DNA of 63,965 nt, counting the filler, from Malassezia furfur (Eukaryota), in assembly GCA_052055015.1 (NCBI GenBank). It is 4 parts of 4 records of this genome, joined end to end, with 100 filler letters (N's around TTAATTAATTAA, not from the genome) between each part and the next. Parts side by side here need not be neighbours in the genome. Positions count along the whole stretch, not along the records: positions 1 to 16,679 come from JBQJIT010000243.1; positions 16,780 to 33,419 come from JBQJIT010000244.1; positions 33,520 to 50,067 come from JBQJIT010000245.1; positions 50,168 to 63,965 come from JBQJIT010000300.1. One strand, 5' to 3'. The position numbers and the translations under genes are program-made. The notes below the pieces were generated by a model. That model made no database searches. It was not told the DNA's origin and saw nothing but the letters and a program-made list of their open reading frames with translations. Shown piece after piece: positions 1 through 63,965 of the stretch. The first letter of the stretch is position 1; each line of letters starts with the position of its first letter.

Positions 1-502
1 CCTTCTTGCCGACCTCGTCGATGCGGTTCTGCACCGCCTGCGTGTGCTGGCCACGCGCCTCGTTCAGGATGCCGGCGATTTTCTGCGTGAGTGCATGCGA
101 CGTACGTCAATCGTCGAGTTCGCCCACTCCGTGTACGGCTTCGCCGTGGCACGGCCGACAAACGTCGCGAAGATCAAAAAGGCGGCAAGGATGACCGACT
201 CATCGTTCGCGACGTACAGCTCGTTCGAGACGGTGAACGCGGTGAGACCAGCACCGAGCGTGACCCAGGTCGTCTTGGAGACCAGGCTGTTGCCAGGGAG
301 CGCGTCGAGCAGCGACGCAGCCTTGGCATCGGGCGTGGGCTCTGCGATCAGATAATCAAGCACGTACTGTCCGAGAAGGCGCGGGTAGCCAGCGCCGGGA
401 CGGTCTGACGGGGGACCGATGCAGCGAGAGCACGGCGAGTCGCGGCTAGGTGAGCAGGCATGACGCACCTTGCGCACTGCGGGTAGCGACGCGGAACACC
501 AT
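1..502 (-). CDS. ATP4: Mitochondrial ATP synthase subunit b (subunit 4); 3' part runs off the window
   Basis: Spliced protein MVFRVATRSAQ..PDAKAASLLDALPGNSLVSKT..SNELYVANDESV. GT-AG introns 446-468 (23 nt), 342-367 (26 nt) and 83-105 (23 nt) restore the frame. Confidence 0.9.
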
Positions 503-653
503 GACAATGGGCTTGGTTGGCAAAATCAACCCTCGCGACGCCGAGCAGCCCCGAGCCGGCCGGGCCCGCTGGCGCTCACGTGACACCACGTGGGGGTAGC
601 CGGCTTTGTGTCCGGGGGTGTGCGGGGTGAGTGACTGGTCGTCCGGCACGAGG

Positions 654-2117
654 ATGTAGGTGGTGCAACGCGCTAACGCAGGGCGTACCAGATATCGCGC
701 AAGTTATGGGCGAACATCAATCGGTTCGCCGAGTTCCCCCAAACGGGTGTATCGCTCCGACAGATGGTCATGTTCGGGCGGAACACCAACCCAGGCACCC
801 TGCTGCTCGCCAGTCAGTTCCTCATGGGTACGTGGCGCCCTACTCACCACAGAGGAGCTCCCCGTGCGCCTCGCGCACCGTGTCAAGGAGCTGCATGAGC
901 TCCCGTACGACCTCTCCAAGATGCCTTCGATTGTCAAGGTGAAGAACTGGTACGCGCAGTCCTTCGAGGAGCTCGTCCAGTTCCCCACACCCTGCCTCCC
1001 GGACTCAATCCAGCGCCGGCTCGCCAAGACCATTGCACAGGATGCGGGACAGGACTCCGTGCCCTCTACACCAAATCCGAGCCTGGGCGAGTCAGCCGCG
1101 CTCGAGGACGGCGTGTCCAAGACCCACCTCACCGCCAACCGCAAGTGGGGCAATCGCGTCGAGGAGCAACGCAAGCGGCAGCCGATCCTCAGCTACGGAA
1201 CTCACGCCAAGCTGGACGACATCAAGTGGCCGATGGAGGTGATCGAGTACAACAACAACTTCACTCGCTGCCTGGAGCGCATCAAGCGGCGACACGACGC
1301 GACGGTCACCACCGTCGCCCAGGGCGTGCTGGAGTACAAGCGTGCCAAGAAGAGCTCGGCGGATCAGGCGGACGTACAGACGTTTCTTGACCGCTTCTAC
1401 ATGTCGCGCATCGGCATTCGCATGCTAATTGGGCAGCACATTGCACTCGGGCGCTCCATCATGGACCGCAAGGGCGCCCTCGAGTACATCACCGGCGGCG
1501 GTACACAGGGTGCGTTGAGCGACGCGAGCGGTGCCGAGCCGGAGCAGTATGTGGGCATCATCTGCACGAATACCAGCGTCGGCGCCGTGGCGCACGAGGC
1601 AATTGAGAACGCGCGCTTCGTCTGCGAGGAGCACTACGGCCTCTTCCGCGCGCCGCCCGTCCAGCTTGTGTGCCCCAAGAACCTGACCTTTATGTACGTG
1701 CCGAGCCACTTGAACCACATGCTCTTTGAGCTGCTCAAGAACTCGCTGCGCGCTGTCGTTGAGCGCTATGGCACGGACAACGAGGACCAATTCCCGGCCA
1801 TCAAGGTGATCGTTGTTGAGGGCAAGGAAGACATCACGATCAAAATTAGCGACGAGGGCGGCGGCATCCCGCGCAGCGAAGTGCCGCTCGCATGGACCTA
1901 CATGTACACCACGGCCCGGGAAGAGGATCTGGACCCCGACTTCCAGTCGTCCGACTTCCAGGCGCCCATGGCCGGCTTCGGCTACGGCCTGCCGCTCGCA
2001 CGGCTCTACGCGCGCTACTTTGGCGGCGACTTGAAGCTGATCTCCATGGAGGGCTATGGCACCGACGTATACCTCCACCTGAACCGGCTCTCGTCGAGCC
2101 GCGAGCCGCTGCCATAG
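654..2117 (+). CDS. Mitochondrial pyruvate dehydrogenase/BCKD kinase (PDK family, GHKL ATPase)
   Basis: Motifs FPQTGVSLRQMVMFG, EELPVRLAHR, DRFYMSRIGIRML, ELLKNSLRA, DEGGG, GFGYGLP. Introns 656-681 (splits the ATG) and 828-852. Confidence 0.92.
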
Positions 2118-2159
2118 TCGATGATACCTCTTGCAAAATCATGTACACCGCTACTTCTC

Positions 2160-3953
2160 CTAGCTTGGCATTGGCGCACGCGGCGGAAGGTACTGCATCC
2201 CACCGGGAAAGCGTGCGGGGTCTGCATACGGCACGCCGTACCCTTTGGCGTACGGCGGGACGTCGTACTCGGGCGGCACGCCGCGCTCCTCGAGCGGCAC
2301 CGGCGCATCGTAGCCGCGCTCCATGTACCCAGGCGCTACCGGATACGACGGGCCATACCCAGCGGGCTGCGGCGGCGGCGCATACGGCGGATACATCTCT
2401 TGCATCGCCACCTCGTCCTGCCGCACGTACGGTGGGTACATGGGCGCCATCGGGCGGATGCCCATCTGGTCCATGTCCATCCACACGTCGTACTCGTCCA
2501 GACCGCGCAGGTCCGGGTACGCCATGTACGCGTGGATGTCCTCGTTGGGGTAGCGCTGCAGCGCATAATCGTAGCGGTCCACATCGCGCTGCGACCGCGC
2601 CGAGTACGCCGGCGGCTTGCGCACCAGCTCCGCCTCGAACGGCTGGTGTCGCCGGATCGGCTGCGGCGTGTCCAGCAGCCGCTTCTCCCGGTCGAGCCGG
2701 CGGCGCTTGCGCACTGTGTCCGAGATGAGGTCGCGGCGCACCGATGCCGCATCGTCACGCCAGTTGACCCACGCGATGGCATCCTCCGCCTTGGCCCACC
2801 GCGCCCGCTCGCGCTCTTCTTCGCCGAGCCAGTTTTGCAGCAGCGCCAGTCGCCGGTCGCGCCGCGCATCAATGATCATGTGCAGCAGCTGCAGCTCAGG
2901 GTGCGTCCCGTCGTGGATCATCTCGCTCTCGGCCTCCAGCTCCTCGAGCCGCTCGTGGTAAAGCCGGTCGCGCAGCATCGCATAGCCGATTTCGATGCGC
3001 GTCAGCAGGTCCACGGCTTCTTGCCGGCGCTGCATCGCTTCCACATCATCCTGCTCTGCGCCTTCGGCAGCAGGGGTGCCCGTGTCCTTCTCCTCGGCGT
3101 CCTGCTCACCCGCAGTGCCTTCGCCAGGCGCTTCGTCGCCGGCGTCTTCGCCAGGCGCTTCATCCTCCTCGCCCTGGTTGCCGGGCGCCTCGGCTTCATC
3201 GGGCTCATCCTTGACCGTGTCATCCCCACGCCCCTCCATCTCGGCGTCCAAGTCGTGCAGGCGCTCGCCCAGCTCCGACTCGGGCGAGTTTTGCCGGCTC
3301 GTCGCAGCCGACGGCGGCGCACTGCTGTCCGGATCGGGCTCGACCAACAGGCTCGGCGCACCGCCCGTCGCCGCCGCTCGCCGCTTGCCCGCAGCAGCGA
3401 TCACGGCACGACGGAGGGTCGAGCGGCCCTTGCGCGGCGTCGCCGGTGTCTCCACCGTGGTTTCCCCCGACTCGTCCTCCTCGTCGGAGCTGAGCGGAGA
3501 CGACGCTGTGGCCGCCACGATGGCATTGGGCGCCTCTTGCTCCAAGTTGGCCGTGGTCGATGCCACAGATGCGAGGCCCTCGAGCGCGTTGGGCGCCTCG
3601 TTGGGCGCCGCGGCCTCCTTGTCCGAGGCATCGTCGGAAAGCGTCGAGTTCTCTTCATCGCTCATCTCCGCCTCCTGCGGCCGCAACGGTTGCACTGTGC
3701 GGTCGGCATCGCTCTCCCCTTCTTCTGTGAGCTCGCTGCCCTCGCTAAACCCGTCGTCTGCGGGCGGCGGGGCGGGCGGCGCGTCCGGCACCCCTACCTG
3801 GGGAGGTGCTTCGAGCGGAGCGGCTTGCTCCATCGCTTCGTCGCTCGGACCGTCCGAGCCAGTGTCGTCAAACTGGAGCGGTTCCGTCTCGGCTTCCGAA
3901 GAGAGCGGTGACGTCGGTTCGTCCAGAGGGGGCGCTTCACCCGGCGTAGCCAT
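2160..3953 (-). CDS. DEP1: Sds3-like/Dep1 subunit of the Rpd3L histone deacetylase complex
   Basis: Acidic disordered N-terminus followed by the Sds3-type coiled coil RRQEAVDLLTRIEIGYAMLRDRLYHERLEELEAESEMIHDGTHPEL. Start taken at MATPGEAP. Confidence 0.75.
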   Translation of the reverse strand: MATPGEAPPLDEPTSPLSSEAETEPLQFDDTGSDGPSDEAMEQAAPLEAPPQVGVPDAPPAPPPADDGFSEGSELTEEGESDADRTVQPLRPQEAEMSDEENSTLSDDASDKEAAAPNEAPNALEGLASVASTTANLEQEAPNAIVAATASSPLSSDEEDESGETTVETPATPRKGRSTLRRAVIAAAGKRRAAATGGAPSLLVEPDPDSSAPPSAATSRQNSPESELGERLHDLDAEMEGRGDDTVKDEPDEAEAPGNQGEEDEAPGEDAGDEAPGEGTAGEQDAEEKDTGTPAAEGAEQDDVEAMQRRQEAVDLLTRIEIGYAMLRDRLYHERLEELEAESEMIHDGTHPELQLLHMIIDARRDRRLALLQNWLGEEERERARWAKAEDAIAWVNWRDDAASVRRDLISDTVRKRRRLDREKRLLDTPQPIRRHQPFEAELVRKPPAYSARSQRDVDRYDYALQRYPNEDIHAYMAYPDLRGLDEYDVWMDMDQMGIRPMAPMYPPYVRQDEVAMQEMYPPYAPPPQPAGYGPSYPVAPGYMERGYDAPVPLEERGVPPEYDVPPYAKGYGVPYADPARFPGGMQYLPPRAPMPS

Positions 3954-4046
3954 TCCTCCACGCCGTGCCGTTCCCTGATGGAGCAATGCACAGGTTGCGC
4001 GGGCGTCTCCACCTTTTACGTAAGCCATTTTTCTTGGGTGCAGACC

Positions 4047-4727
4047 ATGACCAAGCTGACTGAGGAGCAGCGGGACGACGTCCTGTACGCCGCGCGTGCG
4101 GGCGACCTCGAGGCACTCAACGAGACGATCAAAGAATTGGGAAGTGACAAGGCACACTCTGTTGGCGCCATCCTCGAAACGACCAACGACCAGGGGAATA
4201 CACCGCTCCACTTTGCGGCTGCCAACGGGCATGCCGGCGTGGTGCAGGCGCTCCTTGCAGAGGCTACGCTCAAGCCGCTTCTGAGCCAAAATGCTGCAGG
4301 GAACACGCCACTGCACTGGGCGGCGTTTAACGGCCACGTTGACGTTGCTGCTGCCCTCGTGGACCGCATCGAGGCCCTGGAAACCGCCGAGCCGGAGCAG
4401 GCCAAGGAGCTCCGCGCGGCCGAGGACCAGCGCGAGAAAGCGCGCCACGAAAAGACAAAGACCGAGGGCGAGAGTGAAGCAGAGGTCAAGGCCGAGCGCG
4501 AGCGCCATGAAGAGCAGCAACGCGAGCGGGCCATTTGGGACATTCGCAACGACGCCGGGCGCGGTCCTATGAGCGAGGCCCAGATGGTGGACCGCGAAGA
4601 CGTCGTGCAGATGCTCCTGGGGCGTCTTGCACAGCACGACAAGGGCAACGTCGCGGAACCGCCTGCGGAGGCCGCCGCACCCGTCGACGAGGTGGAAACC
4701 AAGACGGCTCAGTTGGATATCCAGTAG
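4047..4727 (+). CDS. YAR1: Ankyrin-repeat protein, Yar1-like (Rps3 chaperone)
   Basis: DDVLYAARAGDLEAL, GNTPLHFAAANGH, GNTPLHWAAFNGH, IRNDAGRGPMSEA. Confidence 0.8.
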   Translation: MTKLTEEQRDDVLYAARAGDLEALNETIKELGSDKAHSVGAILETTNDQGNTPLHFAAANGHAGVVQALLAEATLKPLLSQNAAGNTPLHWAAFNGHVDVAAALVDRIEALETAEPEQAKELRAAEDQREKARHEKTKTEGESEAEVKAERERHEEQQRERAIWDIRNDAGRGPMSEAQMVDREDVVQMLLGRLAQHDKGNVAEPPAEAAAPVDEVETKTAQLDIQ

Positions 4728-4734
4728 GATGAGG

Positions 4735-5693
4735 CTATGTACTCAGTTCTCGCTTCACGGCCTCATATACGACAAACTGCATCAGTCATGCATCCCACGT
4801 ACCAGTGCCGCATTCGCAGGTATCGCACGGAGTACCGTCGTACTCGCTCCGGCAAAGAGCGCACCTAGGCCGCCTTGGCGGTACGTCGCCCGAAGTACCG
4901 GCCAGAAGCCAGGCGTGTGGTTCCGGAAGGAGGAGATAGGCTCTGCCTGGATCCTCGTCTTGACCACATCTGCCCAGTACGTTGCCAGCCAGCCGACAAC
5001 GCCGGCAAGGGCGCCGGACACGGCCATTTCTGCATTGCTGAGCTCCGGCTTGGTCTCTGTATGCATTAGGAGCATCCACCGGTTTAGCAGTGCATAGGTA
5101 AAGAAGTAGGGACCATAGCCAATGTCCCGGATGCACGTTGCGCCGAAGCCGTGGAAGAAGGCACGCAGGCCACCGGCGCGCCAAACACCCTCGATCGCTT
5201 GCACGTATGTCGTACGCTGCGTTGCAGACGTGTTGATCTGCTGCTGAATTTTGAAGAGCTCCATCGGCGAAGTGATCAACGCCGACCCAATGCCACTTGC
5301 CATGCCGGCCAGGAACGTTTGTGCCAAGGTCGGCTCCACAGTACGCGCATGGGCTCCTTGGAGCATTGCGAGCGAAGCATCGTACAGGAAGAATATAGAC
5401 GCATTCATGGCCGCTACACCCAGCTGGATTAGTTCCTCACGCACCATAGGGGATAACACGCCCTTGTACAGCCCCACGACGCGCTCTTCACGGACAATGC
5501 GCCCAAACGCATTGAGCGTACCGGTATAATGAATCGCCAAAAGGGGCACCCCTGGTAAGAGCGGCTGCGTAGGACCAACAGGAGCCTGCGCCTGCAGACG
5601 TGTCTTGACCGTGTCAAACGGGTGGCCCACGACCACACTCGCGATCCCGCCAGCCGTTCCCGCGAAGAATTCGACCCATCCCGGCGGCAGCAT
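4735..5693 (-). CDS. Mitochondrial carrier (SLC25; basic amino acid/carnitine-type)
   Basis: Three carrier signatures: HPFDTVKTRLQ, PMELFKIQQQ, YWADVVKTRIQ. Introns 5424-5444 (21 nt) and 4777-4802 (26 nt) give SPMLGVA and ANAALFVVYE. Confidence 0.9.
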
Positions 5694-5790
5694 CGCGGTG
5701 CTCCACACGAATCGCCGCCCGCACGGACATGCGACTTCGCCCGATGAAATAGAGACCCTGACCCGATACGACAGATAAGGTGGTGCTACC

Positions 5791-8700
5791 ATGTCCGGCG
5801 TCCCCACCGAGCGGTTGATTGACATCGACCCGGAGCAAGGACAGGCTCCTTCAACGGTCGAGGACCAGCATGGTGTTTCCGAGAAGGTAGCCCCGCCGTC
5901 GAAGCGCACGAAGCAGAAAGGCGATACGCAGTCGTCGTCTAAACGCTTCGTCGGTCTTCCTTTGTGGGTTTGGTTCCTGCTTGTCACCCTCTTCGTGACC
6001 AACAAGATTGACAGTGTGGAAGATGCAGTGAAGGGCGTCGTCTCCAACACATCCAGGCTGCGCACGGGCAAGAAAATCCGCGAGTCGGACCGGGAGCAAT
6101 GCAACCTGATCCGCGGACGCGCAGGTCCCCCACCGAAATTCGACAAACGCACCCAGAACGATCGTTTTTACGCTGGCACCAAGCCGACTCTCATTCGTAA
6201 TGCCACCCTGTGGGACGGCGAAGACATTTCGCACGAGATGGACATCCTCCTAGACAACGGCCTGATCGCCTTTGTGAAGAAATCTGGCTCGAGCGCCAGC
6301 GCACGGACGCATGGTGCCCATGTCGTCGAGGCGCACGGCCGCTGGGTGACGCCGGGAATTATCGACTTGCACACGCACCTGGGCGTGATGGGCATGCCTA
6401 CGCAGCCCACGACCATGGACGGCAACTCCTTCCGCGGTCCGACGCGTCCGATGGTGCGCAGCATCGACAGTTTCAACGAGCACGACCAGGACCTACACGC
6501 AGCAGTGGACGGCGGGATCACCTCGGCGCTCGTCCTCCCGGGATCGCTTGACAATATCGGCGGACAGGCCTACCCCATCAAGCTCGGCAAGCTGCACGGA
6601 CGACCCCCCAGCTCACGCGTGTTGGACCCTCCGCGTAGTATGGTGATGCCCGGGGAGCGCGAGCATGGCCGCGACGCCTTGTACGAAGCCTCGACAGGAA
6701 TGCATCGCAAGGACCACTCGACGTCGTTTCGCCAGATCAAGATGGCGTGCGGCGAAAATGCGCGCAAGTATGGGCTCGTGCGCATGGACGAGGCATGGAA
6801 CTTCCGCCGCGAATTCGAGCGTGCCCAAAAGTTGCTTCGGCGCCAGGACGATTTCTGCGACGCGCTCTACGGCTCGGGAGCCCCGGAAGAGCCGAGTTTT
6901 CCCTCCGAGCTGGAGCTCGATTCGCTGGTCGATGTGCTGCGTGGGCGCACCAAAGTGCACACGCACTGCTACACGATGAACGATCTCGACGCCATGGTGC
7001 GGCACTCGACCGAGTTCGGTTTCCCCATCGCGGCATTCCACCATGCGCATGAGACCTACCTGGTGCCCGAGCTGCTGCACAAGGCCTACGAGCATCCACC
7101 GGCCGTGGCCATGTTTAGCCAAAACGCCAACTACAAGTACGAGTCGTACTTCGGCACTCCTTTCGCTGCGACACTCCTTCGTGCTGCCAACATCACCCCC
7201 ATCTTCAAAAGCGACCACCCTGTGCTGGACACGCGGCGCCTGGTGCACCAGGCCGCCGAGGCGCACCACTATGGCCTCGCCGAGGTGGATGCACTGAAGG
7301 CGGTCACGTCGGCCCCTGCGCACGTCCTGGGCCTCGCGCACCGCATTGGCCACGTCAAACAGGGCTGGGACGCCGACCTAGTGCTGTGGGACCGCCATCC
7401 CTTGCAGCTGGGCGCGACGCCGAAGCAGGTCTTTATCGACGGCGAGGCACAGCTCCGCAACCCGACTGCCTCGGGCGAGGACGTGGCCCACACCGAGCAG
7501 CAATCGACGCCGCGGCAGCCCGACTACTCCATTGAGCTAGCGCGCGTCGAGGCGATGGAACCGGCGATCGTCGACGACCGCGCGTTCGCCTTCCCCACGC
7601 CCGACGAGACGGTAGACCACGCTGTGCTCTACAACCTGTACCAGTTCTTCCACCGGCGTACCGACGGACACGGCACGCACATCGTCGCCGAGACGTTCCA
7701 CGATGGCAAGGGCGTGCTGGTGTACGCGAACGGCTCGCTCGTGTGCGTCGGCCGGTCGGACTGCATGGCGCTTGCACCCAAGCATGCCCGCCGTGTGGAC
7801 CTGCACAACGGTACTGTGATCCCCGGCTTGGTTGCGTACGGCGCGACGCTGGGTATTGCTGACCTCCCGGCAGAGTCCACGGCGAACGCAGGACAGGATG
7901 CTTCGGATGTGAACGAACATGGTGAACTTGCATCGCGTGTGACACCGCGCGCAGTCGACGAGCTGCTCTGGGGTGGGCACGACCTGCTCCGCGCGCACGC
8001 AGCGGGCGTCACCACCGCGGTGAACGCGCCCAATGTGGACGGCCTCGTGGGCGGCATTTCGGCGCAGTTTGACACGAACGTGCGCAACATTCTGGACGCG
8101 TTCAGCGTGCGTGCCTCCGAGGTGGCCATGCACGTCCACCTCACCCATACGGGGCCGTCTTGGGCGTCGCAGATCGGCGTGCTGCGCCGCGCGCTCCTAC
8201 ACCCGCCTACGGACGAATGGAAGCGCGTGGCCGAAGGGAAGCTGCCGCTCGTGGCTAAGGCCAACGCGCAGTCCACGATCGCCCAGCTCGTGCTGCTGCG
8301 CAAGGACTTCCCACGCGTACACCTCGTCCTGGACTCCACGGCGCCGCTGCACCTGCTGGCCGAGCACCTGTCCGCGCACCACATCGGTGTGCTGCTGCCT
8401 CCAAAGGTCTGGGCGTACCAATGGGATGGCTTGGACCGCCTGCGTGGCCCACCGTTTACGCAAGACACCGAGATAGGCGTGTTGCTGAAGCACGGTGTAC
8501 GTGTGGGCGTGCGGATCGAAGAAGCCTGGGAGGCGACCAAGCTACTATGGGAAACTGCCTGGGCGGCGCAAGAGGCGCACGTCGCCGATCCCGCGCAGGT
8601 CCTGGAGTTGCTGACGACCAAGTACGTGTGTGTGTGTGCTGACCCAGTGTCGAAGCGCTGCTTCGCCTGCCTGCGGCCCCGGGTGCCGACTTTGTCGCCT

Positions 8701-8812
8701 TCGACGTACGTCCCCCTGCCCTGCCACGTGCTGACCGCAGAGCAATCCGTTTGTGTACGGTGCCAAGGTGCTCGCCATCGGCACGCCGCGTGCCCTCGAA
8801 CTCTTTCTGTAG
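5791..8812 (+). CDS. Two-domain metal-dependent amidohydrolase with an N-terminal membrane anchor
   Basis: TPGIIDLHTHLG, KMACGEN, HCY, HHAHE, KSDHP, IGHVKQGWDADLVLWD, followed by a second degenerate barrel. Introns 8622-8647 and 8706-8740 give the C-terminus ..DFVAFDSNPF..LELFL*. Confidence 0.85.
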
Positions 8813-8996
8813 CCACATCGCGTCTCTGTATGGGTGTGCATCCAGTTGCATTTTCCAAAATTCAGCCAAGCTGAATAGTACATGTGGCTCGACACCACCT
8901 CTGTGGGCGCTCTAATCTACTAAACATCCATAGAGCAGCCGGCCAGAGTATTTCCATGCCAGCTGGCAGAGCCGGCGAACAGAGTACATCAGACAA

Positions 8997-9544
8997 TTAG
9001 ATGTACGTGTCGTAGGGCTGGGGAGCCAGCGTCACGGGCAGGTTCTCGTTGGTCGAGATGGTGTGGCCGTTGCGCGGCTGCGCGGGCTGACGCTTGAGGT
9101 CGACGTGCTCTGATGGTCAGTGGTACAAATACATACCGCCCCTCTCCTTGGCAGCGCGCTTGGCAGCCGCGTTGGTCTTCACACGGTTCAGGAAGTCGTC
9201 ACGGCACTTGGAGTGACGGACGTGCTCGACACGAAGGTTGACACGCTTCTCGATCTTGCGGTTGCCCACGGTCTTGTAGATAATCACACCCACTGATGGT
9301 TAGTATGTTGTTGCTCAGGTTGTCACATACCAGCACGGGGGAAGACGCCGTACACGACACCAGTGCGGCCCTGGTAGTACTTGTGCGGCATGCCCTTCTG
9401 CTCACCCGGGTCGGCGACAATGTCGACAATGTCGCCCGAGTGGAACGGCCTCAAGTAGCGGCTGACCTGAACCTGGCCATGCTTCTTGAACTGCTTGGCA
9501 AACATGTGCCTAGTGCGGGCCCTGTAACCATAACTGTGCGGCAT
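8997..9544 (-). CDS. RPL21: 60S ribosomal protein eL21
   Basis: [42 protein letters not shown]. Introns 9293-9330 and 9110-9136. Confidence 0.97.
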
Positions 9545-9709
9545 CTTGACAGATTACTCGGTGGGAGGCAGGACGTAGCGGCGCTTCGCAGGCGCTTGAG
9601 ACCCTCTTTGGAACTACATTCCGTCACGTGATAATTATAATTTTTCGGCCGGCGACGCGAGCGGAAGAAGAGGCACGCCTACGCTGTCTCTCACTCAACG
9701 CCTTCCAGC

Positions 9710-10321
9710 ATGCCGGTCGCTACTCACCACTGCAAGGGCGCGCCCCGCAACTACAGCAAGACTTACAAGGTTCCCCGTCGTCCTTTCGAGAGCCCTCGTC
9801 TGGACGCCGAGCTCAAGCTCGCGGGTGAGTACGGTCTGAAGAACAAGACCGAGATCTGGCGCATCGCCCTGACGCTGTCCAAGATCCGTCGTGCCGCTCG
9901 TGAGCTGCTCAAGCTCGACGAGAAGGACCCCAAGCGTCTCTTCGAGGGTAACGCCATTATCCGCCGTCTGATCCGCATCGGTGTGCTCGACGAGTCGCGC
10001 ATGAAGCTCGATTACGTGCTGGCCCTCAACATTGAGGACTTCCTCGAGCGCCGCCTGCAGACTCAGGTGTACAAGAGCGGTCTCGCGCGCAGCATCCACC
10101 ACGCGCGTGTGCTCATCTACCAGCGCCACATCCGTGTTGGCAAGCAGATCGTCACCTCGCCGTCGTTCATTGTCCGTCTCGAGTCCCAGAAGCACATCGA
10201 CTTTGCGCTCAACTCGCCGTACGCTGGTGCCCGCCCCGGCCGTGTTAAGCGCAAGCGCATGGCTTCGGCGGCCGCGAACGAGGGCGGCGATGAGGAGGGC
10301 GGTGACGAGGAGGAGGAGTAA
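9710..10321 (+). CDS. RPS9: 40S ribosomal protein uS4 (S9)
   Basis: [47 protein letters not shown]. Confidence 0.97.
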
Positions 10322-10329
10322 ATGCTCGT

Positions 10330-10494
10330 CCTCTGACCGTACCACTTTTTACCCGGTTCTAGATGCACACTGGCACTTCTCCCAGTGCGCATGTAGAAGG
10401 CTACTGGCAATTTTGTACTCTCTCTGGCCTCTAGGCCAGAAATCTTGCCCTGCAGCTAGTTGCTCTGTAGCAACACAAAAAGCAATACGAGAAG
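10330..10494 (-). ncRNA. Candidate structured RNA (four-way junction), family unassigned
   Basis: 14-bp closing helix plus three adjacent hairpins. Several pairs are G-U on the minus strand and would be A-C mismatches on plus. Lies in a relatively AT-rich, unusually long convergent spacer. Confidence 0.5.
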
Positions 10495-10544
10495 CGTAAA
10501 AGACATCTTTGCTTGGGAATCTATGTGCACCTCCTCCGATAGCG

Positions 10545-11679
10545 TCAACGTCGCGCATTGGCGTCCTTCAGCCGCGACTTGAACCGATTCAGACGCTGGT
10601 GGTTGGCAATCCGCGCGCGGTGCTCGTGGTCGTTGCCGCTGCCGCTCACATGGCTGCGCGGCGCGACCTGGAAGCCGGTCGTGACCGCCTGCGGAATGCC
10701 CACGTGTCGGCGCGTCTTGTCGGTGGAGACCGTGGCGCTGGTCACCTGGCTCGACGGGTTGTGTGGCGAGTTTTGGTACCACTCGGCCTGCGACACATGG
10801 CGGTCGCGGTACGACGCCGAGCGCTTGAGGATTGGGCGCGTCCACACCTCAATCAGGTGCTCGGCGCTGCGGCGGATGGGTGTTTCCACACGCTCGCACA
10901 GGCTGTAGAACACCACGACGCGGCCCAGCCCGCTCATCTTCAAACTGATCGTGTCGATCGTCATCTTCTCCAGCACACCAAATAGCTGCTTCTGGATGTT
11001 GAGCGCCGGCAGACTGCGGTCCGGCAATGGCTCCAGCCATCGCTTGACGCCCTCGAGTAGGTTGTTGTCCATAATCGCCTGGTGCAAGTGCGTCTTTTGC
11101 AGCGTGCTCACTACACGGGGAAGGAGGCGCAGCTTGGCCGTCGCGGGCTGCTTGAACTTGTTCGCCTCCTCGTCCTCATCCGCGGCAATGATCATTTCTG
11201 TCCGCAGTGCCGACACTTCTTCGTCGGCCATCAGCTCGAGATCGTCCTCGCCCGCAGCGCGACGGCGCGTCGACCGCCGCTTGCCCGCCTTGAGCGCGGC
11301 GTCAATCTGGGCATTCACCTGGGCACGAATCACTGCGGTGAGCCACGCAACGACATACTCTCTTTGGTTGACATGGCCGGCTGCTCCTCTTGCTCTTCGT
11401 GCTCCGATTCTTCGGCAGCAGGCGGTGCTGCCTCCTCCTCGTCTGTGCTCTTGCTCTTTTTTCTGTTGTGAGTGCACCGGGTACCTACTTCTTCTTCGGC
11501 AGGCTGGTCAGCGCGTCGTCCGCGCTGTCGACCTCCTTGCGGGGGATGCTCGGCAGCTGCGCTTCCTCGGGCGCCGGAGCCTCGCCGTGCTGTGACCCCT
11601 CGTCATCCGAGTCACCGCCTATGTGAGTCAAATGCGCACACGCACCAAAGATCTGCCGATGGTCTGCGTCGTCCGACAT
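10545..11679 (-). CDS. IWS1: Transcription elongation factor Iws1/Spn1
   Basis: [51 protein letters not shown]. Introns 11619-11645, 11463-11488, 11333-11358. Confidence 0.93.
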
Positions 11680-11842
11680 GCCTACTGCTGGCCGTCGTCG
11701 TCGCCCGCGCGTAACGACCTCCACGGCACACGCCTCCATTTCCTTGACAAAACATGCCCGCGTGCCTACAAGGGCTCTCCACCCGGCGCGTGTGGCCAGC
11801 GTCTCCTATGCTCGATCTAGCCGGCGGTGTGGCTCGCGTGGA

Positions 11843-13852
11843 ATGGCGTCCTACTCCATGAACGGTGCGAACCCCAATATGGGCGGCACGAATGGCGGAA
11901 ATGACCCAAATCGCCCAGAGGCGCCAGATTACACGCTTTCGGGTGTGCTGCACTTTCTCCAGAGCGAATGGCGGCGATATGAGCGCGATCGAAACAGCTG
12001 GTCGATCGAGCGTGCCGAACTGCGCGCGCGCATTGCGCTGCTGGAGGGCGAGCGACGGGGCGTGGAAAATGTGAAGAACGACTTGCTGCGCCGCATCAAG
12101 ATGCTCGAGTACGCACTGCGCCAGGAGCGCTTTAAGAACCAGGCGAATGCGCCTTCGCCTGCCGCTGCCACCGCGGGCGGCAAGCCAGCGGCAGACAAGG
12201 GCCCGACGAACGGTGTTTCAATGCCTCATACGCCGCAGAACGAAGAGGCAAACACCCCGCAGACACTCCAGGACGCGCAGCGGAGCGGCAAGAACCTTGG
12301 CGTACCGCCCAGCACGCACGTCAAGCTGCCCCTCGGCGTGAAGGATGCCAAGGGGCGCGCCAAGAGCCGGGCATATCTGCAGCAATGCCTGCAGGAGATT
12401 GCCTACCTGACGAGTGCCGCGACGCTCAACCCGCTCGCCGGGCAGGCGGAGGAGACCGATGCGTCGGTGCCGGTGCCGCCTCGTCCGCGCCTGGCGCTGC
12501 TCGAAAACGTGGGCGCCGCGGAGGAAAAGGAGGCGCCAAAGGCATCTGCGCCTGCTGAGGAGGCGTCTGTGGCTGCGCCTGAGCCGGCCTCGGCCAAGTC
12601 GGCCGCGCCGAGCGAGGCGCCCGACACGGGGGCGCCGGTGCCGCTCGTTGCCGTCGATACGCCGACTGTGGAGCGCAAGGAGCCGCCGCTTGCGGTCTCG
12701 GCGTCGCCCGAGGTGCCTGACCATACGTCGTCGCCCGTGCAGCCGCTCACGAGCGTGCCCGACGTGCAGCTGTGGAAGCTCAAATGTTCGATCCCCGCGC
12801 ATTTTGACTCGGTGCGTGCGACGGTGTTTGACTACAATGCGGACCGCCTCTATACCGCCTCGGACGATGCCACAATCAAACACTGGAGCATCAAGAACGA
12901 GTCCGAGGGCCTGTCCGCCGACCTGCTCACGACACTCCGTGGCCACGAGGCGGGCGTCACCTGCCTTGCGCTGTCCAAAGAGCGCCGGTTCCTGTACAGC
13001 GGCAGCCTGGACGCCACAGTGCGTGCGTGGGCGCTGCCAGCCCCCGGCGAGACCACCGAGCCCAGTGCGAGCACCGTGCTGGCCACCGTGCCCAAGGCCG
13101 TCTGGGGCCTGGCCCTCTTCCCCTACGGCGGCCAGGACGACGCGCTGCTCGGCAGTGTATCGGCGGACGGCTCGGTGCGGCTGTGGTGGACGGACAACGA
13201 AAAGGGCGAGCGGCTGCACTTCAGCTGGGACTACTTTGGCACCGATCCTAACAACGAAACACTCGAGGAGCGCGCGCAGATGGGTACACTGCCCGTCCCC
13301 ACGTCGATCACCGCCGTGCCCGCGAGCATGCGTGTGTGTGCCGTGAGCTTCTCGAACGGCGTGGTGAAGACCTTTTCGCTGGAGACTGGACAGGAGCTCA
13401 AGCGGCTCGTCTCGGGGACCCTGGCGCGCCCCGAGTGTGCGAACAAGCACGCCAACATGGTGGTCGCACACCCGACGCTGCCGCTCGTGGCGACCGCCCA
13501 GGAGAACAGCTATATCCACATGTACGATGTGATGACGGGCGCGTGTACCATGTCGCTGCATGCGCATGGCGACAGTGTGTCGTGTATCGACATTGACCCG
13601 TCCGGCCTGACGCTGGTGAGTGGCAGTCACGACTGTACGGTGCGCTTCTGGGACATTGGGAGCCCCGAGTCGCGCGACGGAACCGAGCAAGGCGCGCTGC
13701 ACGCGTCCCAGTCGCACTCGGCCGTGTGTTTCCAAGAGATCCGACCGCACGAGGTCAAGGCAAACGAGGGAGTGTTGTCGGTCGTATACCACGCCTCGGC
13801 GCCCCTCGTCGCCACCGCGGGCGCGGACGGCATAGTTCGGTTGTTCGGATAA
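11843..13852 (+). CDS. FAR8: Striatin (STRIPAK scaffold; Far8/Pro11) with WD40 repeats
   Basis: YTLSGVLHFLQSEWRRYERDRNSWSIERAELRARIALLEGE..DLLRRIKMLEYALRQER plus C-terminal WD40 repeats. Confidence 0.93.
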   Translation: MASYSMNGANPNMGGTNGGNDPNRPEAPDYTLSGVLHFLQSEWRRYERDRNSWSIERAELRARIALLEGERRGVENVKNDLLRRIKMLEYALRQERFKNQANAPSPAAATAGGKPAADKGPTNGVSMPHTPQNEEANTPQTLQDAQRSGKNLGVPPSTHVKLPLGVKDAKGRAKSRAYLQQCLQEIAYLTSAATLNPLAGQAEETDASVPVPPRPRLALLENVGAAEEKEAPKASAPAEEASVAAPEPASAKSAAPSEAPDTGAPVPLVAVDTPTVERKEPPLAVSASPEVPDHTSSPVQPLTSVPDVQLWKLKCSIPAHFDSVRATVFDYNADRLYTASDDATIKHWSIKNESEGLSADLLTTLRGHEAGVTCLALSKERRFLYSGSLDATVRAWALPAPGETTEPSASTVLATVPKAVWGLALFPYGGQDDALLGSVSADGSVRLWWTDNEKGERLHFSWDYFGTDPNNETLEERAQMGTLPVPTSITAVPASMRVCAVSFSNGVVKTFSLETGQELKRLVSGTLARPECANKHANMVVAHPTLPLVATAQENSYIHMYDVMTGACTMSLHAHGDSVSCIDIDPSGLTLVSGSHDCTVRFWDIGSPESRDGTEQGALHASQSHSAVCFQEIRPHEVKANEGVLSVVYHASAPLVATAGADGIVRLFG

Positions 13853-13861
13853 CTGCGTAGC

Positions 13862-13928
13862 AAAAACATAATTGTCTCTTACGAGACACTCTTCTCTGAT
13901 CATGATTGTCATCCTTACTGCAGGGACC

Positions 13929-13959
<31 letters not shown>

Positions 13960-13983
13960 TTCGTATGCTACCCGAAGGTGCAC
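13862..13983 (-). ncRNA. SNR6: U6 spliceosomal snRNA
   Basis: Minus strand reads GUGCACCUUCGGGUAGCAU (5' UUCG stem-loop), then AAAUUGGAACGAUACAGAGAAGAUUAGCAUGGUCCCUGCAGUAAGGAUGAC (ACAGAGA box, AGC triad, ISL), and ends in an oligo-U Pol III terminator. Confidence 0.97.
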
Positions 13984-14346
13984 CAGTTAACGGCATCCAC
14001 CGGGGTCGATGGTTGCGATTTGCGCGGCGAATCACTGCCTTTGTATTTTTGGCCGTTATTTGTGTCGGCTGACTAACTTGCCCCGCGGCGTGCGATTGGC
14101 AGGACGGGCCTGGCGGCGGGGGCGGCACGCTTACCCAAGCTGCAGGGCATGCGTAGCGCGAGGGGCGAACAGGTGGGCGCGCGCCAACGGCGCCTTTTTC
14201 CGCGTCGAGCAAACTTCCAGGTCGCCCAGCGCCAGCGAACTTTGGCACCGCGTGCATTGACGGTTTTTGCGTTGTGCCGAATCTTTGGTCTGCCCCACGC
14301 GGGGGTTCGTGAGTGAAAGCCAAGGCGGTACGCGAACACGGGCACC

Positions 14347-16414
14347 ATGCCCGACCAAGACCTCTTACAGTCGTTCGACTCCCTGCACGTCGGGCGCGCG
14401 GCGTCGCCTGCCGCGCCCCACGCCGAGGGCCGCGCTAAGGACAGGTCCTTTGCACCCAACAGCGCCCCCCTTGATGCCCCCCTCTCGTTCTCTCCTTTCC
14501 ACCAGCCGCGCACGCTGCCAACGACGCCGGAGGGCGGTGCACCGAACCTGTATGCGTCGCGCTTCCAGCATTTGTTTGCGAACGGCGTCGGTCCCGTCGA
14601 CGGCGGCGGGCATGCCGACGCCGACGTGTTTGCACAGCCGGGTCTCGCACCGCCCGCCGCCTCCGAGCTGGGCCACAACACTGGCTTTGACGCGGCGCCC
14701 GGCGCGGCGCCAGGCGGGCGCACGGGGGTGCCCTTCTTTTCGCACACATGGGCAGCGCCGAATGCGGCGGCCCATGGCGTGTCGTTCGGCGCACCTGGCT
14801 CGGACCGCGGCACGGTGCTGGCGCCGAGCGCGCTACCGGCGCCACTGCAGCTCGGTACGGGCCCCATCCGCTTTGGGTCGCAGCTGCCGAGTGCGCCGGC
14901 GCCGAGCAGTGGCGAAAGCGACATTATTCCAACGGCGATCGTGATCAAAAACATCCCCTTCAACATCAAGCGTGAGCAGCTACTGCATGTGATTGTACGT
15001 CGAGCGACTAACGCAGCGTGATCTGGGCATTCCTGTGCCATATGCCTTCAACTATCACTTTGACCAGGGCATTTTCCGTGGCCTGGCATTCGCCAACTTC
15101 CACTCGCCCGCCGAGGCGAGCGAGGTGGTCGCTGCGCTCAACGGGCTCGACGTCAGCGGGCGCAAGCTGCGCGTCGAGTACAAAAAGGTGTTGCAAGCCG
15201 GCGAGAAGGAGCGCATCGAGAAGGAAAAGGCGATCAAGCGCATGCAGCTGCCGCATGCCGGCGACAAGGAGCGCAAGAAGGACAAGGCGCTCGCGCCCGA
15301 GCTGGGCCACCTCCCGCCGCTCAGCGTGTCGCCCGTGCCGCGGCGCATGGCGTCGCTCAATTCGGTGCTGCTCAACGGCTTGTCACCCCCGTCAAGCACC
15401 TCGTCTGTGTCGCCCAACGCGCACAAGGAGGTGAAGGGTAGCCTTGAGGCGGCCATGAGCGGCGCCCACCCGCCGCCCTTCTCCCGCCCACACGACACGT
15501 CGAACGACGCGCCACTCGACTTGAACGACGCCGAGACGCTCGAGATCTACTCGCGCGTGCTCCTCTTCCGGGACGACCGCATGCGTGATGAGCTCGCATT
15601 CAGCAAGTCGTTGACCCCCGCGGAGCGGCGCACCGTGCACCTCGTTGCCCAGAAGCTCGGGCTGTACCACTACACGATTGGCGCGCCGGACGACTGCTAC
15701 GTGCTGGTCAGCAAGTGGGAGCGCGGCACCCCCACCTCGGCGTCCACCCCCGAGCCGCGGAAGGATCTGCGCGCGAAAAAGTCGGTGCCCGACATGAAGC
15801 GCGCATCGCTACACCACGACCGCGACGCGCTGTACGAGTTCCAGCGGGCGACGTCAGCACGCAGCGGCTTGCTCGCGCCGACGCTGCCGATGAGCTCGCA
15901 TGCCTCCTCGGGCAACCTGCGCGAGGCCGGTGGGTTTGCCCAGGACCGGCACCTGGACGCCTTTGCGCACCTCGGCCCACCGCCCAGCGCGGGTGGCAAC
16001 GTGTTTGCGTCGCCCTTTGATATCCCCGTGGTGCCGCACCTCGCGCGCCCGACGAGCGCGGACATTGAGCGGCTCGAGCCCTACCCGAAACACCCGCATC
16101 CGGCGCTCTTCCGCTCGCGCTCGCCGCTGGCGCCGCCACACACGGGTGCTGCATCACCGGCAGGCGCCCTGTCGCACAGCACCAGCGCACTCGACAACGT
16201 GGGCGCCGCGCCACTGCCCGGCGCGGGGGCAGCGGGCCTGCCGCACCGCCCGCACCCCACGCGCAATTTGCCCGTGGATCTGATGCTTGACGGCCACGCC
16301 CCCAAATCCCGCATCCGCATTCCCCGTGCCTCGAACGCCTCGACGCCCGACCTGAAGCGCGAGGCGCGCAAGCTCCACGATGCCCATGCCACGGACCACG
16401 ACACGACCTCATGA
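14347..16414 (+). CDS. PIN4: RRM + R3H RNA-binding protein, Pin4-like
   Basis: IIPTAIVIKNIPF..PYAFNYHFDQGIFRGLAFANF..GRKLRVEYKKVL and R3H motif ERRTVHLVAQKLGLYH. Intron 14995-15016 (22 nt). Confidence 0.9.
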
Positions 16415-16519
16415 CCGGTTCCGCCCACGATTCTCCTTTACTTGATTAATGGACATAGATGCGTTGCCCCCCGCGTGCGGCCGCGCGCCGCCTCCACTTG
16501 CGTTTTGTCCGCTGCCGCC

Positions 16520-17656
16520 ATGTCGTCCGACGCGCCGCGCCCGGGCGCCTTGGCATGGGGAGCCGACGCGCGCGCGTCTGCTCTCGCCGAGCGCTCGCCA
16601 CACGTTCGTCTGCGAGCCCGCGCCGTGCCACGTCGCCGCGCTGCGGGCGTCGCACTCGCCGCCGACCGCACGCCGCAGCNNNNNNNNNNNNNNNNNNNNN
16701 NNNNNNNNNNNNNNNNNNNNNNNTTAATTAATTAANNNNNNNNNNNNNNNNNNNNNNNNNNNNNNNNNNNNNNNNNNNNCGCCTGCCGCGCAATCGCACG
16801 CGTCGCCGCCGGCGGCTTCGCCTGCTCGGCGCCGCGCACCGCCCGCGGAGCCGGCACCGACCGTCGTTGAAGACGTGTTCCAGTCGCGCTCGATCCCACC
16901 CGAGGCACGCGCAAGGTCCCAGCGGAGCACGCCGAGCAAGAAGCGCACGCGTGACCGGGACGCAATGAAGATCGGCAGCGACGTCTTTGCGGCCGGGTCG
17001 GCGGAGCCTGCGCGCTCGCCCGCACCCAAGAAGGGCAAGCGCACGCGCGCCGCCGATGAGGCTGCACAGGACGCAGCCCAAGAGACTCGTGCAGCGGCGA
17101 CTACCGAGGCGCCCGAGCCTCCTACGCCGCCGGCCGACGAGGCACAAGAGACCGGCGCGCCCGAGAACGGCGTGTCGACGGACGCCGCACCAGAACACCC
17201 ACCGCCGGCAACGGAGGAGGGCCAGGAGCCAGGCGCAGCCGAGGCCCAGCCGCCCGCCGACGAACCCGCTGCGCGCGAACCCGCCGCGCCGGCGTCCGAG
17301 GCCGCGGGTGCAACCCCAGCGTCCCAGCCCACCGCGCGCGGCGCGTCCCCAACGGCGCCTCTCTCCGCGCAGGACGCGCGTCGGCGCCTCTTTGGAAAAC
17401 GTACGTCATCGTCTCTATTCACACAGCACTCCCTACCCTGCTGGCGCAGCGCAAAGCGGCGCCGACCACGAGCCGTTCAGCCGGGCTGCAACGGACGACG
17501 CGGATCCCTCCGCTACACACGAACCGAAAACCGCCGCCGCCGCCGAAACCGCGCGCGGTGTCTTCCAAGCCCAAGACGGACGAGCCTGCGGGCTCGGACG
17601 ACGAGGAGCGCGAGCCCGAGCCCGAGATCGACTACGAAAACGAAGGGTTCTTGTAA
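16520..17656 (+). CDS. Hypothetical low-complexity protein interrupted by an assembly gap
   Basis: ATG at 16520 and an open frame after the gap. Intron 17401-17426 gives the C-terminus ..RSAGLQRTTRIPPLHTNRKPPPPPKP..EIDYENEGFL*. Continuity across the gap is not proven. Confidence 0.45.
16680..16779. other. Assembly spacer (N run with TTAATTAATTAA six-frame stop linker)
   Basis: Identical 100-nt artificial linker occurs three times in the window. Confidence 0.99.
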
Positions 17657-17681
17657 TTACTAGTATACAGGTCATCAATCA

Positions 17682-18422
17682 TCAAAAGTTGTCGGTGCGC
17701 GTCGTATACGCCGAAATGTCGACGTCGGGGAAGGGGTCGTCACTCATGCGCATCGGCTCATCGTCGGACGGCGCGCCGGGCAGGTTGTGCATCCCGAACG
17801 CACTCGGCGACTCGCGCAGCGGCGGCATCGACTTGGTCGCCTGGAACGGCCCCCGCGACGGCAGTGGCCGCATCGTGCGCCCCGTGTCGAGCGGCCGGTT
17901 TTCGATATTCGTGTGCGACGCCGGCCAGAACGATTCGTCGTCGTCAAACGCATTCGCGAGGATATTGTCTGCGTCATCGTCGTCCAGTCCACGCTTGGGC
18001 GCAATGACGTTGAGCGACGTATTCGCCGACTCGGTGTCCGACGACCACTGCGAGAACATGTTGGCGTCTTGCGACGACGGCGGCGGCATCGCCGTGCCGC
18101 GCAGCGCGCCGGTCGGCATCGTCGCGGTGCGCCCCCACTGGTGGAAGCTGCTTTTGACCTCCTGGAGCGTGTTCTGTGCATTCGTAAAGTGCCTCGGTGC
18201 GCCCAGCTCCGAGGCGCGTGGGCCACCCGCATACCCGCGGTTCACGTCTGGGTGAGTGTGTGGCTACGCACTGGCACGGATCCGCCAGCTCATGGACTGC
18301 AGCTGCGCCTGGATCTCGGGCGGAATGCTCGCGTATTCGGACGAGGTGCGCGCGAGGCCGCGCCCCTCGTGCTCGCGCTGGAGCACATCGTTTGAGCTAA
18401 TCGCACGCTTGCTCATGGTCAT
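17682..18422 (-). CDS. Spd1/Dif1-like ribonucleotide reductase inhibitor (HUG motif)
   Basis: IPPEIQAQLQSMSWRIRANVNRGY after removing the stop-containing intron 18248-18271 (24 nt). Resembles the HUG motif (Q..L..VGMRxRKSV..GY). Confidence 0.65.
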
Positions 18423-18631
18423 CGTGGCGCGCAACGCACCAGCGCCGCGCGGCGCGCCGCTTCACGGTGCGCACCGCGCGGCGCGCATACGCGCCGCTGA
18501 TTAATTCGTGGGATGCACGCGCCGCGTGTCGCGTGCAGGTGCGTGGAGGTGCACCGAGGGCCACCCACGGCTGCCGGGCAAGGAGGGCAGGGCGCGAGGC
18601 GCCCATGCCGCGACTGTCTATGCTACAGAGC

Positions 18632-19013
18632 TTACACTTCGAGGTCGTACGCGAGAACGTCTGAAGAGGTGTGAGCAAGCGCTCCCGGGGGCGGCGGCAC
18701 TTACCGTCGACGTTCGGGATGAGGTTCATCTTGGCAAAGCTGCGGTCAGCCGAGCACGTCGCACGTACTCCTTGTGGTCGTTGTCCTCCTTGTACCGCTC
18801 CAGACCCTCGCGCGTGCGGAAGACGGTGTACAGACCGTAGTTGAATCCATGCGCACGGGCGTCCCACACCGGCGGGCCCCACTTGAGCTGCAGCACCTCG
18901 TCCTTGGTCACCTGGAGATCGCGCAGCGTCTCGAGACGCGCCTTGAACTCCTCGAAACCGTTGGTGAGGACCTGCTGCTTGACCTTGACGAGCACGATGT
19001 GGACGTACACCAT
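18632..19013 (-). CDS. Dabb-family stress-responsive alpha/beta barrel protein
   Basis: VHIVLVKVK..RAHGFNYGLYTVFRTREGLERY..H..VLAYDLEV*. Introns 18740-18768 and 18661-18704. Confidence 0.85.
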
Positions 19014-19051
19014 GATGGGGAGGAGACAAACCGCCCGCGGTCCACGTGAGC

Positions 19052-20083
19052 TTATTTCCGAGACGCGCCGGGGTCGGTGGAGGCCCGCACTTTCGCCTCG
19101 TCCCACAGGTCGCGCTGGCCATACACGCCGGCGACAATGGTCAGCAGCATCCACGCGCCAGATTCGCGTTCGGGCGCATACGCATCGGCCATCGCAGTGC
19201 CTCGCGCGTGGGCGGTCCGGTAGTTGACTAGGAGCGTCGTGCATGTGCGTCCCAGCGCGCGCAGCCCTGCGATTTCCTCGCTGAGCAGCCGCCGGTCGAG
19301 GCGCGCGAGGAGCGCAAAGAGCCATTGTGCATGGAGTGGGTGGACGGCATGCCACATCGAGGTATCTTCGTAGACGCGCGTAAAGTAGGGCTGCTGCGTC
19401 CACTTGCGGATGTACTGGATGAGCTTCAGCGTGTCGGACTGCGTCAGCATACGACGTACCGTGTCGAGCGCTGCAATGGTGCGCGCCTGCGGCGCACAGT
19501 ACACAAATCCATAGTTGTCCACGAGCGGGTCGCCCGTCGGCACCTGCTCGACCGCGCCGTCGATGTCCCCTTCGGACGCGCTCTCAAACGCTTCCGACTC
19601 GTCGATCTCGCCCGTCATCCTCCGCTTTTCGTCGGCATTGGGTGCCTTGCGCCCATGTAGAAGATGGAACCAGGCGGCCTCGTCCGACACGGCAGGAATG
19701 CGCGTGCGCGGCGCGTCGGGTGGGGGTGTGGAAAGGATCTGGGGGTCAGTCGCCGGCCACGCACCTTGTGCAGGCGCTCGTAGCGCTGCAAGAACACGGT
19801 GCGCCACTTGGCCGTGGGCACAAACCCTGCCGTCTGGGCGGGCGTGGATGGCGCAGACGGCGCGTCGGCCACGCTAGGACGCTCCACATGTTGTGCACTG
19901 TACAGGATCGGGGGTTGCAGATTCGCTTCGCGTCTGTGTGAGGCCTGGCACGTACCGCACCATCGCCAGATACTGCTCGCCATCCAGTGGCACGCCATCG
20001 AAATCCAGCGGCAGCGTCGCGACGGGGAGGCTCGCTTGGCCATACTCGCACCGGGCGCCCGGCCGCACCCCACGACCGTGCAT
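19052..20083 (-). CDS. GEMIN2: Gemin2/SIP1 (Brr1-like) snRNP assembly factor
   Basis: QASLPVA..GVPLDGEQYLAMVRREA and QWLFALLARLD..LRALGR..VAGVYGQRDL. Introns 19934-19955 and 19739-19764. Confidence 0.85.
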
Positions 20084-20133
20084 CGTGCTTCTACGCTCGT
20101 GCGCTCGGCCGACCAATTTTTTTGAACGCCGCG

Positions 20134-21144
20134 ATGCCCAAACGCAAGGAACGCGAGAGCGACGCGGTCGAGGCCGAGCTGCCGCTCGCCAAGTACCTCG
20201 CGTCCACAGAGAAGCGCGTGCGGGACCGCGCGATTCGGTCCCTATCCGCCTTTTTGCTGCGCAGCGCTCAGGAAGGCGGCCTGGCGATGTCGCCGCTCGA
20301 GATCGCCAAGCTCTGGAAGGGCATCTTTTACTGCTTCTGGATGTCGGACAAGCCGCTCGTACAGCAGGCACTCGCACAGGAGCTAGCGAATCTTGTGCTT
20401 TATGTGGCTGGCCAGGGAGCTGACGGCGAGACAGAGCTGGACGAAAAGAACAGCGAGGCGCGTGCGCTTTCTGCGCTCGACTTTTTCCATGGGTTCTGGG
20501 TGACCATGGAGGCCGAGTGGCTCGGTATCGACAAGTTCCGCATCAACAAATACTACCTGCTGATGCGGCGAATGGTGCACGCTGCCCTTGTTCTGCTGCA
20601 GACGCATGGCTGGAAGGAGCCGATCCTGCAGCGCTTTGTGCAGGTCATGGGCGGCAAAGACGGGCCTCTGGCGGCAAACAATGTGCGTGTGCCCGAGAGC
20701 ATCACGTACCATGTATGTGACATTTTTCTCGACGAGCTCGAGCGTGTTGCCCAGGCAGAAGAGGGGAGAATACCGATGCTGCCGCTGCTCATTCCCTTCC
20801 TGAGCCTGGCCGCGAAGAGCACGTCGAAGCGCGTGTACGAGCGTGTGATGGGCAGCGTTATTACGCCGTTCCTTGATGCCACACAGAAGGCAATCCGTGG
20901 CAAGGAGACCGACTACCCTGCGCTGCTGGCGCATGCGGCGGTTTCTACGGAAGACGATGGTGACGAGGAGGACGAGGACGAGGAGGAGGACGATGAAGAG
21001 GACGGCGACGACGACCAAAAGCGCATCGCGAAGCTGCGGCGCAGCATTCTCCGTGCCGCATTCATGATTGCGAGTGGGTCTGATACCTATGCGCCGAGCC
21101 GCCGGAAATTGTACGCGCTGTGGCAGGCCGAGATGCAGCCGTAG
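20134..21144 (+). CDS. RRP1: Nop52/Rrp1 ribosome biogenesis protein
   Basis: KYLASTEKRVRDRA..KLWKGIFYCFWMSDKPLVQQAL..EWLGIDKFRINKYYLLMRR. Confidence 0.93.
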   Translation: MPKRKERESDAVEAELPLAKYLASTEKRVRDRAIRSLSAFLLRSAQEGGLAMSPLEIAKLWKGIFYCFWMSDKPLVQQALAQELANLVLYVAGQGADGETELDEKNSEARALSALDFFHGFWVTMEAEWLGIDKFRINKYYLLMRRMVHAALVLLQTHGWKEPILQRFVQVMGGKDGPLAANNVRVPESITYHVCDIFLDELERVAQAEEGRIPMLPLLIPFLSLAAKSTSKRVYERVMGSVITPFLDATQKAIRGKETDYPALLAHAAVSTEDDGDEEDEDEEEDDEEDGDDDQKRIAKLRRSILRAAFMIASGSDTYAPSRRKLYALWQAEMQP

Positions 21145-21208
21145 CGCCTCCATCGATCTGTTTAGTCATAGAAGGCTTCTCCAGAGCCTGTGCGCACTTC
21201 TTCTGGAC

Positions 21209-22135
21209 ATGGACGTGGAGAGCGCCGAGGCGACGCAGCGGCTGGGCCCGTCGTTTTCGACGTCGTTGATCGCGGGTGCCGCGTCAGGCATGTCGGTGGA
21301 TCTTCTGTTCTACCCGATCGACACCATCAAAACCCGGCTGCAGAGCGCGCAGGGCTTCTGGAAAGCCGGCGGCTTCGCCGGCGTGTATCGGGGCATGGGC
21401 AGCGTCGCCGTCGGCAGTGCGCCGGGCGCATCGATCTTCTTTGTGACGTACGAGTCGCTGAAGTCGTACCTCTCGCGCACCTTCTATCCCGGCCACGCGA
21501 AGGACGCCAAGGCGATGTCGCCGTTCGTGCACATGACCTCGGCGTCGATCGCCGAGGTTGCGGCATGCCTCGTGCGTGTCCCCACCGAGGTCGTCAAGTC
21601 GCGGCAGCAGACGGCCGCGTACGGGCGCATCTCGTCGCTGACCGCGTTCCGGCAGGTGGTCGCCGGCGAGGGCGTCGCTGGCCTGTATCGCGGCTTTGGC
21701 GGCACCATCCTTCGTGAGGTGCGTCGACGTACTCACCCAGATTCCGTTTACGTGCATCCAGTTCCCTCTTTACGAGTTTCTCAAGCACAAAGCCGCGGGC
21801 CGCACCAAGGAGCCGACGTGGTGGCAGGCGGCGGCGACGGGCAGCATCGCGGGCAGTTTTGCGGCGGCCGTGACGACGCCTTTGGATGTGATCAAGACGC
21901 GCATCATGCTTGCCAAGGTACGTCGCGCACATTCACACAGACGCACGCGGGCGAGGCTGCCGTCGACACGCGCATCACCGCGACGCTTTCGCGCATTGTC
22001 CAGCAGGGCGGCATCGGCGCGCTCTTTGCCGGTGTCGTGCCGCGCACGCTATGGATTGGGCTGGGCGGTGCCGTGTTTTTGGGGACGTTCGACGTGGCTG
22101 CCAAGCTACTGGAGCCGAGCGCCTTTGGCAAGTAG
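21209..22135 (+). CDS. SAM5: Mitochondrial S-adenosylmethionine carrier
   Basis: [44 protein letters not shown]. Introns 21719-21740 and 21918-21940. Confidence 0.92.
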
Positions 22136-23666
22136 GTCCGTATGCATCGCGAGCTGCTCGACGACATCGAGCACGAGGTCATCGTGTCCCCACTGCGTCG
22201 CGAACGAGATGCCCACGGGCAGCGCGACGCCGTCGTCATCCTGGATGGTCTGCGTGGCAGGTGCACTGAGCACCGGCACACCCGCGAGGTTCGCATACGT
22301 CGTGAGCGCGTCCTGCGCGCACTCAAATGCCGCATCGTCGGCGAGTTTAGGCGCGCCCCGTAGCGCCGTCGGATGCACGAGCACGTCGACGCCCTGGGCA
22401 TGCCCCGCGGTGCCTGTGCGCAAGTCCGTTTCGCGCCAGTGCTCGGCGAGCTGGTCCATGAGTGCACAGCGCAGCGAGACCGCCGCCATGTAGTAGCTAT
22501 CCCACGCCTCGGTCGTCACGGCGTAGGTGCCGAGCAGGATGCGGCGCTGCACCTCGGGCCCGAATCCGACCGAGCGCGCCTTGGCGATGGTCGCGTGGAA
22601 GGTCGCCTCGTCGGGGACGGCAATGCCTGGGTGAGAAGGGGGAAGACATACCGTATCGCATACCGTCGTAGCGGCTCAGGTTGCTACTGGCCTCAGCGAG
22701 TCCAAGTACATAGTAGGCGCCGATGGCGTGCTCCATCGCCGGCACACGCACCGGCACGATCTCGGCGCCGAGCGACTGCATCGCGTCAAGGACGTCGTCG
22801 GCAATCCCAACGACGCGGGGATGCACCTCCTCAGGGTACATTTCGGCCGGCACACCGACGCGCAGACCCGCGAGCGGCGCGTGCGCATCGCCAAACATGG
22901 CGCGCCGTGCACGGTAGGCTTCCGCGAGGCGCGCACGCAGCGGCGCATCGATGCACGTTTCGTCGCGCGGGTCTTCGGCGGCGACCGCATGCAGGGTCGT
23001 CCGCACGTCGCTGACGTTGTTGGCCAGGATGCCGACGGTGTCGAGCGAGTCGGCATACGACACGACGCCCCAGCGACTGATCATGCCGTACGACGGCTTG
23101 AAGCCGTACACACCGCAGAAGGCGCCCGGCAGACGCACCGAGCCGCCCGTGTCGGTGCCGATCGCGACGCGGCACAGACCGCCGGCCACCGACGCCGCAG
23201 CGCCGCCCGACGACCCGCCCGGCGCACGCGGCGCGACGCTGTCCAGATCCGGCGACGAAACATTGCCGTACACGGCCGGATTGGCCACTGGGCCATGCAC
23301 CGAGTGTGCATTCAGCGCGCTGCGTAAGCGGACGACGTACCCCATCGCGAACTCGTCGCAGTTCGTGCGCGCGGTGATATGTGCGCCCGCGGCGTTGAGT
23401 GCCTCGACGACGGTGGCATCAAACGGCGAGCGGTATTCTGTGTGAGGCGCGCACGTACCGAGCAGCATGCGGCTCGAGCAGGTGAGCGGCACGTCGGCCA
23501 TCGCGATGTTCTCCTTCACGCTGACATTCCATCCGGCCATCGGCCCCGCTTGCGCGGCGCGCGGCGTGAGCCGCTGCGTGATTGCATTGAACGGGTCGTG
23601 CTGCCCGCGCTGGAACGTCGACACGCTCCGCACGCCCCGCACGGCCCTCACGCTGCGAAGCGCCAT
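22106..23666 (-). CDS. HER2: Mitochondrial Glu-tRNA(Gln) amidotransferase subunit A (amidase signature)
   Basis: [53 protein letters not shown]. Introns 23438-23458, 23320-23340, 22627-22651. Confidence 0.93.
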
Positions 23667-23705
23667 GAACGAGGGGGTCGACCACGTGGCGTTGCTCCAC
23701 CCATC

Positions 23706-24503
23706 ATGTCGTCGGTGGCGATCGCTGCCCCGGCCGGTGCGGCTGCACCGCGCCACACGGTGTTTCTGGAGCTCTTTACGCCGTTTGCGCCTACGTGCGT
23801 TACGCTTAGTGGCGATGCCACGGGCCGCGACATCCTAGGCGGCATCACCGAGTCGCTGCGTCTGTCGCCGGCGGACGCAGCGCTCCTACGGCTCACGACG
23901 CGCGGCGGGCGCGAGGTGACGCCCACGACGCGCATTGACTCGCTGAGCGACGGCACGCACATCTCGCTCGAGGTGCGCATGCGCCACTGCGGCGGCAAGG
24001 GCGGGTTCGGCAATCAGCTGCGTGCCGCTGGCGCGCGGATGGCCAACAAGAACGGCAACGTCGACTCGTGCCGCGACCTGAACGGGCGCCGTCTGAGCAC
24101 CATCAAGGAGGCGCAGCGCCTCGCAGAGTACATGGCACAGGCGCCCGAGCGCCAAAAGGCGCTGGACGAGGCACAGGCGAAAAAGTACGCCAAGCTCGAA
24201 AAGATGCTGGGCCGCCAGCCGAAATCCGCCAAGGACTTTGAGGTGGCCGCCGAGAAGCTCGACGACGCGGGCGAGCACCTCGGTGCGGACGATGCCGCGG
24301 ATGCGCCGCCCGAGCCCGGCCCGTCGCGCGCACCGAAGCGCAAGGCGCGCATCGACGACCACGAGTACGTCGAGCAGAGCCGCGAGATTGTCGACAATGT
24401 GCGCAGTGCCGTCGCGCTCGCGATGAAGAAGAAGAAGAAGAAGGCCACGGGCAAGGCGCCGGCGCCGGCCGCACCGAGCACCGTCGAGGCCAAGAATGTA
24501 TAG
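23706..24503 (+). CDS. SDE2: Sde2 ubiquitin-fold-activated splicing factor
   Basis: Ubiquitin-like N-terminus ending in GG|KGGFGNQLRA, followed by SCRDLNGRRL. Confidence 0.92.
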   Translation: MSSVAIAAPAGAAAPRHTVFLELFTPFAPTCVTLSGDATGRDILGGITESLRLSPADAALLRLTTRGGREVTPTTRIDSLSDGTHISLEVRMRHCGGKGGFGNQLRAAGARMANKNGNVDSCRDLNGRRLSTIKEAQRLAEYMAQAPERQKALDEAQAKKYAKLEKMLGRQPKSAKDFEVAAEKLDDAGEHLGADDAADAPPEPGPSRAPKRKARIDDHEYVEQSREIVDNVRSAVALAMKKKKKKATGKAPAPAAPSTVEAKNV

Positions 24504-24514
24504 TATGGGTATAG

Positions 24515-25701
24515 CTAGACCTCCTCCTTGCGCACTGCGGGCCGTGGCGCGGGCCGTGCGGCCGCTGGCGGCGTGCGCACGAGATGCAGGCGCTGCTGGT
24601 GCATCGTGCGCGGCGTCTCGTCGTCCTCCGAGTCGGACGGGTCCAGCATAACGCGTGGCCCCGTCTCGGGGATCCGCGCCGAGCGGCGCACGGCCACGAG
24701 CGTCTGCTGCACGAGGCCCCCACTGCACCGCCGCCGCTTGTCGCTGTGCGGCGATGCGCCGAGCCACCCGCCCGACGCGCGCCGCGTCTTGCGCAGGTCG
24801 CCCGTGTCGCTCGGGTACATGGCGACGCCAAACTTGCGGCTTGCACGCTGGACGCGCCGTGCCTCGTCGAACGACATCGCCGCTTCGCCGCCCGCGTCGT
24901 CCTGGATGAGCATGCACACGAGCTCGGGCAGCAGCACCGCGTCGAGAAACTGCAGGGCATCGAGCGGTTCGATCTTGGCGAGCACCGGCGCGTGTGTCAG
25001 GTCGAGCGACGGCATTAGTGGGTCGTGCACGAACGCGGCGTGGAGAATGTCGGCAAACAACTCGCACCCCTGCTCGCCATAGCTGCGTGAGTGGCGCCGA
25101 CGTACTAGCCGCACTGCTGCTCGTCAAAGCGGTCGATTTGGTGCGCACTCGCACTCGCGCGTTTCCCCATGTGCTCGCGCGCGCGGCGCGCTTCCTGGAA
25201 AAACGGGCTGCGCTCGGGGTCCAGTAGGCGGTCCTGCAGCACGCGCATGTACCGGTGCTTGGGGTCTGTGATGCGCCGGCGCAGCGCACGAAAGTCGAGC
25301 TCGAGCGGCCATCCGTTGCGCCGGCCATGCGGGATGATGTCGTGCTCGTCGCGGTGCCGCTGGCATACGGCGAGGGTGTCGGTGGGCCGGAGCACCTTGC
25401 CTGCGCGAGATTTCTGTACCCACTGCTGCACGAGCGCATGCAGCGCAGGCGACATAGGATTCGGCATCGGTTCGTGGCAGAATGGGCACGCTTCTGCGAC
25501 GGTGTGCGGCGCCGGCGCTGCTTCGGTGGGCGCAGCCGGTGCCGGGGCGGCCGGCGGCAGCGGCGCCGACCCAAACTCGGCGCGGAGTTCGGCGAGCGCC
25601 GCCTCAGAGAGGCCGTCGGAGCGCTTCTTGGGGATCACGAGCCGCTGGGCGCTGCGTGCCGGCGGCGCGGGCGCGTCTGCTCCAACTCCGCGCGACTCCA
25701 T
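24515..25701 (-). CDS. RTC4-like domain protein
   Basis: CPFC..CQRH..GWPLELDF..GYYGEQG (after intron 25083-25105)..LLPELVCMLIQDD..ASRKFG. Confidence 0.75.
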
Positions 25702-25739
25702 TCGCCGGCATCGACGTACAGAAACGCACCTCCACCACC

Positions 25740-26561
25740 ATGTCGATCTTGTCCCTGGGTGCTCGCCGACTGGCTCCTGCGCTTGCGCGCCGTGCGTGGG
25801 CCGCGTCGCCGCGCATGGCCGTCGCCGTGCCGCAGACAATGCTGCGTACACCCACGCGTGTTGCCGTGCAAAGTACGTGAGAGGCTTACGCAGCGTACGC
25901 GACTGAAAAGGACAACTCGGTGTCGTTCAACGACCCGACCGAGCAGGAGGCGCAGCGCTTCCTTGAGCTCGGCACGATTGCGCTCGAGGTCGGTGACCTT
26001 GAGAAGGCAATGGTACGTCGCTCGTTGCTGACTCAGGAACACTACCGCAAGAGTCTCGAGGTGCGCGAAAATGCCTCGGCGTACTACAACCTGGGCGTGT
26101 GCCAGTACCAGGACCAGGACCTGGAGAGCGCCATCACCTCGTGGAACGAGGCGCTGCGCCTCGCACCCGACAGCCCGGATGCGCACACGAACCTGGCGTC
26201 GGCGTACATCATGTCGAAGCCGAGCCGCCCCGACCTGGCGCTGGAGCACCTCCGGTATGTAACGCTATACTAATGCAGTACCGCCGCATCGCAGAGCCCC
26301 GACGATGCCGAGATCCACTTTAACCTCGGTGCCGTGCTTGAAGCGTGTATGTCGTGTGCGCTGACTGACCCAGGCGAGGAACTCGAGGAGGCCATTGAGG
26401 CGTACAAAAAGGCGGTGCAGGGCGGTATCGAGGTAGGTACACCCAGCTCACCCCAGCGTGCCGAGCAGAATGTGCGTAACTGCATGGCCAAGATCATGTC
26501 GGCGCGTCTCGATGTCGAGAACCAGCAAAAGGCAGGCGGCGCCGCCAACGACAAGTCGTGA
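25740..26561 (+). CDS. TPR-repeat protein with a predicted mitochondrial presequence
   Basis: AYYNLGVCQYQ, AHTNLAS, IHFNLGAVLE. Five introns: 25873-25893, 26013-26036, 26255-26278, 26347-26373, 26433-26456. Confidence 0.85.
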
Positions 26562-26627
26562 GAAAAACCCTGCACGATATACTACACCGCAACGTGATAC
26601 CGTAGCTTCCACAGACCTGCCGGGAGT

Positions 26628-26868
26628 CTACATATCGAGCGTGTACGTATTCTTTTCGAACTGGGTTAGGCAGTGCACGTACCTCCGCCTCGAGCAGCCC
26701 CTGCAGCGTTTCGACCATGCTCGTGTTGACGAGCACGTGCGTCTCGTCCAGATCCATCACGATGCACGGCGTGTGCTCGTCAATGGCGAGGATCATCTGC
26801 TTCACCGCGACATCACTGTGTGAGCGTGGCACGTACCAGCTGAACAACGTGCCGGCATAAGCTCGCAT
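26628..26868 (-). CDS. TFB5: TFIIH subunit p8/Tfb5
   Basis: MRAYAGTLFSCDVAVKQMIL..DLDETHVLV..EAEFEKNTY. Introns 26816-26836 and 26661-26682. Confidence 0.9.
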
Positions 26869-26925
26869 GGACGAGGGTCGGTAAGCTGAGTCAGCAACGT
26901 ACCCCGCAACTGGCTTCTCACCAGG

Positions 26926-27830
26926 ATGGCCGCCGGCGAGGACGTGTGGGATTTGGGCGAGCTGTTGGCGCCTGTTGCCAAAGACAGCGCAGAGGCACGG
27001 TATGCGCTGATTCTGCTCAACACCCCCATTCCACATGACTACTGGCGAGCGTTCATTCGGCTCTGGCGGCGCGCCGATCTGCGCATCTGTGCGGACGGTG
27101 CCGCGAACCGTCTTCTCGACTCGGTGGGCAGCGGCGCTTGGTCCGAGATGCCGCTCCCGTCGATCATCTGTGGCGATCTTGATTCGGTCCGCGAGGACGT
27201 GCGTGACTTTTTTGAGGAAAAGGTGCGTGGAACTACTGATCCAGGGCGTCGAAGTCCTCCATCGGCCCTCTCAGTACGCGACTGATCTGCAGAAGTGTGT
27301 GCATGCCCTCGAGGACATCGAGCAAGCTGGCTCGCCCGAGTACGAGCTGGTTATTTTCGGCGGGCTGGGTGGCCGTCTGGACCAGACGATGCACACGCTC
27401 CATGTACTATGGCAGTTGGCGCCCAACGTGCCTGTGGGCGAAATTATTCCTGAGCCCGAGGAGCCCGGGAAGGCGCCGCCGCGGGGCTCGCATCTACGGA
27501 AACGCGCCCGGACGCTGGTCGTTTCGGAGAACTGTGTGACGTGCTTGCTGTCGGCGGGCGAGCACGACCTCCGCCATAATCGCAAGATCCTTGGGAAAAG
27601 CTGCGGTGTGCTGCCGCTTGGCAGCGGCCCACCTGGCGCACGTGTCCATACCCAGGGACTCGAGTGGAATTTGGGTACGTGCACGGCTGACCACAGAGGA
27701 CGACCATTCGTTTTTGGGTGGGTTCTTTTCGTCGAACAACCATCTTGCACCGGACAATACGGAAGGCATGGTTCACATTGGCGCCGATGCGCCCGTGTAC
27801 TGGACCGTAGAGCTGAAGCGGGATCCGTAA
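26926..27830 (+). CDS. THI80: Thiamine pyrophosphokinase
   Basis: ICADGAANRL, GDLDSV, QYATDLQK, GGLGGRLDQT, TQGLEWNL, SSNNH. Introns 27223-27244 and 27675-27696. Confidence 0.94.
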
Positions 27831-27839
27831 TTTATCGCC

Positions 27840-28323
27840 CTAGGAATTGGCATTGCGCAGCGTCCCACTATGGACGGGTTCTCCAATACTACCGAGCAGT
27901 GTAAAGCCGTCAATGTCGAGCACGCCCGTGGGCGGAGCGCCGGCGGTCCACGGCGTGCCGGCGCACGCGACCTGCACCTGTGCACGGGTCACGCGACACC
28001 GGTCGGTGGTGATGATGGCGCCGCGCGTCTGGGTGAAGCGGAGGAACGGCGTGTCTGCCTGGAATGCGTCGACGGCCGCGCCTGTGAAGCGCGCGGGAAG
28101 GTAGTGCGTCGCGTCGCACACCTGCGCCCACACGTCGGTGCTGCTGTGCGGGGCGTTTTCCGGACGGAACGTGAGGAACTGGGTCAGCGTGTACGCCTAC
28201 CTGCATGATTTGGACACGGCTTCCCGGCTGGTAGGCCGCGTCGTCTGGTGCGCACGCCGCGCTGTGCGCGTCGAGCGTGTCACGGAGCCGCTGCTGCAGC
28301 CACGGCCGCAAGCTGCGGCTCAT
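27840..28323 (-). CDS. Stand-alone TPP1/Est3-type OB-fold telomere protein (about 153 aa)
   Basis: SLRPWL..RVQIMQFL..WAQVCDATHYLPARFT..AV..F..RFTQTRGAII matches the TPP1/Est3 OB pattern. Intron 28179-28200. Confidence 0.7.
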
Positions 28324-28460
28324 AACGTCTGTGCGAGTGTGGAGGGTGTAGCGAATCAGAACGTGCGCAATAGTCGGCGACGCCAATGAGCGAGGCGGGA
28401 GCCTGCGCATGAAAGATAGGGGACGTGCCCGAATTCCCAGTAATATCTCCTGCACCCACC

Positions 28461-29894
28461 ATGATCGAGAACCAGGCGAAGTTTATTCAGTACATTGAGG
28501 AGCACAAGGACGACCTTGTGAAGACGCTGGCGGAGGCCGTTGCGATCCCCAGTGTGTCGGGTGATGCGTCGTACCGTCCGCAGGTGGTGAAGATGGGCGA
28601 GTGGCTCGAGAAGCAGTTCCAGGAGGCCGGCGCGAAGACGTCGATGCACTCGCTCGGCAAGCAGAACCTGGACGGCCAGGAGATCGACCTGCCGCCCGTG
28701 GTGTACGCGCAGATCGGCGAGGACAGCAAGAAGAAGACGGTGCTGGTGTACGGCCACTACGACGTGCAGCCTGCGCTCAAGTCGGACGGCTGGGACACGG
28801 AGCCGTTCGAGCTCGCCGAGGACAAGGCGAGCGGCCGCCTGTACGGCCGTGGCTCGACGGACGACAAGGGCCCCATCCTGGGCTGGCTGTACGTGCTGCT
28901 GGCGCACAAGGCGCTCGGCCTCGAGCTCCCCGTGAACCTCAAGTTCTGCTTCGAGGGTATGGAGGAGAGCGGCTCGGTGGGCCTTGAGCAGTTTGTCGCG
29001 AAGGAGGCCAACGGCCTGTTCCAGGGTGTGGACGCCGTGTGTATCTCGGACAACTACTGGCTCGGCACCGAGAAGCCGTGTGTGACGCACGGCCTGCGTG
29101 GCATTGCCTACTTCAAGCTCGAGATCAAGGGCCCGGCGCGCGACCTGCACAGCGGTGTGTTTGGTGGTATGGTGCACGAGCCGATGACCGACCTGATCAA
29201 GATCATGTCGTCGCTCGTGACGCCCTCCGGCCAGATCCTCGTGCCCGGCATCAACGAGCAGGTTGCGCCGCTCACCGACGAGGAGCGCAAGCGCTACGAC
29301 GTGATGGACTTCTCCATCTCGGACGTGGACAACGCGACGGGCTCGTCGACCACCGTGTCGGACCACAAGCCCGACGTGCTGATGGCGCGCATGCGCTACC
29401 CCTCGCTGTCGCTGCACGGCATTGAGGGCGCGTTCGCGGAGCCCGGCTCGAAGACGGTCATCCCCGCGCGCGTGGTGGGCAAGTTCAGCATCCGTCTCGT
29501 GCCCGACATGCAGCCGCAGAAGGTCGTGGACGACGTGAAGCGGTTTGTCGAGGCCGAGTTCAAGAAGCTCCAGTCGAAGAACACGATGAGCTTCTCGGCG
29601 GACCCGCCCGGCAAGCCGTGGCTCGCGGACCCGAACCACTGGAACTACGAGGCGGCGTTCAAGGCCACGCAGGAGATTTACGGCGTGAAGCCCGACCTGA
29701 CGCGCGAGGGCGGCTCGATTCCGATCACGCTCACGTTCGCCGACAAGCTCGACAAGAACGTGCTGCTGCTGCCCATGGGCCGCTCGGACGATGGCGCGCA
29801 CTCCACGAACGAGAAGCTCGACCTGTCGAACTACGTCAAGGGCACCGAGCTGCTCGGCAGCTACCTGTACGAGGTGTCGGCCATCGCTCAGTAA
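28461..29894 (+). CDS. DUG1: Cys-Gly metallodipeptidase (M20A)
   Basis: YGHYDVQP, GRGSTDDKGP, EGMEESGS, DLHSG, TREGGSIP, DDGAHSTNEK. Confidence 0.95.
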   Translation: MIENQAKFIQYIEEHKDDLVKTLAEAVAIPSVSGDASYRPQVVKMGEWLEKQFQEAGAKTSMHSLGKQNLDGQEIDLPPVVYAQIGEDSKKKTVLVYGHYDVQPALKSDGWDTEPFELAEDKASGRLYGRGSTDDKGPILGWLYVLLAHKALGLELPVNLKFCFEGMEESGSVGLEQFVAKEANGLFQGVDAVCISDNYWLGTEKPCVTHGLRGIAYFKLEIKGPARDLHSGVFGGMVHEPMTDLIKIMSSLVTPSGQILVPGINEQVAPLTDEERKRYDVMDFSISDVDNATGSSTTVSDHKPDVLMARMRYPSLSLHGIEGAFAEPGSKTVIPARVVGKFSIRLVPDMQPQKVVDDVKRFVEAEFKKLQSKNTMSFSADPPGKPWLADPNHWNYEAAFKATQEIYGVKPDLTREGGSIPITLTFADKLDKNVLLLPMGRSDDGAHSTNEKLDLSNYVKGTELLGSYLYEVSAIAQ

Positions 29895-30016
29895 GCGCCG
29901 CACCCCCTGTGTCGTGTCGCGATGCAATCGGCCCGCGCGACATCGTAGTTAAGTAGCGCACCAACGCTGCCCCGCCGTGGCCGCCGCCCGCCTGCTCGCC
30001 GCCCTGCCTGTGCGCT

Positions 30017-31249
30017 ATGCCGAGCTACCCACGACTCCACCGCACCGCCTCGAGCGCGTCGCTGCGCCAGTGCCCGCCCAGCCCCGCCCTGTACCGCACT
30101 GCGCCGCATTCCGCCGGGAGCCACCGCCGCGCCGCATCGGCCCCAAGCGACGCGGAGCAGGCCGACGTGCCGCCGAGCGCCGCGACCATCATCCTGCGCC
30201 CGCACACGGGCAGCGACAAGGGCCACGCGAGTGCCAACGTCTTTTCGTTCGTGCCAGACGACACGGGCACCGACGCACCCACTGAGACGCTGCCCGCCGT
30301 GATCCTCGGGCCCCACGGCACCATCTCGGGCTACATCCAGATGCCCGTCACCGCCGCGCCCGGGCGTCGGCACCTGACCGCGAAGCCGCGTGGGCCTATT
30401 CGGCGCAAGGCGGTCGCGCCGCCGCCCGAGCTGTACACGCGCCCGCTCCCGTCGCCGCCATGTGGGCCGCCCGCGCCGCCCGTGCTGTGTGCGCCGCCGT
30501 GCAAGAGCGCAACGAACCGGGCGGGCCTCGCACGCATCGCGAGTGTGCGGCTCGTCGACGAGGCACCCGCGGCCGGCGCGCCGCTGCCCGCGCTCGCGTC
30601 TCCGCGCGTGCACGTCGACCAGCTCGAGCAGTGGCAGGAGGCGTTTGCAGTGAGCCCGCCGCCGCCGCTGAGCGCCGCGCCGAGCGCCGCGCCGCGGAAC
30701 ACGCTGGAGGAGTGGCAGAGCGCGTTTAGTGCGTATGTGCCCGAGGTCGAGCGCCCCGCGCGCCCCGTAAGCACCTCGCCGCCGCGGCAGGCGAGTGCAC
30801 ATGGTCTAGCAACGCCGCCCGTGTCGCCGGGCGCGCGGCGGAAGCCGTCGCGTATGGGTCTGTGGAAAGAGATGCTGCGCCCCGCGTCGCGGCGGCACCG
30901 CTCCGATACGTACACGCCGCAGCACGACGTCGACGTGTTTGCGCGTGCGCCACTCAAGGGCGCCGCGCACCTGCGCATCGGCAACCCTGTGCTCGTCGCG
31001 ACCGGGAGGCGCGACGTGCCCGATGTGCCGGTGGACGAAGACGCGCCGTGCGATGTGTGTTCGGCACCGACGCACCGCTTGCGGCAGTGCTTTACGACGC
31101 GCATCACGCTGCAGCACACGGAGCGCACGGTGGTCGAGCAGGTATCCGCGTGCGACGCACCGTCCGTGCGTGCGTGCGCGGCGGATGCGCCGGCGACAGG
31201 TGCGCACGGGGCGCCGGCGCACGAGGTGGAGGAACGTAGTCTCTTGTAG
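30017..31249 (+). CDS. Hypothetical Pro/Ala-rich protein
   Basis: 410-codon ATG ORF that fills the space between DUG1 and the next gene. Repeated LEQWQEAF/LEEWQSAF motif. No family recognised. Confidence 0.5.
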   Translation: MPSYPRLHRTASSASLRQCPPSPALYRTAPHSAGSHRRAASAPSDAEQADVPPSAATIILRPHTGSDKGHASANVFSFVPDDTGTDAPTETLPAVILGPHGTISGYIQMPVTAAPGRRHLTAKPRGPIRRKAVAPPPELYTRPLPSPPCGPPAPPVLCAPPCKSATNRAGLARIASVRLVDEAPAAGAPLPALASPRVHVDQLEQWQEAFAVSPPPPLSAAPSAAPRNTLEEWQSAFSAYVPEVERPARPVSTSPPRQASAHGLATPPVSPGARRKPSRMGLWKEMLRPASRRHRSDTYTPQHDVDVFARAPLKGAAHLRIGNPVLVATGRRDVPDVPVDEDAPCDVCSAPTHRLRQCFTTRITLQHTERTVVEQVSACDAPSVRACAADAPATGAHGAPAHEVEERSLL

Positions 31250-31251
31250 CC

Positions 31252-32782
31252 ATGGGGTTCGTGGACGTCGAGGCGCTCGTGGCCTACGACCTGACGCATG
31301 TGCAGTGTAGGTGAGCCGCTGACGCAGACCATGCGCATGATCCGTGGGGCCCGTGGTGGGCGTTTGTCACGCTGTCGCCCGTGCTGGTGCTGACGGTGTA
31401 CGTCGCCGTCTTCCTGCACCGCCGCGAGCTGACCTATCTCAACGTGCTCATCGGCCAGGTGCTGTGCGAGATCATCAACGGCAAGCTCAAGCGCCGCATC
31501 CAGCAGCACCGCCCGACGAACGTGCTCGGGTCGGGGTACGGCATGCCGTCGTCGCACTCGCAGTTCTGCGGCTTCTTCGCGGCGTTCTGGGTGCTGCACC
31601 TCCTCGCGCACGCGCCTCAGCGCCGCGGCACGTACGCGCGCAGCTACGTCGCGCGCGTCGTGGATCGCGGCGTGGCGCTCGTGCTCATCGTCGGCCTCGC
31701 GGCCCTCACGTGCTACTCTCGGTAGGTCGCACGACTCACCCAGGCACTACCTCGTGTACCACACCCCCGCGCAGATCTGTGTGGGCGCCTCGCTCGGCGT
31801 CGTGCTCGGCAGTGCGTACTACCTGGCGACCGAGGCCATTCCCCGTAGCGCGCCGGCGCACTCGGCGCTCGGCCGCGCGCGCCGTGCCTTCTACACGAGC
31901 CGCGTGAGCCGTGCGCTGCGTCTGCGCGACGCATGGACCGTGTGGGCGGACGGCAGCGAGGACCACACGTACACGCGGTGGCGCGCCGAGCTGACCGCGG
32001 ACCCCCGTGCGGGTGAGGTCGCGCTGCGCAGCGATGCGCCCGCGCACGTCCGCATGATGCTGCAGGCGCTGCAGGAGGCCGACCAGTGCGACGCGGTGCC
32101 GACCGCGTTCTCGGTCGGGTGCGTGATCGCGGCCGCGGGCGCGTCGCTCGCGGAGCCCGGCACGCCGCTCAACGCGGTGCCGGTGCTCGAGCCGTACGCG
32201 CTGTTCACCGGCTTCTCGCGCGAGCTGCCCGGCAACACGCACGCGGAGGAGTGTGCGCTCGAGAAGCTCGTGCGCTACTGCGCGCGCACGCCCGAGGTGC
32301 GCAGTGCACAGGCCGCCGCGGACGCCGCGCAGAATGCGCCGCTCCAGCTGCTTATGTACACGACGATGGAGCCGTGCTCGCAGCGCCTGAGCGGCAACAT
32401 GGCGTGTGTGGAGCGCATTTTGCGCTTCAACACGCGCCCGCCCGTGACGACCGCCGCGTGGCTGCTGCGTGCGAACGCGCCGCTCGCCGTGCACGGTGCG
32501 GCGCCGGTGCACCCCGATACGACGCTGCGCCCGTTGCAGATTGCGCTCGTGATCCAGGGCGTGCGTGAGCCGGACGACTTTGTGCTGTGTGAGGGCCAGA
32601 ACCGGCTGCGCGGCGCCGGCATCGACGTCGTCACTGCGACGCCCGCCGCGTCGCCCGGCGTGCTCGGCGTCACGCTACCGAGCCTGTCCTCGATCACCAT
32701 TCCGGTGCGTGCGTCGAACGCGACCGACTGGCTCGAAGACGCGTGCCTGCGTATGGCCAAGAAAGGGCATGCTACAAAGTAG
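31252..32782 (+). CDS. CAX4: Fusion of a dolichyl-pyrophosphate phosphatase (PAP2, Cwh8/Cax4) and a Rib2-type DRAP/cytidine-family deaminase
   Basis: PAP2 motifs KRRIQQHRP, YGMPSSHSQF, SRHYLVYHT. These are in frame with TGFSRELPGNTHAEECAL, YTTMEPCSQRLSGNMAC and GVREPDDFV. Introns 31307-31327 and 31722-31743. Confidence 0.88.
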
Positions 32783-32794
32783 TGTACAGGGTAT

Positions 32795-33419
32795 CTAGCG
32801 CGGACGCCGGCGTGGGCCCAGGACCAGGGGCCCGTTCCACGTAAGTGTGCTGCTCTCGCGCAGCGGTGCCGACGGCGGTGGCGCACGCGGCGCGGCTGCC
32901 AAGACGCCGCCGGGCATCGGAAAGTCGTCGTCGTCGTCGCCCCACGCCCCGGAAGGGGGCGGCGCCGGCACCGGCGAAGAGACGGGGTCAGTGCGCGTGC
33001 GCTTTGCGGCCCGCGCCGGCGAGCTCGGCACGCTTTCTGTGTCGCTCGTACGCGCCTCGAGCTCTGCGAGGCGCTTGCGGTACGCCGCCTCGGTCTGTGA
33101 CTGCTGCGACTGCTGCGCACGGATGGTGCGGTATTTTTCCTGCGCACGCCGCACGGCTGCCTGCAGCTCGCGCATCTGGTCGGCCATGTGCTGGTTGCGG
33201 GCGCGGATCGCGGTGAGCGCCGACGTGGCGTCCGCGGCCTGCTCTTCGGCCTGCTGGACGCGGGCGGCGGCCTCCGCCTCGCGCTTCTCGGCGGCCTCTT
33301 CGCGCAGTGCCGCGCGGCGCACGGCCTCGACGCTCGCGGCCTTGGCGCTCGCGACGGCGTCTTGCATGCGCGCGAGTGCCGCGGCCTGCTCGCGCTCCCG
33401 CGCCGCCTCGCGCCCCGCC
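32795..33419 (-). CDS. Coiled-coil protein, C-terminal fragment (5' part lost in the gap)
   Basis: Ala/Glu/Arg-rich heptad ORF running from the gap to ..PLVLGPRRRPR*. Confidence 0.6.
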
Positions 33420-33519
33420 NNNNNNNNNNNNNNNNNNNNNNNNNNNNNNNNNNNNNNNNNNNNTTAATTAATTAANNNNNNNNNNNNNNNNNNNNNNNNN
33501 NNNNNNNNNNNNNNNNNNN
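33420..33519. other. Assembly spacer
   Basis: N run with TTAATTAATTAA. Confidence 0.99.
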
Positions 33520-35231
33520 AGCGGCGAGCGCAGCAGGTCGTCGGCGCCGTCGCCCGCGTCGCTCGGCGCCTCGGACGCGTCGCTGTGCTGCGACTGACTC
33601 AGCTCGCTGTTCGTATCGTCGTCGTCGTCGTCGTCGAGAAAGGCCTCCACCTCGTCCTCGGCCTCGCCCCAGTCCATGTTGGCGAGGTCGTCGAGCGCGA
33701 CCTCGTCGGCGTTCTCGGGGTCTGCGTGCACGCTGGACGCCAGGTCCTGCAGCGCACCCGTGTCGAGAGACGCGAGCCGGTCGCTGCGCGGCACGCGGTA
33801 CAGCTCCTCGCTCTGCCGCACCCACTGGCACATCGAGTCGTTGAGCCACGCGGGGAACACGACGTGCACGCCGCCGCGCCGGAACGCCTCCTCGGCCTTG
33901 GCCGTGCCCGCACTCGCGGCGACCATGTGTGTGACGTCCTTGGCGAGGTCGCGGCGGCACTGTGCGCCAAACTCTTCTGCGGCGGTCCAGATCGCCGAGC
34001 TGCGTCAGCACACCACACCACGCACCTTTCGGGCTGCTCGTTCAGCGGGATCAGCCCCGAGAACGCCAGCACACATCCTTGGAGCACGGTGCATTTCATG
34101 CGCGTGATGATGTCCTTCACATCGACGTCCTGGTGCGCGTCGTGCGCGCGATACCATTCGTCGTGGATCTGCTCAAGAAGCTGGGGTGAGCAGCGGCGCA
34201 CGTACAGACTGGATCAGCTCCAGGTTGGTATCGTCGTTGTGCAGCACCGCCTGCTGCTGCACCGGCGCAGCGGCGGCCGCCGGCTTGCCGTCGTCCTGCA
34301 CTGCATTCTTCTCCTCCTGGAGGCGCGCAAGCGGGCGCGTATCCACCTGCTCGTGGATCGTCTGCCGCTGCTGCTCGGCGAGTGGCGCACTCGCCTCCTT
34401 CTCGGGCGCCGGCGCCGTGGATGACGGCGCACTGGGGCCGAGATGGCCCGCATTGATGTCGCCGATCCCCACAAAGAACTCGTCTGCGTCAGCATAGCCA
34501 CGTACACGGCTCGACCTTAATCAGGTTCGGCGACCACGACCACACGTCTGCACGGTCGTCGATGATCACCACCATCGACGTGTTGACCGGAAAGAGGCGC
34601 GCGAGGCTCTTTTGCGCCATGCTCTCATTTTCGTCACGCGACAAGATCCGCGCGCCAAACAGCTTGCCCGTCGGATCGACAATGCGGCAGATACAGTCCG
34701 CGTAGGACCGCGTGCCCATCGTGTAGACGTGCAGCTCAAACTTGACCGCGAGCGCCGCGAGGAAGCTCGTGAGCTGCGGACGCAGCTTCACAAAGTACCA
34801 GCACCCGTCCTCATCGCCACCCGTTGCAAACGACTTGGCATCGTCTTTGTGCAGCGCCTCGGGCGCATGCGACACCGTCTTGCCGTCGGCACCCAGCTGG
34901 AATGCAACAATGTCGCTCAATGCCTCCCAGTTGGGGTTCGTCACGTCTTGCGCCCACTCGCGCACGGTCGGATCAACGGTCACATGGATGATCGTCTGGT
35001 CCAAGTCGACAATCAGTGCCAGCTTGCGCTCCTCAAGTAGCCGCGTAGTGCTTTCGCGGTCGATGCGCTCCGCCTCGGCGCGCGACACTTTGACGCTCGC
35101 GGATGAGTGCAGCGTCGCATAGGTCTGCTCTCCAAACGATTCCCTGCGTTAGTTGAGGCCACGCACTCGTCGATCTCTTTGCCACATACGGCACAGAGCC
35201 CTCCCACCTGGATGGGATGGTCACACTCCAT
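33520..35231 (-). CDS. FCP1: RNA polymerase II CTD phosphatase Fcp1 (FCPH + BRCT), 3' end truncated by the gap
   Basis: CDHPIQVGGLCAVCG, LIVDLDQTIIH, YTMGTRSYA, IIDDRADVW and a BRCT (FSGLIP..THMVAA..WL). Introns 35144-35166, 34484-34505, 34181-34205, 34000-34025. Confidence 0.94.
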
Positions 35232-35324
35232 GCCCACGAGAACGTCGTTGGTCCGAGCTGCGCGCGCCCCCGCGTATTTCCTAGGCCACGCGCGCGCGCG
35301 CCCCACTCCCTCCACCTCCACGCC

Positions 35325-36155
35325 ATGTCGTTGGACCCGTACGGTGCGTCGGCGCAGCGCTCACTGACCCAGACCACACAAGCAAAACGGACGTGGGGAG
35401 CATCGAGGGCACGACGTGGGCACTCAGTTCTGCCAAAGCGCGCCATGGCGTTGCCCAACTCATGGACGATGATCTCAATACACTATGGCAGTACGTCGCG
35501 CAACTCACCCGCAGGAGCGAAGGCAGCCAGCCGCACACCGTCACGATCCACTTTCCAAAACGCACCAAAGTCACTGTACGAATGGCGCACTCACACAGCA
35601 CGTCTCTGTCTACCTCGACTGCCGCCGCGACGACTCATATACCCCCACGAAAATCCTCGTCAAGGCCGGCACCCATCCCTACGACCTCGTCGAGGTCCGC
35701 TACCGGTACGTGCTGTATGCTGACGCAGCGACTTCGTCGAGCCCCAGGGATGGTACCACTTTGTTCTGGACAAACCCGATCCCGACGTGCCCGAGGAGCA
35801 GTCGGCCACGTTTCCTCTCGAGCCCATCGAGGTGTTTGTGCTGCAGGTGTGCATCCTAAGCAACCACCTCAACGGAAAAGATACCCACATCCGCGGCATG
35901 AAAGTGTTTGGACCCCCGGCACCCGGCATGATGCCTACTGCGCCGCCGGCCTCGTCCAAGGCGCCCGTCGAGCGCCTCGTCCAGCAGGGGATGCGCACAG
36001 AGGCGTTCCGGCGGCAAGTCGCACGCGTCGGTTTCGACCGCGCTGCGGCCCAGCTTGAACGCATCATGCAGCAGCACACACATAGCCCAGCCGGTCCCGC
36101 CGTGCCCGCGCGCGTCCCTGCACGGCACTCGGCGCTGACCAACACCCTCCGGTAG
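35325..36155 (+). CDS. APC10: Anaphase-promoting complex subunit 10
   Basis: WALSSAK..TLWQSEGSQPH..DDSYTP..SNHLNGKDTHIR and C-terminal LR tail. Introns 35344-35372, 35491-35514, 35576-35598, 35706-35728. Confidence 0.93.
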
Positions 36156-36199
36156 CGTCTTCCAACACCCACGTAATCCTCCACACGCTCGCGGCCTCC

Positions 36200-37492
36200 A
36201 TGGAGGCCATCTTGCGGAAGCAGCTGAAGCAATGGCAGCGCGAGTTCCGCACACAGCATGGGCGTGAGCCGTCGAAATCCGATGTAATGCAGAATCCAGA
36301 GATTGCCTCGACCTACGACACCTGGCGCGCGCTGTCCGCGGCGACCACCACGGCGCGGCCGTCGTCTAAGGCGTCGTCGAGTGCAACCCCTGCCGACACC
36401 TCGATGCGCGCGCCGCCGACCACGCCGCAGAAGCGCCAAAAAACGATACCCATGACCACTTCTGACAATCCTTTCCGATCCCCACAAAAGCCCACGCCGT
36501 CATACACCAAGTCGCCGTCGTTTCCGTCCAAGGTCGTGCAGGAGACGCCGTACGATTCGGACATGAGCGACGACGAGCCCGCATCCTTGCCTGTTCCCCA
36601 GCAACGCACGCCATCTAAGTCACAGCCTCCGCCTGTCTTTGCGGCCTTCACACCCCGCACCAAGGCACGCAAACGGTTGCGCGGCGAAGACGTACGGACG
36701 CCGCCGCGCCCAGGGTTGCAGCGCACCGAGTCGCAGACCCGCTCAGCACTCTTGGCGCACAGTCCACAAGCGAAGCGGCGCATTTTTTCGGCGCCCCAAG
36801 CGTCGCTTGACTCGATACCCAACGCGGACGACGAGATTCTCGGACCGTCGCCGCGCAAGCCGAAAACCAACGAGCGCAATTTCCGCCCTCTGTTCCGCAC
36901 GGCAAGTGCGCAAGATACGCAGCTGTTGCGAACTCCCGAAAAGTCCCCGGCGCAGCCTTCCGTGTCGTCACAGAACTCGCACGCGACCCTTTCTCCGACG
37001 CCCGCGACGTCGCAGACGTCGGCCACGACACAGGTACCGCCCATTGCGCCTGGTGCCCAGACACTGGAGCTTGACGACGACGACGACGATGCGCACACGG
37101 TCCATGTGCTACCCTACCAGCGCTATGGCTCGGCGCGCCGTGCCGTCCACGACGAATGGGACGAAATGGATGCGCTCGAACTCCCATCCACGCGGCATGC
37201 AGCGGGTCCGGCAGCTCCCTCCTCGCCATTAACGATGGACAATCTGTCGCTCGTTTCCCCAGCGCACCACACACAGCGCGCCGATGCAGCGCGGAGACAG
37301 CGCAATGAGGAGCTCACCCATGCGCTGTTTCACGAAGAGACGCACATTCCTGCGCCCATCCATGCACGCGCGGATGTGGATCCAGATGAAACACTGCGTG
37401 CTGCTGGCTCCGATGACGACTGGGCGAGCGAGGCGAGTGAGGGAGAGTACGGCCTGGGCGACGGCGAAATGGACTCGGACGACATTCTGTAG
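36200..37492 (+). CDS. SLD2: DNA replication regulator Sld2/Drc1
   Basis: LRKQLKQWQREF..HGREPSKSDV..Y Sld2/RECQL4 N-terminal motif, followed by many S/T-P CDK sites. Confidence 0.78.
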   Translation: MEAILRKQLKQWQREFRTQHGREPSKSDVMQNPEIASTYDTWRALSAATTTARPSSKASSSATPADTSMRAPPTTPQKRQKTIPMTTSDNPFRSPQKPTPSYTKSPSFPSKVVQETPYDSDMSDDEPASLPVPQQRTPSKSQPPPVFAAFTPRTKARKRLRGEDVRTPPRPGLQRTESQTRSALLAHSPQAKRRIFSAPQASLDSIPNADDEILGPSPRKPKTNERNFRPLFRTASAQDTQLLRTPEKSPAQPSVSSQNSHATLSPTPATSQTSATTQVPPIAPGAQTLELDDDDDDAHTVHVLPYQRYGSARRAVHDEWDEMDALELPSTRHAAGPAAPSSPLTMDNLSLVSPAHHTQRADAARRQRNEELTHALFHEETHIPAPIHARADVDPDETLRAAGSDDDWASEASEGEYGLGDGEMDSDDIL

Positions 37493-37527
37493 ATGTGGAG
37501 GTAGCGACGCGACGCGACGCGTCGACC

Positions 37528-40498
37528 ATGGCCGAGAGCGCGCCACTGTTCTTTTTGGATGGGGACGACGCTGAGGGCGGTGCAGGCCACGGCGCCGCAT
37601 CGTCACAGCCGTCCAAGCCATGGAAGCGGCGGTACTTGGGCACCTTTGTGCTTTCTGCCTACTCTATGACCAAGGGCAGTGGCTGCATCCAGCCCGGCGA
37701 CCGCGTGCTGATTCAGCGCAAGAAGAAGCCCGTCAAGGCGTCAGGGCGCGGTGGTGCACGGGCGCGTGAGCGGCCCGACTATGTGGTGCGGTTCAGTGAT
37801 CTGCGCGGTACGTGAGCACGCTTACGCAGGATTTGAAATTGGGCGCATCCCCGTGGACGTGGGCGGTTGGATGTCGCGTTTGCTGGACGACGGTCTTGTG
37901 GAATTCGACGGCACCGTCGTCGATTGCCCCACGCCGCTGAGCGTAGGAAGCGACATCCTCCTCGAGATCAAGGCGTACATCAAGCGCGACGCATTCCGAG
38001 AGAGCATCACGAGCCTTGTGAATCTGCAGTCGGACGACGTCGGCACACCGCTCGCGGAAGAGAGTGCGCACGAGCGCCACCTGCGGCATCGCAAGGTGGC
38101 GCTCCAGCGTCTTTTCCGTGCGTGCGACTTATCGCCGGCACAGAGCGCGGCGGCGCACGACGAAAAGGAGAAGGAGACGAAGCCTGTCGCCGAAACTCCG
38201 CAAGCCGAGGGCGACGACGGCACCGAGGTGTCTGACTCGCGCCTGAACGACATCTACGCACGCGCACAGCAGAACGATGCCTCGCTTCCTGAAGCAGAAA
38301 CGCCCGATACCTTTGCCCTGGCGCTGCGTCCGTACCAGAAGCAGGCGCTTGCGTGGATGCAGGAGATGGAGTCGACCCAGACATCGTCTTCACGCGAGGC
38401 AAGCTTGCACCCCCTGTGGGAAGCGTACACGTTTCCGTTGGCGGACGATCCCGACGCAGGGTCCGAGCCCTTCTACTACAAGTATGTGCCGTGCACTGAC
38501 CCAGTCCGTACATTGGCGACCTGAGCCTCACCTTCCAACCGGCGAGCCGCGGCGCGCGCGGCGGCATCCTTGCGGACGAAATGGGTCTCGGCAAGACCAT
38601 CATGCTTGCGAGTCTCATCCACGCGAACCGCACCGTCGATGCACAGGCACCGCCGCCGCCGAAGCGGGCCAAGACCCTGAAACAGGCGTCGCTTGCCTCG
38701 GCATTCGGCGCCGCGCCCAAGCCCTCCAAGTCTCACGCGACGCTCGTCGTAGCGCCCATGAGCCTGCTGAGCCAGTGGCAGAGCGAGTTGGAGCGCGCGA
38801 GCCGGCCTGGTACGCTCGCGGTCCACGTGTACTACGGCGAAGGGCGCGACCAACTCGTTGCGGCGCTCGAACAGCAGCGCGTGGACGTGGTGATTACGTC
38901 GTACGGCACGCTTACGAGCGAGTACCGCCGCGAGTCGGAGCGACGGGGCAGCGGGCTGTTGTTCCGCCATGCGTGGCACCGTGTGATCCTCGACGAGGCG
39001 CACACCATCAAGAACCGCGCGACGGTCGCTGCGCGTGCCGCATGCCTGCTGCAGGCCGACCGGCGGTGGGCGCTGACCGGCACGCCGATCCAGAACCGGC
39101 TGACCGACCTGTACAGCCTGCTGCGCTTCCTGCACGTGGAGCCGTGGGGCGATGTGAGCTTCTTCAACAGCTTTCTCGCCAAGCCGTTCGCGAGCCAGAA
39201 CGCTAAGGCCCTCGACATTGTGCAGGCGATCCTCTCGAGCATCCTGCTGCGCCGCGAAAAGAGCACGCGCGACCGCAACGGGCGCCCGATCGTTGACCTG
39301 CCCGAAAAGACGCTCGACACGCAGCATCTGCGCTTCTCCGAGACGGAACGCGAGATTTATCTCAGTGTGTATGAGCGCGCACGCATGCGGTACAAGCGGC
39401 TTGCGGCGCAGGGCCTCGTGGGGCGCAACTTTAGCCTGATCTTCTCTGTGCTGATGCGCCTGCGCCAGGCCGTCTGCCATCCGCTGTTGGTAGTGCACTC
39501 GGACCGCACTACGGCGCTCCCCGAGCCGCTGCAGGCGGAGGAAATGGACGAGTCGCAGTACAATGCGCATCTGCACGACCTCATTGCGCGGTTCCAGGCA
39601 GGCGACGGCAGCGGCAACACACAGTATGCGCTGCAGGTCCTCGACGAGCTGGTGCAGAGCGACGCACCGTCCGAGGAGGGCGAAGAGTGCCCCTTCTGTA
39701 TGGAGACCAAGATGTCCAAGTGCTTTTTGCCGCTCTGCATGCACCACGGGTGCCGCGACTGCCTTGTGCAGTACCTGCAGGCGTGCGAGGACCGTGGCGA
39801 GGAGCCCCACTGCCCCGTGTGCCGCAAAGGGCCCGTGCAAGTCGCAGATCTGGTCGAGTCGGTGCGTGCGCCCAAGCCGACGGCGCCGAGCGTGCGCGGA
39901 GTGCCGCGGAGCAGCACCAAGCTGGACGCACTGATGGCACAGCTGCGCGAGCTCACCGCGCAGGACAAGGCGCTGAAAGGCGTCATCTTTGTACGTGATG
40001 CACTGACACAGTCGCAATTCACCGGCTTCCTCGACCTGATCCAGGCGACACTCGACCATGCCGGGTACAAATACGTGCGTCTCGACGGGAGCACGTCGCA
40101 GGCCGACCGCGCCAAAGTGCTCCGTACATTCGACGAGAGCCGCGAGCCGCTGCTCCTGCTTATTTCGCTGCGCGCCGGCGGCGTCGGTCTGAACTGTACG
40201 TTGCGCAACTCACACCCAGTGACGGCCGCCAATCACGTATGGCTCATGGACTGCTGGTGGAACAGCAGCATGTACGTCGCCCCACTTACGCAGCGAGGAC
40301 CAAGCCGTGGACCGTATCCACCGTGTCGGCCAGACGCGGCCCGTCACAGTGCACCGCCTGCTGGTCGAGGACACGATCGAGGACCGCATCCTGGCGATCC
40401 AGCGGCGCAAAAAGGCGCTTGTCCACCATGCACTATCGCAGCCTGCGCGCGACGCTCCGTCCGAGGCGCTCGAGAACCTTGCGTTGCTATTTGACTAG
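37528..40498 (+). CDS. RAD5: DNA repair protein Rad5 (HIRAN + SNF2 helicase + RING)
   Basis: [74 protein letters not shown]. Introns 37808-37829, 38482-38504, 39991-40011, 40196-40219, 40272-40293. Confidence 0.95.
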
Positions 40499-42081
40499 CA
40501 CCCTGTGCGCTCGCACACATAGAGCATCGGCACGGTGTCGATCTCGATAGGGAGCATGGCGCGCCAGGCGGCCGGGAACGAGCGGGCTCGGTGGATGCCG
40601 AGCAAATCCTGGGCATATGTGCACACCGGTTTGCGCCGCACACGCGCAAGCCCATCGATGGGCGCGCCAAGCGGCGTAAAGAAGGAAGCGTCGCCCGCGA
40701 CGCGGCAGCCTGCCGACTCGGTAAGAAGATGCGTGAAGTCGCACCACGGCGCGTCCGCACCGAGCCCCTCGGTTTTGTTGTATTGCCACACCGGCGCGCG
40801 CGTCGGCACCAGCGATGCATGGGGACGAGGCAGGTGCGTGCACTGGAACAGCGACACGCCGGTCATGGCCGCGAGCGTGTCGACATGGAGGTGGACATCC
40901 GGTGTATGAATGCGCTCGTGCGCCGCATGCAGCGCTGCGCCTCCGGGGTAGTTATGCGCACTCACGTAGGTGTACAGCGCGAGAAGAAGCGCCCCCACAC
41001 CAACGCACCCGGCCACCAAGGCCCGCCCGGCCCATGGCGCGCGCCGCACACAGGCCCATGCACCATACGCACTCAGGGCATTCCAGAGCGGTAGCGTGTA
41101 CATGAGAAAGCGCCATTCCTTATGCGCCAGCGCACTCAGAAGACAGGTATGGAACACGGCCAGAAAGACGAGCGGCATACGACGCATGCCTTGTGCTGGC
41201 CGTGCCGCAAGGCCGGCGACAAGCAGCGGTAGTGTCGGCGCAAGCAGCCGTGGGAGCTCTTTGGCAAAGTAGGCATACCAGGGCGCAACGCCCCACTCGG
41301 CGCTGTGCCCTTCCACGACGTTGAACAGCAGTGCATGCACTTCGGGCCAGACGTACGTGCCGAGCCCGGGCAGGCGCTCGCGGTCGACGCTGTGCCAAAA
41401 ATACGAGTCGATGCAGACCGAGGCCGCTGCACCGGCCGCACATGATGCAGCACCGAGCGCTATGCACCTTGGCAGAGACAGGCGCCCGCTGGTCCATGCC
41501 CACAAGTACGCTGGTGCCGCCAGGCCCAAGACCTCGAGGCGCAGCGTACACGCCAAAAAGGCCAGCGCAGCGAGGCCGGCGATGCGAGCCCGCGGGCGAG
41601 TTCCGAGCACGCCAGCCAGTGCCGTGGTAACGAGCGGGAAGGCGACACTATTAGGGGTTGTGCGTGTGGACCAGAACACGAGGTGGAATTGTGTCGCACA
41701 CACCATGTAGAAAAACGACCGTGCGCCGGATGGGCGGAGCACGGCGTGGGCGAACGCCACGAGCGATGCCCACGTAGCAAATGCCAGGACCATACGCACC
41801 AGCAGCTGCACATCATCCGATGCATCGAGGCCGACGAGGCGCGCAAGCGCGACGAGCGGCGCACACGGCGCGGCTACGAGGAGCGGCCCAAGAAACGAGC
41901 GTGGCACAGCACCGGGGAATTGAACGTGGTCATACGACCGAACGCCATGCGCGACGCCGTATGTCAAGATGTCATGCACCGCCTGGAGTGTGAAACTCTC
42001 CTCGACTTTCGTATACGGCGCGAGCCACACCGGCACGCCTAAACCCGCGCCGAGAGCCGCGGCCCCCAACGTTTCCCACAT
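40495..42081 (-). CDS. ALG12: Dol-P-Man alpha-1,6-mannosyltransferase
   Basis: [52 protein letters not shown]. Confidence 0.94.
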
Positions 42082-42136
42082 GCGGAGGCGGGGAAGTGGA
42101 GGCGTGTGTATAGCCGCGGGTTCTTCCAAAACCATC

Positions 42137-43039
42137 ATGACCGCCAACACGGCTACGGCGCCGCCCAAATCGAAGCTGACGCTGTACCTCGTTGTGTACA
42201 ATCTGCTGAGCTTTGTTGGATGGCTCCGTGTTTTCATCGGCGTCGTGCTGTACATGGTGCGCGGCTCCTCCGCGCGCCCCATGGTGTACGAATCCGTCGC
42301 GGAGTTTGTGCGGAAGTACACCCCCACGGCCATTGCGTCGCCGAGCCTGTCGTTCGCGCAGCACCACCCGTACATTTCGCTCGTTCTGCAGCGCATGACC
42401 GAGGTGCATGACTACATTGGCCCACTTGTCGTCCTTGTGCAGTCGCTCGCCGTCCTCGAGGTGGTGCACTCTGCGTTCGGATGGGTCAAGGCAAGCCCGC
42501 TTGTGACCGCCGTCCAGGTGGCCTCGCGCCTGATTATTGTGTGGGGTGTCTCGGAGCAGTATCGCGCGGCGGCCACGAGCCCCTACTATGCGGTCATGGT
42601 GTTCGCCTGGTCGCTTTCCGAGGTCGCTCGCTACCCCTTCTACGTGAACCAGCTGCTTGGCTCGCCGTCGTACATGGCGCTGTGGGCGCGCTACTCGTTC
42701 TTCATTGTGCTGTACCCAATGGGTGTTCTCGGCGAGATGCAGCTCATCTGGGCCTCGCTGCCCCACCACCTCGCGTGGCCGTGGGTGGATGCGACCGGCT
42801 GGAGCGTGCGCGACCTTTTGTTCCTGTCGCTGCTGCCCGTGTACATCCCTGGTCTGTTCTACCTGTACACGCGTCTGCTTGCATCCCGCCGCAAGGTGCT
42901 CGGCTCCGACTTTGTCGGCTCCAAGGGCAAGGCGGCTGTGAAGCAGCACCGCGACGAGTACCTCGCGCGCTTCCGTAAGCTGCAAGACAAGAACGCGGTT
43001 GCAGCCGAGGAGAAGGAAATCAATGCGTCGTGGAAGTAG
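42137..43039 (+). CDS. PHS1: Very-long-chain 3-hydroxyacyl-CoA dehydratase
   Basis: YLVVYN, QSLAVLEVVH, QVASRL, AWSLSEVARYPFY, RYSFFIVLYPMG, YIPG. Confidence 0.94.
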   Translation: MTANTATAPPKSKLTLYLVVYNLLSFVGWLRVFIGVVLYMVRGSSARPMVYESVAEFVRKYTPTAIASPSLSFAQHHPYISLVLQRMTEVHDYIGPLVVLVQSLAVLEVVHSAFGWVKASPLVTAVQVASRLIIVWGVSEQYRAAATSPYYAVMVFAWSLSEVARYPFYVNQLLGSPSYMALWARYSFFIVLYPMGVLGEMQLIWASLPHHLAWPWVDATGWSVRDLLFLSLLPVYIPGLFYLYTRLLASRRKVLGSDFVGSKGKAAVKQHRDEYLARFRKLQDKNAVAAEEKEINASWK

Positions 43040-43118
43040 TTGCACGTAGATACTTTCGAGAGACCGTGTGCGCTGGCTACAGTACAAATGCTACAGGGGA
43101 ATCATGCATGCGCATCAG

Positions 43119-43670
43119 TCAGTCATGCCCCGCGTCGCGCTGGAACATGTATTCGGCGCGCACCGCGGCTTGCGACGGGTCCGACAAGGGGTAGTCGATA
43201 CGGGTCACCTGCCCCTCACGCAGGAGCAGCGTGCATCGCTGCAGCACCTGCATCCCGCCGTCTTCGCGCATGGGCAGCTCGAGCTTATCGCTGAACTCGC
43301 GCTTGGCATCACTCAGGAGCGGGAAGGGCAGGCCAAGTGTTGCGTGGATGCGCGACTGGCAGGTGGGCGAGTACGTGCTGAGCCCAAATACGAGCAGGTC
43401 GGGCTCCCACTTTTTCAGGGTATCCATGTGTTCCTTGACCGACAACAGCTGCAGGGTGCTGGGCTGCGTCGGGCCGCAGTCCACCTCCTCGCCCTGCGCA
43501 GTGATGCGTGTCGGGAATGAAAAGGCACACAGCAGCACGGGGCGGCTGAGCGATAGCATAAAGAGGTCGATCTGCGGCTGCGCTGCGTCGGTGCTATGCA
43601 GCATGGTCACAGCCGGGAGCGGGTGCCCCGGCAGGTGGAATACGGCCATGTCCTTTTCGACCGCATGCAT
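43119..43670 (-). CDS. Peroxiredoxin/BCP-like redoxin-fold protein, probably catalytically degenerate; snoRNA host gene
   Basis: HLPGHPLP..VFGLST..LGLPFPLLSD..LQRCTLLLREGQV..YP redoxin-fold motifs. The GCT-x-Q motif reads PSTLQ. Confidence 0.75.
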   Translation of the reverse strand: MHAVEKDMAVFHLPGHPLPAVTMLHSTDAAQPQIDLFMLSLSRPVLLCAFSFPTRITAQGEEVDCGPTQPSTLQLLSVKEHMDTLKKWEPDLLVFGLSTYSPTCQSRIHATLGLPFPLLSDAKREFSDKLELPMREDGGMQVLQRCTLLLREGQVTRIDYPLSDPSQAAVRAEYMFQRDAGHD

Positions 43671-43704
43671 CTCTGGCGGTCAGTACCTGTTTGCTTCGGA
43701 TGTC

Positions 43705-43794
43705 CGGCCACTCAGGACAATAACGCATTTTTGGTCGCCCACCACCTTTCGGTGTGTCGCTTCGAGTCTGTTGAAATGCTCATCATGGTGGCCG
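43705..43794 (-). ncRNA. Box C/D snoRNA, snR68-like (25S rRNA Am guide), intronic
   Basis: Terminal stem CGGCCAC/GUGGCCG, box C AUGAUGA (43786-43780), box D CUGA (43715-43712). Guide UGCGUUAUUGU is complementary to the LSU segment AC(A/G)AUAACGCA. Confidence 0.85.
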
Positions 43795-43834
43795 TAGCAT
43801 ACATACCTAGCGGTCAGCACTGTGGCAGGTTGTG

Positions 43835-43925
43835 TGGGCGCGTTCAGGAGTCCTATGTGCAATCATGGACGAATCTCAGTGGATTGACAGATTGATTTAC
43901 GAAGGAAGTTCATCCTTCGCGCCCA
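43835..43925 (-). ncRNA. Box C/D snoRNA guiding 18S rRNA Um (SNORD110-like site), intronic
   Basis: Terminal stem UGGGCGCG/CGCGCCCA and box C AGGAUGA. A 15-nt guide UCAAUCUGUCAAUCC is perfectly antisense to the conserved 18S GGAUUGACAGAUUGA. D' CUGA, C' AUGAUU and D CUGA follow. Confidence 0.9.
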
Positions 43926-43987
43926 TTTTCCAACGTACCGATCGAAGTAGGAGGCACCCTGCTTACCTAACCCGCGAAGGTCTCACC

Positions 43988-46900
43988 ATGGACGAATGGC
44001 CGCAGCTGGCCGCCGGGCTCGTGGACGGCACGGTGCCGCCTTTGGTGGACATCCCGCCCGAGCTCCAGGTGCAGGACGAGCCGCAAGATACCTTGCCCTC
44101 GGCACCGCGTGCGACGATCTGGGCGAACCTGGCGCTGAGCGAACAGACTGCGCCACGCCCTCCGCCCACGTCGGGTGTCGGTGAGCGGCTCGTGCAGCAC
44201 GTTGCGGGCCGGTTCACGGACCGCGCAACACAGGCCCACATTCTGCAAGGGCTACGCGATGCCTTGGGACGCAGCGATGCCGAGCGCGCGGCCGAGGACC
44301 TGGCCGAGCTGCTGGGTCTCGACGAGCTTGAGCTCGTGACCAGCGTCATGAGTGACCGTGGCGCGGCCCTCGCCGCAGTGGACCGTGAGCTGGCGCAACG
44401 CGCCGCGGGCGTGGGCTCGAGCGCCGATCCACTTCAGCTTGCGCCGGCGACCGAAGAGGAGCAATACCCCAATGTGTTTGCGAGCGGCGAGCAGAACCGT
44501 GTTGTGACAGCAGGCGGTTCGCGCTTTGCGCTGCCGATGGGCACGACGCGTGTACATGAGTCGTACTACGAGGAGGTCACTGTGCCGCCCAGCAAGCCGC
44601 TGCCCTTTCGCGCGACGGAGCGCCTTGTGCCGCTGTCCGAAATGGACACGCTGTGCCAAGGCGCTTTTCGTTCGTACGAGAGCCTGAACCGGTTGCAGAG
44701 CGCCGTATACCCTGTCGCGTATCAGTCGAACGAGAACATGCTGGTGTGTGCACCGACGGGTGCAGGTAAAACGGACGTCGCGATGCTCTCGGTGCTGCGC
44801 TGCATTTCGCGCTACTCCACCGTGCAAGGCTCCAAAATCCATGTGGACCGCGACGCGTTCAAGATTGTGTACGTGGCGCCGATGAAGGCGCTCGTATCCG
44901 AGATTGTTGCCAAGTTCTCCAAGCGGCTGCAGTACCTTGGGATCCGTGTGCGCGAGCTGACGGGTGATATGCAGCTCACGCGCCGCGAGATTGCCGAGAC
45001 GCAGATGATCGTCACCACGCCCGAAAAGTGGGATGTGGTGACGCGCCGGCCGGTGGGCGATGGCGAGTTGGCACTGTCTGTGCGCCTGCTGATCATTGAC
45101 GAGGTGCATCTCCTGCACGAGGACCGTGGTGCGGTGATTGAGACGATTGTCGCACGGACGCAGCGCCTCGTCGAGTCGGCGCAGACCATGATCCGCATCG
45201 TGGGCCTGAGCGCGACGCTGCCCAACTACGTGGACGTGGCCGACTTCCTTGGCGTGAACCGGTGGCGCGGCCTGTTCTACTTTGGATCATCGTTCCGCCC
45301 CGTGCCGCTCGAGCAGCACTTTGTGGGCGTGCGCGGCAAAAATGGGTCGGCGCTCGCGCGTGGACATCTGGACCGTGTGGTGTACGAAAAGGTGCTGGCC
45401 TTGGCCGAGCAGCGGCATCCTGTGATGGTGTTTGTGCATACCCGTAAAGATACCGTCAAGACCGCACAGGCATTGCTCGAGCTCGGCAAGGAGGACGGCC
45501 TGAGTGGGCTGCTCACCGACGACCGCGAGGACACGCGCTTTGACCGCGACATGGCGGCGAGCCGCAACCGCGAGCTGCGCGAGCTGTACGACCACGGGAT
45601 CGGTATCCACCATGCGGGGATGCTGCGCAGTGACCGTGACCTCGCGGAGCGCACGTTTGCGGCCGGTGCGACGCGCGTGCTGTGCTGTACGGCGACGCTG
45701 GCGTGGGGTGTCAACCTGCCTGCGTACGCGGTCATTATCAAGGGCACCGACGTGTACAATGCCGAGGCGGGCAAGTTTGTCGACCTGGGCATCCTCGACG
45801 TGCTGCAGATTTTCGGTCGTGCAGGCCGTCCGCAGTACGAGGACGTGGGTGTGGGCTACATCTGCACAGCGGGTGAAAAAGTGCCGCACTACATCGAGGC
45901 GATCACCTCGTCGCACCCGATCGAGTCGCGCTTCCTGAGCGGCATCGTGGATGCGCTCAACGCCGAGGTCGCCCTCGGCTCCGTGTCGAGCGTTGCGGAC
46001 GGTGTGTCGTGGCTGGGCTTCACCTACCTGTACACGCGCCTGAACAAGGCGCCGCTCGTGTACGGCATCGACCTCGCCGACCTTGCCGCGGACCCGTCGC
46101 TGACGACGCGGCGCGAGCACTGGATCACGAACGCGGCGCGCATTTTGGTCGAGCACGAGATGGTGGTGATGGACGCCGGCGGGCGGCTGCACACGACGCC
46201 CGTGGGCCGCATCGCGTCGCGCTACTACCTGCACTACAAGACGGTCGGCATCTTCCAAGAGCGCCTGCGCAACAACCTGCGCGAGGCGGACGCGCTCGAC
46301 CTCATGAGCCGCGCGACCGACTTTTCGCAGATCGCCATGCGCGACAGCGAGGAGGCCGAACTCGACGCGCTCCTCGACCGCGTGCCGTGCGAGGTGCCGG
46401 GCGGCGCCAAGACGCAGCAGGGCAAGGTGAACATCCTGCTGCAGGCGCACATTTCGAACCTGTACGTGGACGACTTTGCGCTGGTGAGCGACATGCGGTA
46501 CATTGCCCAGAACGCCGGGCGCATCTTGCAGTCGCTCTTTGATCTCGCGCTCGACCGCGGGTACGCGACTGCGGCGTTTGCGTTCCTGAGCCTCGCCAAG
46601 GCCGTCGAGCACCGCATCTGGCCGTACGAGCACCCGCTCCGCCAGATGACCACGCTGCACCGCGACGTGCTGCACAAAGTGACGCAGTACGCCGACGAGC
46701 TCGAGGTCGCGCAGATCCGCGCGCTATCGCTGCCGGACCTGGCCGGCGTGCTGCACACCAACGAGCGCACCGCGGCCGCCGTGCACGACGCCGCGTCGCA
46801 ATTCCCGCAGCTCGACCTCGCGGTGCGCATCCGCCCGCGCCCGGATGGGCACGTGCGCCTCCTCATCGACGTCACGCAGGCGTTCGTGTGGAGCGAGCGC

Positions 46901-48955
46901 GTGCACGGCGCGTCGCTGCCGATCGTGGTGTACGTCGAGGACGGCGCGCAGCGCATCGCGCATGCCGAGACGATCACGCTGCGCCGGCGCACGCCGCCGG
47001 CGCTCGGCGCCGACCGCTCGCTCGAGGTCGACGTGCCGTGCGGCACACCGGCCGAGCGCCCCATAAGCCAGGCGACGTACACGGTCGCGTGGACGTCGGC
47101 GCACTGGCTCGGCGCCGAGGGCGCCGTCGTCGTATCGCTCGACGACGTGTGGCCGCCGCAGGCCGCGCCGCCGACGCCGGTGCTCGACTTGCCGCTGCTC
47201 GCGCTCGAGACGTGCCTTGCGCCCGGCATTGCCGCGGCGTACGCGCGGAGCGGCATCACGACGTTCAATGCGCTGCAGACGCAAGTGTTCCACACCCTCG
47301 CGCACGCCACGTCCAACGTGCTGCTGTGTGCGCCGATCGGTGCGGGAAAGCGCACCGTCGTGGCGGCCTCCGTGTGGAGAGAGCGCAAGGTGTGGGTGCT
47401 GGTGCCCGATGCGGCGAGCGTCGAGGCGGCCGCGGCGCCGCTGCGTGCGCACGCGCCGCGCGGGCGCACCGTGGGCGGCGCCGCATGCGACGTGTGGGTC
47501 ATGTCGCCTGCCGACGTGCCGGACGCGGCGGAGGACGCGCCGACGCTCGTGGTCGTGCTCGATGTGCACCGCATGGACGCCGCGTACGAGCTGGCGGTGA
47601 TGCGCGCGCTGCAGCACACCGCTGCCCGCGTCGTCGCGACATCCGCATGCCTCGCCACGGCGCCGAGCGTCGCGGCGTGGCTGCGCGTCGCCCCCGCACA
47701 CACCTACACCTTCCAGCCAGGCGATGCACCGTACCCCGCGACGCTCGAGGTAGCGACCGTCGACGTGGCGTACTCGGAGGCGATGGTGCGCGTGTTTGTC
47801 AAGCCCGCGTACGATCGGATCCAGGCCGCAAACTACGAGCCGACGCTCCTCGTCGTGTCGTCGCGCGCCCAGTGCATATCGGCGGCGCGCGAGTTGGTCG
47901 CGCGCCTCGCGACGGACGCGAGCGCGATGCAGCTCACCGACGGCGCCGGCCTGGCGGTGCGTGCGCGCGACGCGGAGCTCGGCCAGCTGCTGCGCCAGGG
48001 CGTCGCGGTGTGGCACACGTCGCTCGCGCCGTCCGACCGCGCGCTGGTCGAGGAGCTGTACGCTGCGCGCCTCGTGCGCTTTGTCGTGGTGCCGCGTGCC
48101 GCCGTGTACACGGTGCCGCTGCGTGCACACCTCGTGCTGGTGCTCGGCACGCAGTACTACGTGCCGACGGACGGCCGCGGCACGGTCGCCGAGTACCCCG
48201 TCGTCGACCTGCTGCAGATGCACGCGCTCGCGTCGCGCCCCGACGCGCCGAGCGGCGGGCAGTGCGTGGTGCTGTGCCAGCCGACGCGCGCGGCGGCCCT
48301 GGCGCGCCAGGTGCGGCAGCCGTACGTACTCGAGTCGGTGCTTGCAGAGAGCACGGCGCTCCTCGACGCCGTGTGCGGCAGCCTGGGCGACGAGCGGCGC
48401 ACGACGCGCGACGCGCTCGTCGCGTGGCTCGGCACGTCGCTGCTGTCGCACCGCATCGCGGCGAACCCGGTGTACTACGGCGTGGCGTGTGCGCAGCAGA
48501 CCGCGCCGCGTGCCGAGGTGGCTGCGGCGCTCTCGCGTGTGGTCGACGAGGTGCTGGCGCGCGCACAGCGCCTCGGCCTCGTGCGCACCGACGCGGCGAA
48601 GCTCGCGCTCACGCACCTCGGCACGGCGCCCGCGCGGTTTGCGAGCCTGGCGGCGCTCGCGGCGCACTGTAACACGCATGGCGCATTGCCCGATGCCGCG
48701 AGCACGCAGCTGCGCAGTGCGACCGCCGACGTGCCCACGGACCGCGACGCGGCGTGCACGGCACTGGCGGCGCACCTGCCGCGCGACACGCTGCAGGCAG
48801 TGGACGCCCCCGACGAGGCCAACCGGCTCGAGCGGCTGCTGGTCGCGAGCTGGCTGGCCGATGTGGCGCGCGGCGCCCCCGCGACGCTCGAGCGTGCCGG
48901 GTACGGTGCGCTGGCGCCGGCGCGCGCGCGTGTGCTGTGGCAGCTGCTGAAGTAG
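43988..48955 (+). CDS. SLH1: Ski2-like helicase Slh1/Rqt2 (ASCC3)
   Basis: LNRLQS, CAPTGAGKT, IIDEVHLL, GLSATLPN, HHAGM, TATLAWGVNLPA, QIFGRAGRPQ, then a Sec63 domain and a degenerate second cassette. Start placed at MDEWPQ because the upstream frame overlaps the snoRNAs. Confidence 0.9.
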   Translation: MDEWPQLAAGLVDGTVPPLVDIPPELQVQDEPQDTLPSAPRATIWANLALSEQTAPRPPPTSGVGERLVQHVAGRFTDRATQAHILQGLRDALGRSDAERAAEDLAELLGLDELELVTSVMSDRGAALAAVDRELAQRAAGVGSSADPLQLAPATEEEQYPNVFASGEQNRVVTAGGSRFALPMGTTRVHESYYEEVTVPPSKPLPFRATERLVPLSEMDTLCQGAFRSYESLNRLQSAVYPVAYQSNENMLVCAPTGAGKTDVAMLSVLRCISRYSTVQGSKIHVDRDAFKIVYVAPMKALVSEIVAKFSKRLQYLGIRVRELTGDMQLTRREIAETQMIVTTPEKWDVVTRRPVGDGELALSVRLLIIDEVHLLHEDRGAVIETIVARTQRLVESAQTMIRIVGLSATLPNYVDVADFLGVNRWRGLFYFGSSFRPVPLEQHFVGVRGKNGSALARGHLDRVVYEKVLALAEQRHPVMVFVHTRKDTVKTAQALLELGKEDGLSGLLTDDREDTRFDRDMAASRNRELRELYDHGIGIHHAGMLRSDRDLAERTFAAGATRVLCCTATLAWGVNLPAYAVIIKGTDVYNAEAGKFVDLGILDVLQIFGRAGRPQYEDVGVGYICTAGEKVPHYIEAITSSHPIESRFLSGIVDALNAEVALGSVSSVADGVSWLGFTYLYTRLNKAPLVYGIDLADLAADPSLTTRREHWITNAARILVEHEMVVMDAGGRLHTTPVGRIASRYYLHYKTVGIFQERLRNNLREADALDLMSRATDFSQIAMRDSEEAELDALLDRVPCEVPGGAKTQQGKVNILLQAHISNLYVDDFALVSDMRYIAQNAGRILQSLFDLALDRGYATAAFAFLSLAKAVEHRIWPYEHPLRQMTTLHRDVLHKVTQYADELEVAQIRALSLPDLAGVLHTNERTAAAVHDAASQFPQLDLAVRIRPRPDGHVRLLIDVTQAFVWSERVHGASLPIVVYVEDGAQRIAHAETITLRRRTPPALGADRSLEVDVPCGTPAERPISQATYTVAWTSAHWLGAEGAVVVSLDDVWPPQAAPPTPVLDLPLLALETCLAPGIAAAYARSGITTFNALQTQVFHTLAHATSNVLLCAPIGAGKRTVVAASVWRERKVWVLVPDAASVEAAAAPLRAHAPRGRTVGGAACDVWVMSPADVPDAAEDAPTLVVVLDVHRMDAAYELAVMRALQHTAARVVATSACLATAPSVAAWLRVAPAHTYTFQPGDAPYPATLEVATVDVAYSEAMVRVFVKPAYDRIQAANYEPTLLVVSSRAQCISAARELVARLATDASAMQLTDGAGLAVRARDAELGQLLRQGVAVWHTSLAPSDRALVEELYAARLVRFVVVPRAAVYTVPLRAHLVLVLGTQYYVPTDGRGTVAEYPVVDLLQMHALASRPDAPSGGQCVVLCQPTRAAALARQVRQPYVLESVLAESTALLDAVCGSLGDERRTTRDALVAWLGTSLLSHRIAANPVYYGVACAQQTAPRAEVAAALSRVVDEVLARAQRLGLVRTDAAKLALTHLGTAPARFASLAALAAHCNTHGALPDAASTQLRSATADVPTDRDAACTALAAHLPRDTLQAVDAPDEANRLERLLVASWLADVARGAPATLERAGYGALAPARARVLWQLLK

Positions 48956-48961
48956 TCTACG

Positions 48962-50012
48962 TTACAACACGGGCAGGTCGAGCACCTCGGCGACAAACAC
49001 GCGGAGCAGCTTGGCCCACGCATGCACCACCGCATAGTCCAGTGCCGATGCATCGTCGCTGAGCCGGTGCCACACGCTCGGGAACGGCAAGGGGATCAGG
49101 TGCAAAATCGGCACGCCCTCGGCGAGGAACGGCAGGTGGTCGTCGCCGATGCCCGACGGCCCGCGCCGCGGATCCAGCATCGGCATGCGCTTCTGGGTGT
49201 CGCCGCGCGGGTACAGCAGCTGCAGGGACGCAAGGCGCGCCTCGATGTCCTGCAGCCGCGTGTGCATCCACTTGGTATCTGGGAAATAGTAGGGCACGCG
49301 TGGATTCGGCGCGCCGAGCAAGTCGAGCAGCACAAAGTGCTCCATCTTTTGGATCGCGCGCATCGCACGCCCGCGCCCCGTCATGTGCCGCGCCAGCAGC
49401 GTCTGGTTCGGCACGACCCAGGTTTGTGCCAGCATCTGCGCGAGCTGCCGCGCACCGTACACCGAGTCGGTCGCCGTCCACACTTGGAAGGCTTCCTCGC
49501 CGTCGAAGAAGACGAGCTGCAGCGTCGTGTCGTTGCTGCCATCCGCGTGGGGGTGTGCGGCACGCCACTGCGCCTGCTGCGCGACGTGCGCGTCGAGCTG
49601 CGCATCGAGCGCCAGTGCGACGTCGACCAGCATCGCGCACGGGGCGGCGCTGTCGGTCGCGCCGACAAACGCCTCGAGCGGCCCGGGCGGGAAGTATTTG
49701 GAGTCGTAGTGTGCAGCGAGCACGAGGTGCCGCGATGCGTGCGGATCGCGCGTCGCGACAATGTTGGTCATCCGACGCACGCCCAGCGGCGTCTGGGCGT
49801 CAAAGGTCTGTGTCTCGATGTGCCACTTGCTTTGTCCATGTGCGTCCTTGGGCGCGGAAAGCGCCTCGATCAGCGCGTTGCGCACGCGCGTGCTGTTCTC
49901 TGTGCCGGCGACGCGCGGGATGAGGATGCGCGCGAGCAGCGAATCGGCGTTGCGATAGTCCAGGACCGGCGCGGGGTCCGGCGCGACGAGCGCCGCAACG
50001 GCCGCGTCGCTG
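48962..50012 (-). CDS. Glutaminyl-peptide cyclotransferase (M28), 5' end truncated
   Basis: LAAHYDSK, GATDSAAPC, FFDGEEAF, DSVYGAR, LLDLLG, DDHLPF, PFPSVWH. Confidence 0.93.
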
Positions 50013-50067
50013 AGCGGCGTCTGGGCGTCAAAGGTCTGTGTCTCGATGTGCCACTTGCTTTGTCCAT
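50013..50067. repeat. 55-nt exact direct duplication of 49785-49839 at the contig end (likely assembly artefact)
   Basis: agcggcgtctgggcgtcaaagg...tttgtccat occurs at both positions; the second copy abuts the N gap. Confidence 0.85.
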
Positions 50068-50167
50068 NNNNNNNNNNNNNNNNNNNNNNNNNNNNNNNNN
50101 NNNNNNNNNNNTTAATTAATTAANNNNNNNNNNNNNNNNNNNNNNNNNNNNNNNNNNNNNNNNNNNN
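50068..50167. other. Assembly spacer
   Basis: N run with TTAATTAATTAA. Confidence 0.99.
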
Positions 50168-51646
50168 CGGTGGCCTCCAGCTCGGCGGGCTCGACGCGCG
50201 CTGGAGCAGGCACGGGCTCCGACACGCGGCGCGCGCCCGCAGCGCTGACGGCCACGGGCTTGGTAGGCGTAGCTTTCGTAGGCGTGGCCTTGGTGGGCGT
50301 CGGCTTGGACGGCGTCGCGGCCGCTGAGGTGGGCAGTGGCGTGGACGGCGCCGAGTCGCGGGGCGTCTCGTGCGCGGCGGCGGCGGCCGTCGGCACCGCG
50401 CCGAGGCTTGCCGACACCGGCATCGTCGGCGTCGCGGACGGCGTCGTGCTCGGCGATGCAAACGTGTCGGTGGCCGAGCGCGGGAGCGTTGCTGAGCGCT
50501 CGGCGAGCTGGCGCTCGAGCAGCTTCTGCTGGTAGAGCATCTGCTCGCGGTACACCTGGCGCTTCTTCGCCTGCTGCTCGATCGCGGCGCGCTCCAGATC
50601 CTGCACCGAATAGCGGAAGAGGTCGCGGTACGGCGCAAGCCAGGGGTGGGCCATGACCTCGTCGAGCGTCGCGCGGTGCGCGGGGTCCGGGACGAGCATG
50701 CGGAGCAGGAGCGAGCGCGGCTCAGGCCCGATGTAGTCGGGGAACGTGAGCGGCGTCGCCATGATGTATTTGTACAGCAGGTTGATGTTGTCTCCGTCCG
50801 GGTTCGCGGGGTCGTCGTCAAACGGCAGGTAGCCGGCAAGCATGGCGTAGAGGATGACGCCACACGACCACACATCGACGGCCGCACCGACGTACATGCC
50901 GTCCTGCACGACGAGCTCCGGTGCCGCATAGCACGGCGAGCCGCAGCTCGTGGCCATCAGGTCGTTTTCGCGCGCGGAAAAGTTGTTGGCAAAGCCAAAG
51001 TCGGTGATGATCACATTGCGGTCGCGGTCGAGCAGCAGATTCTCGAGCTTGAGGTCGCGGTGGATGATCTTTTTGCGGTGCAGGTACGACACACCCGAGA
51101 TGAGCTGGGCAAAGAGGCGGCACGCGTCGCGCTCCTTGAGGCACTTGTGTGCCAGGATATAATCGAACAGCTCGCCGCCCGCGCCGTATTCGAGCACGAT
51201 GCCAATGTACCGCTCCGACTCGATGACTTCGTACAGATGCACAATATTGGGGTGGCGCAGCTCCTACATGGTCAGTGATGTGCACAACGTACATTTAGCA
51301 CCTGGATCTCGCGTTCGACCTTGCTGATCTTGGACGCCTCCGCGTCGTGTTCCTCGGCGGCGGCGACCTTTTCGCGCTTGATGAGCTTAATCGCCACCTC
51401 CTCGCCATACGCGCGGTGAACGCCGAGCTTGACTTTGCCGAACTCGCCCTCTCCAAGCGTCTGCAAAAGAAGATAGTCGCCAAAGTACACCTGCGGCCGA
51501 CGCGGGTGCGCGGCAAAGTAGCTCAGCGCCGTAGGCGACGTTACCGGCAGCTGCCCGGGCGCACCAGCCCGCGCAGCATCCAACGCCGTGTCCAGCGTAC
51601 CACCGACGGTATTTGCCGGCGCCACTATGGCCTCCGCCGTGGTCAT
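50168..51646 (-). CDS. KIN4: CAMKL Kin4-family Ser/Thr kinase, 3' end truncated by the gap
   Basis: LGEGEFGKVKLG, HRDLKLEN, DFGFAN, TSCGSPCYAAPE, PFDDDPANPDGDNINLLYKYI. Intron 51264-51292. Confidence 0.92.
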
Positions 51647-51851
51647 CCTGGAAGGAACAAGGAAGCCACGCCCGGGTGTGCTAAGGGTCACGGCGCTCCG
51701 CGCGCCCTCCCATTTGCGTCGCTGCGCGTTCCCCCTCGCGTGCAATTACCTAAGCCGTGCGCGCCCCGACGAATCCGTCGACGACGCATTCGCTTCCACG
51801 TGGATTTCCTTTTCAAAAAAAAAAAAGACAGCCCCGCCGAAAGAAGGCAGC

Positions 51852-53477
51852 ATGGCGGACGTGCGCGCATGCGTCCGGTGTCGCGCCGCGCCAGGAGTGG
51901 TGCACGTACGCGAGGCCGTGTACTGCGCAGAGTGTTACAAACGCGTCTTTGCGGAGAAGGCACGCGCGTCCTTTGAGCTTGTCCGCGGCGCCGTTCTGCT
52001 CCAGAGCGTCGTTGAGCCCCACACGCACCATACACGCGACGCGCCGCCGCCCGCGTTCGCGGTCGCGTTCAGCGGCGGCACAGCGTCCAGCGTGCTTTTG
52101 CATGCCGTCGCACAGTCGTTCCAGAGTCATGGGCAGCCATACGTCCCTGCGCGGGCGCCCGAGTTTGCTCGCATCGACGTGCTGTACGTCGATGACGGGC
52201 ACATGCCGCTCGACGCCGCACGCGCACGCGCCGCTGAGCTCGCGCCCAATGCACACTTTGTCCCCTTGTCTCTTGGCAGCGTGTTTGCGCCCGGGCAAGT
52301 CTCCTGCACACTCCTGCCGCGCGGCGGGCCGCGCTGGCTCGCGCCGACGGCTGCGGCATGCGACGACCCCGACGCGGCCCTGGCGGCGCTCCTGGGCGCC
52401 GTGTTTCCAGATACGACGCCGCGCACGGGCGTTGCAGCTGCGCGGACCCGTGCCGAGGATCTTAGCACTCTGTTTCTGCACCGCACGCTACTGGCCGCTG
52501 CGCAGGAGCGTGGGTGTGCGGCGCTATTGTACGGCGACGGCGCGGCACGCACCGCCGCGCGCCTTCTCGAGGGGCTCGCCAAGGGCGCAGGACACAAACT
52601 CCCGATTGAGACCGCCGCATCGCAGTGGTGGTGCGCGGAGCGTGACGTGTTGGTGGTGCATCCGCTGCGTGCGCACCTGCCCAACGAACTGGCCTATTAC
52701 GCGCGTGCACACGGCTTCGGCGAGCCAGAAGACGAACAAAAGGACTGGTCGTACGAGGCCAATGCAGATAAGAGCAGCATGGGGCGCCTCACGCAGTCGC
52801 TCATCGACTCGCTGCAGCACGGCGTGTCCAGCACGGTGAGCACGGTGGCCGGCACGGGTGCTAAGCTCGTGTACCAGCCGGAGCGCGTGTGGGCCACCGA
52901 GGGTGCGGCGGCCGAGGCGCACGATACATCGGCCGTGCCCCTGCGCCGGGCGGAGACGGTCCCTGATGCACGCGACGCGCCGGCGTTCCCCCGGATCGGT
53001 GCCAAGGGCGAGGGGCTCGTGCGGGCGGCGCTTGCGGCGGATCGCTACGATCCCCGCACCGAAACTCACGTGTGTCCGCTGTGCACGTACCCTGCGCAAC
53101 GCGGTGCAGCCGAATGGCGCGCGTCGCACTCGGTGACGACCTTGGAGGAGGTGCCTGCGTCGCCCACGGCCGATGCGCGACTGGATCTACGTGGTCGTCT
53201 GTGCTATAGCTGCATCCAGGTGCTCGATGTGCCCGAGCCCGCTGCGAACGCGCCGCAGCCGAGCGCGGTCGAAGTGGCATTGCCGCGGTACGTGCTGGAA
53301 GCGGCGGTGGCGCCGCGGGTGCGCGGCGCACGTGCGACGCGTACGGTCGAGGCCGATGCCGACGACGGGCCCGACCCTTCAACCGAGCCCCACGTCCCCG
53401 GCGGACGGACGTCGCATGCGCCTGTGCCTGTGTCACGCGAAGCAATGCGCGCGTCGGTCGCGTCGTACCTTTTGTAG
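51852..53477 (+). CDS. NCS2: Cytoplasmic tRNA 2-thiolation protein 2
   Basis: CVRC..YCAEC, AFSGG, AKGAG, HPLR, STVSTV..KL, CPLC..LCYSC. Confidence 0.87.
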   Translation: MADVRACVRCRAAPGVVHVREAVYCAECYKRVFAEKARASFELVRGAVLLQSVVEPHTHHTRDAPPPAFAVAFSGGTASSVLLHAVAQSFQSHGQPYVPARAPEFARIDVLYVDDGHMPLDAARARAAELAPNAHFVPLSLGSVFAPGQVSCTLLPRGGPRWLAPTAAACDDPDAALAALLGAVFPDTTPRTGVAAARTRAEDLSTLFLHRTLLAAAQERGCAALLYGDGAARTAARLLEGLAKGAGHKLPIETAASQWWCAERDVLVVHPLRAHLPNELAYYARAHGFGEPEDEQKDWSYEANADKSSMGRLTQSLIDSLQHGVSSTVSTVAGTGAKLVYQPERVWATEGAAAEAHDTSAVPLRRAETVPDARDAPAFPRIGAKGEGLVRAALAADRYDPRTETHVCPLCTYPAQRGAAEWRASHSVTTLEEVPASPTADARLDLRGRLCYSCIQVLDVPEPAANAPQPSAVEVALPRYVLEAAVAPRVRGARATRTVEADADDGPDPSTEPHVPGGRTSHAPVPVSREAMRASVASYLL

Positions 53478-53541
53478 GCGATACCCGAAACGATGTGGAG
53501 GCCGTTTTGCCGCGATCCCCCCACCACGTTCTCCCCCCACG

Positions 53542-55383
53542 ATGTCAGCGCCCGAATGGCGATCGTCGGCGGCGGTGCCCATCCGGGCCCCGGATACGCC
53601 GATGCAAGAGGAAGACGGCGGGAAGGAGACGCGGAAGGGAACGTCGCTCTCGAATGTGTTGTCGAGCACGAATGCGAAGCTCGCTGAGCTGTCGTTCCAG
53701 CCGCGGAACGCGCAGCCGGCGATGCCCGCAAAGCTCGCCGAGGCACCCGTGTTTGTACCGCGGGGCGTAGGGACGCCGCGTGCGTCGTCTCCGGTGAAGG
53801 CGTATGAGGAGTACGTGCCTCCGCAGACGTATGAGGCATACGACCCCACGTATGACCCATCGGCGGCCCCATACGACGCGCACGCGTACGACGCGCCGCA
53901 CGGCGACGACGATCTGCTACCCGCGGTGCGTTATCCGCTACAGTACCACCTGTATGCGCCGCCGTTCCCGCATGTGAGCAACTTCCACCCGTCGCATCTG
54001 GCCGCGATGACCTTCTTTATGGACCCATCGATGCACGAGACGCTGCACCGGAAGCAAGAGGCGCTCTACACCACACGGCCCCAGGAGATCGGCGCGCCAC
54101 TTCCCGACACGCTGCACGTCTACCACCACCTCGTGCCGCTTGAGCCGGGCGCGAATCCGCCGCCCGCGACCTTGCTCGACCCCCGCTTCCAGAGTACGGG
54201 GGCCAAGCACGGCCTGACCGGCGCAGCAGGCGACCCGAGCCGCGTGTTTGGGCACCGCACCGACGTGTACAAGGCGACGTGTGTGCTTGACGGTAAGTGC
54301 TACGTGCTGCGGCGCGTCGAAAATTTCCGGCTGCAGCAGGAGGCGGCGATCACCACCGTTGAGCGCTGGCGCAAGATTCGGCACCCGTCGATCGTCGCGG
54401 TGCGCGAGGCGTTTACGACGCGCGCATTTGGCGACACGTCCATCGTATTTGTGTACGATTACCACCCCCTCGCGACCACGCTATATATGGAGCACATGAC
54501 CGTCAAGCCGCTCCAGCCTGACCGGCGCACCGGGCGGCTGCAGCCCGCGTCGATGCATGTGCCTGAGCGGGTGCTGTGGAGCTACCTGTGCCAGCTCGGC
54601 GCGCTGTTGCGCGTGATCCATGCCGCGGGCCTTGCGGCGCGGTGCATCGAGCCGAGCAAGGTGCTGCGCACCGGCACGCACCGCGTGCGCCTCGCCGGGT
54701 GCGCCGTGTTCGACGTGTTGCTCTACCAGGCGCACCCGCCCGCAGACGCGCTGCTGCAGCATCAGCGCGAGGATCTAGTGATGCTCGGCAAACTCATCTT
54801 GTGCACCGCGTGCAACAATGTCGCCGCGGGACACACGCCCGACGCGAGCATCGAGACGATGCGCAAGGGGTACGGCGCGGAGCTGGTCGAGCTCGTGACG
54901 CGCCTGCTGCACACACACGACGCAGACGCCTCCGAGCGGCTCACGGCCGACGGTCTCGTCCAGGCGCTTGCGCCGCACCTCGCCGACGAGCTCGGTGCGA
55001 GCTTCAATCACGCCGACATGCAGGAGGCGGCGCTCATGCGCGAGCTCGAAAATGGGCGGCTCGTGCGCCTGCTGTGCAAGCTGGATGCAGTGCACGACCG
55101 TCCGGAGTACGAGGGGAACGCACAGTACGCCGAGTCGGGCGAGCGCTACGCGCTCCGCCTTTTCCGCGACATGGTCTTCCACCCCGTCGACGAGCAGGGG
55201 CGGCCGGTGTTCGACTTGAGCCACGTGCTGGTGCACCTCAACAAGCTCGACGCGGGCATCGACGAGCGCATCATGCTCACCTCGCGCGACGAGCTTAGCT
55301 GCCTCGTCGTAACCTACGCCGAGATCAAAAAGATGGTCGAGGCTGCCTACGCCGAGCTGGCGCAACATAGCGAGACTAGGTAA
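53542..55383 (+). CDS. PAN3: PAN2-PAN3 deadenylase subunit Pan3
   Basis: PLQYHLYAP, AFTTRAFGD.S..FVYDYHP, ELENGRLVRLLCKL, ESGERY..LFRD..FH, LNKLDAG. Confidence 0.95.
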   Translation: MSAPEWRSSAAVPIRAPDTPMQEEDGGKETRKGTSLSNVLSSTNAKLAELSFQPRNAQPAMPAKLAEAPVFVPRGVGTPRASSPVKAYEEYVPPQTYEAYDPTYDPSAAPYDAHAYDAPHGDDDLLPAVRYPLQYHLYAPPFPHVSNFHPSHLAAMTFFMDPSMHETLHRKQEALYTTRPQEIGAPLPDTLHVYHHLVPLEPGANPPPATLLDPRFQSTGAKHGLTGAAGDPSRVFGHRTDVYKATCVLDGKCYVLRRVENFRLQQEAAITTVERWRKIRHPSIVAVREAFTTRAFGDTSIVFVYDYHPLATTLYMEHMTVKPLQPDRRTGRLQPASMHVPERVLWSYLCQLGALLRVIHAAGLAARCIEPSKVLRTGTHRVRLAGCAVFDVLLYQAHPPADALLQHQREDLVMLGKLILCTACNNVAAGHTPDASIETMRKGYGAELVELVTRLLHTHDADASERLTADGLVQALAPHLADELGASFNHADMQEAALMRELENGRLVRLLCKLDAVHDRPEYEGNAQYAESGERYALRLFRDMVFHPVDEQGRPVFDLSHVLVHLNKLDAGIDERIMLTSRDELSCLVVTYAEIKKMVEAAYAELAQHSETR

Positions 55384-56231
55384 ACCGCTGCCGTGCCATC
55401 TGCATGAGCCACCCAACGTCCACCTACCGAGCGCAGCATCGCCATCGTAGCCGCCTCTTTGCTTTGCAGCGCCGCGACCCGCTCGTTCCGCGCGGCCGCA
55501 CGCTCCGCGGCACGCTCCTCTTGCCGCCCCTGTCGCCGCTGCGCCTGCCGGTCGCGCTCCGCCAGCCTGGGTCAGCAAGTCACGCCCACGTACGCATCCT
55601 GGAAGCTGTTCCCGAGACCCAGTAGTGCATCAGTTGACATTGTGTCGCCCACGTCGTCGTCTACATCGCGCCGCTCGGCCATCGCGCGGTTCGACGCAGC
55701 GACTTCGCGCCGACGCTCACGCACTGCGTCGCGCCCGGTTGCACGCGGCGCCTGCTCCTCGGCCCATTCTTTCGCGTCACGCCGCTCAGCACGTCGCGCT
55801 CGCTGCGCCGCACGCCGCGCCTCTTCCTGGGCGCGCTCGCGCTCGTATTGCCGGTCAGCTGCCGAGCGCGGTGCGTCGGTGCGCGGCGCCGACGCGGCGC
55901 CTTGCGTGGTCCGCACCGGCGATGCACTGCGCGGCCGCGCACCAGGCCGCGGTGGTGATGCACTGCGCCGCAGTGCGCCTTCATCCGCAAAGCGCCAGCG
56001 GTACCGCGTGCCTTGCACCGGCGCAGCCGTCCCCGCATAGTAGCGGTCGCTCAGGCGCCCATCGTTCCACCGGCGCACGAACCGGGCAAAGTAGCGCCGC
56101 GCGTCTTCGCTGGGCATCTCGTCCAGGTAGTGGTCACGCTCCTCGAGCCATGCGCGGAACTCGCGCGCGCGTGCATAATACGCGTCGTACCCTAGCCGCG
56201 GCGCACCGTGGGGCAGCGCCGGCAGCGTCAT
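55376..56231 (-). CDS. Conserved Arg/Glu-rich nuclear protein (style cell-cycle inhibitor 1-like family)
   Basis: YY..EFRAWL..ARRYFARFVRRWNDGRLSDRYY..KEAATMAMLRSMARQRF. Introns 55567-55593 and 55400-55427. Confidence 0.75.
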
Positions 56232-56259
56232 GGGGATGTGGAGGGGGCGCAAAGCATGG

Positions 56260-58225
56260 CTACGCTACGGGAGACATACTGAACAGCTCGCCCTCGGCCT
56301 CGCTCGGCGGCGAGGTCGTCGCGTGCACCGAGAGCGCCTGCGCGCCTGCGCGCTCTGGCATGTGTGTATCCAGTGAGAGCGATTGCATCCCACGTGCAAC
56401 GTCCGGCGGCGCCGCTGCCGACGACGCGGGCGAGGGTACATCCGACTCGTCGTCGTCCGGCGCGGCCGCGGTGCCGCGCACCGGCGCAGGTGACGCAGGA
56501 ACGGAGCGCGCGGAGCGCATCGGCATGGGCATGTACGGCGGCATCATGGGCGTCATACCGGGGGGCACCATCATGCCGAACGGCATCAACGCCGCCGGCC
56601 CCAGCTCGGTGCGCGGCGCGCGCTCGGGGGTGGTGCCGCGCGGCAAACCTGGCGCCGGAGTCGTCGGCGGTGCAAACATCGCAGGGTTGGGTGGGTATGT
56701 GACACCCTGCATTGCAGCGGCGCCATAATGCTTGCTGAAGTCGTCGAGCGGCACGGCGCCACTCGCCCCAAACGGCTCGCGCGGCGCATGCCGGGGCAGG
56801 GAGCGCGAGCCCGTTGACGTGTCGTGGTGCCGCCGCGAGCTGGGGAAGTCGGGTGCGCGGGAAAGGCCGTCCTCGCGCTCCTCGCAAAGCTCGTCGAGGA
56901 GTGCTGTCGCACGGGCACTGCGGTTCGACAGCAGGCGCCCTGCGCGCATAAACTCGCCACGGATCGTATAGAGGCCATCTTTGGTAACGGTGCGCGACAC
57001 ATTGTACCCGTGTTGGAACGGGTCTTCGATGCACAGATGCTCGCCGCTCCACCCTCGCGACTCTTTCGTGACGAGGCCCGCCTCGGTGTGGATGGAGATG
57101 GCGTCTTTCGCGTAGTTAAAGTCGCGTGAAAAGTACCGGAAGAAGTCGAGCATCAGTTCGCCGACCGAGTCGGTGCACAGCGAATGCCACTCGCGCCGGA
57201 GCGTGTCGATATCGTCGTAAAAGTACACATTGCACCCGTCCAGCTCCGCCTCCTCCGGCGCGAGCGGCCGCCCGGGCGGGATGCGCTGCAGATTCGGCAG
57301 CACGTTGGGGCGCCGCACATGGATCAGGTAAAAGAGGACGAGCAGCGTGTAACCGTACGAGGACAGCGTGCCCGTGTACGGCGAGTTAAGTTTCCGCCGC
57401 TTGGTCCACACTTTGAGGAAGAGGACGAGCGTGCGCAGCCGCGCAGGGTCGATCATCGCGTAAGACAGCAGCAGGCGTGTATTCTCCAGTGCGACCTGGT
57501 TGTCGAAGCCAATATCGCACGCAATGTCGCACGGCACCTCGCTCGTCGCGCGCCGGCTGATCTTGATGATGGGGATCCGTGCCTTAGGCAGCGGCAGGAC
57601 CTGGAAGTCGGTTTCTGTATGAGCACGCCACGTACCTTTGCGGATTAGCTCTCCTAAGATCTCGACCATCTCGGACGCGCTCCGGTGCGCGTCGTGCGCG
57701 TCGTCGTCGCCATGAGGGATCATACAGCACAGGTCCATGTCTGGGTCAGTGGCGCAACGTACCTGAATTGCGCAACGCAAAACCGTTTGCCATGCTCCCA
57801 AATGCGAGTAAACGTGCACCGGGGCACACACGCGCCGCGAGCTGCTCGAGCTGCCGCCGCGTTGCCTCCTTAATCTTGTATTCGCGGTCCGTCGGAAGCA
57901 TCGGCTCGAGGATCTCGATCATCGCGCGCGCGAGATCGGCCGTATGCCGCTCGTAGGTCTGCATACCGCTCCCAACAGGGCCGCGCGAGCGTCCACGCGG
58001 CTGCGCACCAAGCGCGCTGCCGGCACGATCCGCGGGCGGTGCTGGGACGCGAAACGTTTCGCGTCCATACGGCCCGTGCATCGGTGCATGCGGTAGGTGC
58101 GGATCGGACGATACGGACCGTGGTCTTCGAGGAATGGCATCACCCCACACCGGGCTGCCCGCTCCCGGGGGCAGCTGCACGGCGTGCATTGTTACCGGCA
58201 CAACGTGGGCTGGCGCCGGCTCCAT
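56260..58225 (-). CDS. Cid1-family terminal nucleotidyltransferase (poly(U)/poly(A) polymerase)
   Basis: FGSMANGFALRNSDMDL (after intron 57741-57762), ARIPIIK, CDIGF, GTLSSYGY, CIEDPF..YNV. Confidence 0.9.
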
Positions 58226-58450
58226 GGTCGAGGCGGGGTGGGCGTAAATGGAGGTGCGTATCGGGGGAGATCGGACTACGCTACAAGAGGGGTAGCGCGC
58301 ACGTACGGAACCAGCGCCATACGCGCGGTACAGACGACGTGTGCGTTTGCGCACACGCACATGCACGGGTTATGGCCGCGCACACGCGGCGCGCGCGCAG
58401 CGCTCGCACCGGTAGGCGAGCGGCGCAGGGTATGTGATCAGGATCGGGCG

Positions 58451-58753
58451 CTAGGCCTCCTGGAGCTCGGCGCGCAGCTGGTCACGCTCTTCCTTCGACA
58501 CCTGCGTAAGTATGCGATGCAGATGATGTGCTCAACGTACCTTCCAGAACCGGTTCTTGCGCGGGACGTATGGCACGAGGCGCACGTTACTCGGCAAGTC
58601 GACGCTTTGGAGCTTCTCGAGCACGGTCGGCGCGGCGGGTGCGGGCGTCGCGCGCTTGGCGGTCTCCGCTGCCTGGCGCGTCACCGCCTGGTGGATGCGC
58701 AGGTTTTGCGGCAACGGCCGGATGTGCAACAACCGGGGCACACTCGCCAGCAT
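58451..58753 (-). CDS. Small (87 aa) hypothetical protein with a mitochondrial presequence-like N-terminus
   Basis: MLASVPRLLHIRP..LPSNVRLVPYVPRKNRFWK|VSKEERDQLRAELQEA*. Intron 58502-58540 has a CTTAC branch site. Confidence 0.6.
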
Positions 58754-58819
58754 CGTCGCAGGACGAAGAAAAGCGCACGTGACGTACGCGTTCCGGTCTG
58801 TGCGCCGCCCACGAGCGTG

Positions 58820-61800
58820 ATGTTGGCGCGGCTGCTGGCGTATTGCGTCGAGCAGATCGCGCTTGATGGCGAACAGGGTAGGTAACATACAATCGCTTAT
58901 GTTAGGCACGGACGTAGAACGTGTGTTTGCGTTCGCGGCCGAGTGCACCGCGCAGAGAGGTGTGCGCGTGGTCCTGGACGCACCCTATCGTGCTTACGTT
59001 TGGGAGGCGCTTGTCGCGCATCCCGACGTGTACGTGGGCGTGGCAACAAAACGAGCCACGCAGAAGAATGAGAGAAGAACCTCGGTGCTTGGCAAGGCGA
59101 AGCCTGCGTCGCTCGCGCCTGACCGCATCGCGCCAGGGCCGCTGGCGGCCCTGCAGGATATGCATGGCGATGCGCTGCGCATCGCCGTCGATGTGCAGCG
59201 TGTGCGGCGCCTGCTGACGGGTACGGATGACGAGAACTACCTGTCGCCCGCCGCCTATGTGGTGCTGCAGCATGTGAGCCGCGCACGCGCCACCGGACTC
59301 ACCGTCGTAGAGCTGGGCAAGGTGACGCATTATGACCAGAAGACAGTGTTTTACCTCGTCAAGGCGCTGGTAGAACGCGACATGGTGTACGTTGCGCGAC
59401 TGATGCAGGGCCAAGTTTGCCGCGCCCGAGATGGGGCACGTGTCCAACTACGTCGTGGGCAAGGCCTTCTTGGCGGACAACCCCCAGTGGCAGGCGCAGC
59501 AGAACGCGCCGGGCGACGCGGCACATGCCGAGGATGCGCAGCCCAAGTGGGTGGATGTTGACCGCCTTGCGACGATTGAGCAGCAGCGCGAAAGCGACGA
59601 CGAGGACGACGACGCTTTGCCCGAGCTGGCGGTCGAGGGCCCCACGAGCGAGGGGTCCGATATGCTTGCCTTCCCCCTGTTGTCTGAGGAGCAGAGCAAG
59701 GTGTGGCTGCACAGCCGGCAGGACTTGCTGCGCCAACGGTTGTTTGCGCTGCTGCGTGCGTCGCCCGCACACATGACTCCGCACCGGCTGCTCGCGACGC
59801 GCCTCGGCCTGCGGTCCGTGCCTGGGACGAAACGTGCGCTGATCGCGTTTTTGAACCGCAACGTCGCGGCCGGGTACGTGGAGCGCATGCGTGTACAGCT
59901 CGGCCACTTGACGCCGCTGTACCTGCGCGCGACCGAGCGCGGCCTACACGCGCTGCCCGACGACGGCGCCGCCGACGCGGCATCGGACGTGTCGCTCGCC
60001 TCGTGGACTATCGAACGCGAGACGAGCGTGGAGCAGCAGCTGGTGTACTACATTTCCGCATGCGGGCCGCGCGGATGCACGCTGCATGAGCTCGCGACGC
60101 ACTTCCACGCGTCCACGGACGTGAAGCGCATGATCGAGCAGATTCTTTCGCGGCAGACCGCCCCGCCGTACACACCGCTCACCATCTGTGCGCCGTTTGA
60201 GCAAGAAGGGCGTGAGCGGCGTATCCGGTACTATACGTTTGCCGCTTTCCAGGTGCGGTGCGCCGAGGACGGCGTCGACCTGGCCGCTGCGCTGGGACTC
60301 ACGCCCCACGCGCCAATCCCAACGGCCGCAGCGGCGCTGCCGCCGACGCTTCCAGGTGAGGCGGCGTTTGTCGATACCGATGCGTATGCTGCGGCGCTTG
60401 CGGGCCTGCAACGGCATGAGCTCGGTTTCTTCCGCGACGCAGCGGGACCGGTGGCGCTGCACAAACGCAAGGCGACCAACGTCGACCCAGTGACCGGGCG
60501 GCCGAAGCGTGGGCGGCCGCGCAAGATCAAGGCGGAGGACCATCCTACGCCCGCAGCCGAGACGGCGGCCGAGGCGCCTACGCCGGCCCCCGTGCCGCCC
60601 GTGGCGGCGGCGCCGCGTGTGCCTGACGCGTGGGCGCAGCTGCAGCCGGCGCCCGTGCGCGCCGATGCGCGGCGCACCAACATGAGCACGTTTCACCGGA
60701 GTACGCTGTTGCTCTCGGCCGTGGAGAACGCGGGCGGCGCCGTCGACGAGCTCGATGTGCCGCGCCTTTTGCAGCATGCCGAGGGCCCCGACCTGGCCGA
60801 CCGCACAACGCGCACCAAGGTGATTGACGAGGCGGTGCGCCGCGGGCTGCTGCGCACGACCAAGGTGCAGCGCGATGCCGGCGACGCCCACCGCCAGCGC
60901 ACGATTTTGTACCTGCCGACGCTTGCGGCCGATCAGCTACAGGCCGTGGTGCGGGCCGTGGTGCAGGGCCGCAGTGCGAGCCGTGCTGGCATCACGAAAC
61001 GCACCAACGTCACGGGCGCCGAGGTGGGACTGCTCGATGCGGCGCCCGCGACGCTGCCGTGGGCGACGTCAGACAAGGTGCCTATCGCGCCAGCCGACGA
61101 GGGTGGCGCCCCCCTGCCTGATCCGGCTGACGATCCCGCGACGCGGCACGCGTTTGCGCGGCTGTCTCACGTGCTGCGCGCGTTCTATGGCTTTGTCCAC
61201 GGCGCGGCGGCGCGACTGCATCTCTTCCATGTGGCGGCGGCAACGCAGTCCACATCGCCGATCGTCGACCTCGCTTGGTTCTGGACCGCGTGCCCGGTGT
61301 GGACCTATGTCGCGCTCGTACCCGTTAAGCTACGCACACGCACGGTGGTGCGTACGGTGCTGAGCGAGGCGGCACGCACCATGCCCGTGCACGAGCTGCC
61401 CGAGCCGGTGGCCCAGCGACTCGGCCTGCGCCGCATCAAGGCACATGCCCTGCGCTTCCAGAGCTATGCCGAGCAGCTTGTATCGCTCGGCGTCGCCGTG
61501 CGCGAGGGCGCCGAACGGTACCGGCTGTGCACCGACGCCAATGTCGACGGTACGTCATATGATTTGCGCACGCGTGAGGGACTGGATATGTATTGGGCGG
61601 CGCTGCGCGCAGCGTATGCACCGGCAGGTGGCGACGAGGGCGAGGGTGAGAGCGCGGGCGGCGCGGAGGAGAACGGCCGCGCGGCGGAGCGCGCGCGTAC
61701 GCCCCCCCGCCTGCCGTTCCTGCGCATGCACCACGCGTGGCAGGACACGTTCCACCTGCGGCGCCCGCAGAAGGCGTTCCTGCGGCGCTACTCCCAGCAC

Positions 61801-63786
61801 GAGCCGACCGATGCGCTGGTCGCGCGCCTTGCGCATGCGTGCCTCGCGCCGGTCGAGGCGGTGGCTGCGTTCCTGCGCATGCCGCGACGCACGGCGCGTC
61901 CCGTGCGCGACGTCCTTGCCGAGAAAGTCGCGGCGCGGCGTGCCCAGCGCGCGACCGAGTTTGACGCACTGCTCGCCGCCGAGCAGGCGGAGCACACGGT
62001 TGCGCCTGAGCGGCAACCGGCCGTCGAGCGTCTGCTTGCGCAGCACCGCCGGCGGTACCTGCATGGCCGCGACGCGCTCAGCCCTGCTGAGCTGCAGGCG
62101 CGGCTGCGGTCGACACTCGCGGCCCGCCCGGCCCGCCGCAGCCGCGCAGGTGTGCGGCGGCGCGCGCGGCGCACGCTGGCTTGGACGCACGAGCGTCAGG
62201 AGCTGCTGCGCGATGCGTACGTCGTGCTGTACGAGGCACACGCCCGCCGCGGGGGCACACGCGCCGCACCGGACCCCGCACCGCTGCTGCAGCTTGTCGA
62301 GGCGCCGGACGACGACACGGGCGCCGCCGCCTGGGCGACATGGCGCGCGCGCTGGAAGCAGCTCGTGCACACCCCTAGCGAGGTCGCGACGCTCCGGGCG
62401 CTGGTGCGCGCATGGGCGCCGCTTGCGGATGCGGCGCGCGCCGACGGCACCTTGCCGCCGCTCGAGGCACCGGCCGACGTTTCGCGCGCCATTGCGCATC
62501 TGCGCGCGCACCTCGACAAGCCCGCCGCGCTTGCCGATGCGGGCGCCGCGCGCGACGTTGCCCTCCCGCGCACAGTGCAGGCCGCCGATGCGGCACGCTG
62601 GGTGCCATTGGTGCCCCGCACGTCGCTCGCCCTGGCCAACGCCAACCAGCCGATGGTGCATCGGGTGCACGCGCAACGCAGCCATGCCGCGAGCGTCGCG
62701 ACGTTTGCCGCGCCGCGTGCACGGGCGCCGTCGCCCGACCTCGCGGCGTGCCTCGCCGAGGCCAGCGTGCGCATGGCCGTCGGCGCTGCGCCGGGCGCAC
62801 TGGCGCACCTGGTGGACGTGCTCGGCGACGCGGCGGTCGACGCGGCCGTTGCGCAGCTCGTGGCACGGCGCGTCGTGCGCGTTGTTGGCGAGCGCCAGGG
62901 GCGTGTGCAGCTCGCGTTTGCCGACGAGCACGCGCGCGCGTTGCAGGAGCCCATCGCCCGTACGACCTTCCGCGACGCCCAACGCGCCACGGCGGCGCTC
63001 GGTCAGGATGGCGGCGCGACGGCGCTCCCGTGCGCCACCGACGGCGAGACAGCCGCGTACCTTGCGTGGCTCGACACGGGCGCCGTACGTGCCGAGGTCG
63101 ACGTAGCACCGCTCGTTGAGCTGCGCAAGCGCACACAGCTCAACGCACGCACGCTGGACGACGCCGAGACCGAGTGCCGCATCGCGCTGCGCCCCACGGC
63201 AGCGATCGATGCGCGCGTCGTCGTGCCGGAGCCCGTCGCGGTGGAGGCACCGGCGGAAGAGGCAGCGAGCCGCGCCGTGCCGGCGGCACTCGCCGAGGCG
63301 CTGGCGGATGCCGGCGCGGAAGGCGTGTGTGTCGCGGCCCTAAACGAAGCACAGCGGCGCGCGGCGGCCACGGCACTGGACGACGCTCTGCCCACGATCG
63401 CATGCGTCGGCTGGGACGATGCACGGATCGTGGCGCGGGCGCACCTGGCTGCATGGACGCTGCCCACCGACGTGGCGGGCAACGGCGCACGGTTCGTGCC
63501 GAGCGCATGGCGCGACGTGCACGGCGCGGTGCGGCGCGACGTGTGGCTGCAGCGTGCGGCACTGGTGCATGCATGGTGCGTCGCGCGCGCGGGTGTGTCG
63601 CTCGCGCACCTCGTTACGCAGCTTGCGCCTGCGCTCGACCGACGCGAGGTGGTCGAGGTGGTCGACGCGCTGGCCGCTGCGCAGCTCGTGCATGTACGCG
63701 CGCCTGGGGCGTGGCGCGTGACATGCGACGCAGACGTCGTACTCGAGGGCGGCGCCGCGCCGTGGTGGTCCATGAGTTTCCCATAA
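58820..63786 (+). CDS. TFC3: TFIIIC B-block-binding subunit (tau138/Sfc3)
   Basis: VEQIALDGEQG N-terminus, B-block domain VLQHVSRARATG..LGKVTHYDQKTVFYLVKAL, AT-hook KRGRPRK. Introns 58878-58905 and 59387-59408. Confidence 0.85.
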
Positions 63787-63805
63787 CCAATTGTACTGTA
63801 CAACC

Positions 63806-63965
63806 CTATAGTTCTTGTGGAGGCGGCGGCGCGCGCGGCGAGCCGAGCGCCGCGATGCTGCTGCGCTTGCCGACGCCCGTGCGCTGGTCGAGTGCGGCGC
63901 GCAACACACGGTAGCGCCCGTCGGTGCCGCGCAGCTCGGCGTGGGCGTCGCGGGCCGCATCGGGC
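63806..63965 (-). CDS. C-terminal fragment of an unidentified gene entering from the window end
   Basis: Open frame ..DAHAELRGTDGRYRVLRAALDQR..PPPPQEL* converging on TFC3. Confidence 0.45.
   Translation of the reverse strand, partial: PDAARDAHAELRGTDGRYRVLRAALDQRTGVGKRSSIAALGSPRAPPPPQEL

Follow-up and report, generated by a model that had tools for sequence, protein, structure and literature searches.

The 63,965-nt stretch of DNA analysed here (the window), which is from Malassezia furfur or a close relative, raises the question of how short the spliceosomal introns of this yeast can become and what might set their lower limit.

Motif scan and curated intron set

Both strands were scanned strictly for GT[AG]NGT, then the first CTNAY, then the first YAG, which gave 82 matches at all lengths in the whole window, 56 of them 21-29 nt long (21 nt, 10; 22, 13; 23, 6; 24, 6; 25, 3; 26, 9; 27, 4; 28, 2; 29, 3). 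Markov-1 shuffles gave an expectation of 2.2 matches in this size range (n = 50, maximum 6) or 2.76 (n = 150, maximum 10), placing the class about 20-fold over chance. Among lengths of up to 20 nt there was one independent match of 17 nt, besides four sub-matches inside a GT run, where 1.03 were expected; the 21 matches longer than 29 nt were likewise at chance level (about 20 expected), apart from four validated introns.

Curation added two 23-nt introns missed by the strict pattern, 21918-21940 (branch TTCAC) and 35576-35598 (donor GTACGA), and removed three matches, namely the nested 8626-8647, the 26-nt match 38118..38143 (+), through which the coding frame reads to give a continuous HIRAN-to-SNF2 ORF, and the 21-nt match 60082..60102 (-), which lies antisense to the TFIIIC gene and has a higher antisense coding score. 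The resulting set comprises 59 introns (21 nt, 9; 22, 12; 23, 8; 24, 6; 25, 3; 26, 8; 27, 4; 28, 2; 29, 3; and one each of 35, 38, 39 and 44 nt) with a median of 24 nt and none below 21 nt; the systematic curation covered motif matches of up to 62 nt, beyond which six more occur, so that the upper length tail may be incomplete. The original prediction had given the same total, median and minimum, with the match at 38118 proving a false positive, and its length histogram is retained except at 21 nt (7 predicted, 9 curated), 22 nt (13 and 12) and 26 nt (9 and 8).

Reading frames and homologous proteins

The nine 21-nt introns are as follows.

5424..5444 (-), mitochondrial carrier gene, branch A at 16; read-through adds VREELIQ, a 7-residue excess over UCP1 and UCP2
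19439..19459 (-), Gemin2 gene, newly added; 7 residues missing from 5 annotated orthologue records (4 Malassezia species), while 3 unspliced ORF calls (99%, 87%, 60% identity) keep V-R-x-x-L-T/M-Q, variable in the middle
23320..23340 (-), GatA/HER2 amidotransferase gene; exact 7-residue insertion relative to 3/3 PDB chains and 13/13 homologues
23438..23458 (-), GatA/HER2 gene; 7-residue insertion, exact relative to 3/3 PDB GatA chains and all fungal homologues that span this position; Pfam Amidase profile 72|75
25873..25893 (+), mitochondrial TPR protein gene; in-frame stop after 2 codons when retained; upstream exon of 44 codons, presequence-like, from the ATG at 25740
26816..26836 (-), TFIIH subunit Tfb5 gene, splitting a Cys codon TG|T; N-terminal length right only when spliced; alignment to yeast and human TFB5 opens directly 3' of the intron, at their C-D
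31307..31327 (+), PAP2-domain gene; in-frame stop; motif and ORF logic, first exon 18 codons
39991..40011 (+), RAD5-like gene, phase 0, stop-free; read-through puts VRDALTQ between ..GVIF and SQFTGFLDL..; SNF2-family alignments open directly 3' of it
57615..57635 (-), Cid1-like gene, newly added; exact 7-residue gap in 18/20 representative homologues (of the other two, one is an identical unspliced ORF call and one too divergent to judge)

The longer introns, by position, are:

83..105 (-), 23 nt, ATP synthase subunit b gene; Mt_ATP-synt_B match stops at last pre-donor residue; frames consistent
342..367 (-), 26 nt, same gene; motif; stop after 6 codons when retained; frames consistent
446..468 (-), 23 nt, same gene; motif; frames fit, codon bias weak; first exon just 34 nt
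656..681 (+), 26 nt, BCKDK/PDK-like kinase gene, splitting the start codon AT|G; ATG upstream of conserved N-terminus only if spliced; codon bias equivocal
828..852 (+), 25 nt, same gene; BCDHK_Adom3 match opens, at profile position 29, with the first residue of the downstream exon; frames consistent
4777..4802 (-), 26 nt, mitochondrial carrier gene; reads ..IPANAALFVVYEAVKREL.. when spliced, stop after 6 codons when retained
8622..8647 (+), 26 nt with GT run, near 3' end of a 986-codon ORF; frames consistent
8706..8740 (+), 35 nt, 986-codon ORF gene; motif; frames consistent, scores weak
9110..9136 (-), 27 nt, ribosomal protein L21e gene; frames consistent; stop when retained
9293..9330 (-), 38 nt, L21e gene, phase 1; Pfam L21e profile 1-71 upstream, 73-101 downstream
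11333..11358 (-), 26 nt, Med26/TFIIS-N domain gene; frames consistent
11463..11488 (-), 26 nt, same gene; frames consistent, strong scores
11619..11645 (-), 27 nt, same gene; motif; frames consistent
14995..15016 (+), 22 nt, R3H/RRM protein gene; frames consistent (scores 14, 13); stop after 8 codons when retained
18248..18271 (-), 24 nt, unnamed 238-codon gene; in-frame stop when retained; frames consistent; coherent spliced ORF
18661..18704 (-), 44 nt, Dabb gene; ORF logic, codon bias weak; sole GTAAGT donor in the set, 11 nt after the A
18740..18768 (-), 29 nt, Dabb (stress-responsive A/B barrel) gene; Dabb match stops at donor; frames consistent
19739..19764 (-), 26 nt, Gemin2 gene; orthologues uninterrupted at junction; unspliced ORF call of an 87%-identical relative has 7 extra in-frame residues here, fitting a 21-nt intron
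19934..19955 (-), 22 nt, Gemin2/SIP1 gene; gap-free spliced alignment to annotated M. brasiliensis and M. vespertilionis orthologues
21719..21740 (+), 22 nt, second mitochondrial carrier gene; frames consistent
21918..21940 (+), 23 nt, same gene; from coding-frame scan
22627..22651 (-), 25 nt, GatA/HER2 gene; Pfam Amidase profile 305|312; relatives' unspliced ORF calls lose frame directly after ..RYG
25083..25105 (-), 23 nt, RTC4-like gene; RTC4 match from downstream residue 1; frames consistent
26013..26036 (+), 24 nt, TPR gene; frames consistent (scores 17, 19)
26255..26278 (+), 24 nt, TPR gene; in-frame stop when retained; frames consistent
26347..26373 (+), 27 nt, TPR gene, two overlapping CTGAC motifs; frames consistent
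26433..26456 (+), 24 nt, TPR gene; frames consistent
26661..26682 (-), 22 nt, Tfb5 gene; stop after 5 codons when retained; spliced C-terminus readable
27223..27244 (+), 22 nt, thiamin pyrophosphokinase (TPK) gene; Pfam TPK_catalytic profile 3-48 upstream, 50-104 downstream
27675..27696 (+), 22 nt, TPK gene; TPK_B1_binding match stops at donor; frames consistent
31722..31743 (+), 22 nt, PAP2-domain gene; PAP2 match stops at donor; frames consistent
34000..34025 (-), 26 nt, FCP1-like gene; BRCT match from 3 residues past acceptor; frames consistent
34181..34205 (-), 25 nt, FCP1-like gene; frames consistent (scores 17, 12)
34484..34505 (-), 22 nt, FCP1-like gene; NIF match stops at donor; frames consistent
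35144..35166 (-), 23 nt, FCP1-like phosphatase gene; frames consistent
35344..35372 (+), 29 nt, APC10/DOC1 gene; required to join sole upstream ATG with conserved frame
35491..35514 (+), 24 nt, APC10 gene; ANAPC10 profile 21-54 stops at donor
35576..35598 (+), 23 nt, APC10 gene; required to link two conserved APC10 frames
35706..35728 (+), 23 nt, APC10 gene; frames consistent (scores 13, 16)
37808..37829 (+), 22 nt, RAD5-like gene; HIRAN match from downstream residue 1; frames consistent
38482..38504 (+), 23 nt, RAD5-like gene; frames consistent; links HIRAN ORF with SNF2 exon
40196..40219 (+), 24 nt, RAD5-like gene; Helicase_C match reaches donor; codon-bias test blurred by next 52-nt exon
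40272..40293 (+), 22 nt, RAD5-like gene; motif; phase set by 52-nt exon; downstream frame strong
51264..51292 (-), 29 nt, protein kinase gene; Pfam Pkinase profile 3-52 upstream, 55-263 downstream
55400..55427 (-), 28 nt, unnamed 266-codon gene; ORF logic; codon-bias test disagrees
55567..55593 (-), 27 nt, same gene; frames consistent; coherent spliced ORF
57741..57762 (-), 22 nt, Cid1-like nucleotidyltransferase gene, phase 1; Pfam MTPAP-like_central profile 2-57 upstream, 59-138 downstream
58502..58540 (-), 39 nt, small unnamed gene; in-frame stop when retained; frames consistent (scores 11, 12)
58878..58905 (+), 28 nt, start of TFIIIC B-block subunit gene; ORF logic
59387..59408 (+), 22 nt, TFIIIC subunit gene; frames consistent (scores 15, 14)

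Of the 57 curated introns put to a codon-bias test, 51 have best-scoring up- and downstream frames that fit splicing (chance expectation, one third), and the six misses adjoin very short exons or gene ends. Sequences read with their phases further revealed that 13 of the 20 introns of multiple-of-three length carry no in-frame stop, and frame logic would therefore miss their retention. Homology spanning the junction supports 14 of the 59 introns, including seven of the nine 21-nt ones, either by Pfam profile continuity (9293, 22627, 23438, 27223, 51264 and 57741) or by other comparisons (5424, 19439, 19739, 19934, 23320, 26816, 39991 and 57615); at 27223, a 46-nt alternative would cost eight TPK_catalytic profile positions. 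For about 20 of the 59 the evidence consists of the motif with ORF or codon-bias logic, the codon-bias test disagreeing for six of them, and for 58878..58905 an ATG within the intron offers an alternative, unspliced start.

Overall, the segments break frames or are missing from homologous proteins, with edges exactly at GT..AG, relatives conserve the splice signals while the spacer drifts, and public annotations already remove these introns. Judged from these genomic comparisons, the segments would be removed from RNA. The proposal of genuine ultra-short GT-AG introns is thereby confirmed by the excess of matches (56 compared to about 2-3 expected), the frames and the 14 junction homologies, as is the claim that the introns at 25873 and 31307 carry in-frame stops, which come within two codons when the introns are retained.

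Intron architecture and the 21-nt minimum

All seven 21-nt introns of the original prediction were located where proposed and share the arrangement GT[AG][CG]GT, 6 nt, CTNAY at positions 13-17 (A at 16), any one base and CAG; two more (19439 and 57615) bring the class to nine. The branch nucleotide is presumably the A of CTNAY, as assigned by motif. Across the 59 introns, donors are GTACGT (33), GTGCGT (10), GTAGGT (7), GTATGT (7) and others (2), acceptors are CAG (55) or TAG (4), and none of the curated introns has an AG between branch A and acceptor. Ten introns have the motif-assigned A at position 16, 13 at 17 and 9 at 18, after which the numbers tail off, and none has it below 16; the A is followed by 5 bases in 42 introns, 6 in 10, 7 in 5, 8 in one and 11 in one, and never by fewer than 5. 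As had been proposed, there is no room for a polypyrimidine tract, because all but one of the 59 introns have just 5-8 nt left after the branch A.

Length variation is confined almost wholly to the 5' spacer, which spans at least 6 nt from an intact donor hexamer to an intact CTNAY. The two minima, 16 nt for the distance from the 5' end to the A and 5 nt for the stretch after it, therefore set the smallest possible intron at 21 nt with A at +16. The notion of a branch A fixed at +16 accordingly describes the 21-nt introns (9/9), while the set as a whole obeys two independent minima; 27675..27696 (+) is the sole 22-nt intron with A at 16 and 6 nt 3' of it.

The length floor at 21 nt is sharp in this 59-intron sample, and a "hard floor" is a generalisation from it, since by the binomial bound for n = 59 shorter introns could still make up to about 5%. 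One 17-nt candidate, whose motif is perfect and whose A is at 12, was left out of the count:

26886..26902 (-), 17 nt, 5' leader, 18 nt upstream of the Tfb5 ATG

It sits in a 57-nt divergent spacer and about one such chance match is expected; it is possibly a real intron under the floor. Similarly, in-frame alternative donors within 8622-8647 would give introns of 20 or 14 nt, also a possibility below the floor, and 26347..26373 contains an 18-nt in-frame sub-match with a poor donor.

Possible basis of the two minima

That Malassezia introns are very short was already known, as the original prediction allowed: a passage of PMC5389616 gives a mean of 30 bp for curated M. sympodialis introns, 99% with RNA-seq support. 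In the literature on Malassezia introns we found no description of a 21-nt floor or of the branch position, and the exact lower limit is apparently undescribed.

It is plausible that 16 nt represents the steric limit of this spliceosome, which would imply an adapted assembly pathway. The premise has support in print, a passage of PMC6692369 stating that human B complexes require about 50-52 nt separating the 5' splice site and branch site; however, it is equally true of every lineage with ultra-short introns, and for Stentor the same conjecture already appears in text of PMC9505925. Equally, the 6-nt minimum spacer may simply be the room needed for two ordinary, non-overlapping recognition events, the donor hexamer and CTNAY both being intact at this minimum. 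The window also contains a U6 snRNA gene, which is canonical, with intact ACAGAGA and AGC elements. The earlier interpretation as a whole is partly supported.

Taken together, these segments are very probably ordinary major-type (U2-dependent) GT-AG introns of an M. furfur-like yeast that have been reduced to a strict minimal layout of GTRNGT, 6 nt or more of spacer, CTNAY, mostly one base and YAG, the 3' splice site being the first AG past the presumed branch point. Two separate lower limits fix their size, one keeping the presumed branch A 16 nt or more from the 5' end and the other leaving 5 nt or more after it; these minima would reflect the space required to bind the 5' splice site and branch site without overlap and to place the 3' AG within the catalytic centre.

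Curated introns and their splice signals

Using a strict motif made up of a GT[AG]NGT donor, the first CTNAY branch sequence and the first YAG acceptor, we scanned both strands of the window, whose G+C content is about 65%. The scan returned 82 matches, 56 of which were 21–29 nt long, as compared to 2.2 (50 shuffles) or 2.76 (150 shuffles) expected at these lengths from Markov-shuffled sequence, corresponding to an approximately 20-fold enrichment of this class in the window over the shuffles. At 20 nt and below, 1.03 matches were expected, and one independent match (17 nt) together with four sub-matches within a GT run was seen; above 29 nt, 21 matches were seen against roughly 20 expected. 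Since the counts at 21–29 nt lie far above the shuffles and those on either side lie near chance, the excess is limited to 21–29 nt and sets in abruptly (10 matches at 21 nt and 13 at 22 nt). The scanned DNA consists of four artificially joined pieces of about 16.7, 16.6, 16.5 and 13.8 kb, with truncated genes at the piece ends, and the linkers between them (16680-16779, 33420-33519 and 50068-50167) each comprise 44 N, TTAATTAATTAA and 44 N, a six-frame-stop linker.

Coding-frame checks and homology led from these matches to a curated set of 59 introns, curation covering all strict-motif matches but the six longer than 62 nt. Individual introns are designated below by their start coordinate in the window.

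Table. Changes made to the 56 strict-motif matches during curation
60082-60102 (-): removed; antisense to the TFIIIC gene, rejected on coding scores
38118-38143 (+): removed; the coding frame runs through, leaving the HIRAN-to-SNF2 ORF unbroken
8626-8647: removed; nested match
21918-21940: added; 23 nt, branch TTCAC, missed by the strict pattern
35576-35598: added; 23 nt, donor GTACGA, missed by the strict pattern

At three places a longer alternative (27199-27244, 46 nt; 35144-35189, 46 nt; 627-681, 55 nt) was set aside in favour of a shorter nested intron with a better fit to the Pfam profile or to the frames, and antisense motif matches at 803-847, 1083-1127 and 59265-59302 were ruled out on coding scores.

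Table. Lengths and splice signals of the curated introns (n = 59; number of introns in brackets)
Length, 21–29 nt: 21 (9), 22 (12), 23 (8), 24 (6), 25 (3), 26 (8), 27 (4), 28 (2), 29 (3)
Length, longer introns: 35, 38, 39 and 44 nt (one of each)
Donor: GTACGT (33), GTGCGT (10), GTAGGT (7), GTATGT (7), GTAAGT (1), GTACGA (1)
Branch motif: CTCAC (20), CTGAC (19), CTAAC (5), CTTAC (5), CTGAT (4), others (6)
Acceptor: CAG (55), TAG (4)
Position of presumed branch A: 16 (10), 17 (13), 18 (9), 19 (6), then a tail; none below 16
Bases after presumed branch A: 5 (42), 6 (10), 7 (5), 8 (1), 11 (1); none below 5

The curated introns have a median length of 24 nt, a mean of 24.9 nt and a mode of 22 nt, and the 21–29 nt band holds 55 of the 59. 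The length histogram of the original prediction is retained at most lengths and changes at 21 nt (nine introns instead of seven), 22 nt (12 instead of 13) and 26 nt (eight instead of nine); the two 21-nt introns that had escaped that list are stop-free and in frame, and hence invisible to frame logic.

Using a codon-bias score trained on the window's own long ORFs, we found that the spliced frames agree with codon bias for 51 of 57 curated introns, where chance is one third, and that the six misses adjoin gene ends or very short exons. For 39 of the 59 introns the length is not divisible by three and would shift the frame. At the protein level, the segment is absent for 14 introns, as judged by homologue gaps or by profile continuity.

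Table. Pfam profiles continuing across intron junctions (profile positions on the two sides of the junction)
9293: L21e, 71/73
23438: Amidase, 72/75
22627: Amidase, 305/312
27223: TPK, 48/50
51264: Pkinase, 52/55
57741: MTPAP-like, 57/59

Two gene structures in the window are described here in their own right.

654-682 (+): kinase gene (BCKDK/PDK-like) whose start codon is apparently split between AT and G by a 26-nt intron; without splicing, its ATG is immediately followed by TAG
31252-32779 (+): single open frame with a PAP2 domain and, more than 100 codons on, a cytidine/deoxycytidylate deaminase domain, which may represent a fusion or a pair of neighbouring genes sharing one open frame in GC-rich DNA

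All 59 curated introns begin with GT and end with AG. The donor conforms to GT[AG]NGT in 58 of them, the exception being GTACGA, and the branch motif to CTNAY in 58, with TTCAC in the remaining one, which by motif assignment places the presumed branch A 5–11 nt from the intron end. In each of the 59 introns, the acceptor AG is the first AG downstream of the branch A, and the length variation is held by the spacer that separates CTNAY from the donor hexamer and measures at least 6 nt throughout. The branch A had been predicted to be fixed at +16. This position is borne out by all nine 21-nt introns, but it does not constitute a single rule, as it follows from two separate minima, namely a branch A at least 16 nt from the 5′ end and at least 5 nt after that A. 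A 21-nt intron stands at both minima at once and therefore carries its A at +16, and among the 22-nt introns, 11 have A17 followed by 5 nt and one has A16 followed by 6 nt.

Minor (U12-type) introns are characterized by an extended RTATCCTT donor and a TCCTTAAC branch consensus, and no U12-type donor or branch sequence was found among the 59 curated introns. The window also contains a U6 snRNA gene (13877-13981, -), which matches Rfam RF00026 over its full length (77.8 bits), has an intact ACAGAGA box and AGC triad, and lacks an intron of mRNA type. Judged from their sequence, the intron signals are those of ordinary fungal major-type splicing at full strength. In the mechanism proposed here, these introns would undergo canonical U2-dependent splicing by intron definition, the 3′ site would be the first AG a fixed few bases past the branch, and the minimum 5′ spacer would provide room for two non-overlapping recognition events and for closure of the lariat.

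The lower limit of intron length

In the 64-kb window, none of the 59 curated introns is shorter than 21 nt. A floor that is in fact soft, reflecting the sampling of 59 introns and concealing rarer introns of 14–20 nt, especially in UTRs or in in-frame segments missed by frame logic, appears possible but rather unlikely to us. Two sites bear directly on this reading.

26886-26902: the sole independent strict-motif match below 21 nt (17 nt, branch A at position 12), of which about one is expected by chance; located inside the spacer of divergent genes, 18 nt ahead of the start codon of Tfb5
26866-26928: start codons of Tfb5 (-, ATG at 26868) and thiamin pyrophosphokinase (+, 26926), 57 nt apart
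8622-8647 (+): GT run with nested donor-like sites every 2 nt

The 17-nt candidate in the Tfb5 leader carries a perfect motif and would be in line with a soft floor, as would the 26-nt intron at 8622-8647, in which alternative donors would give introns of 20 or 14 nt with the same frame. In addition, a sample of 59 statistically allows up to about 5% of introns to fall below 21 nt, and annotators of M. restricta set a minimum intron length of 15–20 according to the available text (PMC6473144). Against this, strict-motif matches of up to 20 nt stay at the chance level (1 versus 1.03) before rising to 10 at 21 nt and 13 at 22 nt, and the alternative donors at 8622-8647 are unlike every donor in the curated set, GTGTGT being used as a donor nowhere else in it. 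Moreover, a frame-restoring scan of the window, which considered any GT..AG pair of 8–60 nt giving strong coding frames, yielded no case below 21 nt with a consensus donor, and no frame required such a candidate for its restoration. Relaxed-motif in-frame matches of 15–18 nt located in exons (e.g. 23077-23091 and 24902-24919) were rejected, as they have poor donors and well-scoring coding sequence.

Spliceosome geometry and comparable introns

The original prediction had further proposed a steric limit and an adapted assembly pathway, a conjecture that we consider reasonable. Human B complexes require a distance of about 50–52 nt from the 5′ splice site to the branch site and fail to assemble over shorter ones, according to the accessible part of the source (PMC6692369), whereas the branch A here can be as little as 16 nt from the 5′ splice site. 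Given this difference, some aspect of pre-catalytic geometry would have to differ, a consequence that would apply to all lineages with ultra-short introns and that has been argued for Stentor, where a similar steric conjecture appears in the available text (PMC9505925). The stronger reading, that a 16-nt gap is too short for a conventional pre-catalytic spliceosome and calls for a modified assembly pathway or geometry, for instance sequential rather than simultaneous U1 and U2 engagement, or altered or missing bridging factors, is nevertheless doubtful in our view. The splice signals are full-strength and yeast-like, the U6 snRNA is canonical, and the spacer of at least 6 nt that always separates the donor hexamer from CTNAY is as expected if separate factors bind both at once. 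We put forward only tentatively that M. furfur may routinely splice across a 5′ splice site-to-branch gap of 16 nt, about a third of the human value of about 50, with full-strength signals and a canonical U6, and that the two minima may hold genome-wide, in which case its pre-catalytic spliceosome would differ in arrangement or assembly from the solved yeast and human ones. If this were true, M. furfur would be the most tractable system for studying the recognition of ultra-short introns.

That Malassezia introns are short was, as anticipated, already known at the genus level from publications and annotations. A review mentions "very short introns" in Malassezia genes (PMC7426719, available text), and the manually curated M. 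sympodialis annotation is reported in the accessible sections to comprise 5350 introns that average 30 bp, 99% of them supported by RNA-seq (PMC5389616). For M. restricta, the corresponding excerpts give a median intron of 30 bp and minimum intron lengths set at 20 and 15 for annotation (PMC9241646, PMC6473144). Other members of the genus share the same kind of GT-AG intron at comparable density (5350 in 4493 genes in M. sympodialis); in the available texts, their lengths are published as means or medians, with the M. sympodialis size distribution in a supplementary figure, whereas the window has a median of 24 nt and a mode of 22 nt. The accessible parts of a genus-wide comparison and of the first M. 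sympodialis paper give averages or single cases. In the Malassezia intron literature searched, we found no analysis of the lower limit or of branch position, and neither the 21-nt step, the minimum branch position of 16 nor the fixed 5-nt tail was found in the available text of these papers. The two-minima rule (16 nt plus 5 nt, giving 21 nt), resting on 64 kb of sequence, is a modest addition that we did not find in print.

Among known systems, the ciliate Stentor coeruleus, with introns of 15–16 nt, likewise shows a narrow size class at the lower limit, and its minimal introns carry the branch A at position 10 of 15 or 11 of 16, that is, 5 nt before the end as here; a steric argument based on the tight lariat loop is made in the same available text (PMC9505925). 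Unlike the introns described here, those of Stentor have, according to these excerpts, a U-rich branch region without a strong consensus and a 10-nt loop, whereas the window combines strict yeast-like donor and branch motifs with GC-rich DNA and a 16-nt minimum. Yarrowia lipolytica, Trichomonas vaginalis and Giardia lamblia share with M. furfur a strong branch consensus without a pyrimidine tract (PMC2483917, and PMC13309789 for Y. lipolytica) and a nearly invariant branch-to-AG distance (PMC2483917), as far as the accessible text shows. However, these introns are not ultra-short overall, with a median of 204 nt in Y. lipolytica (PMC2483917), in which the anchor distance also differs (1–2 nt from motif to AG; PMC2483917, PMC13309789). 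The related smut Ustilago maydis has a median intron of 95 nt and a weak branch consensus (PMC2483917, available part). Tightly distributed lengths below 30 nt, as seen here, are described in the available texts for Mikrocytos mackini (16–17 nt; PMC10245619), the Bigelowiella nucleomorph (18 nt) and Trichomonas (23 nt; both PMC12316389), and myxozoans and dicyemids have tight lengths with median introns of 22–27 nt (PMC13644364). Those lineages are parasites, endosymbiont relics or ciliates, whereas Malassezia is a free-growing, culturable and transformable basidiomycete yeast, which is not named among the shortest introns in the accessible portions of papers from 2025–2026 (PMC12316389, PMC13644364).

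Homologues and read-through of the 21-nt introns

The seven 21-nt introns of the original prediction were all recovered at their positions with one common layout, and seven of the nine 21-nt introns in the curated set have homology support. Both 21-nt introns of the GatA gene (23438 and 23320) appear as exact 7-residue insertions relative to all three solved GatA chains, and likewise relative to 12 and 13, respectively, of the 13 homologues aligned out of 120 listed and to eight more; every fungal homologue covering the two sites lacks the 7-residue segments. When translated without splicing, this GatA-like gene shows 95% identity to a Malassezia furfur record and departs from it almost entirely in the two intron-coded 7-residue segments, the next matches being from M. 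brasiliensis (85%) and M. japonica (65%). The DNA is therefore from M. furfur or a very close relative, in agreement with the Malassezia origin assumed in the original prediction. For the Gemin2 and Cid1-like genes, where PDB alignments fall short of the intron sites, homologue sets were used instead.

Table. Homology support for the other 21-nt introns
5424: VREELIQ added relative to UCP1 and UCP2
26816: a Cys codon of Tfb5 is split; the yeast and human TFB5 alignment begins directly after
39991: VRDALTQ between ..GVIF and SQFTGFLDL.. in a RAD5-like helicase
19439: absent in five annotated orthologue records from four Malassezia species
57615: of 20 representative homologues, picked from 150 listed because their match starts before the site, 18 have a gap of exactly 7 residues; the other two are the identical ORF call, unspliced, and a sequence too divergent for a judgement

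As predicted, the remaining two 21-nt introns, 25873 and 31307, contain in-frame stops if retained, their support consisting of ORF logic. The gene at 25.5–26.6 kb, which carries intron 25873, was at one point considered to encode an SGT2-like protein, an assignment that was dropped as its translation is a mitochondrial TPR protein. A search with the first exon of this TPR gene among longer proteins gave no match, which leaves the obligatory intron 25873 without homology support.

Stop-free 21-nt introns are run through by ORF calls in public collections (entries P0121, P0122, P0124 and P0129), the phase-0 read-through having the form V-R-x-x-L-T/M-Q. At the 19439 site, three unspliced ORF calls, with identities of 99%, 87% and 60%, give VRRMLTQ, VRCVLMQ and VRAKLTQ, respectively. 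All three retain the residues that correspond to GT.CG. and CT.A..CAG and vary freely in between, the pattern expected where the signals of an intron are conserved and its spacer is unconstrained. A related case is found at 19739-19764 (-), which is 26 nt long in the window, where an 87%-identical relative (P0122) has seven in-frame extra residues, VRDRLTQ. On sequence grounds, this fits a 21-nt intron of the same layout, and the length of this orthologous intron would then differ between close relatives. In GatA, unspliced calls from five relatives lose the reading frame after ..RYG, at the position of the 25-nt intron of the window. Gene callers that do not splice have thus read through stop-free 21-nt introns, leaving intron-coded residues in public protein entries; from the public records of M. 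furfur, M. brasiliensis and M. japonica proteins, the segments are already absent.

Some stop-free introns of 21, 24 and 27 nt might be facultative, being partly retained in the mRNA pool as tiny alternative segments that add 7–9 residues. Multiples of three are not avoided (20 of 59 introns), and 13 of the 59 combine such a length with the absence of an in-frame stop. We nonetheless consider facultative use improbable, as the extra residues are never present in homologues, several of the insertions would disrupt the GatA core, the SNF2 ..IFSQFT.. motif or Tfb5 C-D, and the middle of the segments shows no peptide-level conservation among relatives. An explanation of the short segments as chance matches to the motif, or as coding insertions particular to the lineage, has next to no probability. 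For the class overall, it is refuted by the approximately 20-fold motif enrichment, by the 39 of 59 lengths that would shift the frame, and by Pfam continuity together with exact homologue gaps, even though two or three of the 56 matches (38118, 60082 and the nested 8626) are spurious, in line with the chance expectation. The original observation of ultra-short introns in the window is real and, small corrections apart, was well described.

For annotation, these results imply that pipelines need a minimum intron length near 20 nt, and the read-through entries could be mined for such introns in unannotated Malassezia DNA. The lower limit of intron length and its cause are an open mechanistic question, and work on it has so far relied on ciliates, parasites and nucleomorphs, in all of which biochemistry is difficult. 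Malassezia yeasts grow in culture, and for M. furfur, Agrobacterium transformation and CRISPR editing are described in the available text of a preprint (bioRxiv 10.1101/638429). As the splice signals are strict and easily mutated, the two minima could be told apart by trimming reporter introns upstream or downstream of the branch point. The chief value of the present finding would lie in a culturable yeast with strict splice signals that could test the limits on intron size.

Follow-up and report, generated by a model that had tools for sequence, protein, structure and literature searches.

Among fungal ribosomal-protein genes, rps0 and rps20 have been described as carrying candidate structured motifs in their 3' UTRs (Li & Breaker 2017, PMC5640933), and in yeast RPS28B a 3'-UTR stem-loop is bound by Edc3/Rps28 (PMC8047918). 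RPS9 autoregulates by splicing in yeast and in animals, and it has been suggested that S9 may bind its own RNA in the manner of bacterial S4 (Plocik & Guthrie 2012, PMC3315480). Outside the ribosomal-protein genes, a multi-stem junction has been reported in the 3' UTR of GLY1 in Saccharomycetaceae (Gao, Jones & Rivas 2021, PMC8216456). In the available text of the two fungal motif screens (PMC8216456 and PMC5640933), the taxa reported are mainly ascomycetes; the name RPS9 occurs in the text of neither, and IWS1 does not occur in that of PMC8216456.

Here we analyze a structured element in the spacer between RPS9 (uS4) and IWS1 in the basidiomycete-like compact genome of Malassezia furfur. How does it compare with these systems? 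As with rps0, rps20, and RPS28B, in the available accounts of which an mRNA feedback is presumed, stable hairpins lie directly 3' of a small-subunit ribosomal-protein coding region, and structure is also found downstream of the same gene in a relative, locus L005 (z -5.6 and -5.93). Unlike the rps0 and rps20 motifs, which the available text defines by conserved sequence and some covariation over many species, the hairpins differ here between two genomes. The GLY1 structure, as described in the portion of PMC8216456 at hand, is similar in being a 3'-UTR structure of ∼150 to 165 nt with four stems round a multi-stem junction in one lineage. It belongs to another gene and clade and has 16 covarying pairs, whereas the junction analyzed here is not conserved in the one orthologue available. 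The bacterial S4 alpha-operon and the RPS9 splicing circuit involve the same protein family, known to feed back on its own transcript; the targets described in the sources available are a bacterial 5' leader pseudoknot and eukaryotic introns or alternative splicing, none of them a 3'-UTR hairpin array. If real, a 3'-UTR element of RPS9 would place RPS9/uS4 among the few eukaryotic ribosomal-protein genes that have such a structure, and it would provide a concrete RNA for testing the S9 self-binding proposed in the available text of Plocik & Guthrie (PMC3315480).

The window is the whole stretch of DNA that was analyzed, 63,965 nt (64 kb) with filler. Its plus-strand ORF at 9710-10321 can be assigned to RPS9/uS4 because Ribosomal_S4 and S4 domains are present, and the minus-strand ORF from 11477 to 10545 matches solved IWS1 structures (3nfq, E 2e-40; 7xn7, E 6e-41), in agreement with the neighbors named in a preliminary description of this DNA. 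RPS9 and IWS1 are convergent, and their stop codons flank the element at distances of 9 nt (RPS9) and 50 nt (IWS1), in a spacer of 223 bp with a G+C of 0.46 to 0.54 (window, 0.66). The features are as follows.

8997-9544, minus strand: gene that we take to be RPL21-like, adjoining RPS9
9710..10321, plus strand: RPS9 (uS4) ORF with Ribosomal_S4 and S4 domains; stop codon 10319-10321
10306..10334, plus strand: weak hairpin whose loop holds the stop codon of RPS9; its stem joins the Glu-tail codons to a CU-rich tract immediately 3'
10330..10494, minus strand: whole element, four-way junction, -73 kcal/mol, top outlier of 5044 windows
10494-10490 with 10334-10330, minus strand: outer helix of the fold, CUUCU/AGAGG, 5 bp
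10489-10476 with 10351-10338, minus strand: closing helix of the fold, 14 bp, 4 of them G-U
10476..10494, minus strand: 5' strand of the closing helices (CUUCU plus a 14-nt strand with a U5 run), within the sole block conserved with L005
10330..10351, minus strand: 3' strand of the closing helices (UAAAAAGUGGUACG ... AGAGG), its end 9 nt from the RPS9 stop codon
10459..10474, both strands: arm 1, a 6-bp hairpin, all Watson-Crick, its sequence conserved in L005 (hairpin d)
10400..10456, both strands: arm 2, a stack of three helices that has a perfect 7-bp palindrome at its apex (10423-10440); -26.4 kcal/mol on minus, -18.2 on plus
10357..10398, both strands: arm 3, a hairpin of 16-17 bp with one C/C mismatch; -23.6 kcal/mol on minus, -21.0 on plus
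10459..10493, both strands: block of ∼35 nt that a local alignment places against the L005 spacer in the same orientation
10545..11477, minus strand: IWS1/Spn1-like ORF (last exon at least) with a TFIIS helical-bundle domain; stop codon 10545-10547

Folding of the minus strand (10494..10330) revealed a four-way junction of 61 bp, including 8 G-U pairs, with an energy of -73.0 kcal/mol (z -6.01; 0 of 200 dinucleotide shuffles as good). The preliminary description had drawn this junction; refolding returned all of its helices exactly, and the RNAfold comparison with shuffles placed it well outside their range. The plus strand of the same segment (10330..10494) reached -54.1 kcal/mol (z -3.46; 1/200 shuffles as good), so that in the window minus is the better folder by about 19 kcal/mol and alone closes the junction. 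The bias that had been noted toward the minus strand is also present in this window, with 8 G-U pairs in the minus fold versus 1 in the plus fold and no A/C mismatches in the minus-strand helices. Five of the eight sit in the two closing helices, and all three arms, which nearly abut inside the closing helix, fold on either strand; their loops are ACAG, UAGA, and GAGAAGUG on minus and CUGU, UCUA, and CACUUCUC on plus. The hairpin core (10357-10474) had a z of -4.32 on plus and -7.35 on minus, and each beat 200 of 200 shuffles.

We then asked how unusual such a structure is in the window. Every 165-nt segment was folded at steps of 25 on both strands (5044 folds) and energy was regressed on G+C. 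The element was the top GC-adjusted outlier at -5.2 sd, and the next independent site stood at -3.7 sd. The spacer structure is not a general property of ribosomal-protein or convergent spacers here: the convergent spacer beside the RPL21-like gene (8875-9116) folded in an ordinary manner (z -1.9 and -1.2), and no other spacer came near the signal.

Does the element belong to a known RNA family? An Rfam scan of 9000-12000 at E<=10 returned 5 weak matches, none within the helices of the element; one of 16.8 bits, a chance match, ends at 10338 and covers only the last 9 bases of the element. At gathering thresholds the whole window yielded only U6 (13877-13981), ARAGORN found 0 tRNA genes in the window, and Rfam on L005 2900-3500 gave sub-threshold chance matches only (22.3 bits versus 50; 16.6 versus 70). 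A tRNA-like cloverleaf is excluded by dimensions, since arms of 16, 57, and 42 nt and a 14-bp stem are far from those of a tRNA. A U5-like RNA was considered from a CUUUUAC word at about 10507-10513 and an Sm-like U-run, and it was rejected because Rfam gave no U5 match and the L005 spacer lacks the word. L005 also carries an AUGAUGA (C-box-like) word beside the RPS9 stop at 3054-3103 (minus), where SNORD11B scores 22.3 bits against a gathering score of 50. A C/D box RNA was rejected on the grounds that this word is not conserved in the window and the SNORD11B match (22 bits) is far below its threshold of 50. A repeat or mobile element was discarded as well, there being no second copy within the 64-kb window, and a small ORF at 10349-10558 (minus, 69 aa) was taken as chance. 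RNase III substrates of the Rnt1 type are stems capped by an AGNN tetraloop; none of the window or L005 loops is one, which argues against an Rnt1p-type substrate.

Transcription by Pol III is ended by a run of 5 or more T. The element has T5 runs inside it on both strands (10477-10481 on minus, 10346-10350 on plus) and no T-run after it on either, which argues against a Pol III small-RNA gene spanning it. An independent Pol II gene is improbable because the 223-bp spacer between two stops leaves almost no room for a promoter. The U6 snRNA gene of the window (13877-13981, minus; 77.8 bits, E 5e-18) occupies a gap of ∼220 bp between converging ORF ends at 13852 and 14073, so small RNA genes are able to occupy spacers of this size in this genome. 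As the preliminary description had it, then, no known RNA signature is present, and the element is a member of no described RNA family. Neither a discrete RNA gene nor a conserved four-way junction is demonstrated by these data.

Relatives of the locus were sought in several collections. A metagenome scan with IWS1 gave 0 relatives and one with RPS9 gave 80 loci; the scan of prokaryote assemblies gave 39 loci, none close (the best was a 576-bp contaminant contig without 3' flank), and the scan of viral contigs gave 0 relatives. By tblastn, IWS1 was present in L005 only, among 119 loci, and all comparative statements made here rest on two sequences, the window and L005. In L005 (G+C 0.52), RPS9 (2471-3079) and IWS1 (4348-3332) are likewise convergent, across a 252-bp spacer; the encoded proteins are 95% and 80% identical in amino acids to their window counterparts, and synonymous sites are saturated between the two genomes.

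Our data revealed that the L005 spacer is also highly structured. The whole spacer folded to -80.5 kcal/mol on plus (z -3.6, 13 G-U) versus -62.4 kcal/mol on minus (z -1.2, 3 G-U). At 3095-3262 the plus strand formed a five-way junction (z -5.6; 0/200 shuffles as good) and the minus strand had a z of -2.5, and the hairpin core (3122-3236) gave z -5.93 on plus versus -3.13 on minus, each beating 200/200 shuffles. Overall, the plus-strand z of the L005 spacer structure was -5.6 to -6.2. When the 5.6-kb locus was scanned with adjustment for GC (722 folds), the strongest outlier again fell here (3046-3210, plus; -4.98 sd). Of the four L005 hairpins, three form on plus alone (plus versus minus: a, -4.9 versus 0 kcal/mol; b, -12.5 versus -4.7; d, -9.3 versus -4.5), arm c is symmetric at -16.9 kcal/mol, and L005 has 10 G-U pairs in its plus fold versus 0 for minus. 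The plus loops are UGUC, CUAUUC, ACUGC, and GUG. Measured from the RPS9 stop, the plus closing helix begins at 26 nt and the hairpins at 42 nt, and ∼95 unstructured nt precede the IWS1 stop. The element is thus real, statistically outstanding, and positionally conserved in the sole relative available.

Is the fold itself conserved? The two spacers gave no match by blastn. Local alignment found a single block of ∼35 nt, covering the 5' closing strand and arm 1, with a score of 24 (shuffles, 16.9 ± 2.3; 5 of 300 as high), and the arm sequences are otherwise unalignable between species. An inversion of the element between species was considered and rejected (inverted alignment score 19; 56/300 shuffles as high). 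In the minus minimum-energy folds of both species the block supplies the 5' side of a long closing helix, which in L005 has 17 bp. By eye the order of hairpins is alike: the conserved small hairpin by a U-run is followed by a perfectly palindromic one, and this by one or two that are imperfect. We built two covariance models, each from a single sequence: R1, from the window junction, scored the L005 spacer at 6.0 bits (E 0.69) and a non-orthologous place at 7.1 bits, and R2, from the L005 plus fold, gave the window spacer at most 4.2 bits. Homology of the fold between species is therefore not demonstrable, since neither model finds the orthologue above noise. In the syntenic comparison that the preliminary description had looked to, the L005 spacer is strongly folded, but it prefers plus and can be aligned over only ∼35 nt.

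The G-U biases of the two species are opposite, about 8 to 1 for minus in the window and 10 to 0 for plus in L005, and they fit no single-strand model. A word of caution follows from this, in that the G-U bias of the window pointed to the strand opposite to the one its orthologue prefers; where convergent genes overlap at their 3' ends, strand calls from a single genome are unreliable for that reason.

Pairing probabilities were computed for transcripts with many different ends. The window arms held in all 49 contexts, on both strands, at 0.66 to 1.00 (arm 1, 0.66 to 0.98; arm 2 apex, 0.99 to 1.00; arm 3, 0.91 to 0.99). The window closing helix on minus had a probability of 0.60 to 0.96 in 12 of 12 contexts starting at or above the IWS1 stop and may collapse with other 5' ends; on plus it was at most 0.06 for RNAs that begin within RPS9 coding sequence. 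In L005, plus hairpins a to d stood at 0.73 to 0.97 in 23 of 25 contexts; in the remaining two, arm b dropped to 0.04 and 0.59. The L005 plus closing helix fell to 0.09 or less for RNAs that begin within RPS9 coding sequence or pass 3262. On L005 minus, hairpin c alone was robust (at least 0.97), hairpin d varied from 0.33 to 0.83, and the 17-bp closing helix had 0.20 or less in the 14 contexts reaching beyond the local segment. The 14-bp closing helix is specific to the window and to the minus strand. What the two species share is a tandem array of three to four stable hairpins that starts 9 to 45 nt after the RPS9 stop and folds on plus in both.

We also folded the 180 nt after the RPS9 stop, on both strands, in 65 eukaryotic loci (L083 was not among them) with a threshold of z<-3; where the match of a locus stopped at residue 161, the stop codon was located by extending in frame and is approximate if an intron intervenes. 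Only L005 passed (-5.5 on plus, -3.5 on minus), and the other 64 loci ranged from -2.64 to +1.90. Strong structure is thus no general property of RPS9 downstream regions, with 64 of 65 loci lacking z<-3, and it appears lineage restricted because it is absent from these 64 more distant loci. The weak hairpin around the RPS9 stop codon had a z of -2.3 in the window, and its L005 counterpart (3050-3106, plus) a z of -2.56, the second lowest of 72 loci; in both species, then, structure extends into the final RPS9 codons.

We tentatively read the element as a lineage-specific, fast-evolving structured 3'-UTR element of the RPS9 (uS4) mRNA, on the plus strand, and we put the probability of this reading at roughly 40%. 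Several observations point to it: both orthologous spacers are extreme, each the top of its scan (of 5044 folds in the window, of 722 in L005); among 65 RPS9 downstream regions only that of L005 reaches z<-3; and the array lies closer to RPS9 than to IWS1 (9 versus 50 nt in the window). Plus is also the only strand that keeps all hairpins of both species in realistic contexts, L005 arms a, b, and d are plus-only with 10 G-U on the plus fold, and the plus hairpin cores beat all shuffles (z -4.32 in the window, -5.93 in L005). The run of structure into the last RPS9 codons in both species and the precedents of the rps0, rps20, and RPS28B 3'-UTR structures and of RPS9 autoregulation argue in the same direction. 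The conserved unit would be the three to four tandem hairpins a few nucleotides past the RPS9 stop, occupying most of the 223-bp gap to IWS1, and the minus-strand four-way junction would be a by-product in this genome of A-rich and U-rich flanks that happen to pair. An RPS9 transcript presumably covers the element, and the role that we infer for the folded 3' UTR is that of a binding platform setting the fate of the RPS9 message. Possible routes would include protection of the 3' end or a feedback in which free uS4 or a decay factor acts on the message, on the model of the loop between the RPS28B 3'-UTR stem-loop and Edc3.

Against the plus strand stands the window itself, where minus folds better (core z -7.35 versus -4.32; -73 versus -54 kcal/mol; G-U 8 versus 1), where the 14-bp closing helix forms on minus only (0.60 to 0.96 in the 12 contexts from the IWS1 stop or above), and where the conserved 35-nt block is the 5' closing strand on minus in the folds of both species. 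Could the functional RNA then be a minus-strand one, that is, a four-way junction that lies in the distal 3' UTR of IWS1, antisense to the 3' UTR of RPS9, or is processed into a small RNA? The z of -6.0 for the whole element and -7.35 for its core, the 8 G-U pairs with helices free of A/C mismatches, a closing helix that persists in every context starting at or upstream of the IWS1 stop, and the return of a 17-bp closing helix, built on the sole conserved block with arm 1, in the L005 minus fold are all consistent with this. We nevertheless consider it unlikely, as minus is weak in L005 (z -1.2 for the spacer, -2.5 for 3095-3262, -3.1 for the core), where one of four hairpins is robust on that strand and the 17-bp helix does not exceed 0.20 in 14 extended contexts, and as model R1 scores the orthologue at noise level. 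The 3' UTR of IWS1 would moreover need at least 215 nt and would end within 9 nt of the RPS9 stop, and a separate gene meets the U5 run at 10477-10481, which speaks against Pol III, and a 223-bp spacer without room for a Pol II promoter. The undescribed ncRNA or IWS1 3'-UTR element of the preliminary description therefore survives as a structure that is real, exceptional, and unmatched in Rfam; as a minus-strand four-way-junction RNA it finds no support in L005, whose spacer prefers plus, whose closing helix is not a conserved one, and for which the reciprocal covariance models remain at noise.

A strand-independent terminator or insulator would accommodate the opposite strand biases of the two species, as well as arm sequences that turn over fast while their stability is kept. 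Hairpins in nascent read-through RNA, whether it comes from IWS1 or from RPS9, a very active gene, would be cleaved by an RNase III of the Rnt1/Pac1 type or would favor termination in some other way, and each converging gene would be shielded from antisense transcription; a role of the palindromes at the DNA level falls under the same account. The hairpin core beats 200/200 shuffles in all four combinations of strand and species, the site lies between convergent genes of which one encodes a ribosomal protein, and, as in RNase III fail-safe termination, stem-loops 3' of a highly expressed gene could serve both directions. In the available accounts, hairpin cleavage by fission yeast Pac1 triggers termination (PMC8421224) and Rnt1p acts after termination failure at RPL8A (PMC8047918). 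We doubt this account all the same: selection on two strands should purge G-U pairs, yet each species has 8 to 10, all favoring one strand; the stems are short (at most 17 bp) and without AGNN tetraloops; and such structure is not general in the genome, being absent from the other convergent spacers of the window, including the ordinary RPL21-side spacer at 8875-9116 (z -1.9, -1.2). The spacer could finally lack any selected function, its palindromes having arisen by mutation (e.g., template switching) under low constraint and its conserved A-rich and U-rich blocks being the poly(A) signals of the two genes, complementary by chance. The closing helix indeed presents, as its 3' strand and as the plus complement of its 5' strand, two nearly identical A-rich words, each read on the sense strand of one of the genes; they share AAAAAG and UACG and between these differ at three positions, all transitions. 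The context dependence of the closing helices fits such an origin, as do folds that are not homologous by covariance model and conservation limited to the 35-nt block (5/300 shuffles as high). An absence of function is still not the probable outcome, because each of the two orthologous spacers ranks first among the outliers of its own region at about -5 sd, 0 of 64 other RPS9 downstream regions reach z<-3, and unselected hairpins should have decayed where synonymous sites are saturated and the spacer is unalignable by blastn.

Within the RPS9 3'-UTR reading, one specific form deserves mention. In the ribosome, uS4 grips a multi-helix junction of small-subunit rRNA. It is conceivable, though quite improbable in our estimate, that the hairpin array is a eukaryotic 3'-UTR operator, in which free uS4 binds the folded 3' UTR of its own mRNA and triggers decay or silencing; binding of uS4 to the element is here pure conjecture. 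Such an operator would be, by analogy, a 3'-UTR counterpart of the bacterial S4/alpha-operon loop. The lineage may lack the intron-based RPS9 circuit, and an operator of this kind would answer how S9 senses its own transcript. In a bolder variant, the same DNA could also yield an IWS1-strand four-way-junction RNA, coupling ribosome supply to a transcription-elongation factor.

Some further observations were made along the window. The second-ranked GC-adjusted outlier lies at 55826-55990 (plus; -108.2 kcal/mol, -3.7 sd, G+C 0.76), and other structure outliers are found at 32026-32190 (plus) and 25876-26040 (plus). The segments 16680-16779, 33420-33519, and 50068-50167 hold six runs of 44 N in three pairs, with 12 bases between the members of a pair, and are filler joining the parts. 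At the other end of the RPS9 gene, the ORF carries what we take to be ∼8 more N-terminal residues than RPS9 has elsewhere. This N-terminal extension is conserved in L005 (window 9682-9745, plus; L005 2442-2500), and DNA conservation with L005 reaches 28 nt upstream of the RPS9 ATG. The 5' extension might reflect a short 5' intron, the use of an alternative start, or a conserved leader.

Follow-up and report, generated by a model that had tools for sequence, protein, structure and literature searches.

We analysed a window of 63,965 nucleotides of Malassezia furfur DNA (GC content 66%), in which two divergent genes are separated by a gap of 317 nt that is filled by two small nucleolar RNAs (snoRNAs) of the box C/D type. 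On the plus strand, a Brr2/Slh1-type DEAD/DEAH helicase with a Sec63 domain is encoded by a 1655-codon frame starting at 43988. On the minus strand, a 183-codon frame (43670-43119) encodes an AhpC/TSA-like (redoxin) protein, which shares 80% identity along its entire length with a 183-amino-acid protein of Malassezia obtusa; eight other named Malassezia species gave weaker matches. Its Pfam AhpC-TSA score, 25.6 bits, lies just below the cut-off of 26. According to a review (PMC7426719), genes in the compact genomes of Malassezia lie close together and have very short introns. Elsewhere in the window, a full-length U6 snRNA, which Rfam RF00026 matches over model positions 1-105 with 77.8 bits, lies at 13877-13981 on the minus strand; nothing else in the window reaches an Rfam gathering threshold, and no interrupting intron was seen in the U6 sequence. 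ARAGORN found no tRNA in the window.

Read on the minus strand, the gap holds a pair of complete intron-like units, 132 and 134 nt long and together 266 bases from 43938 to 43673, and the acceptor of the first immediately adjoins the donor of the second (Table 1). The two layouts are parallel: 12-13 nt separate the donor from the terminal stem of the snoRNA, the snoRNA spans 90-91 nt, 17-21 nt lead from the snoRNA to CTGAC, and 11 nt lead from the branch to the acceptor. In both units the D box ends 26-28 nt before CTGAC, the branch A lying about 30-32 nt downstream. A sequence-only reading of this DNA had proposed two C/D snoRNA introns placed back to back around a zero-nucleotide exon, about six times as long as the local norm, with a D box about 30 nt before each branch site and an alternative first donor GTAAGC at 43966. 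Direct reading of the minus strand recovered this arrangement at the same positions, the distance from D box to branch A and the alternative donor included, and the length ratio came out at 5-6, since the commonest lengths of local intron-like patterns are 22 and 26 nt. We counted 39 such short patterns (20-29 nt) in the window, whereas 20 shuffles gave 7.05 on average; their consensus is GT(A/G)(C/T)GT ... CTGAC-N2-5-CAG. Both long units carry signals of this form, apart from the first acceptor, which is TAG where nearly all local short introns have CAG. A second donor-like hexamer, GTATGC, lies at 43802, 4 nt downstream of GTATGT. In the window, the CAG of the second unit is followed by AG (43672-43671) and then by ATG, whereas in the related loci described below CAG directly precedes ATG; a weaker acceptor, GAG, lies two bases downstream of the CAG and would abut the start codon, as in these relatives.

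A chance origin of this layout was considered and rejected on the basis of a C/D scan and a motif simulation. The scan of the whole 64-kb window returned three candidates, of which the two described here were the only strong ones; the third (49910-50021, plus strand) lies in GC-rich helicase coding sequence, has a 5-bp stem and was judged spurious. The compound motif CTRAY-N2-8-YAG/GTRYGT, in which the slash marks the splice junction, occurs once in the window, at this locus, against a mean of 0.04 per simulated window, and at least one copy arose in 8 of 200 simulations. The 9-mer YAGGTRYGT alone is not significant: its 6 copies compare with an expectation of 2.83, and 6 were reached in 8 of 100 shuffles.

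Table 1. Features of the two snoRNA introns and of their junction, with the junctions of related loci (positions of the window unless a locus is named; slashes mark splice junctions).
Feature	Position	Strand	Sequence and basis
Putative non-coding first exon, 3' part	43939..43987	minus	Suggested by the layout; TCCTAC motif upstream of the donor in common with L057
5' splice site of intron 1	43933..43938	minus	GTACGT; commonest local donor; invariant in the window, L057, L106 and L108
snoRNA1, box C/D, snR55/SNORD110 type	43835..43925	minus	Boxes, stem, Rfam guide alignment, recurrence of guide and D'
snoRNA1 boxes	C 43916-43910; D' 43879-43876; C' 43866-43861; D 43847-43844	minus	C AGGATGA; D' CTGA; C' ATGATT; D CTGA
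Intron 1 branch and 3' splice site	43807..43817	minus	CTGAC 43817-43813 (branch A 43814), TAG ending at 43807; fits local CTGAC-N2-5-YAG; branch/YAG pair in the same place in relatives
5' splice site of intron 2	43801..43806	minus	GTATGT; abuts the TAG of intron 1 (zero-length exon); kept in L057, L106 and L108
snoRNA2, box C/D	43705..43794	minus	Boxes, stem, conservation in L057, L106 and L108
snoRNA2 elements	C 43786-43780; internal element 43760-43737; 13-nt D guide 43728-43716; D 43715-43712	minus	C ATGATGA; D CTGA
Intron 2 branch and 3' splice site	43673..43683	minus	CTGAC 43683-43679 (branch A 43680), CAG ending at 43673; equivalent intron of relatives ends CAG/ATG
Last exon	43119..43672	minus	AG, ATG at 43670, then the 183-codon AhpC/TSA-like frame; reading frame and protein comparison
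Junction, window	43801..43817	minus	CTGACCGCTAG/GTATGT; internal exon 0 nt; intron 2 ends CAG/AG-ATG
Junction, L057 and L106	L057 1926-1917	minus	GCTAACATCCACAG/G/GTATGT; internal exon 1 nt (G); intron 2 ends CAG/ATG
Junction, L108	L108 229-219	minus	CTTACACTGCAG/CG/GTATGT; internal exon 2 nt (CG); intron 2 ends CAG/ATG

The upstream snoRNA, snoRNA1, has the boxes of a C/D snoRNA and an 8-bp terminal stem, in which TGGGCGCG pairs with CGCGCCCA; in relatives the stem is kept with other sequence (CAAAG..GC pairing with GC..CTTTG). Its C box has one mismatch to RUGAUGA, and the GAUGA core is invariant in the relatives. A 15-nt guide (43895-43881) is followed by one base and then by the D' box. 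The Rfam family SNORD110 (clan CL00076) aligns to the guide/D' region and the boxes only, with 16.8 bits (E=1.9) against a gathering threshold of 64. As an exact pattern, the guide together with D' was found at no fewer than 110 eukaryotic loci of a metagenome collection, and 87 of the 110 listed are C/D-like, with a C-box-like motif 5-40 nt upstream and CTGA or ATGA 20-90 nt downstream. Four matches on contigs of bacterial MAGs (prokaryote contigs) have no C/D features and were taken as chance. From its boxes and the recurrence of its guide, snoRNA1 appears to belong to the widespread snR55/SNORD110-type family, of which it would be the local member. Its D' guide would direct the methylation of a conserved uridine of 18S rRNA, a target that we take partly from the family's general assignment and partly from a table for Neurospora crassa. 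In that table, snR55 (plant snoR34, human U33) is intronic and carries a D' guide for 18S-Um1265 (PMC2780460).

The downstream snoRNA, snoRNA2, combines a perfect C box with a D box and a 7-bp terminal stem (CGGCCAC pairing with GTGGCCG; GGTGGC with GCCATC in relatives), and both the boxes and the element adjacent to D are conserved. Between the window and L108, the 13-nt element and the D box do not differ at all, and L057 departs from them at one base. A 24-nt internal element (GCGACRCACCGAAAGGTGRTGGGC) has hardly changed between the window, L057, L106 and L108; degenerate D' (CCGA) and C' boxes may lie within it, or it may form a small hairpin with a GAAA loop. This element had no match in viral contigs, and no Rfam family matched snoRNA2 at E<=10. 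When the elements of both snoRNAs were compared with the U6 snRNA of the window, the longest helix was 7-8 bp including G-U pairs, and no target was found there. With one mismatch allowed, the D guide and the internal element of snoRNA2 occur downstream of snoRNA1 at 3 of the 110 listed loci, about 30 of which have only 300 nt of flank, and all three are Malassezia-like. An identity with snR61 was considered and not assigned, there being no Rfam match and the guide being absent beside snR55 at the 107 listed loci that are not Malassezia-like (about 30 with 300 nt of flank). So far, among the matches listed, snoRNA2 thus looks like a partner seen only in Malassezia-like contigs.

We then compared the junction with three related loci from two distinct relatives, L057 and L106 being near-identical and L108 a 619-nt fragment; two of the three are short fragments. 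L057 is syntenic, with an AhpC-like protein 45% identical over 157 residues and a helicase 64.6% identical over 604 residues, and it is the only one of the 110 listed loci that also encodes both neighbouring proteins. In all three, GTACGT, a branch/YAG pair, GTATGT and a second branch/YAG pair follow in the same order, while the spacers cannot be aligned. The blocks conserved in a three-way alignment are GTACGT, the boxes and guide of snoRNA1, the C-box core of snoRNA2, its 24-nt internal element, and its 13-nt element with the D box. The AG/GT contact itself, whose conservation in relatives had been named beforehand as a test that could refute the sequence-only reading, is not among them: the junction reads CAG/G/GTATGT in L057 and L106, with an exon of 1 nt, and CAG/CG/GTATGT in L108, with an exon of 2 nt. 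What is conserved, as far as these alignments tell, is the pair of separate introns, and the zero length would be one state of a micro-exon drifting between 0 and 2 nt. The comparison thus speaks against selection for zero length, which is not visible here, and would leave two introns standing. Because the internal branch and acceptor and, within 0-2 nt of them, GTATGT were kept while their surroundings diverged, both internal signals are probably used, giving two introns and one snoRNA per lariat.

We consider it likely, from sequence comparison, that in its 5' untranslated leader, the Malassezia AhpC/TSA-like gene carries two spliceosomal introns side by side, which make up the 266 bases and each contain one box C/D snoRNA; the splicing itself, the two lariats, the accumulation of the snoRNAs and their rRNA targets are what we infer from this layout. 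The leader would be transcribed from a start upstream of 43938, and two splicing reactions would share the junction between 43807 and 43806, formally a zero-length exon spliced recursively. The former exon between the introns would have shrunk to nothing here and to 1-2 nt in the relatives. If intron 1 is removed first, the product ...TCGATCG/GTATGT would re-form a 5' splice site; removal of intron 2 first would give ...CGCTAG/AGATG, with the TAG acceptor intact. The order of splicing is predicted to be free because both introns are complete, and either order would yield the same mRNA and two separate lariats. Debranching of the lariat followed by trimming is an established pathway for intronic snoRNAs, and each lariat would here be debranched and then trimmed by exonucleases to the snoRNP. 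A single lariat of 266 nt would need an extra endonuclease cut between the snoRNAs. Of the ordered recursive splicing proposed from the sequence at the outset, the separate lariat for each snoRNA therefore retains its force, as the two conserved sets of splice signals argue for two introns with one snoRNA each; the order does not, being unnecessary when both introns are complete.

The weakest point of an intron model at this locus is the first exon. Since only 49 nt (43939-43987), in which ATG is absent, separate the first donor from the helicase start codon, exon 1 and its promoter have to be very short unless they overlap the helicase gene. Transcription may start further upstream, antisense within the helicase gene. 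The transcripts of the snoRNA leader and of the helicase must either have a minimal bidirectional region in common or overlap head to head (43939-43990). The first donor lies 49 nt from the helicase start in the window; in L057 the distance is about 118 nt, in L108 about 243 nt. A coding first exon, starting at the minus-strand ATG at 43989-43987 and followed by GTGAGA, was considered and rejected, as it is out of frame with the open reading frame once spliced to AGATG.

The tightness of this gap bears on a reading without any splicing, in which an independent transcription unit carries the two snoRNAs, the splice-like motifs are incidental and the redoxin-like gene starts downstream. A normal first exon is indeed hard to place within 49 nt, and independently transcribed snoRNA clusters are described in budding yeast (PMC5033589). 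Such a unit would nevertheless have to account for four splice signals in the right order and spacing, conserved in three related loci, and for a compound motif expected 0.04 times per window; moreover, the second intron of the relatives ends CAG/ATG, which leaves no room for a separate promoter and leader of the coding gene. We regard this reading as very improbable. The relatives also weigh on the choice of the second donor. The sequence GTATGTATGC consists of two overlapping donor-like hexamers, so that the introns could flank a 4-nt micro-exon GTAT if the second donor were GTATGC at 43802 rather than GTATGT at 43806. Donors of the form GTNNGC do occur among the local short introns, and the relatives themselves have exons of 1-2 nt; GTATGT, by contrast, is conserved in all three relatives, which do not have the second GTATGC, and it fits the local consensus better, making a 4-nt exon very unlikely in our view.

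The rival that leaves the final mRNA identical is a single intron of 266 nt, running from the donor at 43938 to the acceptor at 43673 (branch 43680), with the internal TAG/GTATGT silent and the two snoRNAs separated by an endonuclease and exonucleases. This is compatible with the sequence, and in budding yeast polycistronic snoRNA precursors are indeed cut by an RNase III enzyme. An unused internal junction is, however, not expected to be preserved, and here the branch/YAG pair and GTATGT were kept in three related loci despite an unalignable spacer and shifts of 0-2 nt; in addition, equivalent internal sites are reported to be used in Candida and in Schizosaccharomyces pombe. We therefore think a single intron unlikely, and the presence of two introns, one for each snoRNA, appears well supported by the comparison of related loci.

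Similar junctions were seen at unrelated fungal loci beside an snR55-type intron. The exon is 0 nt at L033 (CAG/GTATGT), 1 nt at L084, 2 nt at L067 and L092, and 4 nt at L107; at L064, TAG/GTATGT was recognised by eye, again with zero length. L033 and L064 are related ascomycete-like contigs in which YAG/GTATGT lies about 80 nt upstream of the snR55-type guide, directly before the intron. Their zero-length exon looks like an independent case, and no clear C/D snoRNA was seen in the upstream part of these two loci. As micro-exons of 0-4 nt occur at several unrelated loci, vanishing exons beside this snoRNA would seem to be common. Across fungal lineages, the snR55-type snoRNA lies in the leader or first intron of differing protein-coding genes: the host looks like an RNA polymerase subunit gene at the GC-rich loci L015 and L061, and it is another gene at the ascomycete-like loci L029, L033, L064, L067 and L092. 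Such differing hosts are consistent with mobile snoRNA introns.

If confirmed at the RNA level, the locus would extend the recursive splicing of snoRNA introns to Malassezia and to a protein-coding host, and would provide a compact model of 266 nt with natural variants of 0, 1 and 2 nt. With such a model, one could ask how a spliceosome tuned to introns of 20-30 nt handles abutting sites, and whether one snoRNA per lariat is enforced. The case is also of practical use to annotation, since gene callers will miss the leader, both snoRNAs and the zero-length exon. More speculatively, the locus could offer a natural 0/1/2-nt series of a vanishing exon between two snoRNA introns in a coding-gene leader, in a genus where the spliceosome ordinarily deals with introns of about 22-26 nt. 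Selection could then have favoured the zero state as an end point at which the leader is erased and each lariat still holds one snoRNA; separately, snoRNA2, with its 24-nt element, could be a guide specific to the lineage, with an unusual target or a role in extra pairing. We hold this larger picture to be possible but rather doubtful.

The mechanism as such is not new, since experiments in S. pombe and Cryptococcus have demonstrated it, and it is also described for Candida and Debaryomyces. The novelty implied by the sequence-only reading is thus much reduced, recursive zero-length exons between snoRNA introns having been published for Candida and Debaryomyces (PMC5033589) and for S. pombe (10.1101/226894). 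In the Candida clade, snoRNA clusters are described as undergoing classical, nested and recursive splicing; the cluster snR57-snR55-snR61, which contains the family of snoRNA1, has a single-base exon, and one of its pathways involves an "exon size of zero" (PMC5033589). The exon between snR41 and snR70 of Debaryomyces hansenii is given as zero by Donovan et al. 2016, citing Luo et al. 2013 (PMC5033589); in the portion of the text of Luo et al. available to us (PMC3596301), where exon sizes are given in a figure, the words "zero" and "recursive" are absent. The clusters of the Candida parapsilosis group and Debaryomyces resemble the Malassezia locus in having one C/D snoRNA per intron, a separation of 0 or 1 base and several orders leading to the same product (PMC5033589). 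They differ in their hosts, which are non-coding, polycistronic and ascomycete, whereas here the introns lie in a protein-coding 5' leader of a basidiomycete with introns of 20-30 nt. As for fungal snoRNA cluster II (snR57-snR55-snR61) itself, the window holds no third C/D snoRNA and no snR57, the partner is not recognisably snR61, and the host is protein-coding.

In S. pombe, the snoRNA61 host SPNCRNA.445 has a zero-length exon, revealed by spliceosome profiling and conserved in other Schizosaccharomyces (Chen et al., 10.1101/226894). As in Malassezia, a 3' splice site lies directly beside a 5' splice site inside a snoRNA host; in contrast, the S. pombe intron measures 336 nt, belongs to a non-coding RNA and was shown experimentally to be removed recursively, while the Malassezia locus is known from sequence alone (10.1101/226894). 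In Cryptococcus neoformans, a 375-nt intron of BOT1 is removed as 210 + 165 nt around a zero-nucleotide exon, and junctions and branches were detected for each of the two introns (Burke et al., 10.1101/224170). That organism is also a basidiomycete, but the intron lies in a protein-coding region, and a snoRNA is not mentioned in the available part of the report (10.1101/224170). In the accessible portion of the literature on Malassezia snoRNA introns or zero-length exons, we found no published description of the present locus. Junctions of a related kind are the ratchet points of Drosophila and mammals, where AG/GT regenerates a 5' splice site after the first step, as is predicted for the Malassezia junction. 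Animal ratchet points, however, subdivide introns of tens to hundreds of kilobases in a forced 5'-to-3' order, whereas the Malassezia locus has two complete small introns that would work in either order. The reason for having two introns here is likely to be the production of one snoRNA per lariat, and not intron length.
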